Shown here piece after piece: positions 1 to 64,000 of a stretch of DNA of 64,000 bases. The position numbers and the translations under genes were made by a program. Position 1 is the first letter of the stretch. Every line of letters starts with the position of its first letter. The stretch covers positions 192,138,001 to 192,202,000 of the forward strand of contig NC_086101.1 in assembly GCF_963921235.1 (NCBI RefSeq). Reading direction: 5' to 3'. Below the pieces are notes generated by a model that saw only the letters and a program-made list of their open reading frames with translations, was not told where the DNA came from and ran no database searches. This DNA comes from Mobula hypostoma. Its lineage: Eukaryota.

Positions 1-217
1 GGCTCTCCTAATTTCATTCCTCAACTCCTTCTGTCACAAGTGCAGGTACGGATGGACCCAAAAGCAGGACACAAACACGTTTTGTAGCATTAACACGAAT
101 AGAGTTTATTAATCGTTACTAGGAAAGCAGGAAAGCAAGGATTGTTCAGAGGGAGATCAAGGAGTGGGCATAGCAGAAGCAGGAATAAGCGTTGGTAAGT
201 CTCGGGACATTGGACTC

Positions 218-553
218 GGGACTCAGAACATCAGAGACCGGAACCGAAACATCAGAGCCGAGACTCAGAACATCAGAGCCCGGACTCGGAACATCAGAGA
301 CCGGACCCGAAACATCAGAGCCCAGACTCAGAACATCAGAGCCCGGACTCGGAACATCAGAGACCGGACCCGAAACATCAGGGCCCGGAGTCGGAACATC
401 AGGGACCGGACTCGGAACATCAGGGATCGGACTTGGAACATCAGAGCCCGGACCCGAAACATCAGAGCCCAGACTCAGAACATCAGAGCCCGGACTCAGA
501 ACATCAGAGCCCGGACTCAGAACATCAGAGACCGGACTCGGAACATCAGAGAC
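218..553. repeat. 21-bp minisatellite, about 16 copies, inside the solo LTR
   Basis: Unit (C/G)GGACTC(A/G)GAACATCAGAG(A/C)C read directly; it explains the periodic ORFs at 146-676. Confidence 0.95.
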
Positions 554-938
554 CTTGCTTCGGTGATGGAAAGCTGCCAGTGAGTGAGTGAGCCAGTGAA
601 GGAGTGGAGCTTTGAGGCTTTGACTCGAGAGATTCTGGCAGTTTTGGCAGTTGGTCTGTGCAATCAAGTCAATCAAGATTTGAATAGATCAGCAGAAAGC
701 TGTTGATTAGATAATCAAGATTTGAATAGCTCAGACTCAGCAGAAAGCAGCTGATTGGGCAGTCGAGGTCAGGTGACCAAACATTTTGAAAAGCTCAAAC
801 AGATAAATAGAGGGATAGCTCAAGCGAAGCGGCCAGTGCATGAGTGGGCCAGTGAAGGAGTGGAGTTTTGAGGCTTTGACTCAAGAGGCTTCAACCAGAA
901 GAGGCGGAGGACAAGCCAGCTCGCAGTTAGTTTTTACA

Positions 939-1880
939 ATGTCCCCTGAGATGGTGGTGTGCCTCTCATGTGAGATGTGGCAGTCTTGGGGGAACTCCCC
1001 TCTCCCGCAGAGTCACATCTGCCAGAAGTGCATACGGCTGGGTGATCTGGAAGACCGTGTAAGGAATCTGGAGCAGCAGCTGGATGACCTTCGACTCATA
1101 AGGGAGAATGAGGCAGTCATAGATGGGAGCTACAGGGAGGTAGTCACACCTAGGCCGTCGGAAGCAGGTCGTTGGGTGACAGTCAGAGGGGGGAAAGTGA
1201 AGGTGAGCAGACAGGCAGTGCAGAGCACCCCTGTAGCCATTCCCCTGAATAATAAGTTTACCATGCTGGATACTGTTGGCGGGGACGACCGACCAGGTGT
1301 GAACCACGGTGGCAGGGCCTCCGGCACTGAGTCTGATCCGGTGGTGCAGAAGTGTGGGACGGAGAAGAGGAGAGCTGTCGTCATTGGAGACTCTATAGTC
1401 AGAGGAGCAGACAGGAGATTTTATGGACGTGAGAAGGACACCCGCATGGTTTGTTGCCTCCCGGGTGCCAGGGTCCGGGATGTCTCTGACCGGGTGCACG
1501 ACATCCTGGTACGAGAGGGAAAGCAACCAGAAGTCATGATACATGTTGGGACCAATGACACAGGCAGGAAGAGGGTTGAGGTCCTGAAATGTGAGTTTCA
1601 GGAATTAGGCAGAAGGCTGAAGAACAGGACCTCAAGGGTGACGCTCTCAGGATTGCTGCCAGTGCTACGTGACAGAGATGGTAAGAATTGGAGGAGATGG
1701 CAGTTGAATGCGTGGCTGAGGAGTTGGTGCAGGGAGCAGGGTTTTAGATTTTTAGATCATTGGGATCTCTACTGGGGAAGGTGGGACCTGTACAGATTGG
1801 ATGGGTTGCACCTGAACTCGAAGGGGAGCAATATCCTTGCAGGTAGGTTTGGTAGCATGGTTCAGGAGGGTTTAAGATAA
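939..1880 (+). CDS. CR1 ORF1p, intact: zinc finger, coiled coil and SGNH/GDSL esterase
   Basis: CLSC...CQKC, then LEDRVRNLEQQLDDL, then GDSIVRG, HVGTND and DGLHLN; open from ATG 939 to TAA 1880 (ORF track starts at 840). Confidence 0.9.
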   Translation: MSPEMVVCLSCEMWQSWGNSPLPQSHICQKCIRLGDLEDRVRNLEQQLDDLRLIRENEAVIDGSYREVVTPRPSEAGRWVTVRGGKVKVSRQAVQSTPVAIPLNNKFTMLDTVGGDDRPGVNHGGRASGTESDPVVQKCGTEKRRAVVIGDSIVRGADRRFYGREKDTRMVCCLPGARVRDVSDRVHDILVREGKQPEVMIHVGTNDTGRKRVEVLKCEFQELGRRLKNRTSRVTLSGLLPVLRDRDGKNWRRWQLNAWLRSWCREQGFRFLDHWDLYWGRWDLYRLDGLHLNSKGSNILAGRFGSMVQEGLR

Positions 1881-1945
1881 TTTGCGAGGGGGCTGGGACC
1901 CAGAGCGATAGAGCAGTGAAAGAAGTGCATGGAGTAAAGCCAGAT

Positions 1946-4724
1946 CTAACATACAGAGAGGCTTTGAGGAAAGAGAAGCAGAATAAACGGTGTAAAGACA
2001 GTAAGGTAGAAGGGCTGAAATGTGTGTACCTCAATGCAAGAAGCATCAGGAACAAAGGTGATGAACTGAGAGCTTAGATACATACATGGAATTATGATGT
2101 AGTGGCCATTACAGAGACTTGGCTGGCACCAGGGCAGGAATGGATTCTCAATATTCCTGGATTTCAGTGCTTTAAGAGGGATAGAGAGGGGGGATAGCAG
2201 CGAAGGGTTGGTATTACTGGTCAGGAATACTATTACAGCTACAGAAAGGGTGGGTAATGTAGCAGGATCCTCTTTTGAGTCAATATGGGTGGAAGTCAAG
2301 AACAGGAAGGGAGCAGTTACGCTATTAGGGGTATTCTATAGGCTCCCTGGTAGCAGCAGAGATACAGAGGAGCAGATTGGGAGGCAGATTTTGGAAAGGT
2401 GCAAAAATAACAGGGTTGTTATCATGGGTGACTTTAACTTCCCTAATATTGATTGGCACCTGATTAGTTCCAAGGGTTTAGATGGGGCAGAATTTGTTAA
2501 GTGTGTCCAGGATGGATTCCTGTCACAGTATGTGGACAGGCCGACCAGGGGGAATGCCATACTAGATCTAGTACTAGGTAATGAACCGGGTCAGGTCACA
2601 GATCTCTCAGTGGGTGAGCATCTGGGGGACAGTGACCACTGCTCCCTGGCCTTTATAATTATCATGGAAAAGGATAGAATCAAAGAGGACAGGAAAATTT
2701 TTAATTGGGGAAAGGCAAATTATGAGGCTATAAGGCTAGAACTTGTGGGATGTAAGGGATAAATTTGTCCTGGTGAGGAAGATAAAGAATGGTAGGGTGA
2801 AGGAACCATGGGTGACAAGTGAGGTGGAAAATCTAGCCAGGTGGAAGAAGGCAGCATACATGAGTTTAGGAAGCAAGGATCAGATGGGTCTATTGAGGAA
2901 TATAGGGAAGCAAGACAGGAGCTTAAGAAGGGGCTGAGAAGAGCAAGAAGGGGGCATGAGAAGGCAAGTAGGGTAAAGGAAAACCCCAAGGCATTCTTCA
3001 ATTATGTGAAGAAAAAAAGGATGACAGGAGTGAAGGTAGGACCAATTAGAGATAAAGGTGGGAAGATGTGCCTGGAGGCTGTGGAAGTGAGCGAGGTCCT
3101 CAATGAATACTTCTCTTTGGTATTCACCAATGAGAGGGAACTTGATGATGGTGAGGACAATATGACTGAGGTTGATGTTCTGGAGCATGCTGATATTAAG
3201 GGAGAGGAGGTGTTGGAGTTGTTAAAATACATTAGGACAGATAAGTCCCCAGAGCCTGACGAAATATTCCCCAGGCTGCTCCATGAGGCGAGAGAAGAGA
3301 TTGCTGAGCCTCTGGCTAGGATCTTTATGTCCTCGTTGTCCACAGGAATGGTATCGGAGGATTGGAGGGAGGCGAATGTTGTTCCCTTGTTCAAAAAAGG
3401 TAGTAGGGATAGTCCGGGTAATTATAGACCAGTGAGCTTTACGTCTGTGCTGGGAAAGCTGTTGGAAAAGATTCTTAGAGATAGGATCTATGGGCATTTA
3501 GAGAATCATGGTCTGATCAGGGACAGTCAACATGGCTTTGTGAAGGGCAGATCGTGTCTAACAAGCCTGATAGAGTTCTTTGAGGAGGTGACCAGGCATA
3601 TAGATGAGGGTAGTGCAGTGGATGTGATCTATATGGATTTTAGTAAGGCATTTGACAAGGTTGCACACGGTAGGCTTATTCAGAAAGTTAGAAGGCATGA
3701 GATCCAGGGAAGTTTGGCCAGGTGGATTCAGAATTGGCTTGCCTGCAGAAGGTAGAGGGTGCTGGTGGAGGGAGTACATTCAGATTGGAGGATTGTGACT
3801 AGTGGTGTCCCACAATTATCTGTTCTGGGACCTCTACTTCTCATGATTTTTATTAACGACCTGGATGTGGGGGTAGAAGGGTGGGTTGGCAAGTTTGCAA
3901 ACGACACAAAGGTTGGTGGTGTTGTAGATAGTGTAGTGGATTGTCGAAGATTGCAGAGAGACATTGATAGGATGCAGAAGTGGGCTGAGAAGTGGCAGAT
4001 GGAGTTCAACCCGGAGAAGTGTGAGGTGGTACACTTTGGAAGGACAAACTCCAAGGCAGAGTACAAAGTAAATGTCAGGATACTTGGTAGTGTGGAGGAG
4101 CAGAGGGATCTCGGGGTACATGTCCACAGATCCCTGAAAGTTGCCTCACAGGTGGATAGGGTAGTTAAGAAAGCTTATAGGGTGTTAGCTTTCATAAGTC
4201 AAGGGATAGAGTTTAAGAGTCGCGATGTAATGATGCAGCTCTATAAAACTCTGGTTCGGCCACTCTTGGAGTACTGTGTCCATTTCTGGTCGCCTCACTA
4301 TAGGAAGGATGTGGAAGCATTGGAAAGGGTACAGAGGAGATTTACCAGGATGCTGCCTGGTTTAGGAAGTATTCATTATGATCAGAGATTAAGGGAGCTA
4401 GGGCTTTACTCTTTGGAGAGAAGGAGGATGAGAGGAGACGTGATAGAGGTGTACAAGATAATAAGAGGAATAGATAGAGTGGATAGCCAGCGCCTCTTCC
4501 CCAGGGCACCACTGCTCAATACAAGAGGACATGGCTTTAAGGTAAGGGGTAGGAAGTTCAAGGGGGATATTAGAGGAAGGCTTTTTACTCAGAGAGTGGT
4601 TGGTGCGTGGAATGCACTGCCTGAGTCAGTGGTGGAGGCAGATACACTAGTGAAGTTTAAGAGACTACTGGACAGGTATATGGAGGAATCTAGGGTGGGG
4701 GCTTATATGGGAGGCAGGGTTTGA
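1946..4724 (+). pseudogene. CR1 ORF2 (endonuclease + reverse transcriptase) with frameshifts and stops
   Basis: Split across ORFs 2208-2762, 2841-3755 and 3759-4724. Confidence 0.9.
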
Positions 4725-5548
4725 AGGTTGGCACAACATTGTGGGCCGAAGGGCCTGTACTGTGCTGTACTATTCTATGTTCTATATGTTCTATGATGTC
4801 CGATGACGATCTAGCGCAAGCAGCTGTAAGCCCAACACTAAATACTGCTCGTTCAGCTGAGACTCAAGTGCCTTTAATTACAGAGCCCAAGAAACACAAG
4901 GAAACAATGAATTAAGGAAAACAAGGAGGCAACGGTCCTGATTGTGACACAAAGTAAATTTAAAGGGACCCAGGGAATAACCAATCAGGACAGTGACACC
5001 TTCCTGCTAGCCTTATAATCTTCTGGATTTCTATCATTACCTAGTTTTTTGAACCTCTTGTAAGCTCTTCTTTTCTTCTTGACTAGATTTACAACAGCCT
5101 TTGTACACCATGGTTCCTGTACCCTCCCATCCTTTCCCTGTCTCATTGGAACGTACCTATGTAGAACGCCACACAAATATCCCCTGAACATTTGCCACAT
5201 CTCTTCCGTAAATTTCCCTGAGAACATCTGCTCCCAATTTATACTTCCCAAGTTCCTGCCTGGTAGCTTCATATTTCCCCTTACTCCAATTAAACACTTT
5301 CCTAACATGTCTGTTCCTAATCCTCTCCAGCACTATGGTAAAGGAGATAGAATTGTGATCACTATCTCCAAAATGCTCTCCCACTGAGAGATCTGACACC
5401 TGACCAGGTTCACTTCTCAATACCAGATCAAGTACAGCCTCTCGTCTTGTAGGCTTATCTACATATTGTGTCAGAAATCCTTCCTGAACACACCTAACAA
5501 ACTCCACCCCATCTAGTCCCCTTGCTCTAGGGAGATGCCAATCAATAT

Positions 5549-8500
5549 GGCACCCAGGTGCCAGGGTACGGGATGTCTCAGATCGGGTCCTGAATATTCT
5601 AAAGGGGGAGGGTGAGCAGCCAGTTGTCTTGGTACATGTTGGTCCCAATGACATAGATAGGACAAAGGAGGAGGTCCTGAAGAGAGATTTCCAGGAGTTA
5701 GGAAGGAAGCTGAGAAGCAGGACCTCCAGGGTAGTAATCTCGGGATTGGTACCTGTGCCACGTGCTAGCGAGGGCAAGAGTCGTCGGATCAGGCAGATGA
5801 ATGCTTGGCTGAGAGACTGGTGTAGGGGGCAGGGCTTCAGATTCTTGGATAATTGGGATCTCTTCTGGGGAAAGTATGACCTGTTCAAAAAAGACAGGTT
5901 ACACCTGAACCCGAAGGGGACCAATATCCTGGTGGGAAAGTTTAATAGAGCTGTTAGGGAGGGTTTAAACTAATTTGGTAGGGGGATGGGAACCGGAATG
6001 ATAGAGCGGAGGAAGGGGAAAACAGAAATAAATCTAAGATAGTGAGCAGTAAAGATGTCAGGAAAGACAGGCAGGTGATGGGGCAAATGTGTAGCCATTG
6101 GGATGAGTTGAAGTGCAATAAAGTTGCAGTGAAATCAAAGCAAAAAGTATCAAATACTGGTCTTAAGGTGTTGTACTTAAATGCACGCAGCATAAGGAAT
6201 AAGGTGGATGATCTTGTTGTACAGCTACAGATTGGCAGGTATGATATTGTGGCCATCACTGAGACCTGGCTAAAGGATGCATGTCTCTGGGAGCTGAACG
6301 TGCAAGGATACACGGTGTATCGGAAGGATAGGAAGGTAGGCAGAGGGGGAGACATGGCTTTTTTGGTAAGAAATGATATTAAATCATTAGAAAGAGGTGA
6401 TATAGGATCGGAAGGTGCAGAATCTTTATGGGTTGAGCTAAGGAATAGCAGGGGTAAAAAGACCCTGATGGCAGTTATTTATAGGCCTCCAAACAGCTGC
6501 AGGGATGTGGACTACAAATTACAACTGGAAATAGAAAAGGCTTGTCAGAAGGGCAGTGTTATGATAATTGTGGGGGATTTTAACATGCGAGTAGATTGGA
6601 AAAATCAGGTCGGCACTGGATCTCAAGAGAGAGAATTTGTAGAATGTCTGCGAGATGGCTTTTTAGAATAGCTTGTTGTTGAGCCCACTAGGGGATCGGC
6701 TGTACTGCATTGGGTATTGTGTACTGAACCGGAGGTGATTGGAGAGATTGAGGTGAAGGAACCCTTAGGAGGCCGTGATCATAACATGATTGAGTTCACT
6801 GTGAAATTAGAAAAAGAGAAGCAGAATTCTGATGTGTCGGTGTTTCAGTGGAGTAAAGGAAATTACAGTGGCATGAGAGAGGAACTGGCCAAAGTTGACT
6901 GGAAAGAGACACTGGTGGGAAAGACAGCAGAGCAGCAGTGGCTGGAGTTTATGCGAGAAGTGAGGAAGGTGCAAGACAGGTATATTCCAAAAAAGAAGAA
7001 ATTTTCGAGTGGAAAAAGGATGCAACCGTGGTTGACGAGAGAAGTCAAAGCCAAAGTTAAAGCAAAGGAGAGGGCATACAAGGAAGCAAAAATTAGTGGG
7101 AAGACAGAGGATTGGGAAGTTTTTAAAACCTTACAAAAAGAAACCAAGAAGGTCATTAAGAGAGAAAGGATTAACTATGAAAGGAAACTAGCAAATAATA
7201 TCAAAGAGGATACTAAAAGCTTTTTCAAGTATATAAAGAGTAAAAGACAGGTGAGAGTAGATATAGAACTGATAGAAAATGATACTGGAAAAATTGTAAT
7301 GGGAGATGAGGAGATGGCAGAGGAACTGAACAAGTATTTTGCATCAGTCTTCACTGAGGAAGACTGCAGGATACCGGGCACTCAAGGGTGGCAGGGAAGA
7401 GAAGTGTGCGCAGTCACAATTACGACAGAGAAAGTACTCAGGAAGCTGAATAGGCTAAAGGTCGATAAATCTCCTGGACCAGATGGAATGCACCCTCGTG
7501 TTCTGAAGGAAGTAGCTGTGGAGATTGCGGAGGCATTAGCGATGATCTTTCAAAAGTCGATAGATTCTGGCATGGTTCCAGAAGACTGGAAGATTGCAAA
7601 TGTCACTCCGCTATTTAAGAAGGGGGCAAGGAAGCAAAAAGGAAATTATAGACCTGTTAGCTTGACGTCGGTGGTTGGGAAGTTGTTGGAGTCGATTGTC
7701 AAGGATGAGGTTACAGAGTACCTGGAGGCATATGACAAGATAGGCAGAACTCAGCATGGATTCCTTAAAGGAAAATCCTGCCTGACAAACCTATTACAAT
7801 TTTTTGAGGAAATTACCGGTAGGCTAGACAAGCGAGATGCAGTGGATGTTGTATATTTGGATTTTCAGAAGGCCTTTGACAAGGTGCCACACATGGGGCT
7901 GCTTAACAAGATAAGAGCCCATGGAATTACAGGAAAGTTACATACGTGGATAGAGCGTTGGCTGATTGGCAGGAAACAGAGAGTGGGAATAAAGGGATCC
8001 TATTCTGGTTTGCTGCCGGTTACCAGTGGTGTTCCACAGGGATCAGTGTTGGGGCCGCTTCTTTTTACATTGTACATCAACGATCTGGATTATGGAATAG
8101 ATGGCTTTGTGGCTAAGTTTGCTGACGATACGAAGATAGGTGGAGGGGCCGGTAGTGCTGAGGAAACGGAGAGTCTGCAGAGAGACTTGGATAGATTGGA
8201 AGAATGGACAGAGAAGTGGCAAATGAAGTACAATGTTGGAAAGTGTATGGTTATGCACTTTGGCAGAAAAAATAAACAGGCAGACTATTATTTAAATGGG
8301 GAAAGATTTCAAAGTTCTGAGATGCAATGGGACTTGGGAGTCCTCGTACAGGATTCCCTTAAAGTTAATCTCCAGGTTGAGACAGTAGTGAAGAAGGCGA
8401 ATGCAATGTTGGCATTCATTTCAAGAGGAATAGAGTAAAGGAGCAGGGATGTGATGTTGAGGCTCTATAAGGCACTGGTGAGACCTCACTTGGAGTACTG

Positions 8501-9052
8501 TGGGCAGTTTTGGTCTCCTTATTTAAGAAAGGATGTGCTGAGGTTGGAGAGGGTACAGAGAAGATTCACGAGAATGATTCCGGGAATGAGAGGGTTAACA
8601 TATGAGGAACGTTTGTCCGCTCTTGGACTGTATTCCTTGGAGTTTAGAAGAATGAGGGGAGACCTCATAGAAACATTTCGAATGTTAAAAGGCATGGACA
8701 GAGTGGATGTGGCGAAGTTGTTTCCCATGATGGGGGAGTCTAGTACAAGAGGGCATGACTTCAGGATTGAAGGGCGCCCTTTCAGAACCGAAATGCGAAG
8801 AAATTTTTTTAGTCAGAGGGTGGTGAATCTATGGAATTTGTTGCCACGGGCAGCAGTGGAGGCCAAGTCATTGGGTGTATTTAAGGCAGAGATTGATAGG
8901 TATCTGAGTAGCCAGGGCATCAAAGGTTATGGTGAGAAGGCAGGGCAGTGGGACTAAATAGGATAAAATGGATCAGCTCATGATAAAATGGCGGAGTAGA
9001 CTCGATGGGCCGAATCTCCTACTTCTGCTCCGTTGTCTTTGTCGTATGGTCT
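5549..9052 (+). mobile_element. 5'-truncated CR1 of a second subfamily (ORF1 C-terminus, disrupted ORF2, 3' tail) inserted in the host CR1
   Basis: ORFs 5629-5973, 6042-6671, 6717-8438 and 8451-8957; AATAT duplicated at 5544-5548 and 9053-9057; empty-site sequence at 15851-15875. Confidence 0.92.
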
Positions 9053-10255
9053 AATATTTGGGAAATTAAAAACTCCCACTACGACAACCTTGTTATTATT
9101 ACACCTTTCCAGAACCTGTCTCCCTATCTGCTCCTTGATGTCCCTGTTACTATTAGGTGGTCTATAAAAAACACCCAGAACAGTTATTGACCCCTTCCTG
9201 TTCCTAACCTCCACCCACAGAGAGTCCGTAGACAATCCCTCCGTGTCTTCCTCCTTTTCTATGACGGTGATGCTATCTCTGATCAACAGTGCCATGCCCC
9301 CACCTCTTTTGCCTCCCTCCCTGTCCTTCCTGAAACACCTAAAGCCTGGCACTTTAAGAAGCCATTCCTATCCCTGAGCCAGCCAAGTCTCTGTAATGGC
9401 CACAATATCATATCTCCAAGTACTGATCCACGGTCTAAGCTCATCTGCTTTGTTCATGATACTCTTCGCATTAAATAGACAGATCTCAAAGCATCAGACT
9501 GAGCTTATCCCTTCTCTATCACCTGCCTATCCTCCCTCTCTCGCACTGTCTCCAAGCTTTCTCTATTTGTGAGGCCACTGCCCCTTCCTCCGTCTCTTCA
9601 GTTTGGTTCCCACCACACCGCCCCCCCCCAGCAATTCTGGTTTGAACTCTCCCCTGTAGCCTTAGCAAACCTCCCCGCCAGGATACTGGTCCTCCTGGGA
9701 TTCAAGTGCAACGCATCCTGATTGTATAAGATCACTCCTGCCCCAAAAGAGGTCCCAATGATCCAGAAATCTGAATCCCTGCCCCCTGCTCCAATCCCTC
9801 AGCTACACATTTATCCTCCACCTCACTCTATTCCTATACCCACTGTCACGTGGCACAGGCCGTGATCCTGAGATTACCACCTTTGTGGTCCTGCTTCTCA
9901 ACTCCCTGTAGTCTGTTTTCAGGACTTCTTCCCTTTTCCTACCTATGTCTGACCTTCCAGATAGAGAGTCCCCTATCACTGCTGCCATTCTCTTCCTTTC
10001 CCTACTCCTCTGAGCCACAGGGTCAGACTCTGTGCCAGAGGCGTGGCCACTGTTGCTTCCCCCAGGTAGGTCCTCCCCTCCCCCAACAGTACTCAAGCAA
10101 GAGTACTTAGAGTTAAGGTGGACAGCCACAGGGGTACTTTCTAATATCTCACTCTTGCCCTTCCCTCTCCTGACTGTTACCCACATATCTGTACCCGATG
10201 CCCCAGTGTGACTACCAGACGAAGGTCATCGAGCTGCATCTGTAGTTCCCTAACC

Positions 10256-11244
10256 CAGGGGCGTATCTAAGGAAAATAGTGCCTATGGCAAGCACTGAAA
10301 TTGTGCCCCTGTACAAACATCTGACACCCATCTTTTAGATAAATTTACCATAATATCAGCTCAAAAATACGAGTCAAGCTCGGTAATCTTTTAACTAACA
10401 AATTATGGCACTACATGAAAATTATAACAGCACCTTCCTTGCTTTCACTGATGCAAGTTGGTCTATGATGTGATCAAAGTCAGTTTTTTCATCAGAGCAA
10501 GATCACAGAGTCTGCCTTGACCCATGGAGGCTCTCAAATATGAAAGTATTTGTTTTAACTTACTGAATGATCTCTCACAGCTGGCGATGGAAACTGCGAT
10601 GGTTAGCATTATCTGAATAGCAATACGAAGATTGGGGAAGATGCTCTCAGCTCCACACTGAACAATAAATTCAAGAAGCTCTTCAGGTCTTGATATTTTC
10701 ATGTTGACCCGCCTTGAATGCAACATTCTGCAATCCAAAATTTCTTCATATAGCTGCTGTCCATCAACATCAGAGCTGTACAATTCGCCCAAATTTTCAC
10801 ACCTCTTCTTTAGGTCGTTACTGTCGGCACCGTAACACAGTCCCTCGACATCAAGCAGGAACCCAAAGTTGGCGTCAGTGTCGTGCAAACAAGCGAACCT
10901 TTCGTCCATTTCTCTGTGAAGACGGTCGAGTGTTCCCTTCATGACTCTTTCCATTTCCTCCTTAGTCGTTAACCCAGCGCCTCTCGAGTTCTCACCAGCC
11001 ATTTGTTTCTTTCATCTCTGACGTCTTTCAACTCCACCTTCCTTCTTCTTCGTGGTCTTCTTACACAATGCTCTGAAATAAGACCATCCTCGTGCTTCTC
11101 ACCCATGATAATGAAAGACAGGTCATACATCTGAAGAAAATTCTGTTCTTCACTGTCCGAGAATGGCCTGTCTGACTTTAATAGAAACTGCTCAGTGGTG
11201 CCCAGGGCACGTGCCATACCTGCCATACCTTAGATACGCCACTG
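10256..11244 (-). mobile_element. hAT DNA transposon, internally deleted (989 bp)
   Basis: 17-bp terminal inverted repeats CAG(G/T)GGCGTATCTAAGG at 10256-10272 and 11228-11244; 8-bp TSD CCCTAACC / CCCTTACC. Confidence 0.95.
10463..11002 (-). pseudogene. hAT transposase C-terminal dimerization-domain fragment
   Basis: ...FPNLRIAIQIMLTIAVSIASCERSFSKL motif in the 179-aa ORF. Confidence 0.85.
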
Positions 11245-11592
11245 CCCTTACCTGGTCCCTAAGGAGCTGAAGCTCGACACACCTGGAGCAGATGTGGCTG
11301 TCCGGGAGGCTGACAGTCTCCTGGACTTCTCACATCTGACACCCAGTACAGAACACCGAGCTCACCGACATATTTCCTGTTTCTATTCTACACAAGTAAC
11401 TTACCTCGCCTCAACGTGTTATCGCCTAAGCCTCGTTTAGCCAAAGCCTTCCTACTCTGACTCCCTCCACTCTGGTACCCACTCTATAAAGCTGTCTTCT
11501 TTTTGAACTCTGCCTGCCAGTCTAACTCGCTGACGTCCACTTGCCTGTGTAGTCATACCTCGATCAAACCGCTGAAAAAGAAAAGAACTACC

Positions 11593-11712
11593 CTGTACCA
11601 ATTAGTGTTGTTACACTGTACTGACTAGTGTTGTTACACTTGTTACACTGTACTGACTAGTGTTGTTACACTGTACTGACTAGTGTTGTTACACTCTCCT
11701 GATTAGTGTTGG
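11593..11712. repeat. Short array of the ~22-bp satellite TAGTGTTGTTACACTGTACTGA(C/T), upstream of V exon 1
   Basis: Same unit as the large array at 28710-31080. Confidence 0.9.
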
Positions 11713-11997
11713 TGTCAATTGGTTCAACAACTGAATGGTTGAAGGGGATTAGCTGTTCCTGGACGTGGTGGTGTGAGATTTAGGCTTCTCTACCTCCTGC
11801 CCGATTGGACTGTTTTATGTTCGAAAGAGTTTCTCTTGTTGGAATGGTTTGCAATTAGTCAGACACATGTGGGAGTGTTTTCATTTGGGAGGGTGCTGAG
11901 GGGAGTTTTTATTATTTTGTAGGCTGGAAATTTTGTCAGTGTTAAACATGTTTGGTGGTGGTTAACTGATTTATTCTGGCACCTGTCCTTCCCTCAG

Positions 11998-12387
11998 CTC
12001 CCGGCGAGAGTGTCTCTGTGATGACTGGAACCGAGGGAGCTTCAGCCACATTACCCTGTGAGTTCACACGGCCTCTGCAGAACCTCACCGCACACAGGGT
12101 GACGTGGATGAGGAAGGATCCCTACCGACACATCGTCACATTCAGGCGTTATGAAAATGGATCATGGGCAGCGGAAAACGGAGTGACTCAGTACGAGCTC
12201 GTCCGGGACCCAGAGCGGGGAAACGCCTTCTTCAGGATAAAGCAGCTGAGTGTGGAGGACAGTCACAGCTACCTGTGTCTGGCTGCGTTCAGGAAAATGA
12301 ACCATGATTATTCATCCAACAGAGACCGCGTCAAACCCCCATTTATCCATGTGTTCCAGAGTGAGATCCAGCTGCAGGTCAGACCAG
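11998..12387 (+). CDS. Ig V-set exon, copy 1 (Siglec-15-like / NKp30-like receptor ectodomain)
   Basis: Acceptor ccttccctcAG (11996-7) and donor GTAAGA (12388); 390 nt, phase 1-1, open; LPCEF...VTW...RIKQLSVEDSHSYLC gives the canonical C-W-C V-set pattern. Confidence 0.93.
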
Positions 12388-13337
12388 GTAAGAAACCATT
12401 GACACATTCTGCAGGGTATGGGGAGGGTTTTGGGAGTGCGGGGACGGGGGGAGAAGTGAAGCCTGCTACCATTATCCTTTCTCTAATCAACCCCCACTCC
12501 GGGTTTATCGTCTGCGCCCGAGTGAGATCTGACTGTAGTTCAGACCCGGAAAAGAACCTGTCGCCACATTCAAATTCAAGTTTAATTGTCAATCAGCCAC
12601 ACATGCATACAGCACAACAAAACAGAGTTTCTCCAGGGACAAGGTGTAAAGCAGAGTAGCAACAGCACACAGTACACATCGTTACGATAGCAGAAAAGCA
12701 TACAGTCACAAAAACACATAATATAGCCCAAGTTCCTGAGTGTTCTGGCTTGTAGCTTGATGGCAGATTGGATATTGTCCTGGTCCAGCTTGTCTCTCAC
12801 TAAGTGAACACTGGAGGGCAGCACTGAGCAACAGAGGAAGGCAGCACCAATGGGAGGGGCCTGCCCCCCACCCACTACGGACTCCAGCACGTCCACAGAG
12901 GCCTTTGCTCTCTCCCACAACATCTCGGCATCTTCTGCAGTGTTCAGGGATGGATCGGGATCTCCAGCACCCGTTGTATTATGTGTCCAGACGCCGGGAC
13001 TGAGTGTTATGTCAGCCACTCCCAGCCTCGGCTGGTGATGAGTTCCGTTTCCCCACCATATCTCCATCTCAGATGGTCCTTCACACAGGGTGGCCCCCAG
13101 ACCTTCAACGGGCCCCCGGTCGGGGCCTTGCCTGAGCCTGGGAGGAATGAGTGGATTCTAATGGAGGATCAGGAAGCTTCCCAGAGAAGACACACACTCA
13201 ACGTTTCAGGAAGAGCTTCTTCCTTTGTGCCGTCAGGTTTCTGAATGGACAGTCAGAAAGTGAGGACCAGCAACTTTGTCTCCTTTTTTCTCTCTTTTTT
13301 CACTACCTATTTAATGTAAAATTACACACGTAGGTAT

Positions 13338-16300
13338 ACAGAAACATGGAAAAAAACAGAAAAACTTACAGCACAATACAGACCCTCCAGCCCACAAAGC
13401 TGTGCTGAACATGTCCTTGCCTTAGAAATTACCTCAGGTTACCCATGGCCCTCTATTTTTCTAAGCTCCATGTACCCATCCAGGAGTCTCTTAAAAGACC
13501 CTATCGTTTCCAACACCACCACCGTCGCTGGGAGCCCATTCCACGCACTCACCATTCTCTGCATAAAAAACTTATCTCCAACATCTCCTCGGTTCCTACA
13601 ATGCTCCTTAAAAACTGTGCCCTCCCATGTTAGCCATTTCAGCCCTGGGAAAAAGTTTCTGACTATCCACACGATCAATGCCTCTCATCATCTTCAACAC
13701 CTCTATCAGGTCACCTCTCATCCTCCGTCGCTCCAAGGAGAAAAGGCCGAGTTCACTCAACCTTTTCTCATAAGGTATGCTCCCCAATCCAGGCAACATC
13801 TTTGTAAATCTCCTCTGCACCCTTTCTATAGTTTCCATATCCTTTCTGCAGTGAGGTGACCAGAAATGAGCACAGTACTCTAAGTGGGGTCTGACCTGAG
13901 TCCTATATAGTAGTAACATTACCTCTCGGCTCTTGAACTCAATCTTCATGGGGATCATTCTGGAATATAACATATAATCAGGATGTTAGTCGTAAGAGGA
14001 TCGTGCAGATTATAAATACCCTTTGTTACTAACTACAAAGTAATCCCATATTTAATAAGCCAATACACTGTATGTCTTCTTAACCACACAGTTCTCCTGT
14101 GCAGCAGCTTTGAGTGTCCTCTGGACTCGGACCCCAAGATCCCTCTGATCCTCCACATTGCCAAGAGTCTTACCATAAATACTATATCTTGCCATTATAT
14201 TTGACCTACCAAAATGAACCACCTCACAATTATCTAGGTTGAACTCCATATGTCACTTCTCAGCCCATTTTTGCATCCTATCAATGTCCCGTTGTAACCT
14301 CTAACAGCCCTCCACACTATCCACAACACCTCCAACCTTTGTGTCATCAGCAAATTTACGAACACATCCCCCCACTTCCTCATACCGGTCATTTTTAAAA
14401 ATCACGAAGAGTAAGGGTCCCAGAACAGATCCCTGAGGCACACCACTGGTCACCAACCTCCATGCAGAATATGACCTGTCTGCAACCACTCTTTACCTTC
14501 TGTGGCAAGCCAGTTCTGGAACCACAAAGCAATGTCCCCCTGGATTCCATGCCTCCTGACTTTCTCAATAAGCCTAGCATGGGGCACCTTATCAAATGCC
14601 TTGCTGAAATCCATACACACTATGTCTGCTGGTCTACCTTCATCAATGTGTTTAGTCACATCCTCAGAAAATTCAATCAGGCTCGTAAGGCATGACCTGC
14701 CTTTGACAAAGCCATGCTGACTATTCCTAACCATATTATGCCTCTCCAAATGTTCATAAATCCTGCCTCTCAGGATCTTCTCCATCAACTTTCCAACCAC
14801 TGAAGTAAGACTCACTGGTCTATAATTTCCTTTGCTATCTCTACTCCCTTTCGTGAATAAGGGAGCAACATCTGCAAACCTCCAGTCCTCTGGAATCTCT
14901 CCCATTTATAATGCAAAGATCATTGCCAGAGGCTCAGCAATCTCCTCTCTCGCCTCCCACAGAGCTGGGGGTATATCTCGTCTGGTCCCAGTGACTTATC
15001 CAATTTGATGCTTTCCAAAAGCTCCAGCACATTCCATTTCTTAATGTCTATATATTCAAGCTTTTCAGTCCGCCATAAGTCATCCCTACAATTGTCAAGG
15101 TCCTTTTTTGTAGCAACGTATTCATTGAGTATCTCTGCTATATCCTTTGGTTCCGTACATACTTTTCCACTGTCACACTTGATTGGTCCTATTCTCTCAT
15201 GTCTTATCCTCTTACTCTTCACATACTTGTAGAATGCCTTGCGATTGTCCTTAATCCTGCTCGCCAAGGCCTTCTCATGGCCCCTTCTGGCTCTCTTAAT
15301 TTCATTCCTAAACTGCTTCCTGATAGCCTTATAATCTTCTGGATCTCTATCATTGCCTAGTTTTTTGAACCTCTTGTAAGCTCTTCTTTTCTTCTTGAAC
15401 AGATTTTCTGCAGCCTTTGTACACGACGGTTCCTGTACCCTAGCATCCTTTCCCTGTCTCACTGGAGTACCTATGTAGAACGCCATGCAACTATCCCCCA
15501 AACATTTGCCAAATGTCTGCCATACATTTCCCTGAGAACATCTGCTCCCAATTTATACCTTCAAGTTCGACCTGATTGCTTCATATTTCCTCTTACTCCA
15601 ATTAAATATTTTCCCAACCTATCTGTTCCTACCCACTCTCCAATGCTATGGTAAAAGAGATAGAATTGTGATCACTATCTCCAAAATGCTCTCCCACTGA
15701 GAGATCTGACTCCTGACCAGGTTCATTTCCCAATACCAGATCAAGTACAGCCTCTCCTTTTGTAGGCTTATCTACATATTGTGTCAGAAAACCTTCCTGA
15801 ACACACCTAACAAACTCCACCCCATCTAAACCCCTTGCTCTTGGGAGTTGCCAATCAATATTTGGGAAATTAAAATCTCGCACCACGACAAACCTGTTAT
15901 TATTACACCTTTCCAGAATCTGTCTCCCTGTCTGCTCCTTGATGTCCCTGTTACTATTGGGTGGTCTATAAAAACTCCCAGTAGAATTATTGACCCCTTC
16001 CTGTTCCTAACTTCCACCCACAGAGACTCCGTAGACAATCCCTCCGTGTCTTCCTCTCTTTCTATGACGGTGATACTATCTCTGATCAACAGTGCCACAA
16101 CCCCACCTCTTTTGCCTCCCTCTCTGTCCTTTCTGAAACATCTAAAACCTAGCACTTTAAGCCATTCCTTCCCTGAGCCATCCAAGTCTCTGTAATGGCC
16201 ACAATATCATATCTCCAAGTACTCATTCACCCTCTAAGCTCATCGGCTTTGTTCATGATACTCTTTGCATTAAATAGACAGATCTCAAACCATTGGTCTG

Positions 16301-17267
16301 AGCACATCCCTTCTCTATCACCTGCCTATCCTCCCTCACATACTGTCTCCAAACTTTCTCTATTTGTGAGCCAACCGCCTCTTCCTCCATCTCTTTAGTT
16401 TGGTTCCCACCCCTCAACAATTCTAGTTTAAACTCTCCCCAGTAGCCTTAGCAAACCTCCCCAGCAGGATATTGGTCCCCCTCAGATTCAAGTGCAACCC
16501 GTCCTTTTTGTAAAGGGTCACACCTGCCCCAAAAGAGGTCCCAATGATCCAGAAATCCTAATCCCTGCCCCCTGCTCCAATCCCTCAGCTACACATTTAT
16601 CCTCCACCTCATTCTATTCCTATACTCACTGTCACATGGCACAGGCAGTAATCCCGAGATTACTACCCTTGATCCTGCTTCTCAACTTCCTTACTAACTC
16701 CCTGTAGTATCTTTTCAGGACCTCTTCTCTTTTCCTACCTATGTCATTGGTCCCGCTCTGTACCACGACCTCTGGCTGTTCTCCCTCCCACTGCAGGATA
16801 TTGTGGACGCGATCAGAAACATCCTGGACCCTGGCACCTGGGAGGCAAACTACTATTGTGATCCTTTCTCACGTCCACAGAATCGTCTGTCTGACTCTCT
16901 AACTATAGAGTCCCCTATTACTGCTGCCAGTCTCTTCCTTTCCCTACTCCTCTGAGCCACAGGGCCAGACTCTGTGCCAGAGGTGTGGCCACTGTTGCTT
17001 CCCCCAGGTAGGCTGTCCCCCCAACAGTACTCAAACAGGAGTACTTATTGTTAAGAGGGACAGTCACAGGGGTACTCTCTAATATCTGACTCTTGCCCTT
17101 CCCTTTCCTGACTGTTACCCACATATCTAACTCCCGAGGCCCCGGTGTGATTGCCTGCCTATAGCTCCTCTGTATCACCTCCTCACTCTCCCTGAACAGA
17201 CGAAGGTCATCGAGATGCATCTCCAGTTCCCTAACCCGGTCCCTAAGGAGCTGAAGCTCGACACACC
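13338..17267 (-). mobile_element. Degenerate CR1 LINE, 3' tail to ORF1, cut at 17267 by the Gypsy LTR
   Basis: Minus-strand ORF fragments 13439-16185 (RT, APE) and 16918-17220 (ORF1). Confidence 0.92.
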
Positions 17268-17387
17268 TGTAAGGGGTTTATTTTTTTTATGTCACTGCAT
17301 AGTCTAATTAAAATGGCTTCTTTGTTAAGTTATAATTGAAAGGGCTTCTTTGTTATGTTAACTGCTGAGACAGTCCTTCCGCTAACA

Positions 17388-19613
17388 ACACACATCAAAG
17401 TTGCTGGTGAACACAGCAGACCAGGCAGCATCTCTAGGAAGAGGTACAGTCGACGTTTCAGACCGAGACCCTTCGTCAGGACTAACTGAAGGAAGAGTGA
17501 GTAAGAGATTTGAAAGTTGGAGGGGGAGGGGGAGATCCAAAATGATAGGAGAAGACAGGAGGGGGAGGGATGGAGCCAAGAGCTGGACAGGTGATAGGCA
17601 AAAGGGATACGAGAGGATCATGGGACAGGAGGTCCAGGAAGAAAGACAAGCGGGGGGGGGGGAACCCAGAGGATGGGCAAGGGGTATATTCAGAGGGACA
17701 GAGGGAGAAAAAGGAGAGTGAGAGGAAGAATGTGTGTATAAAAATAAGTAACAGATGGGGTACGAGGGGGAGGTGGGGCATTAGCAGAAGTTAGAGAAGT
17801 CGATGTTCATGCCATCAGGTTGAAGGCTACCCAGACGGAATATAAGGTGTTGTTCCTCCAACCTGAGTGTGGCTTCATCTTTACAGTAGAGGAGGCCGTG
17901 GATAGACATGTCAGAATGGGAATGGGATGTGGAATTAAAATGTGTGGCCGCTGGGAGATCCTGCTTTCTCTGGCGGACAGAGCGTAGGTGTTCAGCAAAG
18001 CGGTCTCCCAGTTTGTGTCGGGTCTCGCCAATATATAAAAGGCCACATCGGGAGCACCGGACGCAGTATATCACCCCAGCCGACTCACAGGTGAAGTGTC
18101 GCCTCACCTGGAAGGACTGTTTGGGGCCCTGAATGGTGGTAAGGGAGGAAGTGTAAGGGCATGTGTAGCACTTGTTCCGCTTACACGGATAAGTGCCAGG
18201 AGGGAGATCAGTGGGGAGGGATGGGGGGGACGAATGGACAAGGGAGTCGCGTAGGAAGCGATCCCTGTGGAATGCAGAGAGAGGGGGGGAGGGAAAGATG
18301 TGCTTAGTGGTGGGATCCCGTTGGAGGTGGCGGAAGTTACGGAGAATAATATGTTGGACCCAGAGGCTGGTGGGGTGGTAGGTGAGGACCAGGGGAACCC
18401 TATTCCTAGTAGGGTGGCGGGAGGATGGAGTGAGAGCAGATGTATGTGAAATGGGGGAGATGCGTTTAAGAGCAGAGTTGATAGTGGAGGAAGGGAAGCC
18501 CATTTCTTTAAAAAAGGAGGACATCTCCCTCGTCCTAGAATGAAAAATCTCATCAGAGCAGATGCGGCAGAGACGGAGGAATTGTGAGTGGGGGATGGCG
18601 TTTTTGCAAGAGACAGGGACCCTCCACCTCCTTCCGCCACCTCCAACGGGATCTCACCACTAAGCACATCTTCTCCCCCCCCCACTCTCTGCTTTCCGCA
18701 GGGATCACTCCCTACGCGACTCCCTTGTCCATTCGTCCCCCCCCCATCCTCCCCCACCGATCTCCCTCCTGGCACTTACCCGTGTAAGCGGAACAAGTGC
18801 TACACATTCCCTTACACTTCCTCCCTTACCACCATTCAGGGCCCCAGACAGTCCTTCCAGGTGAGGCGACACTTCACCTGTGAGTCGGCTGGGGTTATAT
18901 ACTGTGTCTGGTGCTCCCGATGTGGCCTTTTATATATCGGCGAGACCCGATGCAGACTGGAAGAGTGCTTTGCTGAACACCTACGCTCTGTCCGCCAGAG
19001 AAAGCAGGATCTCCCAGTGGCCACACATTTCAATTCCACATCCCATTCCCATTCTGACATGTCTATCCATGGCCTCCTCTACCGTAAAGATGAAGCCACA
19101 CTCAGGTTGGACGAACAACACCATATATTCCATCGGGGTAGCCTCCAACCTGATGGCATGAACATCGACTTCTCTAACTCCCGCTAATGCCCCACCTCCC
19201 CCTCGTACCCCATCTGTTACTTATTTTTATACACACATTCTTTCTCTCACTCTCCTTTTTCTCCCTCTGTCCATCTGAATATACCCCTTGCCCATCCTCT
19301 GGGTCCCCACCCCCTCCTTGTCTTTCTCCCCGGACCTCCTGTCCCATGATCCTCTCGTATCCCTTTTGCCAATCACCTGTCCAGCTCTTGGCTCTATCCC
19401 TCCCCCTCCTGTCTTGTCCTATCATTTTGGATCTCTCCCTCCCCCTCCAACTTTCAAATCTCTTACTCACTCTTCCTTCAGTTAGTCCTGACAAAGGGTC
19501 TCGGCCTGAAACGTCAACTGTACCTCTTCCTAGAGATGCTGCCTGGCCTGCTGCATTCACCAGCAACTTTGATGTGTTGCTTGAATTTCCAGCATCTGCA
19601 GAATTCCTGTTGT
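17388..19613. mobile_element. Penelope-like element, two GIY-YIG-containing arms in inverted orientation
   Basis: GIY-YIG motif (VIYC..C..CGLLYIGET) in ORF 17781-18524 (-) and ORF 18588-19187 (+); 14-bp duplication TCCT(T/C)CCGCTAACA at 17374-17387 and 19614-19627, single in the second LTR. Confidence 0.93.
17448..17483 (-). ncRNA. Minimal type I hammerhead ribozyme motif
   Basis: Minus strand reads AGTC-CTGACGA-agggtctcggtct-GAAA-CGTC-GACT: intact core, stem I AGUC/GACU, palindromic ACGU helix III. Confidence 0.75.
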
Positions 19614-20209
19614 TCCTCCCGCTAACAGTTTGTTTAGATCACGTTACTGATAAGAAGATGTTATGAACCAATTGGGATAGTTGTTATGCTTTTGGTGTGT
19701 CTGTAAGATATTGTATGCGCGGGATTTTGGGGCAAAAGGCGAGAGAGACAGACAGAGGGTGGACCAGGTGTTGTGAGTCTGCTAATGGGGTCGGACCCCG
19801 AGCGGGGCATTTGGTGAGGAGAGGAGACGGAGACTGACTCGTGTGGAGCGTCTGGTCGACCGTTGTTGGTCCCAGGTGGCCGGTCAAGGTGGTTCGAGGG
19901 GTCGCAGGGTGAAGAAGAAGGGTCCTGAGCTCCAACTGTTTGTGCACGAGGAGATTGAACTTTGATTTATTTTCTTTTATTTTCTTTTTATATTTTATTC
20001 TCTATTAATTATATAGTTCCAGTAATATCTATAAACTGCAAATCATTTAATTGTATCTGGTGTATTGTCTGTTATTTGGGCGGGGTGGGGTACATCACAC
20101 AGCATCCACACAAACTAATTACCCAGTTTGGCGGGGCCGAGGGCTGTTTCCCTAGACGACAGCGAGCTGAGCGACCCTTAGGCTGGTCGGGAGGAGGGGG
20201 GCTACATTG

Positions 20210-20227
20210 TGGGGGCTCGTCCGGGAT
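20210..20227 (+). promoter_or_regulatory. Primer-binding site complementary to the 3' end of tRNA-Pro
   Basis: TGGGGGCTCGTCCGGGAT begins 4 nt after the LTR end; identical to the MLV-type tRNA-Pro PBS as I recall it. Confidence 0.9.
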
Positions 20228-20289
20228 TGGTTCTACTGGTATGCTGTGTGGTTGCCCTGTTTAAATCCGTAATGTGTGTTTCTGTGGGT

Positions 20290-21155
20290 TATTTGCTGGT
20301 TATTGCTGCATGCATGTTGGGTGAGGTCTTTGTTCGAGTTCAGACTAGCATCGACGAGTTGGAGGTGGCACTAGGGGCTGTCCATGCTGTTGGGAGAGAG
20401 AGGAAAGAGTGGTCTGATTTGGAGGTAGTGTCTGCGAATAAATGTTCTAGCTCTGGCAGGCTCCATCTGGCGTTTGGGATAGTGTCCACCCCAAGAGGGG
20501 CGGAGACGTGTGAGATGTGGGCGGAGCGGATCTCTCAGTTGTTAGATGAGTGGCAGTGCTCAGTTGAGGGACAGCGACAGGGATTGATTGAAAGTTTGAG
20601 TAGGCGGGCTGGTGATGGTGTTACTGTCAGGTTCACTTACACCGTGGTGACAGCTGTCAGTTACTTGAAAGAGGGGGGAATGTTTTCAGTGTGTCTTCTC
20701 TGGCTGGGAGGGTGGCTAAATTGCCTGCAGTACCAGGGGGATCATTTCTGGGGATCAGCCCCTCCCTCAGTTGTTCAGCTGCTCAGAGAGGTGTCGGGAA
20801 ACTTAGTGGAGGCCCAGTGGGGGAGCGGCTTGGGGTCCCTGAGGAAACACGTTCCCAGCAATGTATCGATGAACTTCCGAAAGGAAAGGACCCTATTCCT
20901 GAAGGCTTAGAGGGACCACGTCCCAGGGTGTCGTTACGGATAGAGGGAAGCGATGCTAAAGCCATCCTCGACCCCGGGGCGCAGGTCATGTTGTTGTACA
21001 GTTCATTTTACAACCGGTGTCTGAAGCATTTACCCTTGACAACTGCAAGGGCACTGGAGATTTGGGGTACCAGTGCCAGTAGTTATCCAGAAGACGATGA
21101 TTGGTTAATGACCCTGGAGTTCATGGGGGCATTGTCTGGGCACCCAGCGTGTTGA
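20290..21155 (+). pseudogene. Decayed PNMA-like gag and aspartic protease of the Gypsy element
   Basis: [15 protein letters not shown]...RQGLIESL (capsid-like); VSLRIEGSDAKAILDPGAQVMLLYSSFY (D-T-G replaced by D-P-G). Confidence 0.8.
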
Positions 21156-21384
21156 GTTGCTTCTGAGGACGTGTGTAGCAGCCTTGAGCCGGTACCGAAT
21201 TTAAGCGAGACCCAGCGGTGGTACGGCCTGGGGAAAGGAGCTGAGGGTGAGACCCTCTTAGTAGATGCTCCGAACTACCACAAGGGAGGGGAGTTGACCG
21301 CTGAAGACACCTCAGTGAGAGAGAGGTCACGGCAACTGGACTCTAGCGGTGTGGAAGATGAAGGCAGTGTGTGTGTGGATTATG

Positions 21385-21900
21385 CGATGTGGTTTAATGT
21401 GCTGGATCTGAGGAGTGGATGCTGCTGTTGTGTGCTGGGGCAGCAGGCTGAGGGTAGCAGACACCAACAGAATCAAGAAACTCATTCGTAGGACCAGTGA
21501 TGTTGTGGGGATGGAACTGGACTCTCTGATGGTGGTGTCTGAAAAGAGGATGCGGTCCAAGTTGCATGCCATCTTGGACAATGTCTCCCATCCACTACAT
21601 AATGGACTGGCTGGGCACAGGAGTACATTCAGCCAGAGACTCATTCCACCGAGATGCAACACAAGAGTGTCATAGGAAGTCATTCCTGCCTGTGGCCATC
21701 AAACTTTACAACTCCTCCCTTGGAGGGTCAGACACCCTGAGCCAATAGGCTGGTCCTGGACTTATTTCCTGGCATAATTTACATATTAGTATTTAACTAT
21801 TTATGGTTTTATTACTATTTAATTATTTAAGGTGCAACTGTAACAAAAACCAATTTCCCCGGGATTAATAATGTATGACTATGACTACTATGACCACTAT
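21385..21900 (+). mobile_element. Rex1/L2-clade LINE 3' fragment with (ATGACT)n tail, inside the Gypsy element
   Basis: SHPLH...RSTFSQRLIPPRC...RKSFLPVAIKLYN C-terminus; the same family appears in reverse at about 49965-50225. Confidence 0.75.
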
Positions 21901-21959
21901 ACCAGATCCCGAGGAGTGCGGCTGTTGAGCTAAAGACAGCTGTTATTAGTTCCCTAGGA

Positions 21960-22085
21960 TTCTTCCGATCCGAAAAGATGCCCAAGGGCATATCCGGAGC
22001 CCCTGCATCCTTTCCGCGGGGCATGAAGAAGACCATGGGGGAAGTGAAGGTGTGTGGAGTTTTGGCGTATGTGGATGACTGCCTA
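21960..22085 (+). pseudogene. Gypsy reverse-transcriptase fragment ending just after YVDD
   Basis: Translates ...KMPKGISGAPASF...MKKTMGEVKVCGVLAYVDD. Confidence 0.8.
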
Positions 22086-22187
22086 GAGCTTGGATTCGCC
22101 TGGGGGGACTATGAGGCAAGGCGAGTGGCTGAGCCTGGGCGACAGAAGTGAAGTGTCAAATGTGGAGGAGTTTTTGGCCAGAGGAGT

Positions 22188-23222
22188 TTGGTGCAATGTG
22201 AGAAAATTGACCCGACACACCAGTTGAACTTCCTGGTGTTGGAACAGACGATGGTGGACCTGGGGATGGAAACCCAGGTCGTCAATCTGAATGAGACACA
22301 GGGGAGAGAGGGGATTTGCACCACTGAACTGAGTGCTCAGAAATGCCGGCCGGAGACTGAGTGCCGCACGTGTGGGTCGACCATTGCAGACTTGGAATTC
22401 ACGCTCATCAACGTGGAGAAGGAGCAACGGAATTCCAAGCCAACACTGTGGTCATGTACTGATGAATTAATCCAGCCAGAAGAAACAATGACCCACCTTC
22501 GAAGGGATCAGCAGAAACTCAAGACGTCGATCCAGAAAAGATTGGAAGATTTACAAGTTGGGGAAGATCAAGGAAGTGTTCTGACTCAGGCCAACAGAAA
22601 ACCGAGAGCCCAGGGAGGGGAGTATGACTACACTCCCGAGGAGGTGAAGAAGTGGAGGACAGATCTCAGAAAAGGGAGGCGGACGCTTGAAAGGAACTTG
22701 AAAACAACTTTCGACAGTTCAAATGAAGTGGAAAAACTGGAAGTTGACCTGGAAGACAACATCAGGAAGAAACAACCGGAGGCTGACCACCCTTTAACTG
22801 CTGCTTTTCAGGTCAGGGTGGAAGAAGCTGGTGGGGTAACTGCGTCCCAGATTGAGATGGCCAGGAACCCTGAGTCAGAACGGCTGAGGCTGTGGCGAGA
22901 GTTGAAGGAGTCCCTGAAGAAGCTGACGTCTCGACTGCAGGAGGTTGAAGGGGTAGCCCCGGCTAAATGTTTCAGTTTGGAGAAACTCAAACAGCAGCTA
23001 CCGAGCGAGGGAATGAGGAAGAATACGGATTCGAAGGATGATGTGCTTGACATGTGGTACATGCTGCCTTTCACTAACTTCCCCGTCATTGAGGAAGAGA
23101 CCCTTGGCCCTTCTCCCACTGAGTCAGGTGTAGTGGGGAGGGCTAGCTGTGGGCAGTCTGAGTTATGGCAGGACCAGGAAGGAAAAGAAGCGGGGCCCCG
23201 AACGCAGGACAGGGGGCTCTGA
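22188..23222 (+). CDS. 344-codon ORF in the Gypsy element, derived from the myosin-II heavy-chain rod (S2/hinge), intron-less
   Basis: Motifs IADLEFTLINVEKE, LEDLQVGED, KKWRTDL..GRRTLERNLK and EEAGGVTASQIEM parallel sarcomeric MYH IDDLELTLAKVEKE, LDDLQAEED, KKVRMDL..AKRKLEGDLK and EEAGGATSVQIEM (recalled). The start is TTG; the first ATG is at codon 22. Translation is unproven. Confidence 0.8.
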   Translation: MVQCEKIDPTHQLNFLVLEQTMVDLGMETQVVNLNETQGREGICTTELSAQKCRPETECRTCGSTIADLEFTLINVEKEQRNSKPTLWSCTDELIQPEETMTHLRRDQQKLKTSIQKRLEDLQVGEDQGSVLTQANRKPRAQGGEYDYTPEEVKKWRTDLRKGRRTLERNLKTTFDSSNEVEKLEVDLEDNIRKKQPEADHPLTAAFQVRVEEAGGVTASQIEMARNPESERLRLWRELKESLKKLTSRLQEVEGVAPAKCFSLEKLKQQLPSEGMRKNTDSKDDVLDMWYMLPFTNFPVIEEETLGPSPTESGVVGRASCGQSELWQDQEGKEAGPRTQDRGL

Positions 23223-24103
23223 GTTGTAATGGTGGCCTGAGTGAGAGGGGAGTTGGCAAGTAGGCCCAAGGTATCCCTAGTAGTGTCTGAGCCTTTAGGG
23301 TTTAGGTGAGGGGGTACGGAGGACTCAGAGGATTAGGAAGCTCTCAGATAGGTTGGCCTATGTAGCGCCCGTGGACGGGAGGAAGGTCCACTGTTTGGGG
23401 AGCAATGTCACTGTGTGTATCTGGATGGGTTTCTGTGTCTGTAGGACTGGTTGGCGAGTTACTTAGAAGTCATGAGGACATGACTTTATTTGGTGGGGGG
23501 AGATTGTAAGGGTTTTTTTTTACGTCACTGTGTAATCTAATTAAAATGGATTCTTTGTTATGTTAACTGCTGAGAAAGTCCTCCCGCTAGCAGTGTGTTT
23601 GGATCACGTTACTGTTAAGAAGATGTTATAAACCAATAGGGATAGTTGTTATGCTTTTGGTGTGTCTGTAAGATATTGTATGCGCGGGGTTTTGGGGAAA
23701 ATGGCGAGAGAAAGAGACAGAGGATGGACCAGGTGCTGTGAGTCTGCTAACGGGGTTGGACCCCAAGCGGGGCATTCGGCAAGGGGAGGAGATGGAGACG
23801 GACTCATGTGGAGCATCTGGTCGACCACCGTTGTTGGTCCCAGGCAGTCTTTCGAGGTGGTCTGAGGGGCAGGGTGAAGAAGAAGGGTCCTGAGCTCCAA
23901 CTGTTTGTGCACGAAGAGATTGAACTTTGATAAGTGTGGCGCCTTTTATTTTCCTTTTATATTTTATTCTCTGTTAATTATATAGTTCCAGTAATATCTA
24001 TAAACTGTAAATCATTTAATTGTATCTGGTGTATTGTCTGTTATTTGGGTGGGGTGAGGTACATCACACAGCATCCACACAAACTAATTACCCGGTTTGG
24101 CGG

Positions 24104-24447
24104 GGCCACGTTACCCTGTGAGTTCACACGGCCTCCGCAGAGCCTCACCGCACACAGGGTGACGTGGATGAGGAAGGATCCCTACCGACACATCGTCACA
24201 TTCATGCGTTATGAACATGGATCGTGGGCAGCGGAAAACGGAGTGACTCGGTACGAGCTCGTCCGGGACTCAGAGCGAGGAAACGCCTCGATCAGGATAA
24301 AGCAGCTGAGTGTGGAGGACAGTCACAGCTACCTGTGTCTGGCTGAGTTCAGGAAAATGAACCATGATTATTCATCCTATGGAGACCACGTCAAACCCCC
24401 ATTTATCCATGTGTTCCAGAGTGAGATCCAGCTGCAGGTCAGACCAG
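24104..24447 (+). pseudogene. Ig V-set exon, copy 2, 5'-truncated and fused to the Gypsy 3' LTR
   Basis: Begins at ATLPCEF; the native acceptor and first ~15 codons are missing; both cysteines and the donor GTAAGA (24448) are retained. Confidence 0.88.
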
Positions 24448-25454
24448 GTAAGAAATCATTGACCCATTCTGCAGGGTATGGGGAGGATTTGGGAGTGCGG
24501 GGGCGGGGGGAGAAGTGAAGCCTGCTACCATTATCCTTTCTCTAATCAACCCCAACCCCAGGTTTATTGTCTGTGCCCGAGTGAGATCTGACTGTAGATC
24601 AGACCTGGAAAAGAACCTGTCGCCACATTCAAATTCAAGTTTAATTGTCAATCAGCCACACATGCATACAGCACAACCAAACACTGTTTCTCCAGGGACA
24701 AGGTGTAAAGCAGAGTAGCAACAGCACACAGTACACATCGTTACGATAGCAGAAAAGCATACAGTCACAAAAACACATAATATAGCCCAAGTTCCTGAGT
24801 GTTCTGGCTTGTAGCTTGATGGCAGATTGGATATTGTCCTGGTCCAGCTTGTCTCTCACTAAGTGAACACTGGAGGGCAGCACTGAGCAACAGAGGAAGG
24901 CATCACCAATGGGAGGGGCCTGTCCCCCACCCACTACGGACTCCAGCACGTCCACGGAGGCCTTTGCTCTCTCCCACACCGTCTCGGCATCTTCTGCAGT
25001 GTTCAGGGATGGGTCGGGATCTCCAGCACCCGTTGTATTATGTGTCCAGACTCTGGGACTGAGTGTTATGTTGGCCACTCCCAGCCTCGGCTGGTGATGA
25101 GTTCCGTTTCCCCACCACATCTCCATCTCAGACGGTCCTTCACACAGGGTGGCCCCCAGACCTTCAACGGGCCCCCGGTCGGGGCCTTGCCTGAGCCTGG
25201 GAGGAATGAGTGGATTCTAACGGAGGATCAGGAAGCTTCCCAGAGAAGACACACACCCAATGTTTCAGGAAGAGCTTCTTCCTTTCTGCCGTCAGGTTTC
25301 TGAATGGACAGTCAGAAAATGGAGGACCAGCTCACTTTTTCTCCTTTTTTTCTCTCTTTTTGTGCTACTTATTTAATTTAAAATTATACATGTGGATATA
25401 TATTTCTTACTGTAATTTACGGTTTTTTTATAAATATGTATTGCAATGTATAAC

Positions 25455-25779
25455 AGGGTGGCAGGGTAAAGATATATCTTTACCAAAGGAGGTGTAAGAC
25501 ACTCCTTCCCTCCGCTAGCCTTCACTTTACCCTTTGGCGAGGTGTCGCCCCTGCTTAGCCCCCGATCAGGGTCACGTGAAGCCCTGAGAGCAGGTGGTGG
25601 ATGGTCGTGTGAGCAGCCGGTGCAGATCACCAGTCCTGGTGATGTGATACCAGGCAGACAATCTCTGAAGAGTATTGATAATGGCTGGGGTCACCCGTCT
25701 TGTAAGGATACTGCTCAGAAGAAGGCAATGGCAAACCACTTCTGTAGAGAAGTTTGTCAAGAACAACCATGGTCATAAA
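25455..25779 (+). mobile_element. SINE-like element with an RTE-type 3' end (paralog at about 32356-32678)
   Basis: GAAGAAGGCAATGGCAAACCACT tail motif typical of RTE/BovB-mobilised SINEs; present in both duplicated units. Confidence 0.55.
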
Positions 25780-26159
25780 CAGGAGAAAATCTGCAGATGC
25801 TGGAGATCCAGAGGAACACACACGAAATGCTGGAGGAACTCAGCAGGTCGGGCAGCATCTATGGAAAAAGATTGAAAGGTTCATTTTATTGTCAAAGTAT
25901 GCACGCAGAATGCAACTCTGATATTCAACTTCTCCAGATAGCCATGATATACAGAAAACACATGGGATTCATTATGAAAGAAGACGTCAACACCCCTCCC
26001 ACATGAAAAGTAAAAGTAAAAAAGTAAAAAGCTCGCAAACCTCAAACACCCTCCCAACTCCTTCCCTCACACAAAAAACAATACATCATCCCCTAGAACC
26101 CCAACCCGCCAATCGACAACAAGAAAGAAAACAGAAACTGAAGGAGAGCAAAATAAACT

Positions 26160-26795
26160 ACCTCATAAATTGACACTTTTGTTCGGTATAATCCCTCAAT
26201 TTATTCCTGGTATTTCTATATCAGACCAACATGTAATTACATTTGTTACATTATTGGCCAGAAGGGCTATTTTATTGAAATGGAAAGATGCCTCTGCTCC
26301 CACTTTGATATAATGGTTCCCTCAGGTGATGTTATGTCTTAGTTTGGAAAAAATCAGAAGTCGAACTTTTGATCTTTGATTTGACTTTGAGAAAAGGTGG
26401 GGTTCTTTTGCCCACTACTGTCATTTGATTTGAGTTAATTAAGATGGTTCCCTTCTGATTCTTGTATAAATGGAGTTGAGTTGGCGGATTGATGTTTTAT
26501 CTTTTATGGAAGTTTGTATGGCGTATAGCTCCGTGGTTGTGCTCCCAATGGGTTTTTTTGGAGGTTTTTTTTGTTAGTAGGGGTTTCATTTTGTTTTAGT
26601 TCTTAAGGGTTCTTTTTCGCTCCTTTCTTTTTTCCAAAAAATTAGTTTTAACATTTTATTTTTTCTTATTATTATTGTTTAGCTTTGTTAATCAGTTATT
26701 TGATCATTTAATTTCTCATTGTACACATTGACACGTTGACTTGATTAGTGTATTTTTTTTTGTTGATCTTCAATAATAATTAATAAAAAAAGATT
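26160..26795 (+). mobile_element. L1-clade LINE 3' fragment
   Basis: Translates ...LLARRAILLKWKDASAPT...LSLEKIR..., then a T-rich 3'UTR and A tail; absent at the paralogous position in unit 3 (about 33050). Confidence 0.8.
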
Positions 26796-29700
26796 TATAA
26801 ATGAAAATGAGTCCTGATGAAGGAGTCAGCCTGAAACGCCAGCTGTTTACTCTTCTCCAGAGATGCTGCCTGGCCTGCTGAGTTCCTCCAGCATTTTGTG
26901 TGTGTTAGTCATGGTTCAGAGACTGTGATTGCCCACATCACACAACACAGCACACACTGATGATGATGATTGCAATGTACTGCTACACAAAACACAAGCC
27001 AGTGAAATTATCCGAATCCCCATTGTGATTCTGCAGAACGTCAGGGGGAGGAGGCAGACAGGACACGATGACAGGACTCAAACTGTGACATTGATCAAGA
27101 CAGAAGCCAGCCTCCCCTCTGTGGATTCTGTCTACACTTCTCCCTGCCTCTGTGAAACAGGCTGCAAAATCAAAGCCCCCTCCCATCCACCCTGGTCATC
27201 CTCTCTTCTGCCCTCTCCCATTGGGCAGAAGATACAACAGCCTGGATGCACGGAGCACCAGGCTGAAGGACAGCTTTTATCCTGCAGTTATAACGACTGA
27301 GTGGTCCCCGAGTACGATACGATGCACTCTTGACCTCATTGTTTATTTGTTTATTAATTTAGAGACACCGCACGGAACAGACCCTTCCGGCTCAATGAGT
27401 CCCACCACCCAGAAACCCACCGATTGAACCCACCACAATTCACAATGACCAATTAACAATGAACAATTTACAATGCCCAATTATATAAAAAGTTAAATTA
27501 AATAATTCGTGCAAAAGGAGAAAAAAGGTCGTGAGGTAGCGTTCATGGGTTGAATGTCTATTCAGAAATCTGATAGCGGAGGGGAAGAAGCTGTTTCTGA
27601 AACATCGAGTGTGTGACTTCAGGCTCCTGTACCACCAGCCTGATGGTAGCAATGAGAAGAGGGCACGTCCTGGGTTATGGGGGTCCTCAGTGATGGACGC
27701 CTCCTTGTTGAAGCATCTCCTTTTGAAGATGTCTTGGATGTTAGGTAGGCTAGTGCCCATAAGACCATGAGGCATGGGAGCAGAATTAGGCCATTCAGCC
27801 CATTGAGTCTTCTCTGCTATTTCAACATGGCCGATCCATTTCCCTCTCAGCCCCAATCTCCTGCCTCCTCCCCATATCACTTCACACCCTGACCAGTGAA
27901 GAGTCTATCAACCTCCGCCTTCAATATACCCAATGAACTGGCCTCCACAGCCACACGTGGCAACAAATTCTACAGATTCTTCACTCTCTGGCTGAAGAAA
28001 TTCCTCCTCATCTCCATTCTAAAATTGAACTGACTTGATTTCTCACATCTTTTAAATGTATGGGGAGTAAAAAACTTTATGTTACATCTCTTCAAATGTG
28101 CAATTATAGTAATTTATAATGTATTGTGTACAGCAGGATAGTCAGTATAACATAGAAACACAGTAGTGTCAACATGAATTAAGCATTCTGATGGCCTGGT
28201 GGAAGAAGCTGTCCCGGAGCCCGTTGGTCCTGGATTTTATGCTGCTTTCTGTCAGATCGCTGGCTGGTGGTAAGAGTGGGCTCCCTCACCTCTGTCCCTC
28301 TGACCCTCAACACAGGTGCCCCTCAAGGCTGTGTACTAAGCCCCCACCTTTGCTCTCTGTATACCCATGACTGTGTCGACAGCCACAGCTCCAATCTGCT
28401 AATTAAATTTGCTAACGACAATGCACCCTGTATTCTGAGGCTGTGTTCTCTGGGTTAAGACTCCCCACCATAGGAATACTCTTCACATTCATTCTATCAA
28501 GGTCTTTCAGCATTCAATTGGTTTCAATCAGATCCCCATCATTCTTCTGAATTTCAGTGAGTACAGGCCCAGAGCCCTCAAACTCTCCTCATATCAGAAG
28601 TTTTGAGAGGAGGGGACTTCAATCAGGTCCACTGCCCAAGGATAAAAGGCAGCAATGGGTCACGGTGGTGAAAAAGAGCTTTGAACAGTGACCATTTGGT
28701 GTTTGGGATCGTTACATTGTAGTGAACTGTGTTATCACACTGTACTGAGTAGTATTGTTACACTGTAGTGATCAGGGTTGTTACACTCTACTGAAAGGTT
28801 TGTTACACTCCAGTGATTAGCGCTGTTACACTGTTGCCTCTAGTGTTACACTGTACTGATTAGTGTTGTTACACTGTATTGATTAGTGTTGTTACAGTCT
28901 ACTGTGTAGTGTTGTTACACTGTACTGATTAGTTTGTTACACTGTCGTAACTGGTGTCATTACACTGTACTGACTAGTGTTATTACACTGTGCGGAAAAG
29001 TGTTGCTACACATAATGACTAGTGTTGTTACACTGTACTGATTAGTGTTGTTACACTCGTTTCTAGTGTTACTCTGCAAAGACTCATGTTTTACATGAGT
29101 AGTGATTAGTGTTGTACTTTACTCTTGTGTTGTTACACTGTACTGATTAGTGTTGTTACACTGCAGTTATTTATGTTGTTACACTGTAATGATTTGTGTT
29201 GTTACAGTGTACTGACTAGCATTGATACACTGCAGTGACTAGTGTTACAATGTATGGTTCAGTGTTGTTACACTGTATTGATATGTGATGTTACATGGTA
29301 ATTCTTAGTTGTACTGAACTGACTAGTGTTTTATACTGTACTGAATAGTGTTGTTACTCTTTACTGACTAGTGTTGTTACACTGTATTGAATAGTGTTGT
29401 TGCATTCTTGTGATTAATGCTGTTACACTGCACTGATTAGTGTTGTTACTCTGTAGCAATTTATGTTATTACCTGTACTGATTAATGTTGTTACCTGTAG
29501 TGACTAGTGTTGTTACACTGTAGTGATTAGTGTTGTTACTCTGTAGTGATTTATGTTGTTACCTGTACTGATTAATGTTGTTACCTGTAGTGATTAGTGT
29601 TGTTACACTGTAGTGATTAGTGTTGTTACTCTGTAGTGATTTATGTTGTTACCTGTACTGATTAATGTTGTTACCTGTAGTGATTAGTGCTGTTACACTG

Positions 29701-30109
29701 TACTTACTAGTGTTGTTACACTGTATTTTGTGTTGTTACATTCCAGTGATTAGTGCTGTTACACTGTACTTACTAGTGTTGTTACACTGTATTTTGTGTT
29801 GTTACATTCTAGTGATTAGTTCTGTTACACAGTACTGCTTAATGTTGTTACCTCTCCGGACTAGTTGTTGCACTGATCTGACTGGTGTTTTAATTCTGTA
29901 CTGATTATTCTTGTTACACTGTACTGCTTAGTGTTATTACACTGTCACCATTAGTGTAGTTACACTGTTGGGATTCATTTTGTTACACTGTTGTGATTTT
30001 TGGTGTAACAGTGTACTGACTAGTTACACAGTACTGACCAGTGTTTTTAAACTGCAGTGATTAGTGTTGTTACACTATTCCGATTATTGCCGTGATACTC
30101 TACTGATTC

Positions 30110-30330
30110 AGCGTGTGTCCTTGAGCAAGGCACTTAACCACACAATGCTCCAGTCTACCCAGCTGAAAAATGGGTATGGGCAAAAACGCTGGGGTTAACC
30201 TTGTGATAGACTGCCGTCCTATCCGTGGCGGTGGGGGGGGGGAGTCTCATACTCTCAGTCACTTCATGGCACAGAAACCGGCATAAGCACCTGCCTGATG
30301 AGCCACAAAGGCTCGGGACAGGACTTTCAC
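30110..30330 (+). mobile_element. CORE-type SINE fragment
   Basis: GTGTCCTTGAGCAAGGCACTTAACC core-like motif followed by a LINE-like tail. Confidence 0.55.
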
Positions 30331-30354
30331 TCTGCTGATTAGTGTTGTTACACT

Positions 30355-30570
30355 TCAAAGATGCTGGTGAACGCAGCAGGCCAGGCAGCATCTCTAGGAA
30401 GAGGTACAGTCGATGTTTCAGGCCGAGACCCTTCGTCTTCGACTGACGAAAGGTCTCAGCCTGAAACGTCGACTGTACCTCTTCCTAGAGATGCTGCCTG
30501 GCCTGCTGCGTTCACCAGCAACTTTGATGTGTGTCGCTTGAATTTCCAGCATCTGCAGAATTCCTGTTGT
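30355..30570. mobile_element. Short Penelope-derived element forming an 83-bp-arm hairpin
   Basis: 30355-30437 is the reverse complement of 30445-30527 (about 4 mismatches; 7-nt loop TTCGACT); the sequence matches the termini of the 17388-19613 element. Confidence 0.9.
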
Positions 30571-31364
30571 TAGTGTTGTTACACTGTAGTGATTAGTGTT
30601 GCTACACTGTACTGACTAGTGTTGTTACACTGTAGTGATTAGTGTTGCTACACTGTACTGGCTAGTGTTGTTACACTGTAGTGATTAGTGTTGTTACACT
30701 GTTCTGATTATTGCTGTGATGCTGTGCTGATTACTAGTGTTACACTGTAGTGATTTGTTTTGTTGCCTTTAGTGACTAGTATTATTTCACTGAATTATAT
30801 TGAATTGAATTGACTTAATAACTTACAACCTTCATACACTGCACAGACTAGTGTTGTTACATCGTTGTGACTAGTGTTGTTAGAATGTACTGATTCGTGT
30901 TGTAACAGTACTGATTAGTGTTGTTACACTGTATGATTAGTGTTGTTACACTGTAGTGATTAGTGTTATTACACTGCACTGATTGTTGTTATACTGTACT
31001 GGTTGGTGTTGTTACACTGTACTGATTAGTGTTGTAACACTCGACTGTTTGGTGTTACACTCTCCTGATTAGTGTTGGTGTCAATTGGTTCAACAACTGA
31101 ATGGTTGAAGGGAATTAGCTGTTCCTGAACGTGGTGGTGTGAGATTTAGGCTTCTCTACCTCCTGCCCGATCGGACTGTTTTATGTTCGAAAGAGTTTCT
31201 CTTGTTGGAATGGTTTGCAATTAGTCAGACACATGTGGGGGTGTTTTCATTTGGGAGGGTGCTGAGGGGAGTTTTTATTATTTTGTAGACTGGAAATTTT
31301 GTCAGTGGTTAAACATGTTTGGTGGTGGTTAACTGATTTATTCTGGCACCTGTCCTTCCCTCAG

Positions 31365-31754
31365 CTCCCGGCGAGAGTGTCTCTGTGATGACTGGAACCG
31401 AGGGAGCTTCGGCCACGTTACCCTGTGAGTTCACACGGTCTCCGCAGAGCCTCACCGCACACACGGTGACGTGGATGAGGAAGGATCCCTACCGACACAT
31501 CGTCACATTCAGGCGTTATGAAAATGGATCGTGGGCAGCGGAAAACGGAGTGACTCGGTACGAGCTCGTCCGGGACCCAGAGCGGGGAAACGCTTTCATC
31601 AGGATAAAGCAGCTGAGTATGAATGACAGTCACAGCTACCTGTGTCTGGCTGCCTTCAGGAAAAAGAGCCATAATTATTCATCCTACAGAGACCACGTCA
31701 AACCCCCATTTATCCATGTGTTCCAGAGTGAGATCCAGCTGCAGGTCAGACCAG
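31365..31754 (+). CDS. Ig V-set exon, copy 3
   Basis: Acceptor ccttccctcAG (31363-4) and donor GTAAGA (31755); 390 nt, phase 1-1, open; 19 nt differences from copy 1 by manual count. Confidence 0.93.
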
Positions 31755-33274
31755 GTAAGAAACCATTGACACATTCTGCAGGGTATGGGGAGGATCTTGG
31801 GAGTGGGGGCGGGGGGGGAGAAGTGAAGCCTGCTACCATTATCCTTTCTCTAATCCACCCCCACCCTGGGTTTATCGTCTGTCTCCGAGTGAGATCTGAC
31901 TGTAGATCAGATCTGGAAAAGAACCCATTGTATTATGTGTCCAGACTCCGGGACTGAGTGTTATGTCGGCCACTCCCAGTCTCGGCTGGTGATGAGTTCC
32001 GTTTCCCCACCACATCTCCATCTCAGACGGTCCTTCACACAGGGTGGCCCCAGACCTTCAACGGGCCCCCCGGCAGGGCCTTGCCTGAGCCTGGGAGGAA
32101 TGAGTGGAGTTCTAACGGAGGATCAGGAAGCTTCCCAGAGAAGACACACACTCAACATTTCAGGAAGAGCTTCTTCCTTTCTGCTGTCAGGTTTCTGAAT
32201 GGACAATCAGAAAGTGAGGACCATCAACTTTGTCTCCTTTTTTCTCACTTTTTGTTCTCTCTTTCTGTGCAACTTATCTAATTTAAAATTATTTGATAGA
32301 TATTTCTTATTGCAGTTTACAGATTTTTATTAATATGTATTGCAATGTATTGTAGGATGGCAGGGTGAAAATACGTCTTTACCAAAGGAGGTGTAAGACA
32401 CTCCTTCCCTCTGCTAGCCTTCACGTTACCCTTTGGCGAGGTGTAGCCCCTGCTTAGCCCCCGATCAGGGTCACGTGAAGCCCTGAGAGCAGGTGGTGGA
32501 CGGTCGTGTGAGCAGCCGGTGCGTATCACCAGTCCTGGTGATGTGACACCAGGCAGAGAGTCTCTGAAGAGTACTGATAATGGCTGGGGTCACCCGTCTT
32601 GTAAAGACACTGCTCAGAAGAAGGCGATGGCAAACCACTTCTGTAGAGAAATTTGCCAAGAACAACCATGGTCATAAACAGGAGAAAATCTGCAGATGCT
32701 GGAGATACAGAGCAACATACACAAAATGCTGGAGGAACTCAGCAGGTCAGGCAGCATCTATGGAAAAAGGTTGAAAGGTTCATTTTATTGTCAAAGTATT
32801 CATGCAGAATACAGTTCTTATATTCATCTTCTCCAGATAGCCATGATGTACAGAAAAACCATGGGATTCATTAAAAGAAAAGACGTAAACCCCCCTCCTA
32901 CACGAAAATTAGAAAGAAAGAAACTCACAAACCTCAAACACCCTCCCAACTCTCTCCCCCACACAAAAAATAATATATGGTTCCCCTAGAACCCCAACCC
33001 ACCAATCGGCAACAAGAAAGAAAACAGAAACTGAAGGAGAGCAAAATAAACTACAGTCCAATAATCCCATCAGTCTCAGAATTTTGATTCTGCAGAACAT
33101 CAGGGGGAGGAGGCAGATAGGACACGATGACAGGGCTCAACCTGTGACATTGATCAAGACAGAAGCCAGCCTCCCCTCCGTGGATTCTGTCTACACTTCT
33201 CCCTGCCTCTGTGAAACAGGCTGCAAAATCAAAGACCCCCTCCCATCAGCTGGTACATCCTACGAGCCAGTACA

Positions 33275-33422
33275 TCCTTAGACCGTGGAGGAAACTGGAG
33301 CACCCGGAGGAAACCCACGCGATCACAGGGAGAACGTACAAGGCGGTGCAGGAATTGAACTCTGAACTCCGACACCCCGAACTGTAATAGTGTCACGCTA
33401 ACGGCTGTGCTACCGTGGCACC
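33275..33422 (-). mobile_element. V-SINE (HE1-like) fragment
   Basis: Reverse complement of the V-domain motif GGGTTTCCTCCGGGTGCTCCAGTTTCCTCC. Confidence 0.75.
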
Positions 33423-34117
33423 CCACTTCGTCATGGCCCTGCTCCTCACTGCCTGCCCGCACTGCACTTTCTCAGTAACTGTCACACTTTATTCTGCACT
33501 CTGCTGTTGTTTTCCCCTGTACTGCCTCAGTGTACTGATGTGATGAAATGATCTGCTCGGACAACAAAGTTTTTCAGTTCCCCAGCTACTTGTGACAGGA
33601 ATGAATCGACGACCAGTTCACCTCTCGTGCTTGCTGAAGAGTTGTCGAATCTCTTGACCTGCAATTTTTTTCTCCTCTATGTGTTAAGCATGGAACATAC
33701 AGCACAGTACAGGCCATTCAGCCCATCTGTAACTTACTCCAAGATCAGTCTAACCCTTCGCTCCCTTCAAAACCCTCCATTTTCTATCATCCATCTATGT
33801 AAGAGTCTCTTAAATGTCCCTAATGAATCTACCACTACCATCAACCCCAGCACCCACCACTCTTTGTGTAGAAAAACTTACCTCTTACACCCCCCCCATA
33901 CTTTCCTCCAATCACCTTAAAATTATGCCCCCTTGGGTTAGCCATTTCTGCCCTGGGAACGTCCATGTGTAATTTAAAATTAAATATTAGATAATTATAA
34001 ATTACATGTATAAATTTAAATTAAGTAAGTTGCACAAAAAGAAATAAAAGGAAAAAAAGGGAGTTGGTCCTCACTTCTCTGATTGTCCATTCAGAAATCT
34101 GACGGCAGAAAGGAAGA

Positions 34118-34295
34118 CTCACAACACGCTGGAGGAACTCAGCAAGTCGGGCAGTATCCGTGGAAACAATGAGTCGACGTTTCAGGCCGGAACCCTTCGT
34201 CAGGACTGTAGAGGGAAGGGGCAGAGGCCCTATAAAGAATGTGGGGGGAGGGTGGGAAGGGGAAGGCTGGTAGGTGCCAGGTGAAAAACCGGTAA
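34118..34295 (-). mobile_element. Short Penelope-derived insertion with a hammerhead motif (34172-34207)
   Basis: 14-bp TSD GGCAGAAAGGAAGA at 34104-34117 and 34296-34309; minus strand reads AGTC-CTGACGA-agggttccggcct-GAAA-CGTC-GACT. Confidence 0.85.
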
Positions 34296-34879
34296 GGCAG
34301 AAAGGAAGAAGCTCTTCCTGAAACATTGAGTGTGTGTCTTCTCTGGGCACGTCCTGGGTTATGGGTGTCCTTAGTGATGGATACCTCCTTGTTGAGGCGT
34401 CTCCTTTCGAAGATGTCTCGGATGTTGGGTAGGCTAGTGCCCATGAGACATGGGAGCAGAATTAAGCCAGTCAGCCCATCGAGTCTTCTCTGCTATTTCA
34501 ACATGGCCAATCCATTCCCCTCTCAGCCCCAGTCTCCCTCCTCCTCCCCGTATCACTTCACGCCCTGACCAGTCAAGAATCTATCAGTAAATATACCCAA
34601 TGAACTGGCCTCTGCAGCCACATGTGGCAACGAATTCTACAGATTCGTCACTCTCTGGCTGAAGGAGATCCTCCTCATTTCCATTTGAAAAGGGCATGCC
34701 TCTATTCAGAGGCTGTGTTCTCTGGTCTTCGACTCCTCACCATAGGAAATGTCCTCCCCTCAACCACTCTATCAAGATCTTTCAACATTCAATAGGTTTC
34801 AATGAGATCCCCATCATTCTTCTGAATTGCAGTGAGTACAGGCCCAGAGCCCTCAAACTCTCCTCATATCAGAAGTTTT

Positions 34880-37800
34880 GAGAGGGGGGGACTTCAATCA
34901 GCTCCACTGCCCAAGGGTAAAAGGCAGCAATGGGTCACGGTGGTGAAAAAGAGCTTTGACCAGTGACCATTTGGCGTTTGGGATTGATTAGTTGGAGCAA
35001 ATTAAAGGAAGGCAGGGAACGAGCAGTGGCCATCGTCACAGAGGCAGTCGTCTGAGTGGACAGAGTCAGAGTGGTGATCTCGAGGCTTTAGCTCTTTGAA
35101 GCTTCCATGAGGAGAGGCTTCACTCAGAGAAAGCAAAGGAAAGAAAAGCTCAGGTTTTCCATCTCTTCTTTATATCTGCTGAAGACAATGGAGATGCTTG
35201 GTAGGATAGTGGAATGCTCCTCTTGTGGGATGTGGGAAGCCAGGGAGACCTCCAGTGTCGCTGACGACCACAACTGCGAGAAGTGCATCCAGCCGCAGCT
35301 TCTAACAATCTGGGTAAAGGAAGTGGAGCTGGAACTGGATGAATCCTGGATCATCCGGGAGGATGAGCGGGGGATGGAGAGGATGTATAGAGAGGTAGTT
35401 ACACCCAAGGTGCAGGACACAGGAAACTGGGTGACAGTCAGGAAGGGAAAGGGGTTAAGGAGCCAGTGCAGAGTACCCCTGTGGCCACCCCCTCAACAAC
35501 AGGTACATCACTTTGGATACTCTCTGCGGGGTGGGAGGTACAGAGGGATAACCTAACAGAGGAAAGTCACAGCAGTCGGGTCTCTGGCATTGAGTTTTGC
35601 CTCTGTGACTCAGAAGGGAAGTGGGGAGTAGAGGCACACTGTGGTGATAGGGGAGTCGTTACTTATGGAAACGGACAGGAGGTTCTGTAGTGAGAATGAG
35701 ATTCCCGGATGGTACGTTGCCTCCCGGGTGCCAGGGTCAGGGATATCTCAGCATTCTGAAGTGGGGAGAAGAGGCACGCTGTGGTGATAGGGGATTTGTT
35801 AGTTATGGGAACGGACACCCTAGAAGAGTGCTTTCTACAGTGCATCTATAAAAATTAGTGAGGGTTTTAGGGGACAGGTCAAATCTCTTTAGCTTTCTCA
35901 GGAAGTAAAGGCGCTGGTGGGCCTTCTTGGCAGTGGACTCTGCTTGGTTGGACCAAATCAGGTCATTTGTGATATTGACCTCGAAGAACTTAAAGCTCTT
36001 GACCTGTTCCACTTGCGCACCGCTGCTGTAAATCGGGTTGTGCGGTCCGACACGCAGGTGCTGCACGGTGGGGTTTAATCTAGAGTTGCAGGGGGATGGG
36101 AACCAGAGAGCTAGAGCAGTTAGTGGGGAGGTTGTGGAGGCAGATGTTCATAAAACCTCAGACAAAGTTAGGAACCAAAAAATTGAGCATGGTGTGACAA
36201 AATCGTAAAGGACTGGAGGTGTTGTGTCTGAATATGCACAGTATACGGAATAAGGTAGATGAACTTGCAACACAGTTACAGATTAGCAGGTATGATATTG
36301 TAGGCATCATGGAATCATGGCTGAAAAATTATAGCTGGGAGCTTAATGTCCAAGGATACACATTGCATCGAAAGGATAGGCAGGGAGGCAGAGGGAGTGG
36401 CGTTGCTCTGTTGGTAAAAAAAGAAACCAAATCATGAGTAACAGATGCTCTCGGGTCGGAAGTTGTTGAATCATTGTGGATAGAGCTAAGGAACTGCAAG
36501 GATAGAAGGACGCTGTTGGGAGTTGTATACAGACCCCCAAACAGTAGTAAAGATGTGGCCTATTAATTACAATGGGAGATAGAAAATGCATGCCAGGGAG
36601 CAATTTTACAATAATCATGGGGGATTTCAATATGCAGGCATATTGGGAAAATCAGGTTGGTGCTGGATTACAGGAAGGGGAAATTTTAGAGTCCTATGAG
36701 ATGGCTTTTTAGAGCAGTTTGTGTCTGAGTCCACTAGGGGATCAGCTGTTCTGGATTGGGTGTTGTGTAATGGACCAGAATTGATTAGAGAGTTTAAGGT
36801 AAAAAAAAAACCCTGAGGGAAAGTGATCATAATATGATCTAATTCATTCTGAAATTTGAGAAGGAGATGTGAAAGTCAGATGTATCAGTATTACAGTGGA
36901 GTAAAGGGAATTACAGAGGCATGAGAGAAGAGTTGGCCGGAATTGATTGGAAACGAACTCTGACAGAGATGCTGGCAGAACAACAATGGGTGGAATTTCT
37001 GGAAGCAATTCAGAAGACACAGGATATATTGTGGAGTATTATGTGTGCAGTTTTGGTCCCCTAATCTGAGGAAAGACATCCTTGCCATAGAGGGAATACA
37101 AAGAAGGTTCACCAGATTGATTCCTGGGATGGCAGGACTTTCATATGATGAAAGACTGGATCGACTAGGCTTGTACTCGTTGGAATTTAGAAGATTGAGG
37201 GGGGATCTGATTGAAATGTATAAGATCCTAAAGGGATTGGACAGGCTAGATGTGGGAAGATTGTTCCCGATGTTGGGGAAGTCCAGAATGAGGGTCACAG
37301 TTTGAGGATAAAGGGGAAGCCTTTTAGGATCGAGATTAGGAAAAACTTCTTCACACAGAGAGTGATGAATCTGTGGAATTCTCTGCCACAGGAAACAGTT
37401 GAGGCCAGTTCATTGGCTATATTTAGGAGGGAGTTAGATATGGCCCTTGTGGCTACGGGGATCAGGGGGTATGGAGGGAAGGCTGGTGCAGGGTTCTGAG
37501 TTGGCTGATCAGCCATGATCATACTGAATGGTGGTGCAGGCTCGAAGGGCCAAATGGCCTACTCCTGCACCTATTTTCTATGTTTCTATGTTTCTATATA
37601 CATCCCAAAGAGGAAGAAGTATTCCAAAGACAAGATGACACAACCGTGGCTAACAAGAGAAGTCAAGCCAACATAAAAGCCAAAAAGAGGGCATATAATG
37701 GAGCGAAAATGAGTGGGAAGTTAGAGGATTGGAAAGCTTTTAAAAGTCAATGGGCAATTTAAAACGTCATTGGTAAAGAAGGAATATGAAAGTAAGCTAG

Positions 37801-39445
37801 CAAATAATATTAAAGAATATACCAAAAGTTTCTTCAGATACATGGTGTAAAAGAGAGGTGAGAGGTGATACTGGACCACTGGAAAACGATGCTGAAGAGG
37901 TGGTAAAGAGGGACAGTGAAATGGCGGATGAACTGAGTTAGTATTTTGCATCAGTCTTCACTGTGGAAGACATTAGCAGTATTGTGGAAGTTCCAGGTGT
38001 CAGGGGTCAAGTGTGTGAAGTTATCATAACTAGAGAGAAGGTTCTTGGGAAACTGAAAGGTCTGAAGGTAGATAAGTCACCTGGACCTGATGGTGTACAC
38101 ACCAGAGTTCTGAAAGTGGTGGGTGAAGAGATTGGGGAGGCACTAGTAATCATCTTTCAAGATTCACTGGATTCTGCAAAGGTTCCAAATGACAGGAAAA
38201 TTGCAAATGTCACTCCACTCTTCAAGAAGGGAGAGAGACAAAAGAAAGGGAACTATAGGTGAGTTAGTCAGTGGTTGGGAAGATGTTGGAGCTGATTATC
38301 AAGGATGTGGTCTCAGGGTACTTGGAGGCAATAAAATAGGCTGTAATCAGCATGGTTTCCTCAAGGGAAAATCTTGCCTGACAAATCTGTTGGAATTCTT
38401 TGAAGAAATAACAAGCAGGATAGACAAAGGAGAATTGGTGAATGTTGTGTACTTGGATTTTCAGAAGGCCTTTGACAAGGTGCCGCACATGAGTCTGCTT
38501 TACAAGCTATGAGCCCATGGTATTCCAGGAAAGATACTAGTTTGGATAAAGCAGGGGCTGATTGGCAGGAGGCAAAGAGTGGGAATAAGGGGAGCCTTTT
38601 CTGGTGGGCAGCTGGTGACTAGTGGTGTTCCACAGGGGTCTGTGTTGGGACTAATTCTTTTTACGTTATATGTCAGTGACTTGGACGATGAAATTGATGG
38701 CTTCGTTGCAAAGTTTGCAAACAATATCAAGATATGAGGAGCAGGTAGTTTTGAGCAAGTAGAAAGGCTACAGAAGGACTTGGGCACATGAGGAGAATGG
38801 GCAAAGAAATAACAGATGGAATAGTGTCGGGAAGTGTATGGTCATGCACTGTGGTAGAAGAAATGAATGGATTGACTATTTCTAAATGGAGAGAAAATAC
38901 AAAAAACTGAGACAAAGGGACTTGGGAGTCCTTGTGCAGGATTCTCTAAGGGTTAATTTGCAGGTTGAGTCTGTGGTGAGGAAGGGAAATGCAATGCTAG
39001 CATTCATTTCAAGAGGAGAAGAATATAAAAGCAAAGATGTATTCACTAGAATTCAGAAGGATGAGGGGTGGCCTCATTGAAACCTATCGAATGGTGAAAG
39101 GCCTCGATAGAGTAGATGTGGAAAGGATGTTTCCTATGGTGGGAGGGTCTAAGACCAGAGGACACAGCCTCAGAATCGAGATGCGTACTTTTAGAACAGA
39201 AATGAGGAGGAATTTCTTTCGCCAGAAGTGGTGAATCTGTGGAATTCTTTGCCATAGGCAGCTGTGAAGGCTAAATCTGTATGTATATCTAAGGCAGAGG
39301 TTGATAGGTTCTTGATTGGTCAGGACATGAAGGGGTACAGGGAGAAGGCAGGAGACTGGGGCTGGGAGAAAAGTTGGATCAGGCTTGATGAAATGACAGA
39401 GCAGATTCAGTGGGTCAATGGGCCTAATTCTGCTCCTATATCTTA
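34880..39445 (+). mobile_element. Heavily decayed CR1 (5'UTR, ORF1, ORF2) with nested Rex1-like (about 35810-36065, -) and CR1 3' (about 37025-37597, +) fragments
   Basis: ORF1 zinc finger at 35107-35556; APE at 36219; RT pieces 37963-39458; tail repeats TTTCTATG at about 37580. Confidence 0.85.
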
Positions 39446-39771
39446 TGGTTTTATATGATAACCTCGGAGTTATCCTTGGGAACCTCCTTTGAACCCTCTC
39501 CAATGTCAGCACATCCTTTTTCAGATAAGGGACCAAAACTGCTCACAATACTCCAAGTGAAGCCTCACCAGTGCTTTATGAAGCCTCACCGTTACATCCT
39601 TGCTTTTATATTCTAGTCCCCCTGAAACGAATGCTGTTCTGTGGCCAAGTAGAGTGCAATACATTTAAAAAATCACAATAAGTTAGTTACAATAAGAAAT
39701 ATCTAGAAATAAATAACAAGTGCAAAAAGAGAGCAAAATGATGAGGCCGTGTTGATGAGTTCAGTGTTCAT

Positions 39772-42668
39772 GATAAACAGAGTAAGAGGTGGAAAATTTC
39801 TTAAATGCATCTATTTTAATGCTAGGAGCATTGTAAGAAAGGTGGATGAGCTTAGAGCATGGATTGACACCTGGAAGTATGATGTTGTGGCTATTAGTGT
39901 AATGTGGTTGCAGGAGGGGTGCGATTGGCAACTAAATATTCCTGGATTTCATTGCTTCAGGTGTGATAGAATCAGAGGGACAAGAGGGGGAGGTGTTGCA
40001 TTGCTTGTCAGAGAAAATATTACAGCGGTGCTCTGGCAGGATAGATTAGAGGGCTCGTCTAGGGAGGCTACTTGGGTGAATTTGAGGAATGGGTAAGGTG
40101 TTGTGACACTTATAGGGGTTTATTATAGACCACCTAATGGGGAGCGAGAAATGGAGGAGCAAATTTGTAAGGAGATATCAGATATTTGTAGTAAGCACAA
40201 GGTTGTGATTGTGGGAGATTTTAATTTTCCACACATAGACTGGGAAGCCCATACTGTAAAAGGGCTGGATAGTTTGGAGTTTGTCAAATGTGTGCAGGAT
40301 ATTTTTTTGCAGCAATACACAGAGGTACCAACTAGAGAAGAGACAGTATTGGATCTTCTGTTAGGGAATGGGACAGGGAAGGTGACGGAGGTATGTATTG
40401 GGGAGCACTTCGGGTCCAATGATCACAATGCTATTAGTTTCAATGTAATTATTGAGAAGGATAGGTCTGGACCCAGGGTCGAGATTTTTGATTGGAGAAA
40501 GGCTAACTTTAAAGAGATGCAAAAGGATTTAGAAGGAGTGGATTGGGACAATTTGTTTTATGGGAAGGATGTAGTAGAGAAATCGAGGTCATTTAAAGGT
40601 GAAATTTTGAGGGTACAGAATCTTTATGTTCCTGATAGGTTGAAAGGAAAGGTTAAAAGTTTGAGAGAGCCATGGTTTTCAAGAGATATTGGAAACTTGG
40701 TTCGGAAAAAGAGAGGTATCTACAATAAATATCGGCAGCAAGGAGTAAATGGGATGCTCGAGGAATATAAAGAATATAAAAAGAATCTTAAGAAAGAAAT
40801 TAGAAAAGATAAAAGAAGATACGAGGTTGCTTTGGCAAATAGGGTAAAAATAAATCCAAAGAGTTTCTACAGTTATATTAGTAACAAAAGGATAGTGAGG
40901 GATAAAATTGGTCCCTTAGAGAATCAGAGTGGACAGCTTTGTGTGGAACCAAAAGAGATGGGGGAGATTTTGAACAATTTCTTTTCTTCGGTATTCACTA
41001 AGGAGAAGGATATCGAATTGTGTAAGGTAAGGGAAACAGGTAGAGAAGTTATGGAAACTAATATGATTAAAGAGGAAGTACTGGCGCTTTTAAGGAATAT
41101 AAAGGTGGATAAATCTCCGGGTCCTGACAAGATATTCCCTAGGACCTTGAGGGAAATTAGTGTAGAAATAGCAGGGGCTCTGACAGAAATATTTCAAATG
41201 TCATTAGAAACGGGGATGGTGCCGGAGGATTGGCGTAATGCTCATGTGGTTCCATTGTTTAAAAAGGGTTCTAAGAGTAAACCTAGCAATTATCAGCCTG
41301 TAAGTTTGACGTCAATGGTGGGTAAATTAATGGATAGTATTCTTAGAAATGGTATACATAATTATCTGGATAGACAGGGTCTGATTAGGAACAGTCAACA
41401 TGGATCTGTGCGTGGAAGGTTATGTTTGACAAATCTTATTGAATTTTTTGAAGAGGTTACTAGGAAAGTTGACGAGGGTAAAGCGGTGGATGTTGTCTAT
41501 ATGGACTTCAGTAAGGCCTTTGACAAGGTTCCACACGGAAGGTTATTTAGGAAGGTTCAATCATTAGGCATTAATATTGAAGTAGTAAAATGGATTCAGC
41601 AGTGGTTGGATGGCAGACACCAGGGAGTGGTGGTGGAAACTGTTTGTCAGATTGGAGGCCGGTGACTAGTGGTGTGCCTCAGGGATCTGTACTGGGTCCA
41701 ATGTTGTTTGTCATATATATTAATGATCTGGATGATGGGGTGGTAAATTGGATGAGTATGTATGCAGATGATACTAAGATAGGTGGAGTTGTGGATAATG
41801 AAGTAGGTTGTCAAAGCTTGCAGAGAGATTTAGGCCAGTTAGAAGAGTGGGCTGAAAGATGGCAGATGGAGTTTAATGCTGGTAAGTGTGAGGTGCTACA
41901 TTTTGGTAGGGCTTATCAAAATAGGACATACATGGTAAATGGTAGGGCATTGAAGAATGCAGTATAACTGAGGGATCTGGGAATAATGGTGCATAGTTTC
42001 CTGAAGGTGGAAGCCCATGTGGATAGGGTGGTGAAGAATGCTTTTGGTATCCTGGCCTTTATAAATCAGAGCATTGAGTATAGGAGTTGGGATGTAATGT
42101 CAAAATTGTACAAGGCATTGGTAAGGCCAAAGTTGGAGTATTGTGTACAGTTCTGGTCACCAGATTATAGGAAAGATGTCAACAAAATAGAGAGAGTACA
42201 CAGAAGATTTACTAGAATGTTCCCTGGGTTTCAGCCCCTAAGTTACAATGAAAGGTTGAACAAGTTGAGTCTTTATTCTTTGGAACGTAGAAGGTTGAGG
42301 GGGGACTTGATAGAGGTATTTAAAATTATGAAGGGGACAGATAGAGTTGCTGTGGATAGGCTTTTTCCATTGAGATTAGGGGAGATTCAGACAAGAGGAC
42401 ATGAGTTGAGAGTTAAGGGGCAAAAGTTTAGAGGGAACTTCTTTACTCACAGAGTGGTAGCTGTGTGGAACGAGCTTCCAGTCGAAGTGGTAGAGCCAGG
42501 TTCGATATTGTCATTTAAAGTAAAATTGGATAGCTATATGGACGGAAAAGGAATGGAGGGTTATGGGCTGAATGCAGGTCAGTGGGACTAGGTTAGAGTA
42601 AGCGTTTGACGCAGACTAGAAGGGCCGAGATGGCCTGTTCCCGTGCTGTAATTGTTATATGGTTATAT
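39772..42668 (+). mobile_element. 5'-truncated CR1 with nearly whole ORF2 (disrupted) and 3' tail
   Basis: ORFs 39749-40096, 40103-41665, 41590-41967 and 41986-42591 carry APE and RT motifs (YADD). Confidence 0.92.
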
Positions 42669-43198
42669 ATGAGTTCATGGACCATTCATAAATCTGATGG
42701 TGGAGGGGAAGAAGCTGTTCCCAAAACATTGAGTGTGAGTCTTCAGGCTCCTGTGCCTCCTCCCTGATATTAGCAATAAGAAGATGGCATGTCCTGGGTG
42801 GAGGGGGTCCTTCATGACGGATGACACCTATTTTCAAAGACAGTGGGATAGGTACATGGATAGAATCACAAGCAAGTTAATTATCACTTAACTATTTTGT
42901 GAAATTTGTTGTTTTGTTGCAGCAGTGTAGTGTAGGAAATAAAAATTACTACAAGTTACAAAATTAAATGAATAAATAGTATGAAAGAGGAAAGATTTGG
43001 AGGGTTATGGGCCAAAGGCTTGCAAACTGGACCTTGGATGATGACCTTGGTCAGTATGGACCACCGGACCGAAGGGTCTGTCTGGCTGTACAGTCTGTCT
43101 CTACAACTCGAGTATCGGTCGGGAGAAAACGCCAGGGTGCAATGACAATGGAAGCACTGTACTGAGGTCTGGTGTTAAAGCTGCTCTCTGTCTCACAG

Positions 43199-43285
43199 CA
43201 AACTCCAACTCTCACATTTATGTGCTGCTCGTTCTGGTTCCCCTGTTCCTGGTCTGTGTCCTTGCAGCCTCCTGGAAGAAGAAAG
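43199..43285 (+). CDS. Transmembrane exon of the Ig-V receptor
   Basis: Acceptor ctctctgtctcacAG and donor GTGAGC; 87 nt, phase 1-1; ANSNSHIYVLLVLVPLFLVCVLAASWKKK (hydrophobic span plus basic stop-transfer); not in the ORF track. Confidence 0.88.
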
Positions 43286-43342
43286 GTGAGCGGAGAACTG
43301 GTGACAAGTGAAGATGACTGTCTCTCTCTATGAAGGAGAGTG

Positions 43343-43995
43343 GCTGGGGGAGAGAGTCGGTGGGCTATGTGAGGGATTCAGTGGGTGGGGGGAGTCAGTG
43401 ATGGGGGGAGTGTGTGGGCTGTGGGTGGGGAGAGTGTGGGATGCGGGAGGGGATTGAGTGGATGGGGGGAGTCAGTGATGGGGGAGTGTCTGCGGGATGT
43501 GGGAAGGGATTCAGTGGGTAGTTTGTGATGGGAGAGTGTGTTGGCTGTGGGAGGGGATTCAGTGGGTGGGGGACTCAGTGACAGGGGAGAGTGTCTGTGG
43601 GATGTGAGTGGGGATTCAGTGGGTGGGGGGAACTGGTGATGAAGGAGAGTGTCTGTGGGATGTGGGAGGGGATTCAGTGGGTGGGGGGAGTCAGTGATGG
43701 GGAGAGTGTCTGTGGGATGTGAGTGGGGTTTCAGTGGGTCGGGGGAGTCGGTGATGGGAGAGTGTCTGTGGGATGTGGGAGGGGATTCAGTCGGTGATGG
43801 GGGAGAGAGTCCGTGGGCTGTGGGAGGGGAGTCAGTCGGTGATGGGGGAGAGTGCCTGTGGGCTGTGGGAGGGGATTCAGTCGGTGATGGGGGAGAGAGT
43901 CTGTGGGCTGTAAGAGGGGATTCAGTGGGTGGGGGGAGTCAGTGATGGGGGAGAGAGTCCGTGGGCTGTAAGAGGGGATTCAGTGGTGGGAGGGG
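43343..43995. repeat. G-rich minisatellite (about 40-58-bp units) filling the intron after the TM exon
   Basis: Recurring GGGGATTCAGTGGG and GGGGAGAGTGTCTGTGGGATGTG motifs. Confidence 0.9.
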
Positions 43996-44100
43996 GCAGA
44001 GTTCCTTTGGTTTACGAACCTTTCTTACTCTGCACTTCTTGGTACACAACACGGATTTCAGTTTTTAAATATAATAATTATCGTCTTTTTATTTCTTTAG

Positions 44101-44140
44101 TTCACCTCTGGCTGATGGGTCGCATCAGAGGTACTAAAAG
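44101..44140 (+). CDS. Cytoplasmic exon 1 (VHLWLMGRIRGTK-R)
   Basis: Strong acceptor tctttttatttctttAG and donor AAG|GTAAGG; 40 nt, phase 1 to 2, in frame with the TM exon. Confidence 0.75.
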
Positions 44141-44249
44141 GTAAGGTCAATCGATACGAAGACAAGGATTAGAGACCAGGCTGGGTTGAATGGGAGGTCT
44201 GTCACCCACAGGTCAAGCACAGCGTGCTGACTTTGTTCAGAGATCTGAT

Positions 44250-44945
44250 TAGTCACTGGAGGCCTGTGACTAGTGGAGTCCCGCAGGGGTCGGTGCTGGG
44301 TCCTTTGTTGTTTGTCACCTATATCAATCATCTGGATGATAATGTGATTAACTGGATCAGCAAATTTGCAGATGACACCAAGACTGGGGTTGTAGTGGAC
44401 AGTGAGAAAGACTATCATGGCTTGCAGAGGGATCTGGACCAACTGGAGAAATGGGTTGAAAAATGGCAGATGGAACTGAATGTAGACAAGTGTGAGGTGT
44501 TGCACTTTGGGTGGACCAACCAGTGTCCGTCTTACACGGTGAATGGTACGGCAGTGAGGAGTGTGGTAGAACAAAGGGATCTGAGAATACAGGTCCATAA
44601 TTCATTGAAAGTGGCGTCACAGGTAGATACGGATGTAAAGAAAGCTTTTGGCACGTTGGCCTTCATAAATCAATGTATTGAGTAAAGGAGATGGATGTTA
44701 TGTTGAAGTTGTTTAAGACATCAGTGAGGCGTAATTTGGAGTATTGTCTGCAGTTTTGGTCACCAAACTACACAAAAATGTAAATAAGGTTGAAAGAGTA
44801 CAGAGAAAAGTTACAAGCACGTTGCCGGGTCTGGAGGACCTGAGTTATTGGGAACATAGAAGACTGAGAGGAGATTTGATAGAGTTATATAAAATTACGA
44901 GGGGTACAGATAGAGTAAGTTCAAGCAGGCTTTTTCCACTGAAGT
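44250..44945 (+). mobile_element. CR1 RT 3' fragment
   Basis: GVPQGSVLGP...KFADDTK in ORF 44224-44685. Confidence 0.85.
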
Positions 44946-45009
44946 TGTTTTATTGTCTGTGCAGAACATTTCATTGCATTGCAGTTGTTATATATATACA
45001 ATAGTTAAA

Positions 45010-46690
45010 TTTTTTAAAGTTGTGCAAAAAAAGGTAGTGAGTTAGTGTTCATGGGTTCGTTGTCCATTCACAAATCCGATGGCAGGGGGTAAGAAGCTGT
45101 TCCTGACTCGTTGAGTGTGTGTCTTCAGGCTCCTGTATCTCCTCCCTGATGGTAGCAATGAGAAGAGGGCGTGTCCTGGGTAATGGGGGTCCTTAACGAT
45201 GGATGCTGCCTTTTGAGACATCGCTCCTTGAGGATGTCCTGGGTGCTGGGGGAGGCCAGTGCCCATGATGGAGCTGATTGAGTTCACAGCTTTCTGCAGC
45301 TTTTCAATCCTGTGCAGTAGCTCGGGGTGTCGGAGTTCAGAGTTCAATTCCTGCACTGTCTAGAGTTGTCTGGAATTTCCCCCATACCAGATGGAGATGG
45401 AGACAGTCAGAATGCTTTCCATGTTACATCTGTACAAATTTGCTGGAGTCTTTGGTGACATACTAAATCTCCTCAAACTCCAGTGAAATATAGCCCCTCC
45501 CCCTCTCCTTCCCCCTCCCACTCTCAAATCTCTTACTATCTCTTCTTTCAGTTCGTCCTGACGAACGGCCCCGGCCCGAAACGTCGACTGTACCTGTTCC
45601 TATAGATGCTGCCTGGCCTGCTGCGTTCACCAGCATTTTTTGTGTGTGTTGCTTGAATTTCCAGCATCTGCAGATTTCCTCGTGTCGTAGCCCCACTGTA
45701 TTGTCGTCTTTGTAACAGTATTGATATGTCGGGGCCACGATAGACTCTCAGAGATGTTGACACCCAGGAATTTGAAATTGCTCACCCTTTTCACTTCTAT
45801 CCCCAAGAGGACTGGCACGTGTTCCCGTTCTGAAGTTCACAGTCAGCTCTTTGGTTTCACTGGCATTGAGTACAAGGTTGTTGCTGCAACACCACTCAAC
45901 AAGCTGATCTAAATCACTCCTGTACGCCCCCTCGTCACCTCCTGAAATTCTTCCAACTATATTTGTGTCATCGGCAAATTGATCGATGACATTTGAGCTG
46001 TGCCTAGCCACACAGTCATGGGTGTAGGGAGCAGAGCAGTGGGCTAAGCACACACCCCTGAGATGCACCAGTGTTGATCATCAATGAGGAGGAGATGTTA
46101 TTTCCAATCCACACAGATTGTGGTCTTCCAGTAAGGAAGTCAAGGATGCAGTTGCAGAGCGAGGTACAGAGGCCCAGGATTTGGACCTTGTTGATTAGAA
46201 CTGTAGGAATGATTGTGTTAAACACTGAGCTGTAGCCAATAAACAGCATCCTGGTGTAAGTATTAGCATTAACAAGAGAAAATCTGCAGATGCTGGAAAT
46301 CCAAGCAACACACATAAAATGCTGGAGGGTGTCAGCCCGAAACATTGACTGTCCTCTTCTCCAGAGAAACTGCCTGGCCTGTCGAGTTCCTCCAGCATTT
46401 TGTGTGTGTTGCAAAGTATTAGTATTGTCCAGGTGATCCAAGGCCGTGTGGAGAGCCAATGAGATCACAGCGGCTGTAGACCTGTTGTGGCGACAGGCAA
46501 TTTGCGATGGGTCCAGGGCCTTGCTGAGGCAGGAGTTAATTATAACCATAACCAACCTCTCAAAGCATTTCATCACCACAGATGTGAGTGCGACTGGACG
46601 ATAGTCGTTAAGGCAGATCTCCCTGCTCCTGGGCACTGGTGTGATTGTTGCCCTTTTGAAGCAGGTAGTTGCCATACCAACACAGCGTAT
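45010..46690 (-). mobile_element. Rex1/Babar-like LINE fragments with two short Penelope-derived inserts (about 45496-45685 and 46271-46413)
   Basis: [22 protein letters not shown] motif; the 46271-46413 insert has a 13-bp TSD AAGTATTAG(C/T)ATT; hammerhead core at 45555-45588 (+). Confidence 0.8.
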
Positions 46691-47250
46691 GTACACATTG
46701 AGGTGGTGGCATCCATTAGTCTCGCGAGACCATGGATCTGCGCCTGGATTCTCCAGGGTGCAGGCCTGGGCAAGGTTGCATGGAAGACCAGCAGTTGCCC
46801 ATGCTGCAAGTCTCCCCTCTCCAGGACACCGATGTTGTCCAAAGGAAGGGCAAGGGCCGATACAGCTTGGCACCGGTGTCATCGCAGGAGTTGTCAGGGC
46901 AAGGTTGAAGACAACATTGGACTGCCTTAGGGACTCCAGTTCCGGATTTGTCCTGAGGGTTTACTCCCGAAGCCTTTCCCATGAGTGGGTATGGCCGCAA
47001 GGCAGTGGAGGTTTGAAATGGACTGCCTTCCCAGGCTGACGAGCTCCATCTACCCGAAGCACTGGTTTTAAGGTGCCAGGACCCACCTTCGCCCCTTCTC
47101 CTGTCAATGGAAACAGTTCAGCCAGGCTTAGAGGCTAAGCCACACGAGAAGGCCAGGAGTTGGACTTGGTTGTCAGAGGCTATTTGAGGTGCATGCCGTA
47201 AGGAGCACTTTTAGATAGTGGGAGCTTGTCCCCACTACCACCCCTTGGCT
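46690..47250. mobile_element. Probable RTE-family non-coding segment
   Basis: GTGGCATCCATTAGTCTCGCGAGACCATGGATCTGCGCC resembles RTE/Expander 5' regions as I recall them; no coding support. Confidence 0.45.
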
Positions 47251-48438
47251 TGACAACCTTGGAACCACACACATTGAGGTGGTACAGGGGAAAACAATGA
47301 CAGAATGCAGAAAAAAGTGTTACAGCTACAGGGAACGTGCAGTGCAGGCTGACAGTGAGCTGTAAGGTGATGACGAGATCGGCTGGGGGATCTGCAGTTG
47401 ATTCTCATTGTACAAGTGATCTGTATAGAAATCCGGTGACAGCGGGTAGAAGCTGTCATTGAGTCTGGTGGGACGTGCTTTCAGGCTGTTGTATCTTCTG
47501 CCCAGTGGGAGAGGGGAGAAGGGAGAGTGCCCGGGGTGGGTGTGGGGGGGTCGTTGATTACATTGGCTGCTTTACTGACACAGAGGGAAGTGCAGATAGA
47601 GTTCAGGGAGGGGTGACTGGTTTCTGTGATGTGTCCACAACACTGTGCAGTTTCTTACGGTCCTATCAGACCAGTTGCTGTCCCCAGCCCTGAGGGAACC
47701 ACTCACGGAGATCAGAATTTTCCAGGGCTGAAATGCCCTGACTTCCCAGAAATGGAGAGTGTCATGTGGACGAGTTGTTTTTGATATTTCCATGTCTGCA
47801 CAGGGGTTTATCAATTCACTGATAATTACCAAAAACCATAGGAGCAGAATTAGGCCATTCAGCCCATCGAGTCTGCTCTGCCATTCCATCATGGTTGATT
47901 TACTATACCTCTCAACCCCAGTCTCCTGCCTTCTACCTGTAACCTTTGATGCCCTGACTAATCAGGAACCTATCAATCTCTGCTTTAAATCTACCCAATA
48001 GTTTGTCCTCCACAGCAGTCTGTGGCAATGAATTCCACAGATTAACCACCCTCTGGCTAAAGAAATTCTTCCTCATCTCGATTCTAAATGGACTTTTTTG
48101 GATTCTGAGGCTGTGCCTCCTGGTCCTAAACTCCCCACTACAGGAAACATTCTCTCCACATCCACTCTGTTGAGGCCTTTCAATATGTGACAGGTTTCAA
48201 TAGATCCACCCAACACTTTGAAATCTGCCTTTGCCTGGTGTGGGGGGAAGGTGACTGCAGTTTATCACATTTCTGACACAGTTATACAGCCGGGACACAG
48301 GCCCTTCAGCCCAACTGCATGCCTGCCCCCTTAACCCTTGTTATCAATGTGCCTTCCAAATACCTCTGAAATGATGTAACTGTAGGTCCCTCTGCAACTC
48401 GTTCCACACACCCACCACCCTCTGTGTGGAAAACAACA

Positions 48439-48970
48439 GGTGGCAGAGAGGAGTGCCAGGGCCGGGGGGGGGCAGAGAAGGAGTGCCAGGGGTGGAGGGT
48501 GGCAGAGAAGGAGTGCCTGGGTGGAGGGTGGCAGAGAAGGAGTGCCAGGGGTGGGGGGGCAGAGAAGGAGTGCCTGGGTGGAGGGTGGCAGAGAAGGAGT
48601 GCCTGGGTGGAGGGTAGCAGAGAAGGAGTGCCAGGTGTGGGACAGGTGGCAGAGAAGGAGTGCCAGGTGCGGGGTGGCAGAGAAGGAGTGCCAGGGGTGG
48701 AGGGTGGCAGAGAAGGAGTGCCAGGGGTGGGGGGGGCAGAGAAGGAGTGCCAGGGGTGGGGGGTGTCAGAGAAGGAATGCCAGGGGCAGGGGGGGCAGAG
48801 AGGAGTGCCAGGGATGGAGGATGGCAGAGAGGAGTGCCGGGGCGGGGTGGCAGAGAAGGAGTGCCAGGGGCGGAGGGTGGCAGAGAAGGAGTGCCTGGGG
48901 TGGAGGGTGACAGAGAAGGAGTGCCGGGGCGGGGGGTGGCAGAGAAGGAGTGCCTGGGTGGAGGGTGGCA
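48439..48970. repeat. G-rich minisatellite, about 26-30-bp unit, about 18 copies
   Basis: Unit GAGTGCC(A/T)GGG(G)TGGAGGGTGGCAGAGAAG. Confidence 0.95.
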
Positions 48971-51073
48971 CGGGTGAAGACACACCTAGACCTGAGACAC
49001 CAGGCAAGATCATTTGATTCCAAACAATTGGTTTATTGATCATTACAGGATGTCTCTCTGCTGCTTCCCACTCCCTCCCCTCTCCCTTTCCCTTTTTCCC
49101 AACCATGATTCCCCTCTCCCTGCCCCCTTCCCACTCTCAGTCTACAATAGAGACCCAGATCAGAATCAGGTTTATCAACACTCACATACAGAATGTCATG
49201 AAATTTGTTTTTTTAATGGCAGCAGTATGGTGCAATACATAAAATTACTACAGTACTGTGCAAAGGTCTTAGGGACCCTGGCTATATAAGTGTCTAAGCT
49301 TTTCCACCAGTACTGTATACCTTCCAGTTTTAAAGCCCCCTACCCTGGGGAAAGATCTTTTCTCTGTGAAGTCCCCCTCAGTCTCTGACGTTCAGGTACA
49401 ATAGATCCAGCCCGTCCATTCTCCCCTTGTAACCAGTCCCAGTACCATCCACATTTTTGCATTCTTTCACTGACGTCCCTCCTATCCAGGGTGATGAGAT
49501 CTGTACACAGTACTCCAAATGCAGTCTGGTATGGCTGATGTACAATGTACTCTGTGATGGGACCGATGGAGTCAAACGTGCCAAGTAACGTCTTCACTAC
49601 CCTGTCTGCCTGTGTCTCCACTTTCGGGGAGCAATGTACCTGGACCCCTCAGTCTCTCTTCCCGTCACACCAGACAAAGGCAGATTTCAAAGTGTTGGGT
49701 GGATCTATTGAAACCTGTCACATATTGAAAGGCCTCAACAGAGTGGATGTGGAGAGAATGTTTCCTGTAGTGGGGAGTTTAGGACCAGGAGGCACAGCCT
49801 CAGAATCCAAAGTCGTCCATTTAGAATCGAGATGAGGAAGAATTTCTTCAGCCAGAGGGTGGTTAATCTGTGGAATTCATTGCCACAGACTGCTATGGAC
49901 GGCAAACTATTGGGTAGATTTAAAGCAAAGATTGATAGGTTCTTGATTCCTGAGCGTTACCATTTAGTCATAGTCATAGTCATAGTCATACTATATTGAT
50001 CCCGGGGGAAATTGGTTTTCGTTACGGTTGCACCATAAATAATAAATAGTAATAGAACCATAAATAGTTAAATAGTAATATGTAAATTATGTCAGTAAAT
50101 TATGAAATAATTCCAGGACCGGCCTATTGGCTCAGGGTGTCTGCCCCTCCAAGGGAGGAGTTGTAAAGTTTGATGGCCACAGGCAGGAATGACTTCCTAT
50201 GACGCTCTGTGTTGCATCTCGGTGGAGCTTACTATGTTAGCTCTCCATCATGAAGGACCCATCACCCAGGACGTGCCCTCTTCTCATTGCTACCGTCAGG
50301 GAGGAGGCACAGGAGCCTGAAGACTCACACTCGATGTTTCAGCAACAGCTTCTTCCCCTCCACCATCAGATTTCTGAACGGTCTCCGAACCCGTGAACAC
50401 TACCTCACTACTTTTGCTTTGTTTTTACAATATTTATTTTTAAATATCTTTCTTTTTGTAATTTGTAGATTTTTAATGTATTGCACTTCACTGCTGCCAC
50501 AAAACAACAAATTTCACAACATATGTCAGTGAAATTGATCCTAATTCTGAGGTCCTGCCTTGGTCTGTCATAAATTCACAGAGCACAACACAGAGAAACA
50601 GGCCCTTTGGCCCATCTAGTCCATGCCAAACTGTTATTCTGCCAAGTCCCGTCAACCTGCACCTGGACCATAGCCCTCCATACCCCTCTACCCCTCCCAT
50701 CTGTATACTTATCTAAACTTTAACGGTTCAAAAGTTAATCTTATTATCAAAGTATGTATGCAGAATGCAATTCTGAGATTTTTCTTTTCCAGATAGCCAT
50801 GAAATATAGAAAACCATAGAAGTAGTTGAAAGAAAAGAAAAGAAACAAAAACTTGCATACCCCAAACCCCTCCCTTGCACAAAAACAAACAGCTCCCCCA
50901 CATGGAGAAACAGCGACAAGAACATCAAACCCAAACCCCAAACCCGCCAATTGGCAACAGAGAGAATGGGCGTGAACACAGAAAGATCACATCGAACTGA
51001 AAGAGGCCAATATGAACTACAGTCCATTCTATAAATCTCAGAATTTCGATACCACCTCCAAGAGCATCGGGAC

Positions 51074-51218
51074 CCAGTGGCCCCTCCGAGGGCAGTGACT
51101 CGAACCAGTGGCCCTTTCGAGGGCAGTGACTCAAACCAGCGACCCCTTCAAGGACAGTGACTCGAACCAGCGACCCCTCTGAGGGCAGTGACTCAAACCA
51201 GCGACCCCTCCGAGGGCA
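51074..51218. repeat. 31-bp tandem repeat, about 4.7 copies
   Basis: Unit CCAG(T/C)G(G/A)CCCCTCCGAGGGCAGTGACTC(G/A)AA. Confidence 0.9.
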
Positions 51219-51234
51219 GAGACATGAACTTCTC

Positions 51235-51716
51235 TTAAATTCCTGGGATGGCAGGACTGTCATATGATGAAAGACTGGATCGACTAGGCTTATATTCGTT
51301 GGAAATTAGAAGATTGAGGGGGGATCTTATTGAAACGTATAAAATCCTAAAGGGATCAGACAGGCTAGATGTGGGAAGATTGTTCCCGATGTTGGGGAAG
51401 TCCAGAACGAGGGGTCACAGTTTGAGGATAAAGGGGAAGCCTTTTAGGACCAAGATGAGGAAAAACTTCTTCACACAGAGAGTGGTGAATCTGTGGAATT
51501 CTCTGCCACAGGAAACAGTTGAGGCCAGTTCATTGGCTATATTTAAGAGGGAGTTAGATATGGCCCTTGTGGCTAAAGGGGTCAGGGGGTATGGAGGGAA
51601 GGCTGGTGCAGGGTTCTGAGTTAGATGATCAGCCATGATCATAATAAATGGCGGTGCAGGCTCGAAGGGCCGAATGGCCTACTCCTGCACCTATTTTCTA
51701 TGTTTCTATGTTTCTA
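51235..51716 (+). mobile_element. CR1 3' fragment, nearly identical to 37120-37597
   Basis: MAGLSYDERLDRLGLYSLE... and the TTTCTATG tail are shared with the 37 kb copy. Confidence 0.9.
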
Positions 51717-51914
51717 TAACACCAAATCCAGTATAGCTGATCCTAGTAGGCTCAATGAAAAACTACTCTAAAAACCCACCTCGTAGGCATTCAACAAATT
51801 AACTCTCTTGGGATCCATTAACAACCTGATTTTCCCAGTGTACCTGCATGTTGAAATCTCCCATGACAATCATAACATTTCCCTTTTGACACACCTTTTC
51901 TATTTTCTGTTGTG

Positions 51915-53605
51915 ATCTGTGGCTGACGATACAACCATTGTTGGTAGAATCTCAGGTGGTGACGAGAGGGTGTACAGGAGTGAGATATGCCAACAAGTGG
52001 AGTGGTGTCGCAGCAACAACCTGACACTCAATGTCAGTAAGACGAAAGAGCTGATTGTGGACTTCAGGAAGGGTAAGACGAAGGAACACATACCAATCCT
52101 CATAGAGGGATCAGAAGTGGAGAGAGTGAGCAGCTTCAAGTTCCTGGGTGTCAAGATCTCTGAGGATCTAACCTGGTCCCAACATATTGATGTAGTTATA
52201 CAGAAGGCAAGACAACGGCTATACTTCATTAGGAGTTTGAAGCGATTTGGCATGTCAGCAAATACACTCAAAGACTTCTATAGTTGTACTGTGGAGAGCA
52301 TTCTGACAGGCTGCATCACTGTCTGGTATGGAGGGGCTACTGTACAGGACCGAAAGAGGCTGCACAAAGTTGTAAATCTAGTCAGCTCCATCTTGGGTAC
52401 CGGCCTACAAAGTACCCAGGGCATCTTTTGGTAGCGGTGTAGGAGATACAGAAGCCTGAAGGCACACACTCAGCGATTCAGGAACAGCTTCTTCCCCTCT
52501 GCCATCCGATTCCTAAATGGACATTGGAAGCTTTGGACACCACCTCACTTTTTTTAATATACAGTGTTTCTGTTTTTGCACTGTTACGTAACCGGCAACA
52601 ATGAATATCATTCAAGACAGGTTATATAAAAACAACCAAACATTTATTAAACACGGATAAACGATAAGGAAAAAAAACAAACGAAAACTTTAACCGGAAG
52701 TTATCTGTTATGCAGCCGTTCACCAAATCGTCACTCGGCACTGGTTCTTAAAGCGTTAAATGCGAAAACAGTTCTTAAAGCGATAAAGTCAGATATAGTT
52801 CTTAAAATGGTAAATTCGAAAGTCCTACAGATTTATACGTTCAATTGGGAGAGACTTCTCTGGAGAAGGATTTCTTCATAGACGCGACTTTCCTGCTGGT
52901 TCTGTCCACAGGATTCACGATGCTGAAAATAAACAGTTTAAAACGACTGACCTTATAAATTCTTTTAGAGAGACAGCAAACCTTTGCACGAACTCTTTGC
53001 TCTTTTTGGCAAGAGTTATCCTGGATGCAGGTCGCTACTCCTCCAATGAAGACTCAATAAAGTCGATCCTTTATTAAACTGCCAAACGATGCCAACTCCT
53101 CTCGATCCTTCGGTCCTGTACTTCGATAAATTCTTCACTCTCCCGCACTACTGTTGGAATTGAGTAAATTAGCACATCTAGCTAACAATTTCCAGTCCAA
53201 TAATATTGTATCTTACAATAGAACGCAATACTCCATTTTAAAAATGAAACTGCGTCACAAAAAAACAAACACGCAACAGAAATGGAGACACAGCACGTTC
53301 TACCTGGAAATCGACAAACTAAAAACAAACTGCGTCACCTGGGATCTTCCCTTATTTACTCATGATGCGCATGTCATCAAGTGACCTCACATTGGCGGGA
53401 AAATCACATCAGGTGACCCCCAAAAGACCATTACATCATTCTCACAAAAAAAACAGATCTCCTTGAACATGTAACAGCACATTTTAAAAAATCTATTCAA
53501 TACATGTAATTGATTTACTTGTTTATTTATTATCTTTTATTTTATTGTTATTTTTTCTCTGCGAGATTATGTATTGCATTGAACTGCTGCTGCTGAGTTA
53601 ACAAA
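51915..53605 (+). mobile_element. Rex1/L2-clade LINE 3' fragment split by a solo LTR
   Basis: ORF 51919-52434 (ADDTTIVGRI...FKFLGV...); the tail resumes after 53476. Confidence 0.8.
52582..53476 (-). mobile_element. Solo LTR, 895 bp
   Basis: Termini TGTTAC and GTAACA; 4-bp TSD GCAC at 52578-52581 and 53477-53480; strand inferred from AATAAA placement. Confidence 0.88.
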
Positions 53606-53660
53606 TTTCACGTCACATGCCGGTGATAATAAACCTGATTCTGATTCTGATTCCGATACA

Positions 53661-53890
53661 GCCCAGAACAGCTCTTCCGACCCAACAACCCACAGTTTAA
53701 CCCCAGCCTAATCACAGGACAATGTACAATGACCAATTGACCTTCTAACCGGTTTATCTTTGGTCTGTGGGAAGAAACCGGAGTACCCGGAGGAAACCCA
53801 CAGGACAGACACTCAGGATTGAACATAAAACTTGCTTACAGAGGATGCTAGAATTGAACTCTGAACTCCGACACTCTGAGCTGTAACAGT
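53661..53890 (-). mobile_element. V-SINE fragment running into the 32-bp array
   Basis: GGAAGAAACCGGAGTACCCGGAGGAAACCCAC motif, as at 33290. Confidence 0.75.
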
Positions 53891-54594
53891 GTATCTTCAC
53901 AACCTTATCTAGCTGTAACAGCATAACTTCACAACCCTATCTAGCTGTAACAGTGTATTTTTACAACCCTATCTAGCTGTAATAGTGTATCTTCACAACC
54001 CTATCCAGCTGTAACAGTGTTTCTTCACAACCCTATCCAGCTGTAACAGTGTATCTTCACAACCCTATCTAGCTGTAACAGTGTATTTTTACAACCCTAT
54101 CTAGCTGTAACAGTGTAACTTCACAACCCTATCCAGCTGTAACAGTGTAACTTCACAACCCTATCTAGCTGTAACAGTGTATTTTTACAACCCTATCTAG
54201 CTGTAATAGTGTATCTTCACAACCCTATCCAGCTGTAACAGTGTTTCTTCACAACCCTATCCAGCTGTAACAGTGTATCTTCACAACCCTATCTAGCTGT
54301 AACAGTGTATTTTTACAACCCTATCTAGCTGTAACAGTGTAACTTCACAACCCTATCCAGCTGTAACAGTGTAACATCACAACCCTATCTAGCTGTAACG
54401 GTGTAACTTCACAACCCAATCTAGCTGTAACAGTGTAACTCCACAACCCTATCCAGCTGTAACAGTGTAACTCCACAACCCTATCCAGCTGTAACAGTGT
54501 AACTTCACAACCCTATACAGCTGTAACAGTGTAACTTTACAACCCTACCTAGCTGTAACAGCGTATCTTCAGAACCCTATAAAGCTGTGACACT
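53879..54594. repeat. 32-bp minisatellite, about 22 copies, with a 7-unit higher-order duplication
   Basis: Unit AGCTGTAACAGTGTA(T/A)CTTCACAACCCTATC(T/C). Confidence 0.95.
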
Positions 54595-54805
54595 ACTTTC
54601 AGGGAATTACAGATCTGTGTTCCCTGATTGCTCTGTCCTGCCACACTCCTCAGAACCTGAGGTCTTGCATTTTGTCTTATTAAATTAAACCTGATCTGCC
54701 GTTCCTCAGCCCACTGGGTCAGTTGATCAAGGTCCCTTTGTAATCTTGGATAACCACAACTGGGAACATGCTGTGATTTCATGATCTTGGTTCTTTTCTC
54801 GACAG

Positions 54806-54858
54806 GAATGTTCCACGTTTGACCCAATCGGAGCAGGAACAGAAGCCGCCTGAGTCAG
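54806..54858 (+). CDS. Cytoplasmic exon 2 (R-NVPRLTQSEQEQKPPES-V)
   Basis: Acceptor ttggttcttttctcgacAG and donor CAG|GTACTG; 53 nt, phase 2 to 1, bridging 44140 and 63190 exactly; lies in a non-repeat island. Confidence 0.7.
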
Positions 54859-55604
54859 GTACTGAGCTGACAACGCGAGGGGGTGAACCAGTCACGGCTC
54901 CCAGGGGACCGATCAATAACAAATCTAGAACAGGCAGGGAGCTCCACCACCTGAGGAAAGAGCAGACCAGCTTCAGATTCCATGGAACGTAGAACAGTAC
55001 CGCACAGAACAGGCCCTTCAGCCCACCATGTTGTGCTAACCCTTCAATCTACTCTGAGATCAATCCAACTTTTCCCTCCCAGACAGCCCCCCAATTTTCT
55101 ATCCTCCATGTGCCTATCTAAGAGTCTCTTCAATGTCCGCTACGTATCTGCCTCTACCACCAGCCCTGGCAGCATATTCCATGCACCCACCACTCTCTGT
55201 GTAAGAATCCCTTCTCAGACATTCACCCCAATATATTTCCCCAATCACATTAAAAGTATGCCCCTCGTATTAGCCATTTCCACCTCTGGCTGACCACTCA
55301 ATCTTATCATCTCGTACACCTCAATCAAGTCACCTCTCATCCTCCTTCACTCCAAAGAGAAAAGCCTGAAAATGCTCAACCAATCCTCATAAGACATGCT
55401 CTCCAATCCAGGCAGCATCCTGGTAAATCTCCTCTGCACCCTCTCTAAAGCTTCCACATCCTTCCTACAACGAGGCAACCAGAACTGAACACATTTCTCC
55501 AAGTGTGGTCTAACCAGGGTTTTATAGAGCTGTAACACTGCCTCACAGGTCTTGAACTCAGTCCTTCGACTAATGAAGCCAAAACACCATATGCCTTCTT
55601 AACA

Positions 55605-58600
55605 ACTTTCAGGGGTTATTTGTGTAGAGTTCTGCATAGATACATTCCAATGAGACAGGGAAAGGATGGTCGGGTACAGGAACGGTGGTGTACAAAGGCT
55701 GTTGTAAATCCAGTCAAGAAGAAAAGAAAAGCTTACAAAAGGTTCAAAAAACTAGGCAATGATAGAGATCTTGAAGACTATAAGGCTAACAGGAAGGAGC
55801 TTAAGAATGAAATTAGGAGAGCCAGAAGGGGCCATGAAAAGGCCTTGGCGGGCAGGATTAAGGAAAACCCCAAGGCATTCTACAAGTATGTGAAGAGCAA
55901 GAGGATAGGACGTGAGAGAATAGGACCAATCAAGTGTGACAGTGATAAAGTGTGTATGGAAGCAGAGGAGATAGCAAAGGTACTTAATAGAACATAGAAT
56001 ATAAAATAGTACAGCACAGTACAGGCCCTTCGGCCCATATTGTTGTGCCGACCCTCAAACCCAGCCTCCTAAATAGCCCCGCACCTTAAATTCCTCCATA
56101 TACCCATCTAGTAGTCTCTTAAATTTCACTAGTGTATCTGCCTCCACCACTGACTCAGGCAGTGTATTCCATACACCAACCAGTCTCTGAGTAAAAAACC
56201 TTCCTCTAATATCCCCCTTGAACTTCCCACCCTTTACCTAAAAGCCATGTCCTCTTGTATTGAGCAGTGGTGCCCTGGGGAAGAGGCGCTGGATATCCAC
56301 TCTATCTATTCCTCTTAATATCTTGTGCACCTCTATCATGTCTCCTCTCATCCTCCTTCTCTCCAAAGAGTAAAGCCCTAGCTCCCTTACTCCTCTGTAC
56401 CCTTTCCAGTGCTTCCACATCTTTCCTATAGTGAAGCGACCAGAACTGGACACAGTACTCTAAGTGTTGCCTAACCAGAGTTTTATAGAGCTGCATCATT
56501 ACATCGCAACTCTTAAATTCTATCCCTCGATTTATGAAAGCTAACACCCCATAAGCTTTCTTAACTACCCTATCTACCTGCGAGGCAACTTTCAGGGATC
56601 TATGGACATGTACCCCCAGATCCCTCTGCTCCTCCACACTACCAAGTATCCTGCCATTTACTTTGTGCTCTGCCTTGGAGTTTGTCCTTCCAAAGTGTAC
56701 CACCTTACACTTCTCCGGGTTGAACTCCATCTGCCACTTCTCAGCCCACTTCTGCAACCTATCAATGTCTCTCTGCAATCTTTGACAATCCTATACACTA
56801 TCTACAACACCTCCAACCTTTGTGTCGTCTGCAAACATCCCAACCCACCCTTTTACCCCCACATCCAGGTCATTAATAAAAATCACGAAAAGTAGAGGTC
56901 CCAGAACAGATCCTTGTGGGACACCACTAGTCACATCCCCCCAATCCAAATGTACCCCCTCCACTATGACCCTCTGCCTTCAGCAGGCAGGCCAATTCTG
57001 AATCCAGCTGGCCAAACTTCCCTGGATCCCATGCCCTCTGACTTTCTGAATAAACCTACTGTGTGGAACCCTGTCAAATGCCTTACTAAAATCCATAGAG
57101 ATCACATCCACTGCACTACCCTCATCTATATGCCTGGTCACTTCCTCAAAGAACTCTATCAGGCTTGTTAGACATGATCTGCCCTTCACAAAGCCATACT
57201 GACTGTCCCTGATCAGACCATGATTCTCTAAATGCCCATAGATCCTATCTCTAAGAATCTTTTCCAACAGCTTTCCTACCACAGACGTAAGACTCACTGG
57301 TCTATAATTACCAGGACTACCCCTACTACCTTTTTTGAACAAGGGGACAACATTTGCCTTCCTCCAATCTTCCAGTGCCATTCCCGTGGACAACGAGGAC
57401 ATAAAGATCCTAGCCAGAGGCTCAGCAATCTCTTCTCTCGCCTCATGGAGCAGCCTGGGGAATATTCCGTCAGGCCCCGGGGACTTATCTATCGTAATGT
57501 ATTTTAACAACTCCAATACCTCCTCTCCCTTAATATCAACATGCTCCAGAACATCAACCTCACTCATATTGTCCTCACCATCATCAAGTTCCCTCTCATT
57601 GGTGAATACCGAAGAGAAGTATTCATTGAGGACCTCACTCACTTCCACAGCCTCCAGGCACATCTTCCCACCTTTATCTCGAATCGGTCCAACCTTCACT
57701 CCTGTTATCCTTTTTTTCTTCACATAATTGAAGAATGCCTTGTGGTTTTCCTTTACCCTACTCGCCAAGCCCTTCTCATGCCTCCTTCTTGCTCTTCTCA
57801 GCCCCTTCTTAAGCTCCTTTCTTGCTTCCCTATATTCCTCAATAGACCCATCTGATCCTTGCTTCCTAAACCTCATGTATGCTGCCTTCTTCCACCTGAT
57901 TAGATTTTCCATCTCACTTGTCACCCATGCTTCCTTCACCCTACCGTTCGTTATCTTCCTCACCGGGACAAATTTATCCCTAACATCCTGCAAGAGATCT
58001 CTAAACATCGACCACATGTCCATAGTACATTTCCCTGCAAAAACATCATCCCAATTCACACCCGCAAGTTCTAGCCTTATAGCCTCATAATTTGCCTTTC
58101 CCCAATTAAAAATTTTCCTGTCCTCTCTGAGTCCATCCTTTTCCATGATAATGCTAAAGGCCAGGGAGCGGTAGTCACTGTCCCCCAGATGCTCACCCAC
58201 TGAGACTACTTAATGAGTACTTTGCTTCAGTATTCACTACGGAAAATGATCTTGGCAATTGTAGGGATGACTTACAATGGACTGAAAAGCTTGAGGATAT
58301 AGACATTAAGAAAGAGGATGTGCTGGAGCTTTTGGAAAGCATCAAGTTGAATAAGTCACCAGGACTGTACGAGATGTACCCCAGGCTACTGTAGAAAGCG
58401 AGGGAGGAGATTGCTTAGCTTCTGGTGATCTTCGCATCATCAATGGAGATGGGAGAGGTTCCGGAGGATTGGAGGGTTGCGGCAGTTGTTCCCTTATTCA
58501 AGAAAGAGAGTAGAAATAGCCCAGGAAATTGTAGTCTAGTGAGTCTTACCTGAGTGGTTGGTAAGTTGATGGAGAAGATCCTGAGAGGCAGGATTTATGA

Positions 58601-59885
58601 ACATTTGGAGAGGAATAGTCAGCATGGCTCTGTCAAAGGCAGGTCATGCCTTATGAGTTTGTCTGAATTTTTTGAGTTTCTGACTAAACACATTGATGAA
58701 GGTAGAGCAGTAGATGTAGTGTATATGGATTTCAGCAAGGCATTTGACAAGGTACCCCATGAAAGGCTTATTGAGAAAGTAAGGAGGCATGGGATCCAAG
58801 GGGATATTGCTTTGTGGATCCAGAATTGGCTTGCCCACAGAAGGCAAAGAGCGAATGTAGACGGGTCATATTCTGCATGGAGGTCGGTGACCAGTCATGT
58901 GCCTCATGGATCTGTACAGGGTCCCTTACTCCTTCATTTTTATAAATGACCTGGATGAGGAAGTGGAGGGATGGGTTAGTAAATTTGCTGATGACACAAA
59001 GGTTGGTGGTGTTGTGGATAGTGTAGAGGGCTATCAAGGTTTACAGCGGAACATTGATAGGATGCAAAACTGGGCTGAGGAGTGGCAGATGGAGTTCAAC
59101 CCAGGTAAGTGTGAGATGGTTCATTTTGGTAGGTCAAATATGATGGCAGAATATTATATTAATGCTAAGACTCTTGGCAGTGTGGAGGATAAGAGGGATC
59201 TTGGGGTCCGAGTTCATAAGACACTCAAAGCTGCTACGCAGATTGACCCTGTGGTTAAGAAGGCATATGGTGCATTGGCCTTCATCAATTGTGGGATTGA
59301 GTTTAGGAGCTGAGAGATAATGTTGCAGCTGTATCGGACCCTGATCAGACCCCACTTGGAGTACTGTGCTCAGTTCTGGTCGCCTCACTACAGGAAGGAT
59401 GTGGAAAGTATAGAGAGAAGGCAGAGGAGATTTACAAGGATGTTGCCTGCATTGGGGAGCATGCTTATGAGAATAGGTTGAGTGAACTCGGCCTTTTCTC
59501 CTTGGAGCAACTGAGGGTGAGAAGTGACCAGATAGACGTGTATAAGACAATGAGAGGCATTGATCGTGTGGATAGTCAGAGGCTTTTTCCCAGGGCTGAA
59601 ATGGCTAACATGAGAGAGCACAGTTTTAAGGTGCTTGGAAGTAGGTACAGAGGAGATGTCAGGGGTAAGTTTTTTATGCAGAGAGTGGTGTAGAATGGGC
59701 TGCCAGCGATGGTGGTGGAGGTGGATACAATAGGGTCTTTTAAGAGATTCCTAGATAGGTACATGGAGCTTAGAAAAATAGTGGGCTATGGGTAACCCGA
59801 AATAATTTCTAAAGTAAAGACGTTTGGCACAGCTTTGTGGGCCGAAGGGCCTGTATTGTGCTATAGAGTTTCTATGTTTCTAACT
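55605..59885 (+). mobile_element. Decayed CR1 ORF2 and tail, split by another CR1
   Basis: ORF 55620-55997 continues at 58207 (LNEYFASVF...); RT pieces 58554-59693. Confidence 0.88.
55989..58206 (-). mobile_element. 5'-truncated CR1 of the same subfamily as 569-4794
   Basis: 8-bp TSD TACTTAAT at 55981-55988 and 58207-58214; ORFs 56980-58200 and 56302-56778 are almost identical in protein to 2841-4724. Confidence 0.93.
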
Positions 59886-60429
59886 TAACCACTTAAGACC
59901 ATATGACCATAAGATATAGGAGCACAAGTAGGCCAATTGGCCCATCAAGTCTGCTCTGCCATTCAATCATGGGCTGATCCAATTCTTCCAGTCATCCCCA
60001 CTCCCCTGCCTTCTCCCAATACCCTTTGATGCCCTGGCTAATCAACAACCAATAGATCTCTGCCTTAAATACACCCAATGACTTGACCTCCACAGCAGCT
60101 TGTGGCAACAAATTCCACAGATTTACCATCCTCTGACTAAAGAAATTTCTCCGCATCTTTGTTCTAAATGGACATCTTCAATCCTGAAGTCGTGACCTCT
60201 TGTCCTGGACTTCCCGTACCATGGGAAATAACTTCACATATCTAATCTGTTCAGGCCTTTTACCATTCAGAATGTTTCTTTGAGATCCCCCCTCATTCTC
60301 CTGAACTCCAGGGAATACAGTCCAAGAACTGCCAGACGTTCCTCATACGGTAACCCTTTCATTTACTTGCATTCCCATTCTGATGCTCTCAGGAGAGTGA
60401 GAGTAATGTATATAAGAATGTATATAAGA

Positions 60430-62095
60430 AAGCAAATGCTCTGAAGGGTGGCTGCTGTCCATTCCGATCAGAATGCACGCTAGGCTCGGTAGACGATTGA
60501 CGGTTGAGCGTCAATAACTTTTTGAGGCTGCCTGTCAGTGGGAAATAACCGTCATTTCAATGCCATGCCAGGCAGTGGCCATCGCCACCAGGAGTCTGAA
60601 CTTCTGCCTCGTTATCACGTTGAGCACCGGCACAATTCAACCCAGGAGTGGACAAATGGCAGACTCCGTCACAGTGAGCACTGACAATGACTGAACCCAG
60701 GAGCGGAGGAACAGCAGACTTCATCATGGTGAATGACAACACGACTGAACCCAGGTGTTCCCCATGAAGAACGGAAACAAGGGCTTAGACACAGGAATAC
60801 CAATAGAGTATCAGAGAGACAGTCGAGTGACACTCTGAGACAAATCATTCTCCACAAACACAAGGACTTCACTGAGCACTAAATGAGAGTCCCCTTTGAA
60901 TAATCATGGAAAGCAGAAAACCCGTGCCAGTCACAATCAACTTGACCAGATTAAACAGAAAGCACAAGGCCAAAGTAACATGTGTGAACGACTGGCGTCC
61001 TGTTGCACTCATCTCAATCATGAGCAAATGCTTTGAAAGGCTGGTCAAGGACCACATCTGCAGCTTGCTACCACCTACAATGGACTCCCTACAATTCGCC
61101 TACCGACACAACCAATCGACAGATGATGCAATAGCCACAGCTCTACACACCGTCATTACACATCTGGAGAAGGATGCTTATGTGAGAATGCTGTTCTTGG
61201 ACTACAGTTCAGCATTCAACACCATAATCCCAACCACCTCCCCCCACCAGGCTCGACAAGAAGCTCAGAGACCTCGGCCTTCACCCTGCTGGATCCTGGA
61301 CTTCCTGTCAGATCGCTGGCAGGTGGTAAGAGTGGGCTCCGTCACCTCTGCCCCTCTGACCCTCAACACAGGTGCCCCCATGGCTGTATACTAAGCCCCC
61401 TCCCTTACTCTCTGTATACCCATGACTGTGTCGCCACCCACTGCTCCAATCTGCTAATTAAATTCACTGACGACACTACATTGATTTGGCTAATCTCAAA
61501 CTCCTTTAAGTTCCTCGGCATAAACATCACTAAGGATCTCACATGGTCTGTACATACCAGCTGTGTGGTGAAAAAGGCACAACAGCGCTTCAGACAGTTG
61601 AGGAAGTTTGGTATGGGACCCCAAATCCTAAGAACTTTCTACAGGGGCACAGTTGTGAGCATCCTGACTGGCTGCATCACTGCCTGGTACGGGAACTGTA
61701 CTTCCCTCAATCTCAGGACTCTGCGGAGAGTGGTGCGGACAGCCCAGCACATCTGTAGATGTGAACTTCCCACTATTCAGGACATTTGCAAAGACAGGTG
61801 TGTAAAAAGGGCCCGAAGGATCATTGGGGACCCGAGTCACCCCAACCACAAACTGTTCCAGCTGATACCATCCGGGAAATGGTACCGCAGCATAAAAGCC
61901 AGGACCAACAGGCTCCGGGACAGCTTCTTCCACCAGGCCATCAGACTGATGAACTCATGCTGACACAACTGTATTTCTATGTTATATTGACTGTCCTGTT
62001 GTATGTACTATTTATTATAAATTACTATAAATTGCACATTGCACGTTTCGATGGAGATGTAATGTAAACATTTTTACTCCTCATGTAATAAAGTG
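60430..62095 (+). mobile_element. Rex1/Babar LINE, internally deleted
   Basis: NDWRPVALISIMSKCFERLV...LFLDYSSAFNTIIP (60906-61394) and the C-terminal ORF 61481-61963, then a tail. Confidence 0.85.
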
Positions 62096-63189
62096 AATTC
62101 AATGAAGGACTCTCGTGAAGGCAACAATCAGCAAGTACAGGTGCACAAGAAACCGAGAAGCCCAGCGCTCTACGGCTCCCCTCAGGAGTCTGCAGGACAT
62201 ATGTCGGTCGTGTTGCCATTCTGGGTCTTGGGAGGAGATTACCACTGACCAGGCACTCATCTGGACTGGTTATGTAAGCAGCAAGCAAGCCAGAGGCTGG
62301 GTCTCTGGGAGGGAGCAGCCCACCTCCTGATACCCCATGGCATTTCCACCTCTGCAAGGCACAAGGCATTGGCCGAGCCATACTTGGAGTATTGTCAGCA
62401 GTTTTGGACCCCATATTTAAGGAAGCGTGTGCGAGCATTGGAGAAGGTGCAGAGATTACAGGGTGAAGGCAGGGGAATAGGGTTGAGAGGGAGAATAAAT
62501 CAGCCATGATGGAATGGCGGAGCAGAGAGTATGGTCTACTGTGTGTACTTCAGTTTCTCACCCATAAATCCACAGGGAGAACCTGTTCCCTTCTGAACCA
62601 AGATGCATGGTGTGAAAATGCTGGCCAGGAGTTACAAGGGGAAGGGTGAGGATTGTTTCAACCCTAAATCTGTAGTAACAAAGGCATTCGGAGAAGTATT
62701 GGATTGGCAGGAGATAACGTCCAGGACCATGGGATAAGAGAAAGATCAATGGGCTGATAGGATTGTCCTCCTGAGAGCTAGTATGGATTTGATAGGCTGA
62801 ATCTCCTGCTGTATGCTATCAGTGCTGCCCTCCAGTGTTCACTCGATGAAGACAAGTGGGATTGCATTGGTCTGCAGCTGCACTGGTGCACTAGCGTGAG
62901 ATGAGGAACTGCTACATGCTTATTCTTACAGAAACATGGCTCCAGGACAACATCCCATGCAACAGCAGTCTTCAGGCTATGACACTGAGGGACGTATGCT
63001 GATATTATTTTGTGACTGTATGGTTTTCTTTGCTATTGTAACAACAGTATATGTGCGGTGTGTGACTGTTGATGACTGTCTTTAATACATTGGCCCTGAG
63101 GAAAGCTGTTTCATTAGGCTGTGTACATGCGTATGGTTGAATGACAATTAAACTTGTGCTTGAGCTTCATTCTCTGATTTGTGTTACAG

Positions 63190-63243
63190 TGCACGACAGC
63201 AGCCCGTTGTACGACAACATCATCCCGAGCAGCAACAACAAAG
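63190..63243 (+). CDS. Cytoplasmic exon 3 with a tyrosine motif (VHDSSPLYDNIIPSSNNK)
   Basis: Acceptor ttctctgatttgtgttacAG and donor AAG|GTAAAC; 54 nt, phase 1-1, open. Confidence 0.75.
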
Positions 63244-63960
63244 GTAAACGCCAGCACCTTATTGGTTGAGAGTTTTGACCTCGTTTGTAGCAACAGGAGT
63301 GTTGGGAACTGGAGTGACACTCAATCTGGTAGAGAAATTCAGCGGGTCGAACTGCGTCCGTGGGGGAGAAATAAATTATCGATGTTTTGCAGGGTCTCAA
63401 TCCGAAATGTCAACAATCCCATTCCTTTGAGCTGCTGAGTTCCTGCTTACATTTCAAAGTTCAAAATAATTTTATCATCAAAGTACATATCTGTCACCAT
63501 GTACAACCTTAAGATCCATTTTCCTGCGGGCATACTCAATAAATCGATGACAATAATAGAATCAATGAAAGACCACACCAACAAGGTGGACAACCAGTGT
63601 GTAAAGACAACAGGCTGTGCAAATACAAAAAGAAAGAAATAATCATAGTAAATAAATAAGCAGTAAGTATCGAGAACACAAGATGAAGAGTCCTTGAAAG
63701 AGAGTCAGTAGTTTGTGGGAACGGTTCGGTGATGGGGTGAGTGAAGTCATTCCCTTTCATTTTGTGTTTATCTAACTTGTGTTCAGACTTGGTGGACCAA
63801 AAGCGATTGTGCTGAGGTGCCATCCTGTAGAGTTCTGAACCGTTTCAGCTGAGCCTCTCTGTTCCACTCCAGAGTGGAATGATCCTCTGACATGGGCAGT
63901 GTGTTTCCCACTGAACCCAGCACAAGGTCACCATGGTGTGGGGCACAGTCTGTCCTTCAG

Positions 63961-64000
63961 GAGATCGGGAGCGATCGCTGCCTACTGAGCTGGTTCTACA
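63961..64000 (+). CDS. Candidate next cytoplasmic exon (GDRERSLPTELVL..., runs off the window)
   Basis: Acceptor ctgtccttcAG at 63959-60, open in phase 1. An alternative acceptor at 63871-2 is also open in phase 1 to a TGA; I cannot choose between them. Confidence 0.3.

What the first reader, a model, noticed from the sequence alone, without database searches (positions are those of the whole stretch)
11998..63243. Receptor gene with several V-domain cassette exons upstream of one TM/cytoplasmic constant region
Seen: three V exon copies, then a single TM exon and three cytoplasmic exons. Their splice phases chain without a stop (1-1, 1-1, 1-2, 2-1, 1-1): ...QLQVRP-ANSNSHIYVLLVLVPLFLVCVLAASWKKK-VHLWLMGRIRGTK-RNVPRLTQSEQEQKPPES-VHDSSPLYDNIIPSSNNK. 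I found no leader, TM or tail exon between the V copies, so they do not look like separate complete genes. Inference: the symmetric V exons can be used singly or in tandem, giving isoforms with different binding domains on one signalling tail. This would be a small variable-to-constant splicing system in an immune-type receptor. The short constant exons are not annotated in the ORF track.
Basis: partly seen in the sequence, partly recalled or inferred. Interest (0 to 1): 0.8.

Follow-up and report, generated by a model that had tools for sequence, protein, structure and literature searches.

The report
Ray Siglec-15-like gene, duplicated V exons
The window holds the middle of one roughly 100-kb inhibitory Siglec-15-like immune receptor gene of the devil ray Mobula hypostoma, in which the exon for the second, membrane-near V-type domain has been copied four times; this is ordinary exon duplication in an expanding receptor family, with no evidence of a variable-to-constant splicing system.

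Summary
The exons are real. V1 (11998-12387) and V3 (31365-31754) are intact phase 1-1 V-set exons. The middle copy, V2 (24105-24447), has lost its acceptor and first 16 codons where it abuts an LTR-like repeat. The chain V3-TM-cyt1-cyt2-cyt3 is identical to RefSeq XP_062905821.1 (LOC134347359), and ray orthologues carry the same chain.

The gene starts upstream of the window: leader at about -32 kb, a Siglec-15-type N-terminal V domain (D1) at -5.4 kb, and a fourth V copy (V0) at -3.3 kb. More tail exons follow to about +70 kb. The duplicated V is therefore the membrane-proximal second domain, not the N-terminal lectin domain. Two paralogues carry a single copy. Shark and stingray gene models place two or three such domains in tandem.

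In RNA-like runs of this species V3 is transcribed. V1-specific words are absent. Contig boundaries suggest a V-to-V3 junction, as in the RefSeq model.

The one-gene reading holds. Regulated choice of binding domains is unsupported. The scan has already met this family elsewhere on this chromosome. Interest is modest.

The parts
11998..12387 (+). V1: intact copy of the D2-type V-set exon (390 nt, phase 1-1)
   Evidence: Pfam V-set at E 4e-12. Canonical AG/GT borders identical to those of V3. Not detectable in RNA-like runs: it holds 0.16-0.26 of the sampled words, about what it shares with V3 (0.24).
11641..13339 (+). Duplication unit around V1 (exon plus flanking intron)
   Evidence: Self-BLAST: 11641-12559 matches 31009-31925 at 94.7% and 12046-13339 matches 24105-25400 at 95.1%.
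19614..24107 (+). LTR-flanked retroelement-like insert (direct repeats 19614-20138 and 23579-24107, about 90% identical) that abuts and truncates V2
   Evidence: One internal ORF gives a weak PNMA/gag-like Pfam hit at E 1.3e-4, below the curated cut-off. In-frame AG sites lie at 23986 and 23992.
24105..24447 (+). V2: 5'-truncated copy of the V exon (no acceptor, first 16 codons missing, donor intact, frame open)
   Evidence: Alignment, frame. RefSeq XP_062905821.1 starts at the internal Met at 24168 and joins V2 to V3.
31365..31754 (+). V3: intact copy of the V exon and the one that is transcribed
   Evidence: Pfam V-set at E 5e-15. 100% match to XP_062905821.1. RNA-like run X3 holds 0.76 of its words. 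A 298-nt contig differs from V3 at 2 letters and from every other copy at 16 or more. Depth is confined to the exon.
43199..43285 (+). Transmembrane exon (ANSNSHIYVLLVLVPLFLVCVLAASWKKK), uncharged, phase 1-1
   Evidence: The genome holds three copies at 97-100% identity, one per inhibitory paralogue.
44101..44140 (+). Cytoplasmic exon 1 (VHLWLMGRIRGTK.), phase 1-2
   Evidence: Conserved in M. birostris, H. akajei and H. sabinus models.
54806..54858 (+). Cytoplasmic exon 2 (.NVPRLTQSEQEQKPPES), phase 2-1
63190..63243 (+). Cytoplasmic exon 3 (VHDSSPLYDNIIPSSNNK), phase 1-1; it has a near copy at 66132-66185, outside the window

Best explanation
The window is the central part of one gene of about 100 kb, Mobula hypostoma LOC134347359, on chromosome piece C12 at about 192.106-192.21 Mb. 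It encodes an inhibitory-type member of a Siglec-15-derived receptor family of sharks and rays.

Exon order (shown): leader (window -32 kb); D1, a Siglec-15-like V-set domain that keeps the CRVE arginine (-5.4 kb); then four tandem copies of the exon for the second, membrane-proximal V-set domain D2 (V0 at -3.3 kb, V1, V2, V3); one uncharged TM exon; and at least seven mini-exons for a tyrosine-motif tail, including a VIYAAV ITIM beyond the window.

Origin (shown): the V copies are duplicates of a unit of about 1.7 kb (exon plus flanks), 93-96% identical. Transposon insertions later spread them apart. V2 lost its 5' end next to an LTR-like element.

Function (inferred): D1 is the glycan-binding head and D2 is a stalk or accessory domain. 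The duplication therefore changes the number of D2 domains rather than offering alternative binding heads.

Usage in the available RNA (part shown, part inferred): V3 is transcribed and joined to the TM exon. A V-type exon, most simply the V2 remnant as in RefSeq, appears to be spliced in front of V3. V1 is silent. Whether full-length leader-D1-V0-(V1)-V3 mRNAs exist is untested.
For: Genome and gene identity: contig length 199,023,498 equals the M. hypostoma record. P0045 (XP_062905821.1) maps at 100% to V2(part), V3, TM, cyt1-3 and downstream exons.

Upstream half: D1 and V0 were found by tblastn at window -5.4 kb and -3.3 kb, with splice sites. The leader (MLSLRVCLCTVLLSVSVRGY, donor A|GTAGGT, phase 1) came from a degenerate pattern search. 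That search gives exactly one leader for each of the three inhibitory paralogues and three more in the activating part of the cluster.

No TM of either type, no D1 and no leader lie between V0 and V3.

Family assignment: D1 matches the human Siglec-15 structure 7zoz at E 2.9e-18, with AVLPCTFTHP and Y.CRVE aligned. D2 is V-set by Pfam, and its nearest solved relative is pIgR D1.

Paralogues A and C have one D1, one D2 and one TM each.

Tandem D2 in single polypeptide models: two in H. akajei and three in H. perlo. D2 copies cluster by lineage, so the duplication is recurrent, or the copies evolve in concert.

RNA: runs X3, X5 and X8 show depth on the exon and none in the flanking intron. X3 holds 0.76 of V3's words but 0.26 of V1's, about the 0.24 that V1 shares with V3. 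One contig starts 29 letters (k-2 if Logan's k is 31, the length of the indexed words) before the V3 acceptor with a CAG match, and D1 ends in GAG. Another ends one letter past the V donor. This is the pattern expected from a branch between V-to-V (CT...) and V-to-TM (CA...) junctions.
Against: No read or contig was seen that links leader/D1/V0 to V1, V3 or the TM, so continuity of the two halves rests on gene anatomy alone.

The letters of the loose end at the V3 acceptor were not displayed. The V-to-V3 junction is inferred from contig boundaries, and the donor exon could be V2, V1, V0, or V3 itself by back-splicing.

Contigs of V2 type are nearly absent in X3: one 62-nt piece at depth 4.4, equally compatible with V1. 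That fits poorly with a stoichiometric V2-V3 mRNA.

The runs are only guessed to be RNA and their tissues are unknown, so V1 may be used elsewhere.

dN/dS among the copies is about 1 overall, which does not separate live exons from dead ones.

The RefSeq product lacks a signal peptide, so the transcribed form may be defective.
Confidence: 0.7

Rival explanations
1. One reading: the symmetric V exons are regulated alternative cassettes, used singly or in combination, so that one signalling tail is paired with different diversified V domains.
For: V0, V1 and V3 have identical strong splice sites and phase 1-1, so any combination stays in frame. Their amino-acid differences cluster in the BC, DE and FG (CDR-like) loops. 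For V0/V1/V3 the pN/pS ratio is 3.1 in the loops and 0.15 in the framework, with equal pS. The partition was partly chosen after seeing the data, so this contrast is inflated.
Against: V1-specific words are absent from all four RNA-like runs of the species. The isoforms looked up in related species do not differ by a whole V cassette. The multi-V models include the domains in tandem. The domain is not the N-terminal lectin domain. The loop variants are shared with other paralogues, as gene conversion or inherited family diversity would give.
Confidence: 0.1
2. Only V3 is a working exon. The functional mRNA is leader-D1-V3-TM-tail, as in the single-D2 paralogues, and V0, V1 and V2 are young, still-open relics that are skipped.
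For: V3 is the only copy fully covered in RNA-like run X3. The V3-to-TM distance (11.5 kb) resembles that of paralogue C (13 kb). The truncated V2 also keeps an open frame, so an open frame is not evidence of use.
Against: V0 sits 1.7 kb behind D1 with the same acceptor as V3, so skipping it would need explanation. The one contig that crosses a V3-like acceptor begins with CAG (the end of a V-type exon), not GAG (the end of D1). No D1-to-V3 junction was identified.
Confidence: 0.25
3. The gene is decaying. The transcripts seen start in or near the LTR-like element beside V2 and run V2(part)-V3-TM-tail. They encode a leaderless product. The upstream half (leader-D1-V0-V1) is no longer joined to the tail.
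For: The RefSeq model starts at an internal Met of V2 and has no signal peptide. The LTR-like repeat lies in the sense orientation directly upstream of V2. V1 is absent from RNA while V3 is present. In this gene cyt4 has Ser where relatives have the Tyr of the TYANI motif.
Against: The leader, D1, V0, V1, V3, TM and tail exons are all open with canonical splice sites. V2-type contigs are scarce in the same run. No transcription start was mapped.
Confidence: 0.2
4. The V-to-V3 junction comes from a single-exon circular RNA: the V3 donor is back-spliced to the V3 acceptor, and no second V is involved.
For: In X3 the contigs on the V exon form a closed path (end of V, then start of V3, body of V3, end of V). 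Only V3's body is fully covered. The last 41 nt of all gene-B copies are identical.
Against: This rests purely on contig ends. A 62-nt piece of V2/V1 type does exist in the same run. The library type is unknown.
Confidence: 0.1

Closest known systems
Siglec-15 (human SIGLEC15; structure 7zoz)
   Same: The gene's N-terminal domain D1, upstream of the window, is a clear homologue of the Siglec-15 V-set. The paralogue P0004 matches it at E 2.9e-18, with the AVLPCTFTHP and Y.CRVE arginine motifs aligned, and D1 of this gene keeps them. Activating paralogues in the same cluster have a Lys in the TM (LCIPLGLKTLALLVMG) and a short tail. Human Siglec-15 likewise has TM Lys274, which pairs with DAP12 (PMC6941304).
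   Different: The second domain is V-set here, not the C2-type domain of Siglec-15. This gene has an uncharged TM and a long tyrosine-motif tail with an ITIM in place of the Lys/DAP12 design. The family is a multigene cluster of at least 6 leaders and 14 D2 exons. D2 is present in four exon copies.
CD33-related Siglecs and other paired activating/inhibitory IgSF receptors (KIR, LILR, SIRP, PILR)
   Same: The cluster holds near-identical ectodomains joined either to a charged TM with a short tail or to an uncharged TM with an ITIM tail. It shows rapid lineage-specific duplication and loop-focused variation. The number of Ig domains varies between members.
   Different: There is no sequence orthology to these mammalian families. 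The ITIM partner here derives from Siglec-15, which is described as signalling through DAP12 (PMC6941304).
Tandem Ig-domain exon duplication within IgSF genes (for example sialoadhesin, CD22, pIgR; from general knowledge)
   Same: Phase 1-1 Ig exons are duplicated in place and can be included in series. RefSeq models of relatives contain two (H. akajei) or three (H. perlo) D2 domains.
   Different: Here one copy is broken, the copies are 7-15 kb apart in transposon-filled introns, and inclusion of V0 and V1 is unproven.
Arrays of alternative exons such as insect Dscam1 (from general knowledge)
   Same: Both show an array of similar Ig exons upstream of constant exons.
   Different: There is no evidence of mutually exclusive choice. 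Only three or four copies exist. No isoform set is known, and V1 is not seen in RNA. The resemblance is superficial.

Membership tests
Immunoglobulin V-set domain | Profile match above the curated threshold, with the Cys...Trp...Y.C core | tested here: met
   PF07686 at E 4e-12 for V1 and 5e-15 for V3, with 46.7 and 56.1 bits against a cut-off of 26. LPCEF, VTWMRK and YLCLA are present.
Siglec-15 family | N-terminal V-set homologous to Siglec-15, with the conserved arginine of the F strand (CRVE) | tested here: met
   D1 of this gene (window -5384..-5001, outside the window) reads ...GRYWCRVELNID. The paralogue P0004 aligns to 7zoz at E 2.9e-18 across this motif. The V exons inside the window are not this domain.
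Siglec-15 family | Second domain of C2 type (two Ig-like domains in all) | tested here: not met
   The second domain scores as V-set and only weakly for other Ig models. It is present in four exon copies.
Siglec-15 family | Lysine in the TM helix for DAP12 pairing (PMC6941304) | tested here: not met
   The TM of this gene, IYVLLVLVPLFLVCVLAAS, has no charged residue. Activating paralogues do have the Lys.
Siglec-15 family | Binding of sialylated glycans | not testable with these tools
   Inferred only from the conserved arginine motif.
ITIM-bearing inhibitory receptors | Cytoplasmic (S/I/V/L)xYxx(I/V/L) motif | tested here: met
   AEVIYAAVVKK in XP_062905821.1 and its orthologues. That exon lies beyond the window. 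The in-window tail carries only a YDNI motif.
ITIM-bearing inhibitory receptors | Recruitment of SHP-1/SHP-2 and inhibition of signalling | not testable with these tools
   No assay is available here.
Alternative-cassette (variable-to-constant) splicing system | Different mRNAs that use different members of the exon array | tested here: inconclusive
   V3 is transcribed and V1 is not detected. There is one RefSeq isoform only. Contigs cannot show absence, and the tissues are unknown.
Alternative-cassette (variable-to-constant) splicing system | All array members are complete, spliceable exons | tested here: not met
   V2 lacks its acceptor and 16 codons. V0, V1 and V3 are complete.

The most novel reading that the evidence does not exclude
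The diversified D2 V-set exons (V0, V1, V3, and perhaps V2 rescued by an in-frame acceptor in the LTR-like repeat at 23986 or 23992) are included in different numbers or combinations in different cells. This would give an inhibitory Siglec-15-derived receptor a variable accessory binding surface or a variable stalk length. The loop-focused amino-acid variation would then reflect selection on D2 as a second recognition site.
Probability: 0.12. Interest if true: 0.55.

Novelty: new member of a known kind. Interest (0 to 1): 0.3.

Why it matters
It links two halves that were read separately. The leader-D1-V0 stretch just upstream and the V1-V3-TM-tail stretch in this window form one inhibitory receptor gene, and this corrects a leaderless RefSeq model. 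It also documents a shark-and-ray family in which Siglec-15, described in mammals as a DAP12-coupled receptor, has become a cluster of paired activating and inhibitory receptors. In that family the second domain is V-type and its exon duplicates repeatedly. For comparative immunology this gives a concrete, testable locus for asking how Ig-domain number evolves. It is not a new mechanism of receptor diversification.

Tried and rejected
- Separate genes per V. Rejected: no leader, D1 or TM of either type lies between the copies.
- Leader within 15-17 kb upstream of D1. Motif and tblastn searches failed. A degenerate DNA pattern then found it 26.7 kb upstream of D1.
- dN/dS as a test of live against dead exons. 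The ratio is about 1 for all pairs and is uninformative. The loop/framework split looks striking, but the partition was partly chosen after seeing the data, and the variants are shared among paralogues.
- The open frame as evidence of use. Rejected, because the truncated V2 is open too.
- Looking up the RefSeq product in the contig index for neighbouring gene models: not on record.
- RNA runs: no run is on record as RNA for either exon. The single read-laying run did not print the loose end at the V3 acceptor, so the partner exon had to be inferred from contig ends.
- Literature: three full-text searches found no paper on this family in cartilaginous fish.
- Word search of earlier scan notes: empty.
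Full report
WHAT IS THERE

The window is G000:C12:192138001-192202000. The contig length (199,023,498) equals that of the Mobula hypostoma record that carries the best-matching RefSeq proteins.

Three stretches of the + strand encode the same V-set Ig domain.
- V1 (11998-12387) and V3 (31365-31754) are 390 nt each and open. They share the acceptor tccttccctcag|CTCCCGG and the donor CAG|gtaaga, and are phase 1-1.
- Both hit Pfam V-set, at E 4e-12 and 5e-15.
- In V2, homology begins only at 24105. The acceptor and the first 16 codons are replaced by an LTR-like repeat (23579-24107). A second copy of that repeat lies at 19614-20138, about 90% identical, with 3.4 kb between them. The missing 5' part of V2 is nowhere else in the window.
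- Each V lies in a duplicated unit of about 1.7 kb, 94-95% identical between units. LINE, hAT, Penelope-like and LTR-like sequences fill the space between units.

THE CONSTANT EXONS

TM (43199-43285), cyt1 (44101-44140), cyt2 (54806-54858) and cyt3 (63190-63243) all have AG/GT borders.

They are not new. RefSeq XP_062905821.1 (LOC134347359, 494 aa, P0045) maps at 100% identity onto:
- V2 from the internal Met at 24168,
- V3, TM, cyt1, cyt2 and cyt3,
- a near copy of cyt3 at 66132-66185,
- further exons at 69801 and 69965.

M. birostris P0009 and P0010, H. akajei P0002 and H. sabinus P0046 carry the same TM and tail chain. The mini-exons are therefore conserved coding exons.

THE REST OF THE GENE

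Family members read leader - D1 - D2 - TM. The V of this finding is D2.
- tblastn places a single D1 exon at window -5384..-5001 and a fourth intact D2 copy, V0, at -3285..-2896.
- A degenerate pattern for the leader peptide finds six exact sites in the genome, all in this cluster. One lies at window -32068..-32008 (MLSLRVCLCTVLLSVSVRGY, donor A|GTAGGT, phase 1). One lies upstream of each of the two inhibitory paralogues, and three lie in the activating part of the cluster.
- Between V0 and V3 there is no leader, no D1 and no TM of either family type.
- The upstream half has no TM and the downstream half has no leader. I read them as one gene of about 102 kb: L - D1 - V0 - V1 - V2(truncated) - V3 - TM - tail.
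- Paralogue A (- strand, 191.93-192.00 Mb) and paralogue C (+ strand, 192.25-192.29 Mb) have one D1, one D2 and one TM each.

WHAT FAMILY

D1 is homologous to the V-set of human Siglec-15. The paralogue P0004 matches 7zoz at E 2.9e-18, with AVLPCTFTHP and Y.CRVE aligned. D1 of this gene reads GRYWCRVEL.

Siglec-15 has two Ig-like domains and a TM lysine (Lys274) that pairs with DAP12 (PMC6941304). In this family:
- D2 is V-set, and its nearest solved relative is pIgR D1.
- There are two tail types. One has a Lys-containing TM with a short tail (LCIPLGLKTLALLVMG...). The other, present in this gene, has an uncharged TM followed by a long tail with YDNI, TYASI and a VIYAAV ITIM.

This is the layout of paired activating and inhibitory receptors. 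Relatives are predicted in many sharks and rays. I found no paper that describes them. Earlier notes of this scan reached the same family reading on other parts of the chromosome.

TANDEM D2 ELSEWHERE

H. akajei models P0001-P0003 contain two D2 domains in series, and Heptranchias perlo P0058 contains three. On a tree the D2 copies group by lineage: H. perlo 100/100, stingrays 84/97, Mobula unresolved. D2 duplication is therefore recurrent, or the copies evolve in concert. The isoforms of those genes that I looked up differ by 12-18 residues, not by a whole domain. A second tandem set of three D2 exons lies at 190.903-190.907 Mb in this genome.

EXPRESSION

No run is on record as RNA. Four small runs of organism B behave like RNA: three of the four (X3, X5, X8) show depth on the exon and none in the adjacent intron, and X7 adds only one low-identity contig there. 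Organism B is the species whose DNA runs hold 0.81-0.86 of V3's words.
- X3 holds 0.76 of V3's words. It holds only 0.26 of V1's words, and V1 shares 0.24 of its 31-mers with V3.
- The other three runs hold 0.16-0.21 of V1's words. V1 is therefore not present as a transcribed exon in these samples.
- A 298-nt X3 contig differs from V3 at 2 letters and from every other genomic copy at 16 or more. V3 is transcribed.
- One X3 contig (115 nt) covers 31362-31450 and runs on for 26 unlike letters upstream. Its match begins with CAG, the end of V-type exons, whereas D1 ends in GAG. In all it holds 29 letters of the upstream exon, which is k-2 if Logan's k is 31, the length of the indexed words.
- Another contig ends one letter past the V donor, and that letter is not the intron's G.
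- Both boundaries are what a de Bruijn graph gives if the shared V 3' end is followed by C and then branches into T (V exon, CTCCCGG) and A (TM exon, CAAACTCC).

I take this as indirect evidence for both a V-to-V3 and a V-to-TM junction, as in the RefSeq model. The loose letters were not printed. The last 41 nt of V0, V1, V2 and V3 are identical. Contigs of V2 type are nearly absent in X3: one 62-nt piece at depth 4.4, equally compatible with V1. The donor exon is therefore undetermined, and a V3 back-splice cannot be excluded.

SELECTION

Pairwise dN/dS among V0, V1, V2, V3 and the paralogues is 0.8-1.6 for all pairs but one (2.3). Exon identity (93-96%) is close to that of the flanking intron (87-97%). 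The truncated V2 is also open, so an open frame says nothing about use.

Amino-acid differences among V0, V1 and V3 concentrate in the BC, DE and FG loops. pN/pS is 3.1 in the loops and 0.15 in the framework, at equal pS. I drew the partition partly after seeing the data, and the variants recur in other paralogues. This may be inherited family diversity or gene conversion rather than selection on these particular copies.

VERDICT

The reading that this is one gene and not several is right. The reading that it is a variable-to-constant splicing system offering different binding domains is not supported:
- The duplicated domain is the membrane-proximal one.
- The lectin domain is single.
- V1 is silent in the available RNA.
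- Relatives include such copies in series.

The best description is recent tandem duplication of the D2 exon in an inhibitory Siglec-15-derived receptor gene, with partial decay at V2. Usage of V0 and V1 is still to be measured.

Noticed in passing
window 17400-19600: Two copies of a GIY-YIG-containing ORF lie head to head as an inverted repeat (17781-18524 on the - strand, 18588-19187 on the + strand). Pfam GIY-YIG hits at E 1e-4. This looks like a pair of Penelope-like retroelement remnants directly upstream of the 5' LTR-like repeat.
   Followed up: partly
window 19614-24107: LTR-flanked element in the same orientation as the gene. One internal ORF has a weak PNMA/gag-like hit (E 1.3e-4, below the cut-off). 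ORF 22188-23222 has no Pfam hit.
   Followed up: partly
window 23986 and 23992: Two AG sites inside the LTR-like repeat lie in phase 1 and are open into V2 (tatatag|TT and ttccag|TA). They could in principle let the truncated V2 be spliced in frame, with 38-40 repeat-derived residues in place of its first strand. There is no RNA evidence.
   Followed up: partly
window 28711-31077 (short version at 11589-11712): A 23-nt minisatellite (GTTACACTGTACTGATTAGTGTT, about 80 copies) lies directly upstream of the V3 unit, and a few copies lie upstream of V1. It marks the 5' edge of the duplicated unit and may have mediated the duplication.
   Followed up: no
window 43435-43990: A G-rich tandem repeat with units of 45-58 nt fills most of the 815-nt intron between the TM exon and cyt1.
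   Followed up: no
beyond the window: 66132-66185, 68974-69051, 69801-69881: The tail is built from duplicated mini-exons (cyt3 and cyt3'; cyt4 and cyt5). In this gene cyt4 has Ser where relatives have the Tyr of the TYANI motif, and the RefSeq model skips it. The last 140 residues of the RefSeq protein (after ...VVKKH) match an exon at about 81645 and look like a wrong extension.
   Followed up: partly
G000:C12:190903097, 190905047, 190907008 (+ strand; L005, L008, L012): A second array of three D2-type V exons at 2-kb spacing lies in the activating part of the cluster. The L008 copy has Tyr in place of the first Cys (LPYEF).
   Followed up: no
run X7, contig laid at window 31638-32213: A 617-nt contig of a paralogue (92% alike) runs from the V exon through the donor into the intron. 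This matches RefSeq models such as P0007 that end by reading through the D2 donor, which would give a possible soluble form of the receptors.
   Followed up: no
window 840-8957, 35100-42591, 55600-59700: Several LINE copies (endonuclease plus reverse transcriptase; Pfam RVT_1 at E 1e-13 to 1e-32) lie in both orientations, and a hAT transposase C-terminus lies at 10463-11002 (-). Most of the introns are transposon sequence.
   Followed up: partly
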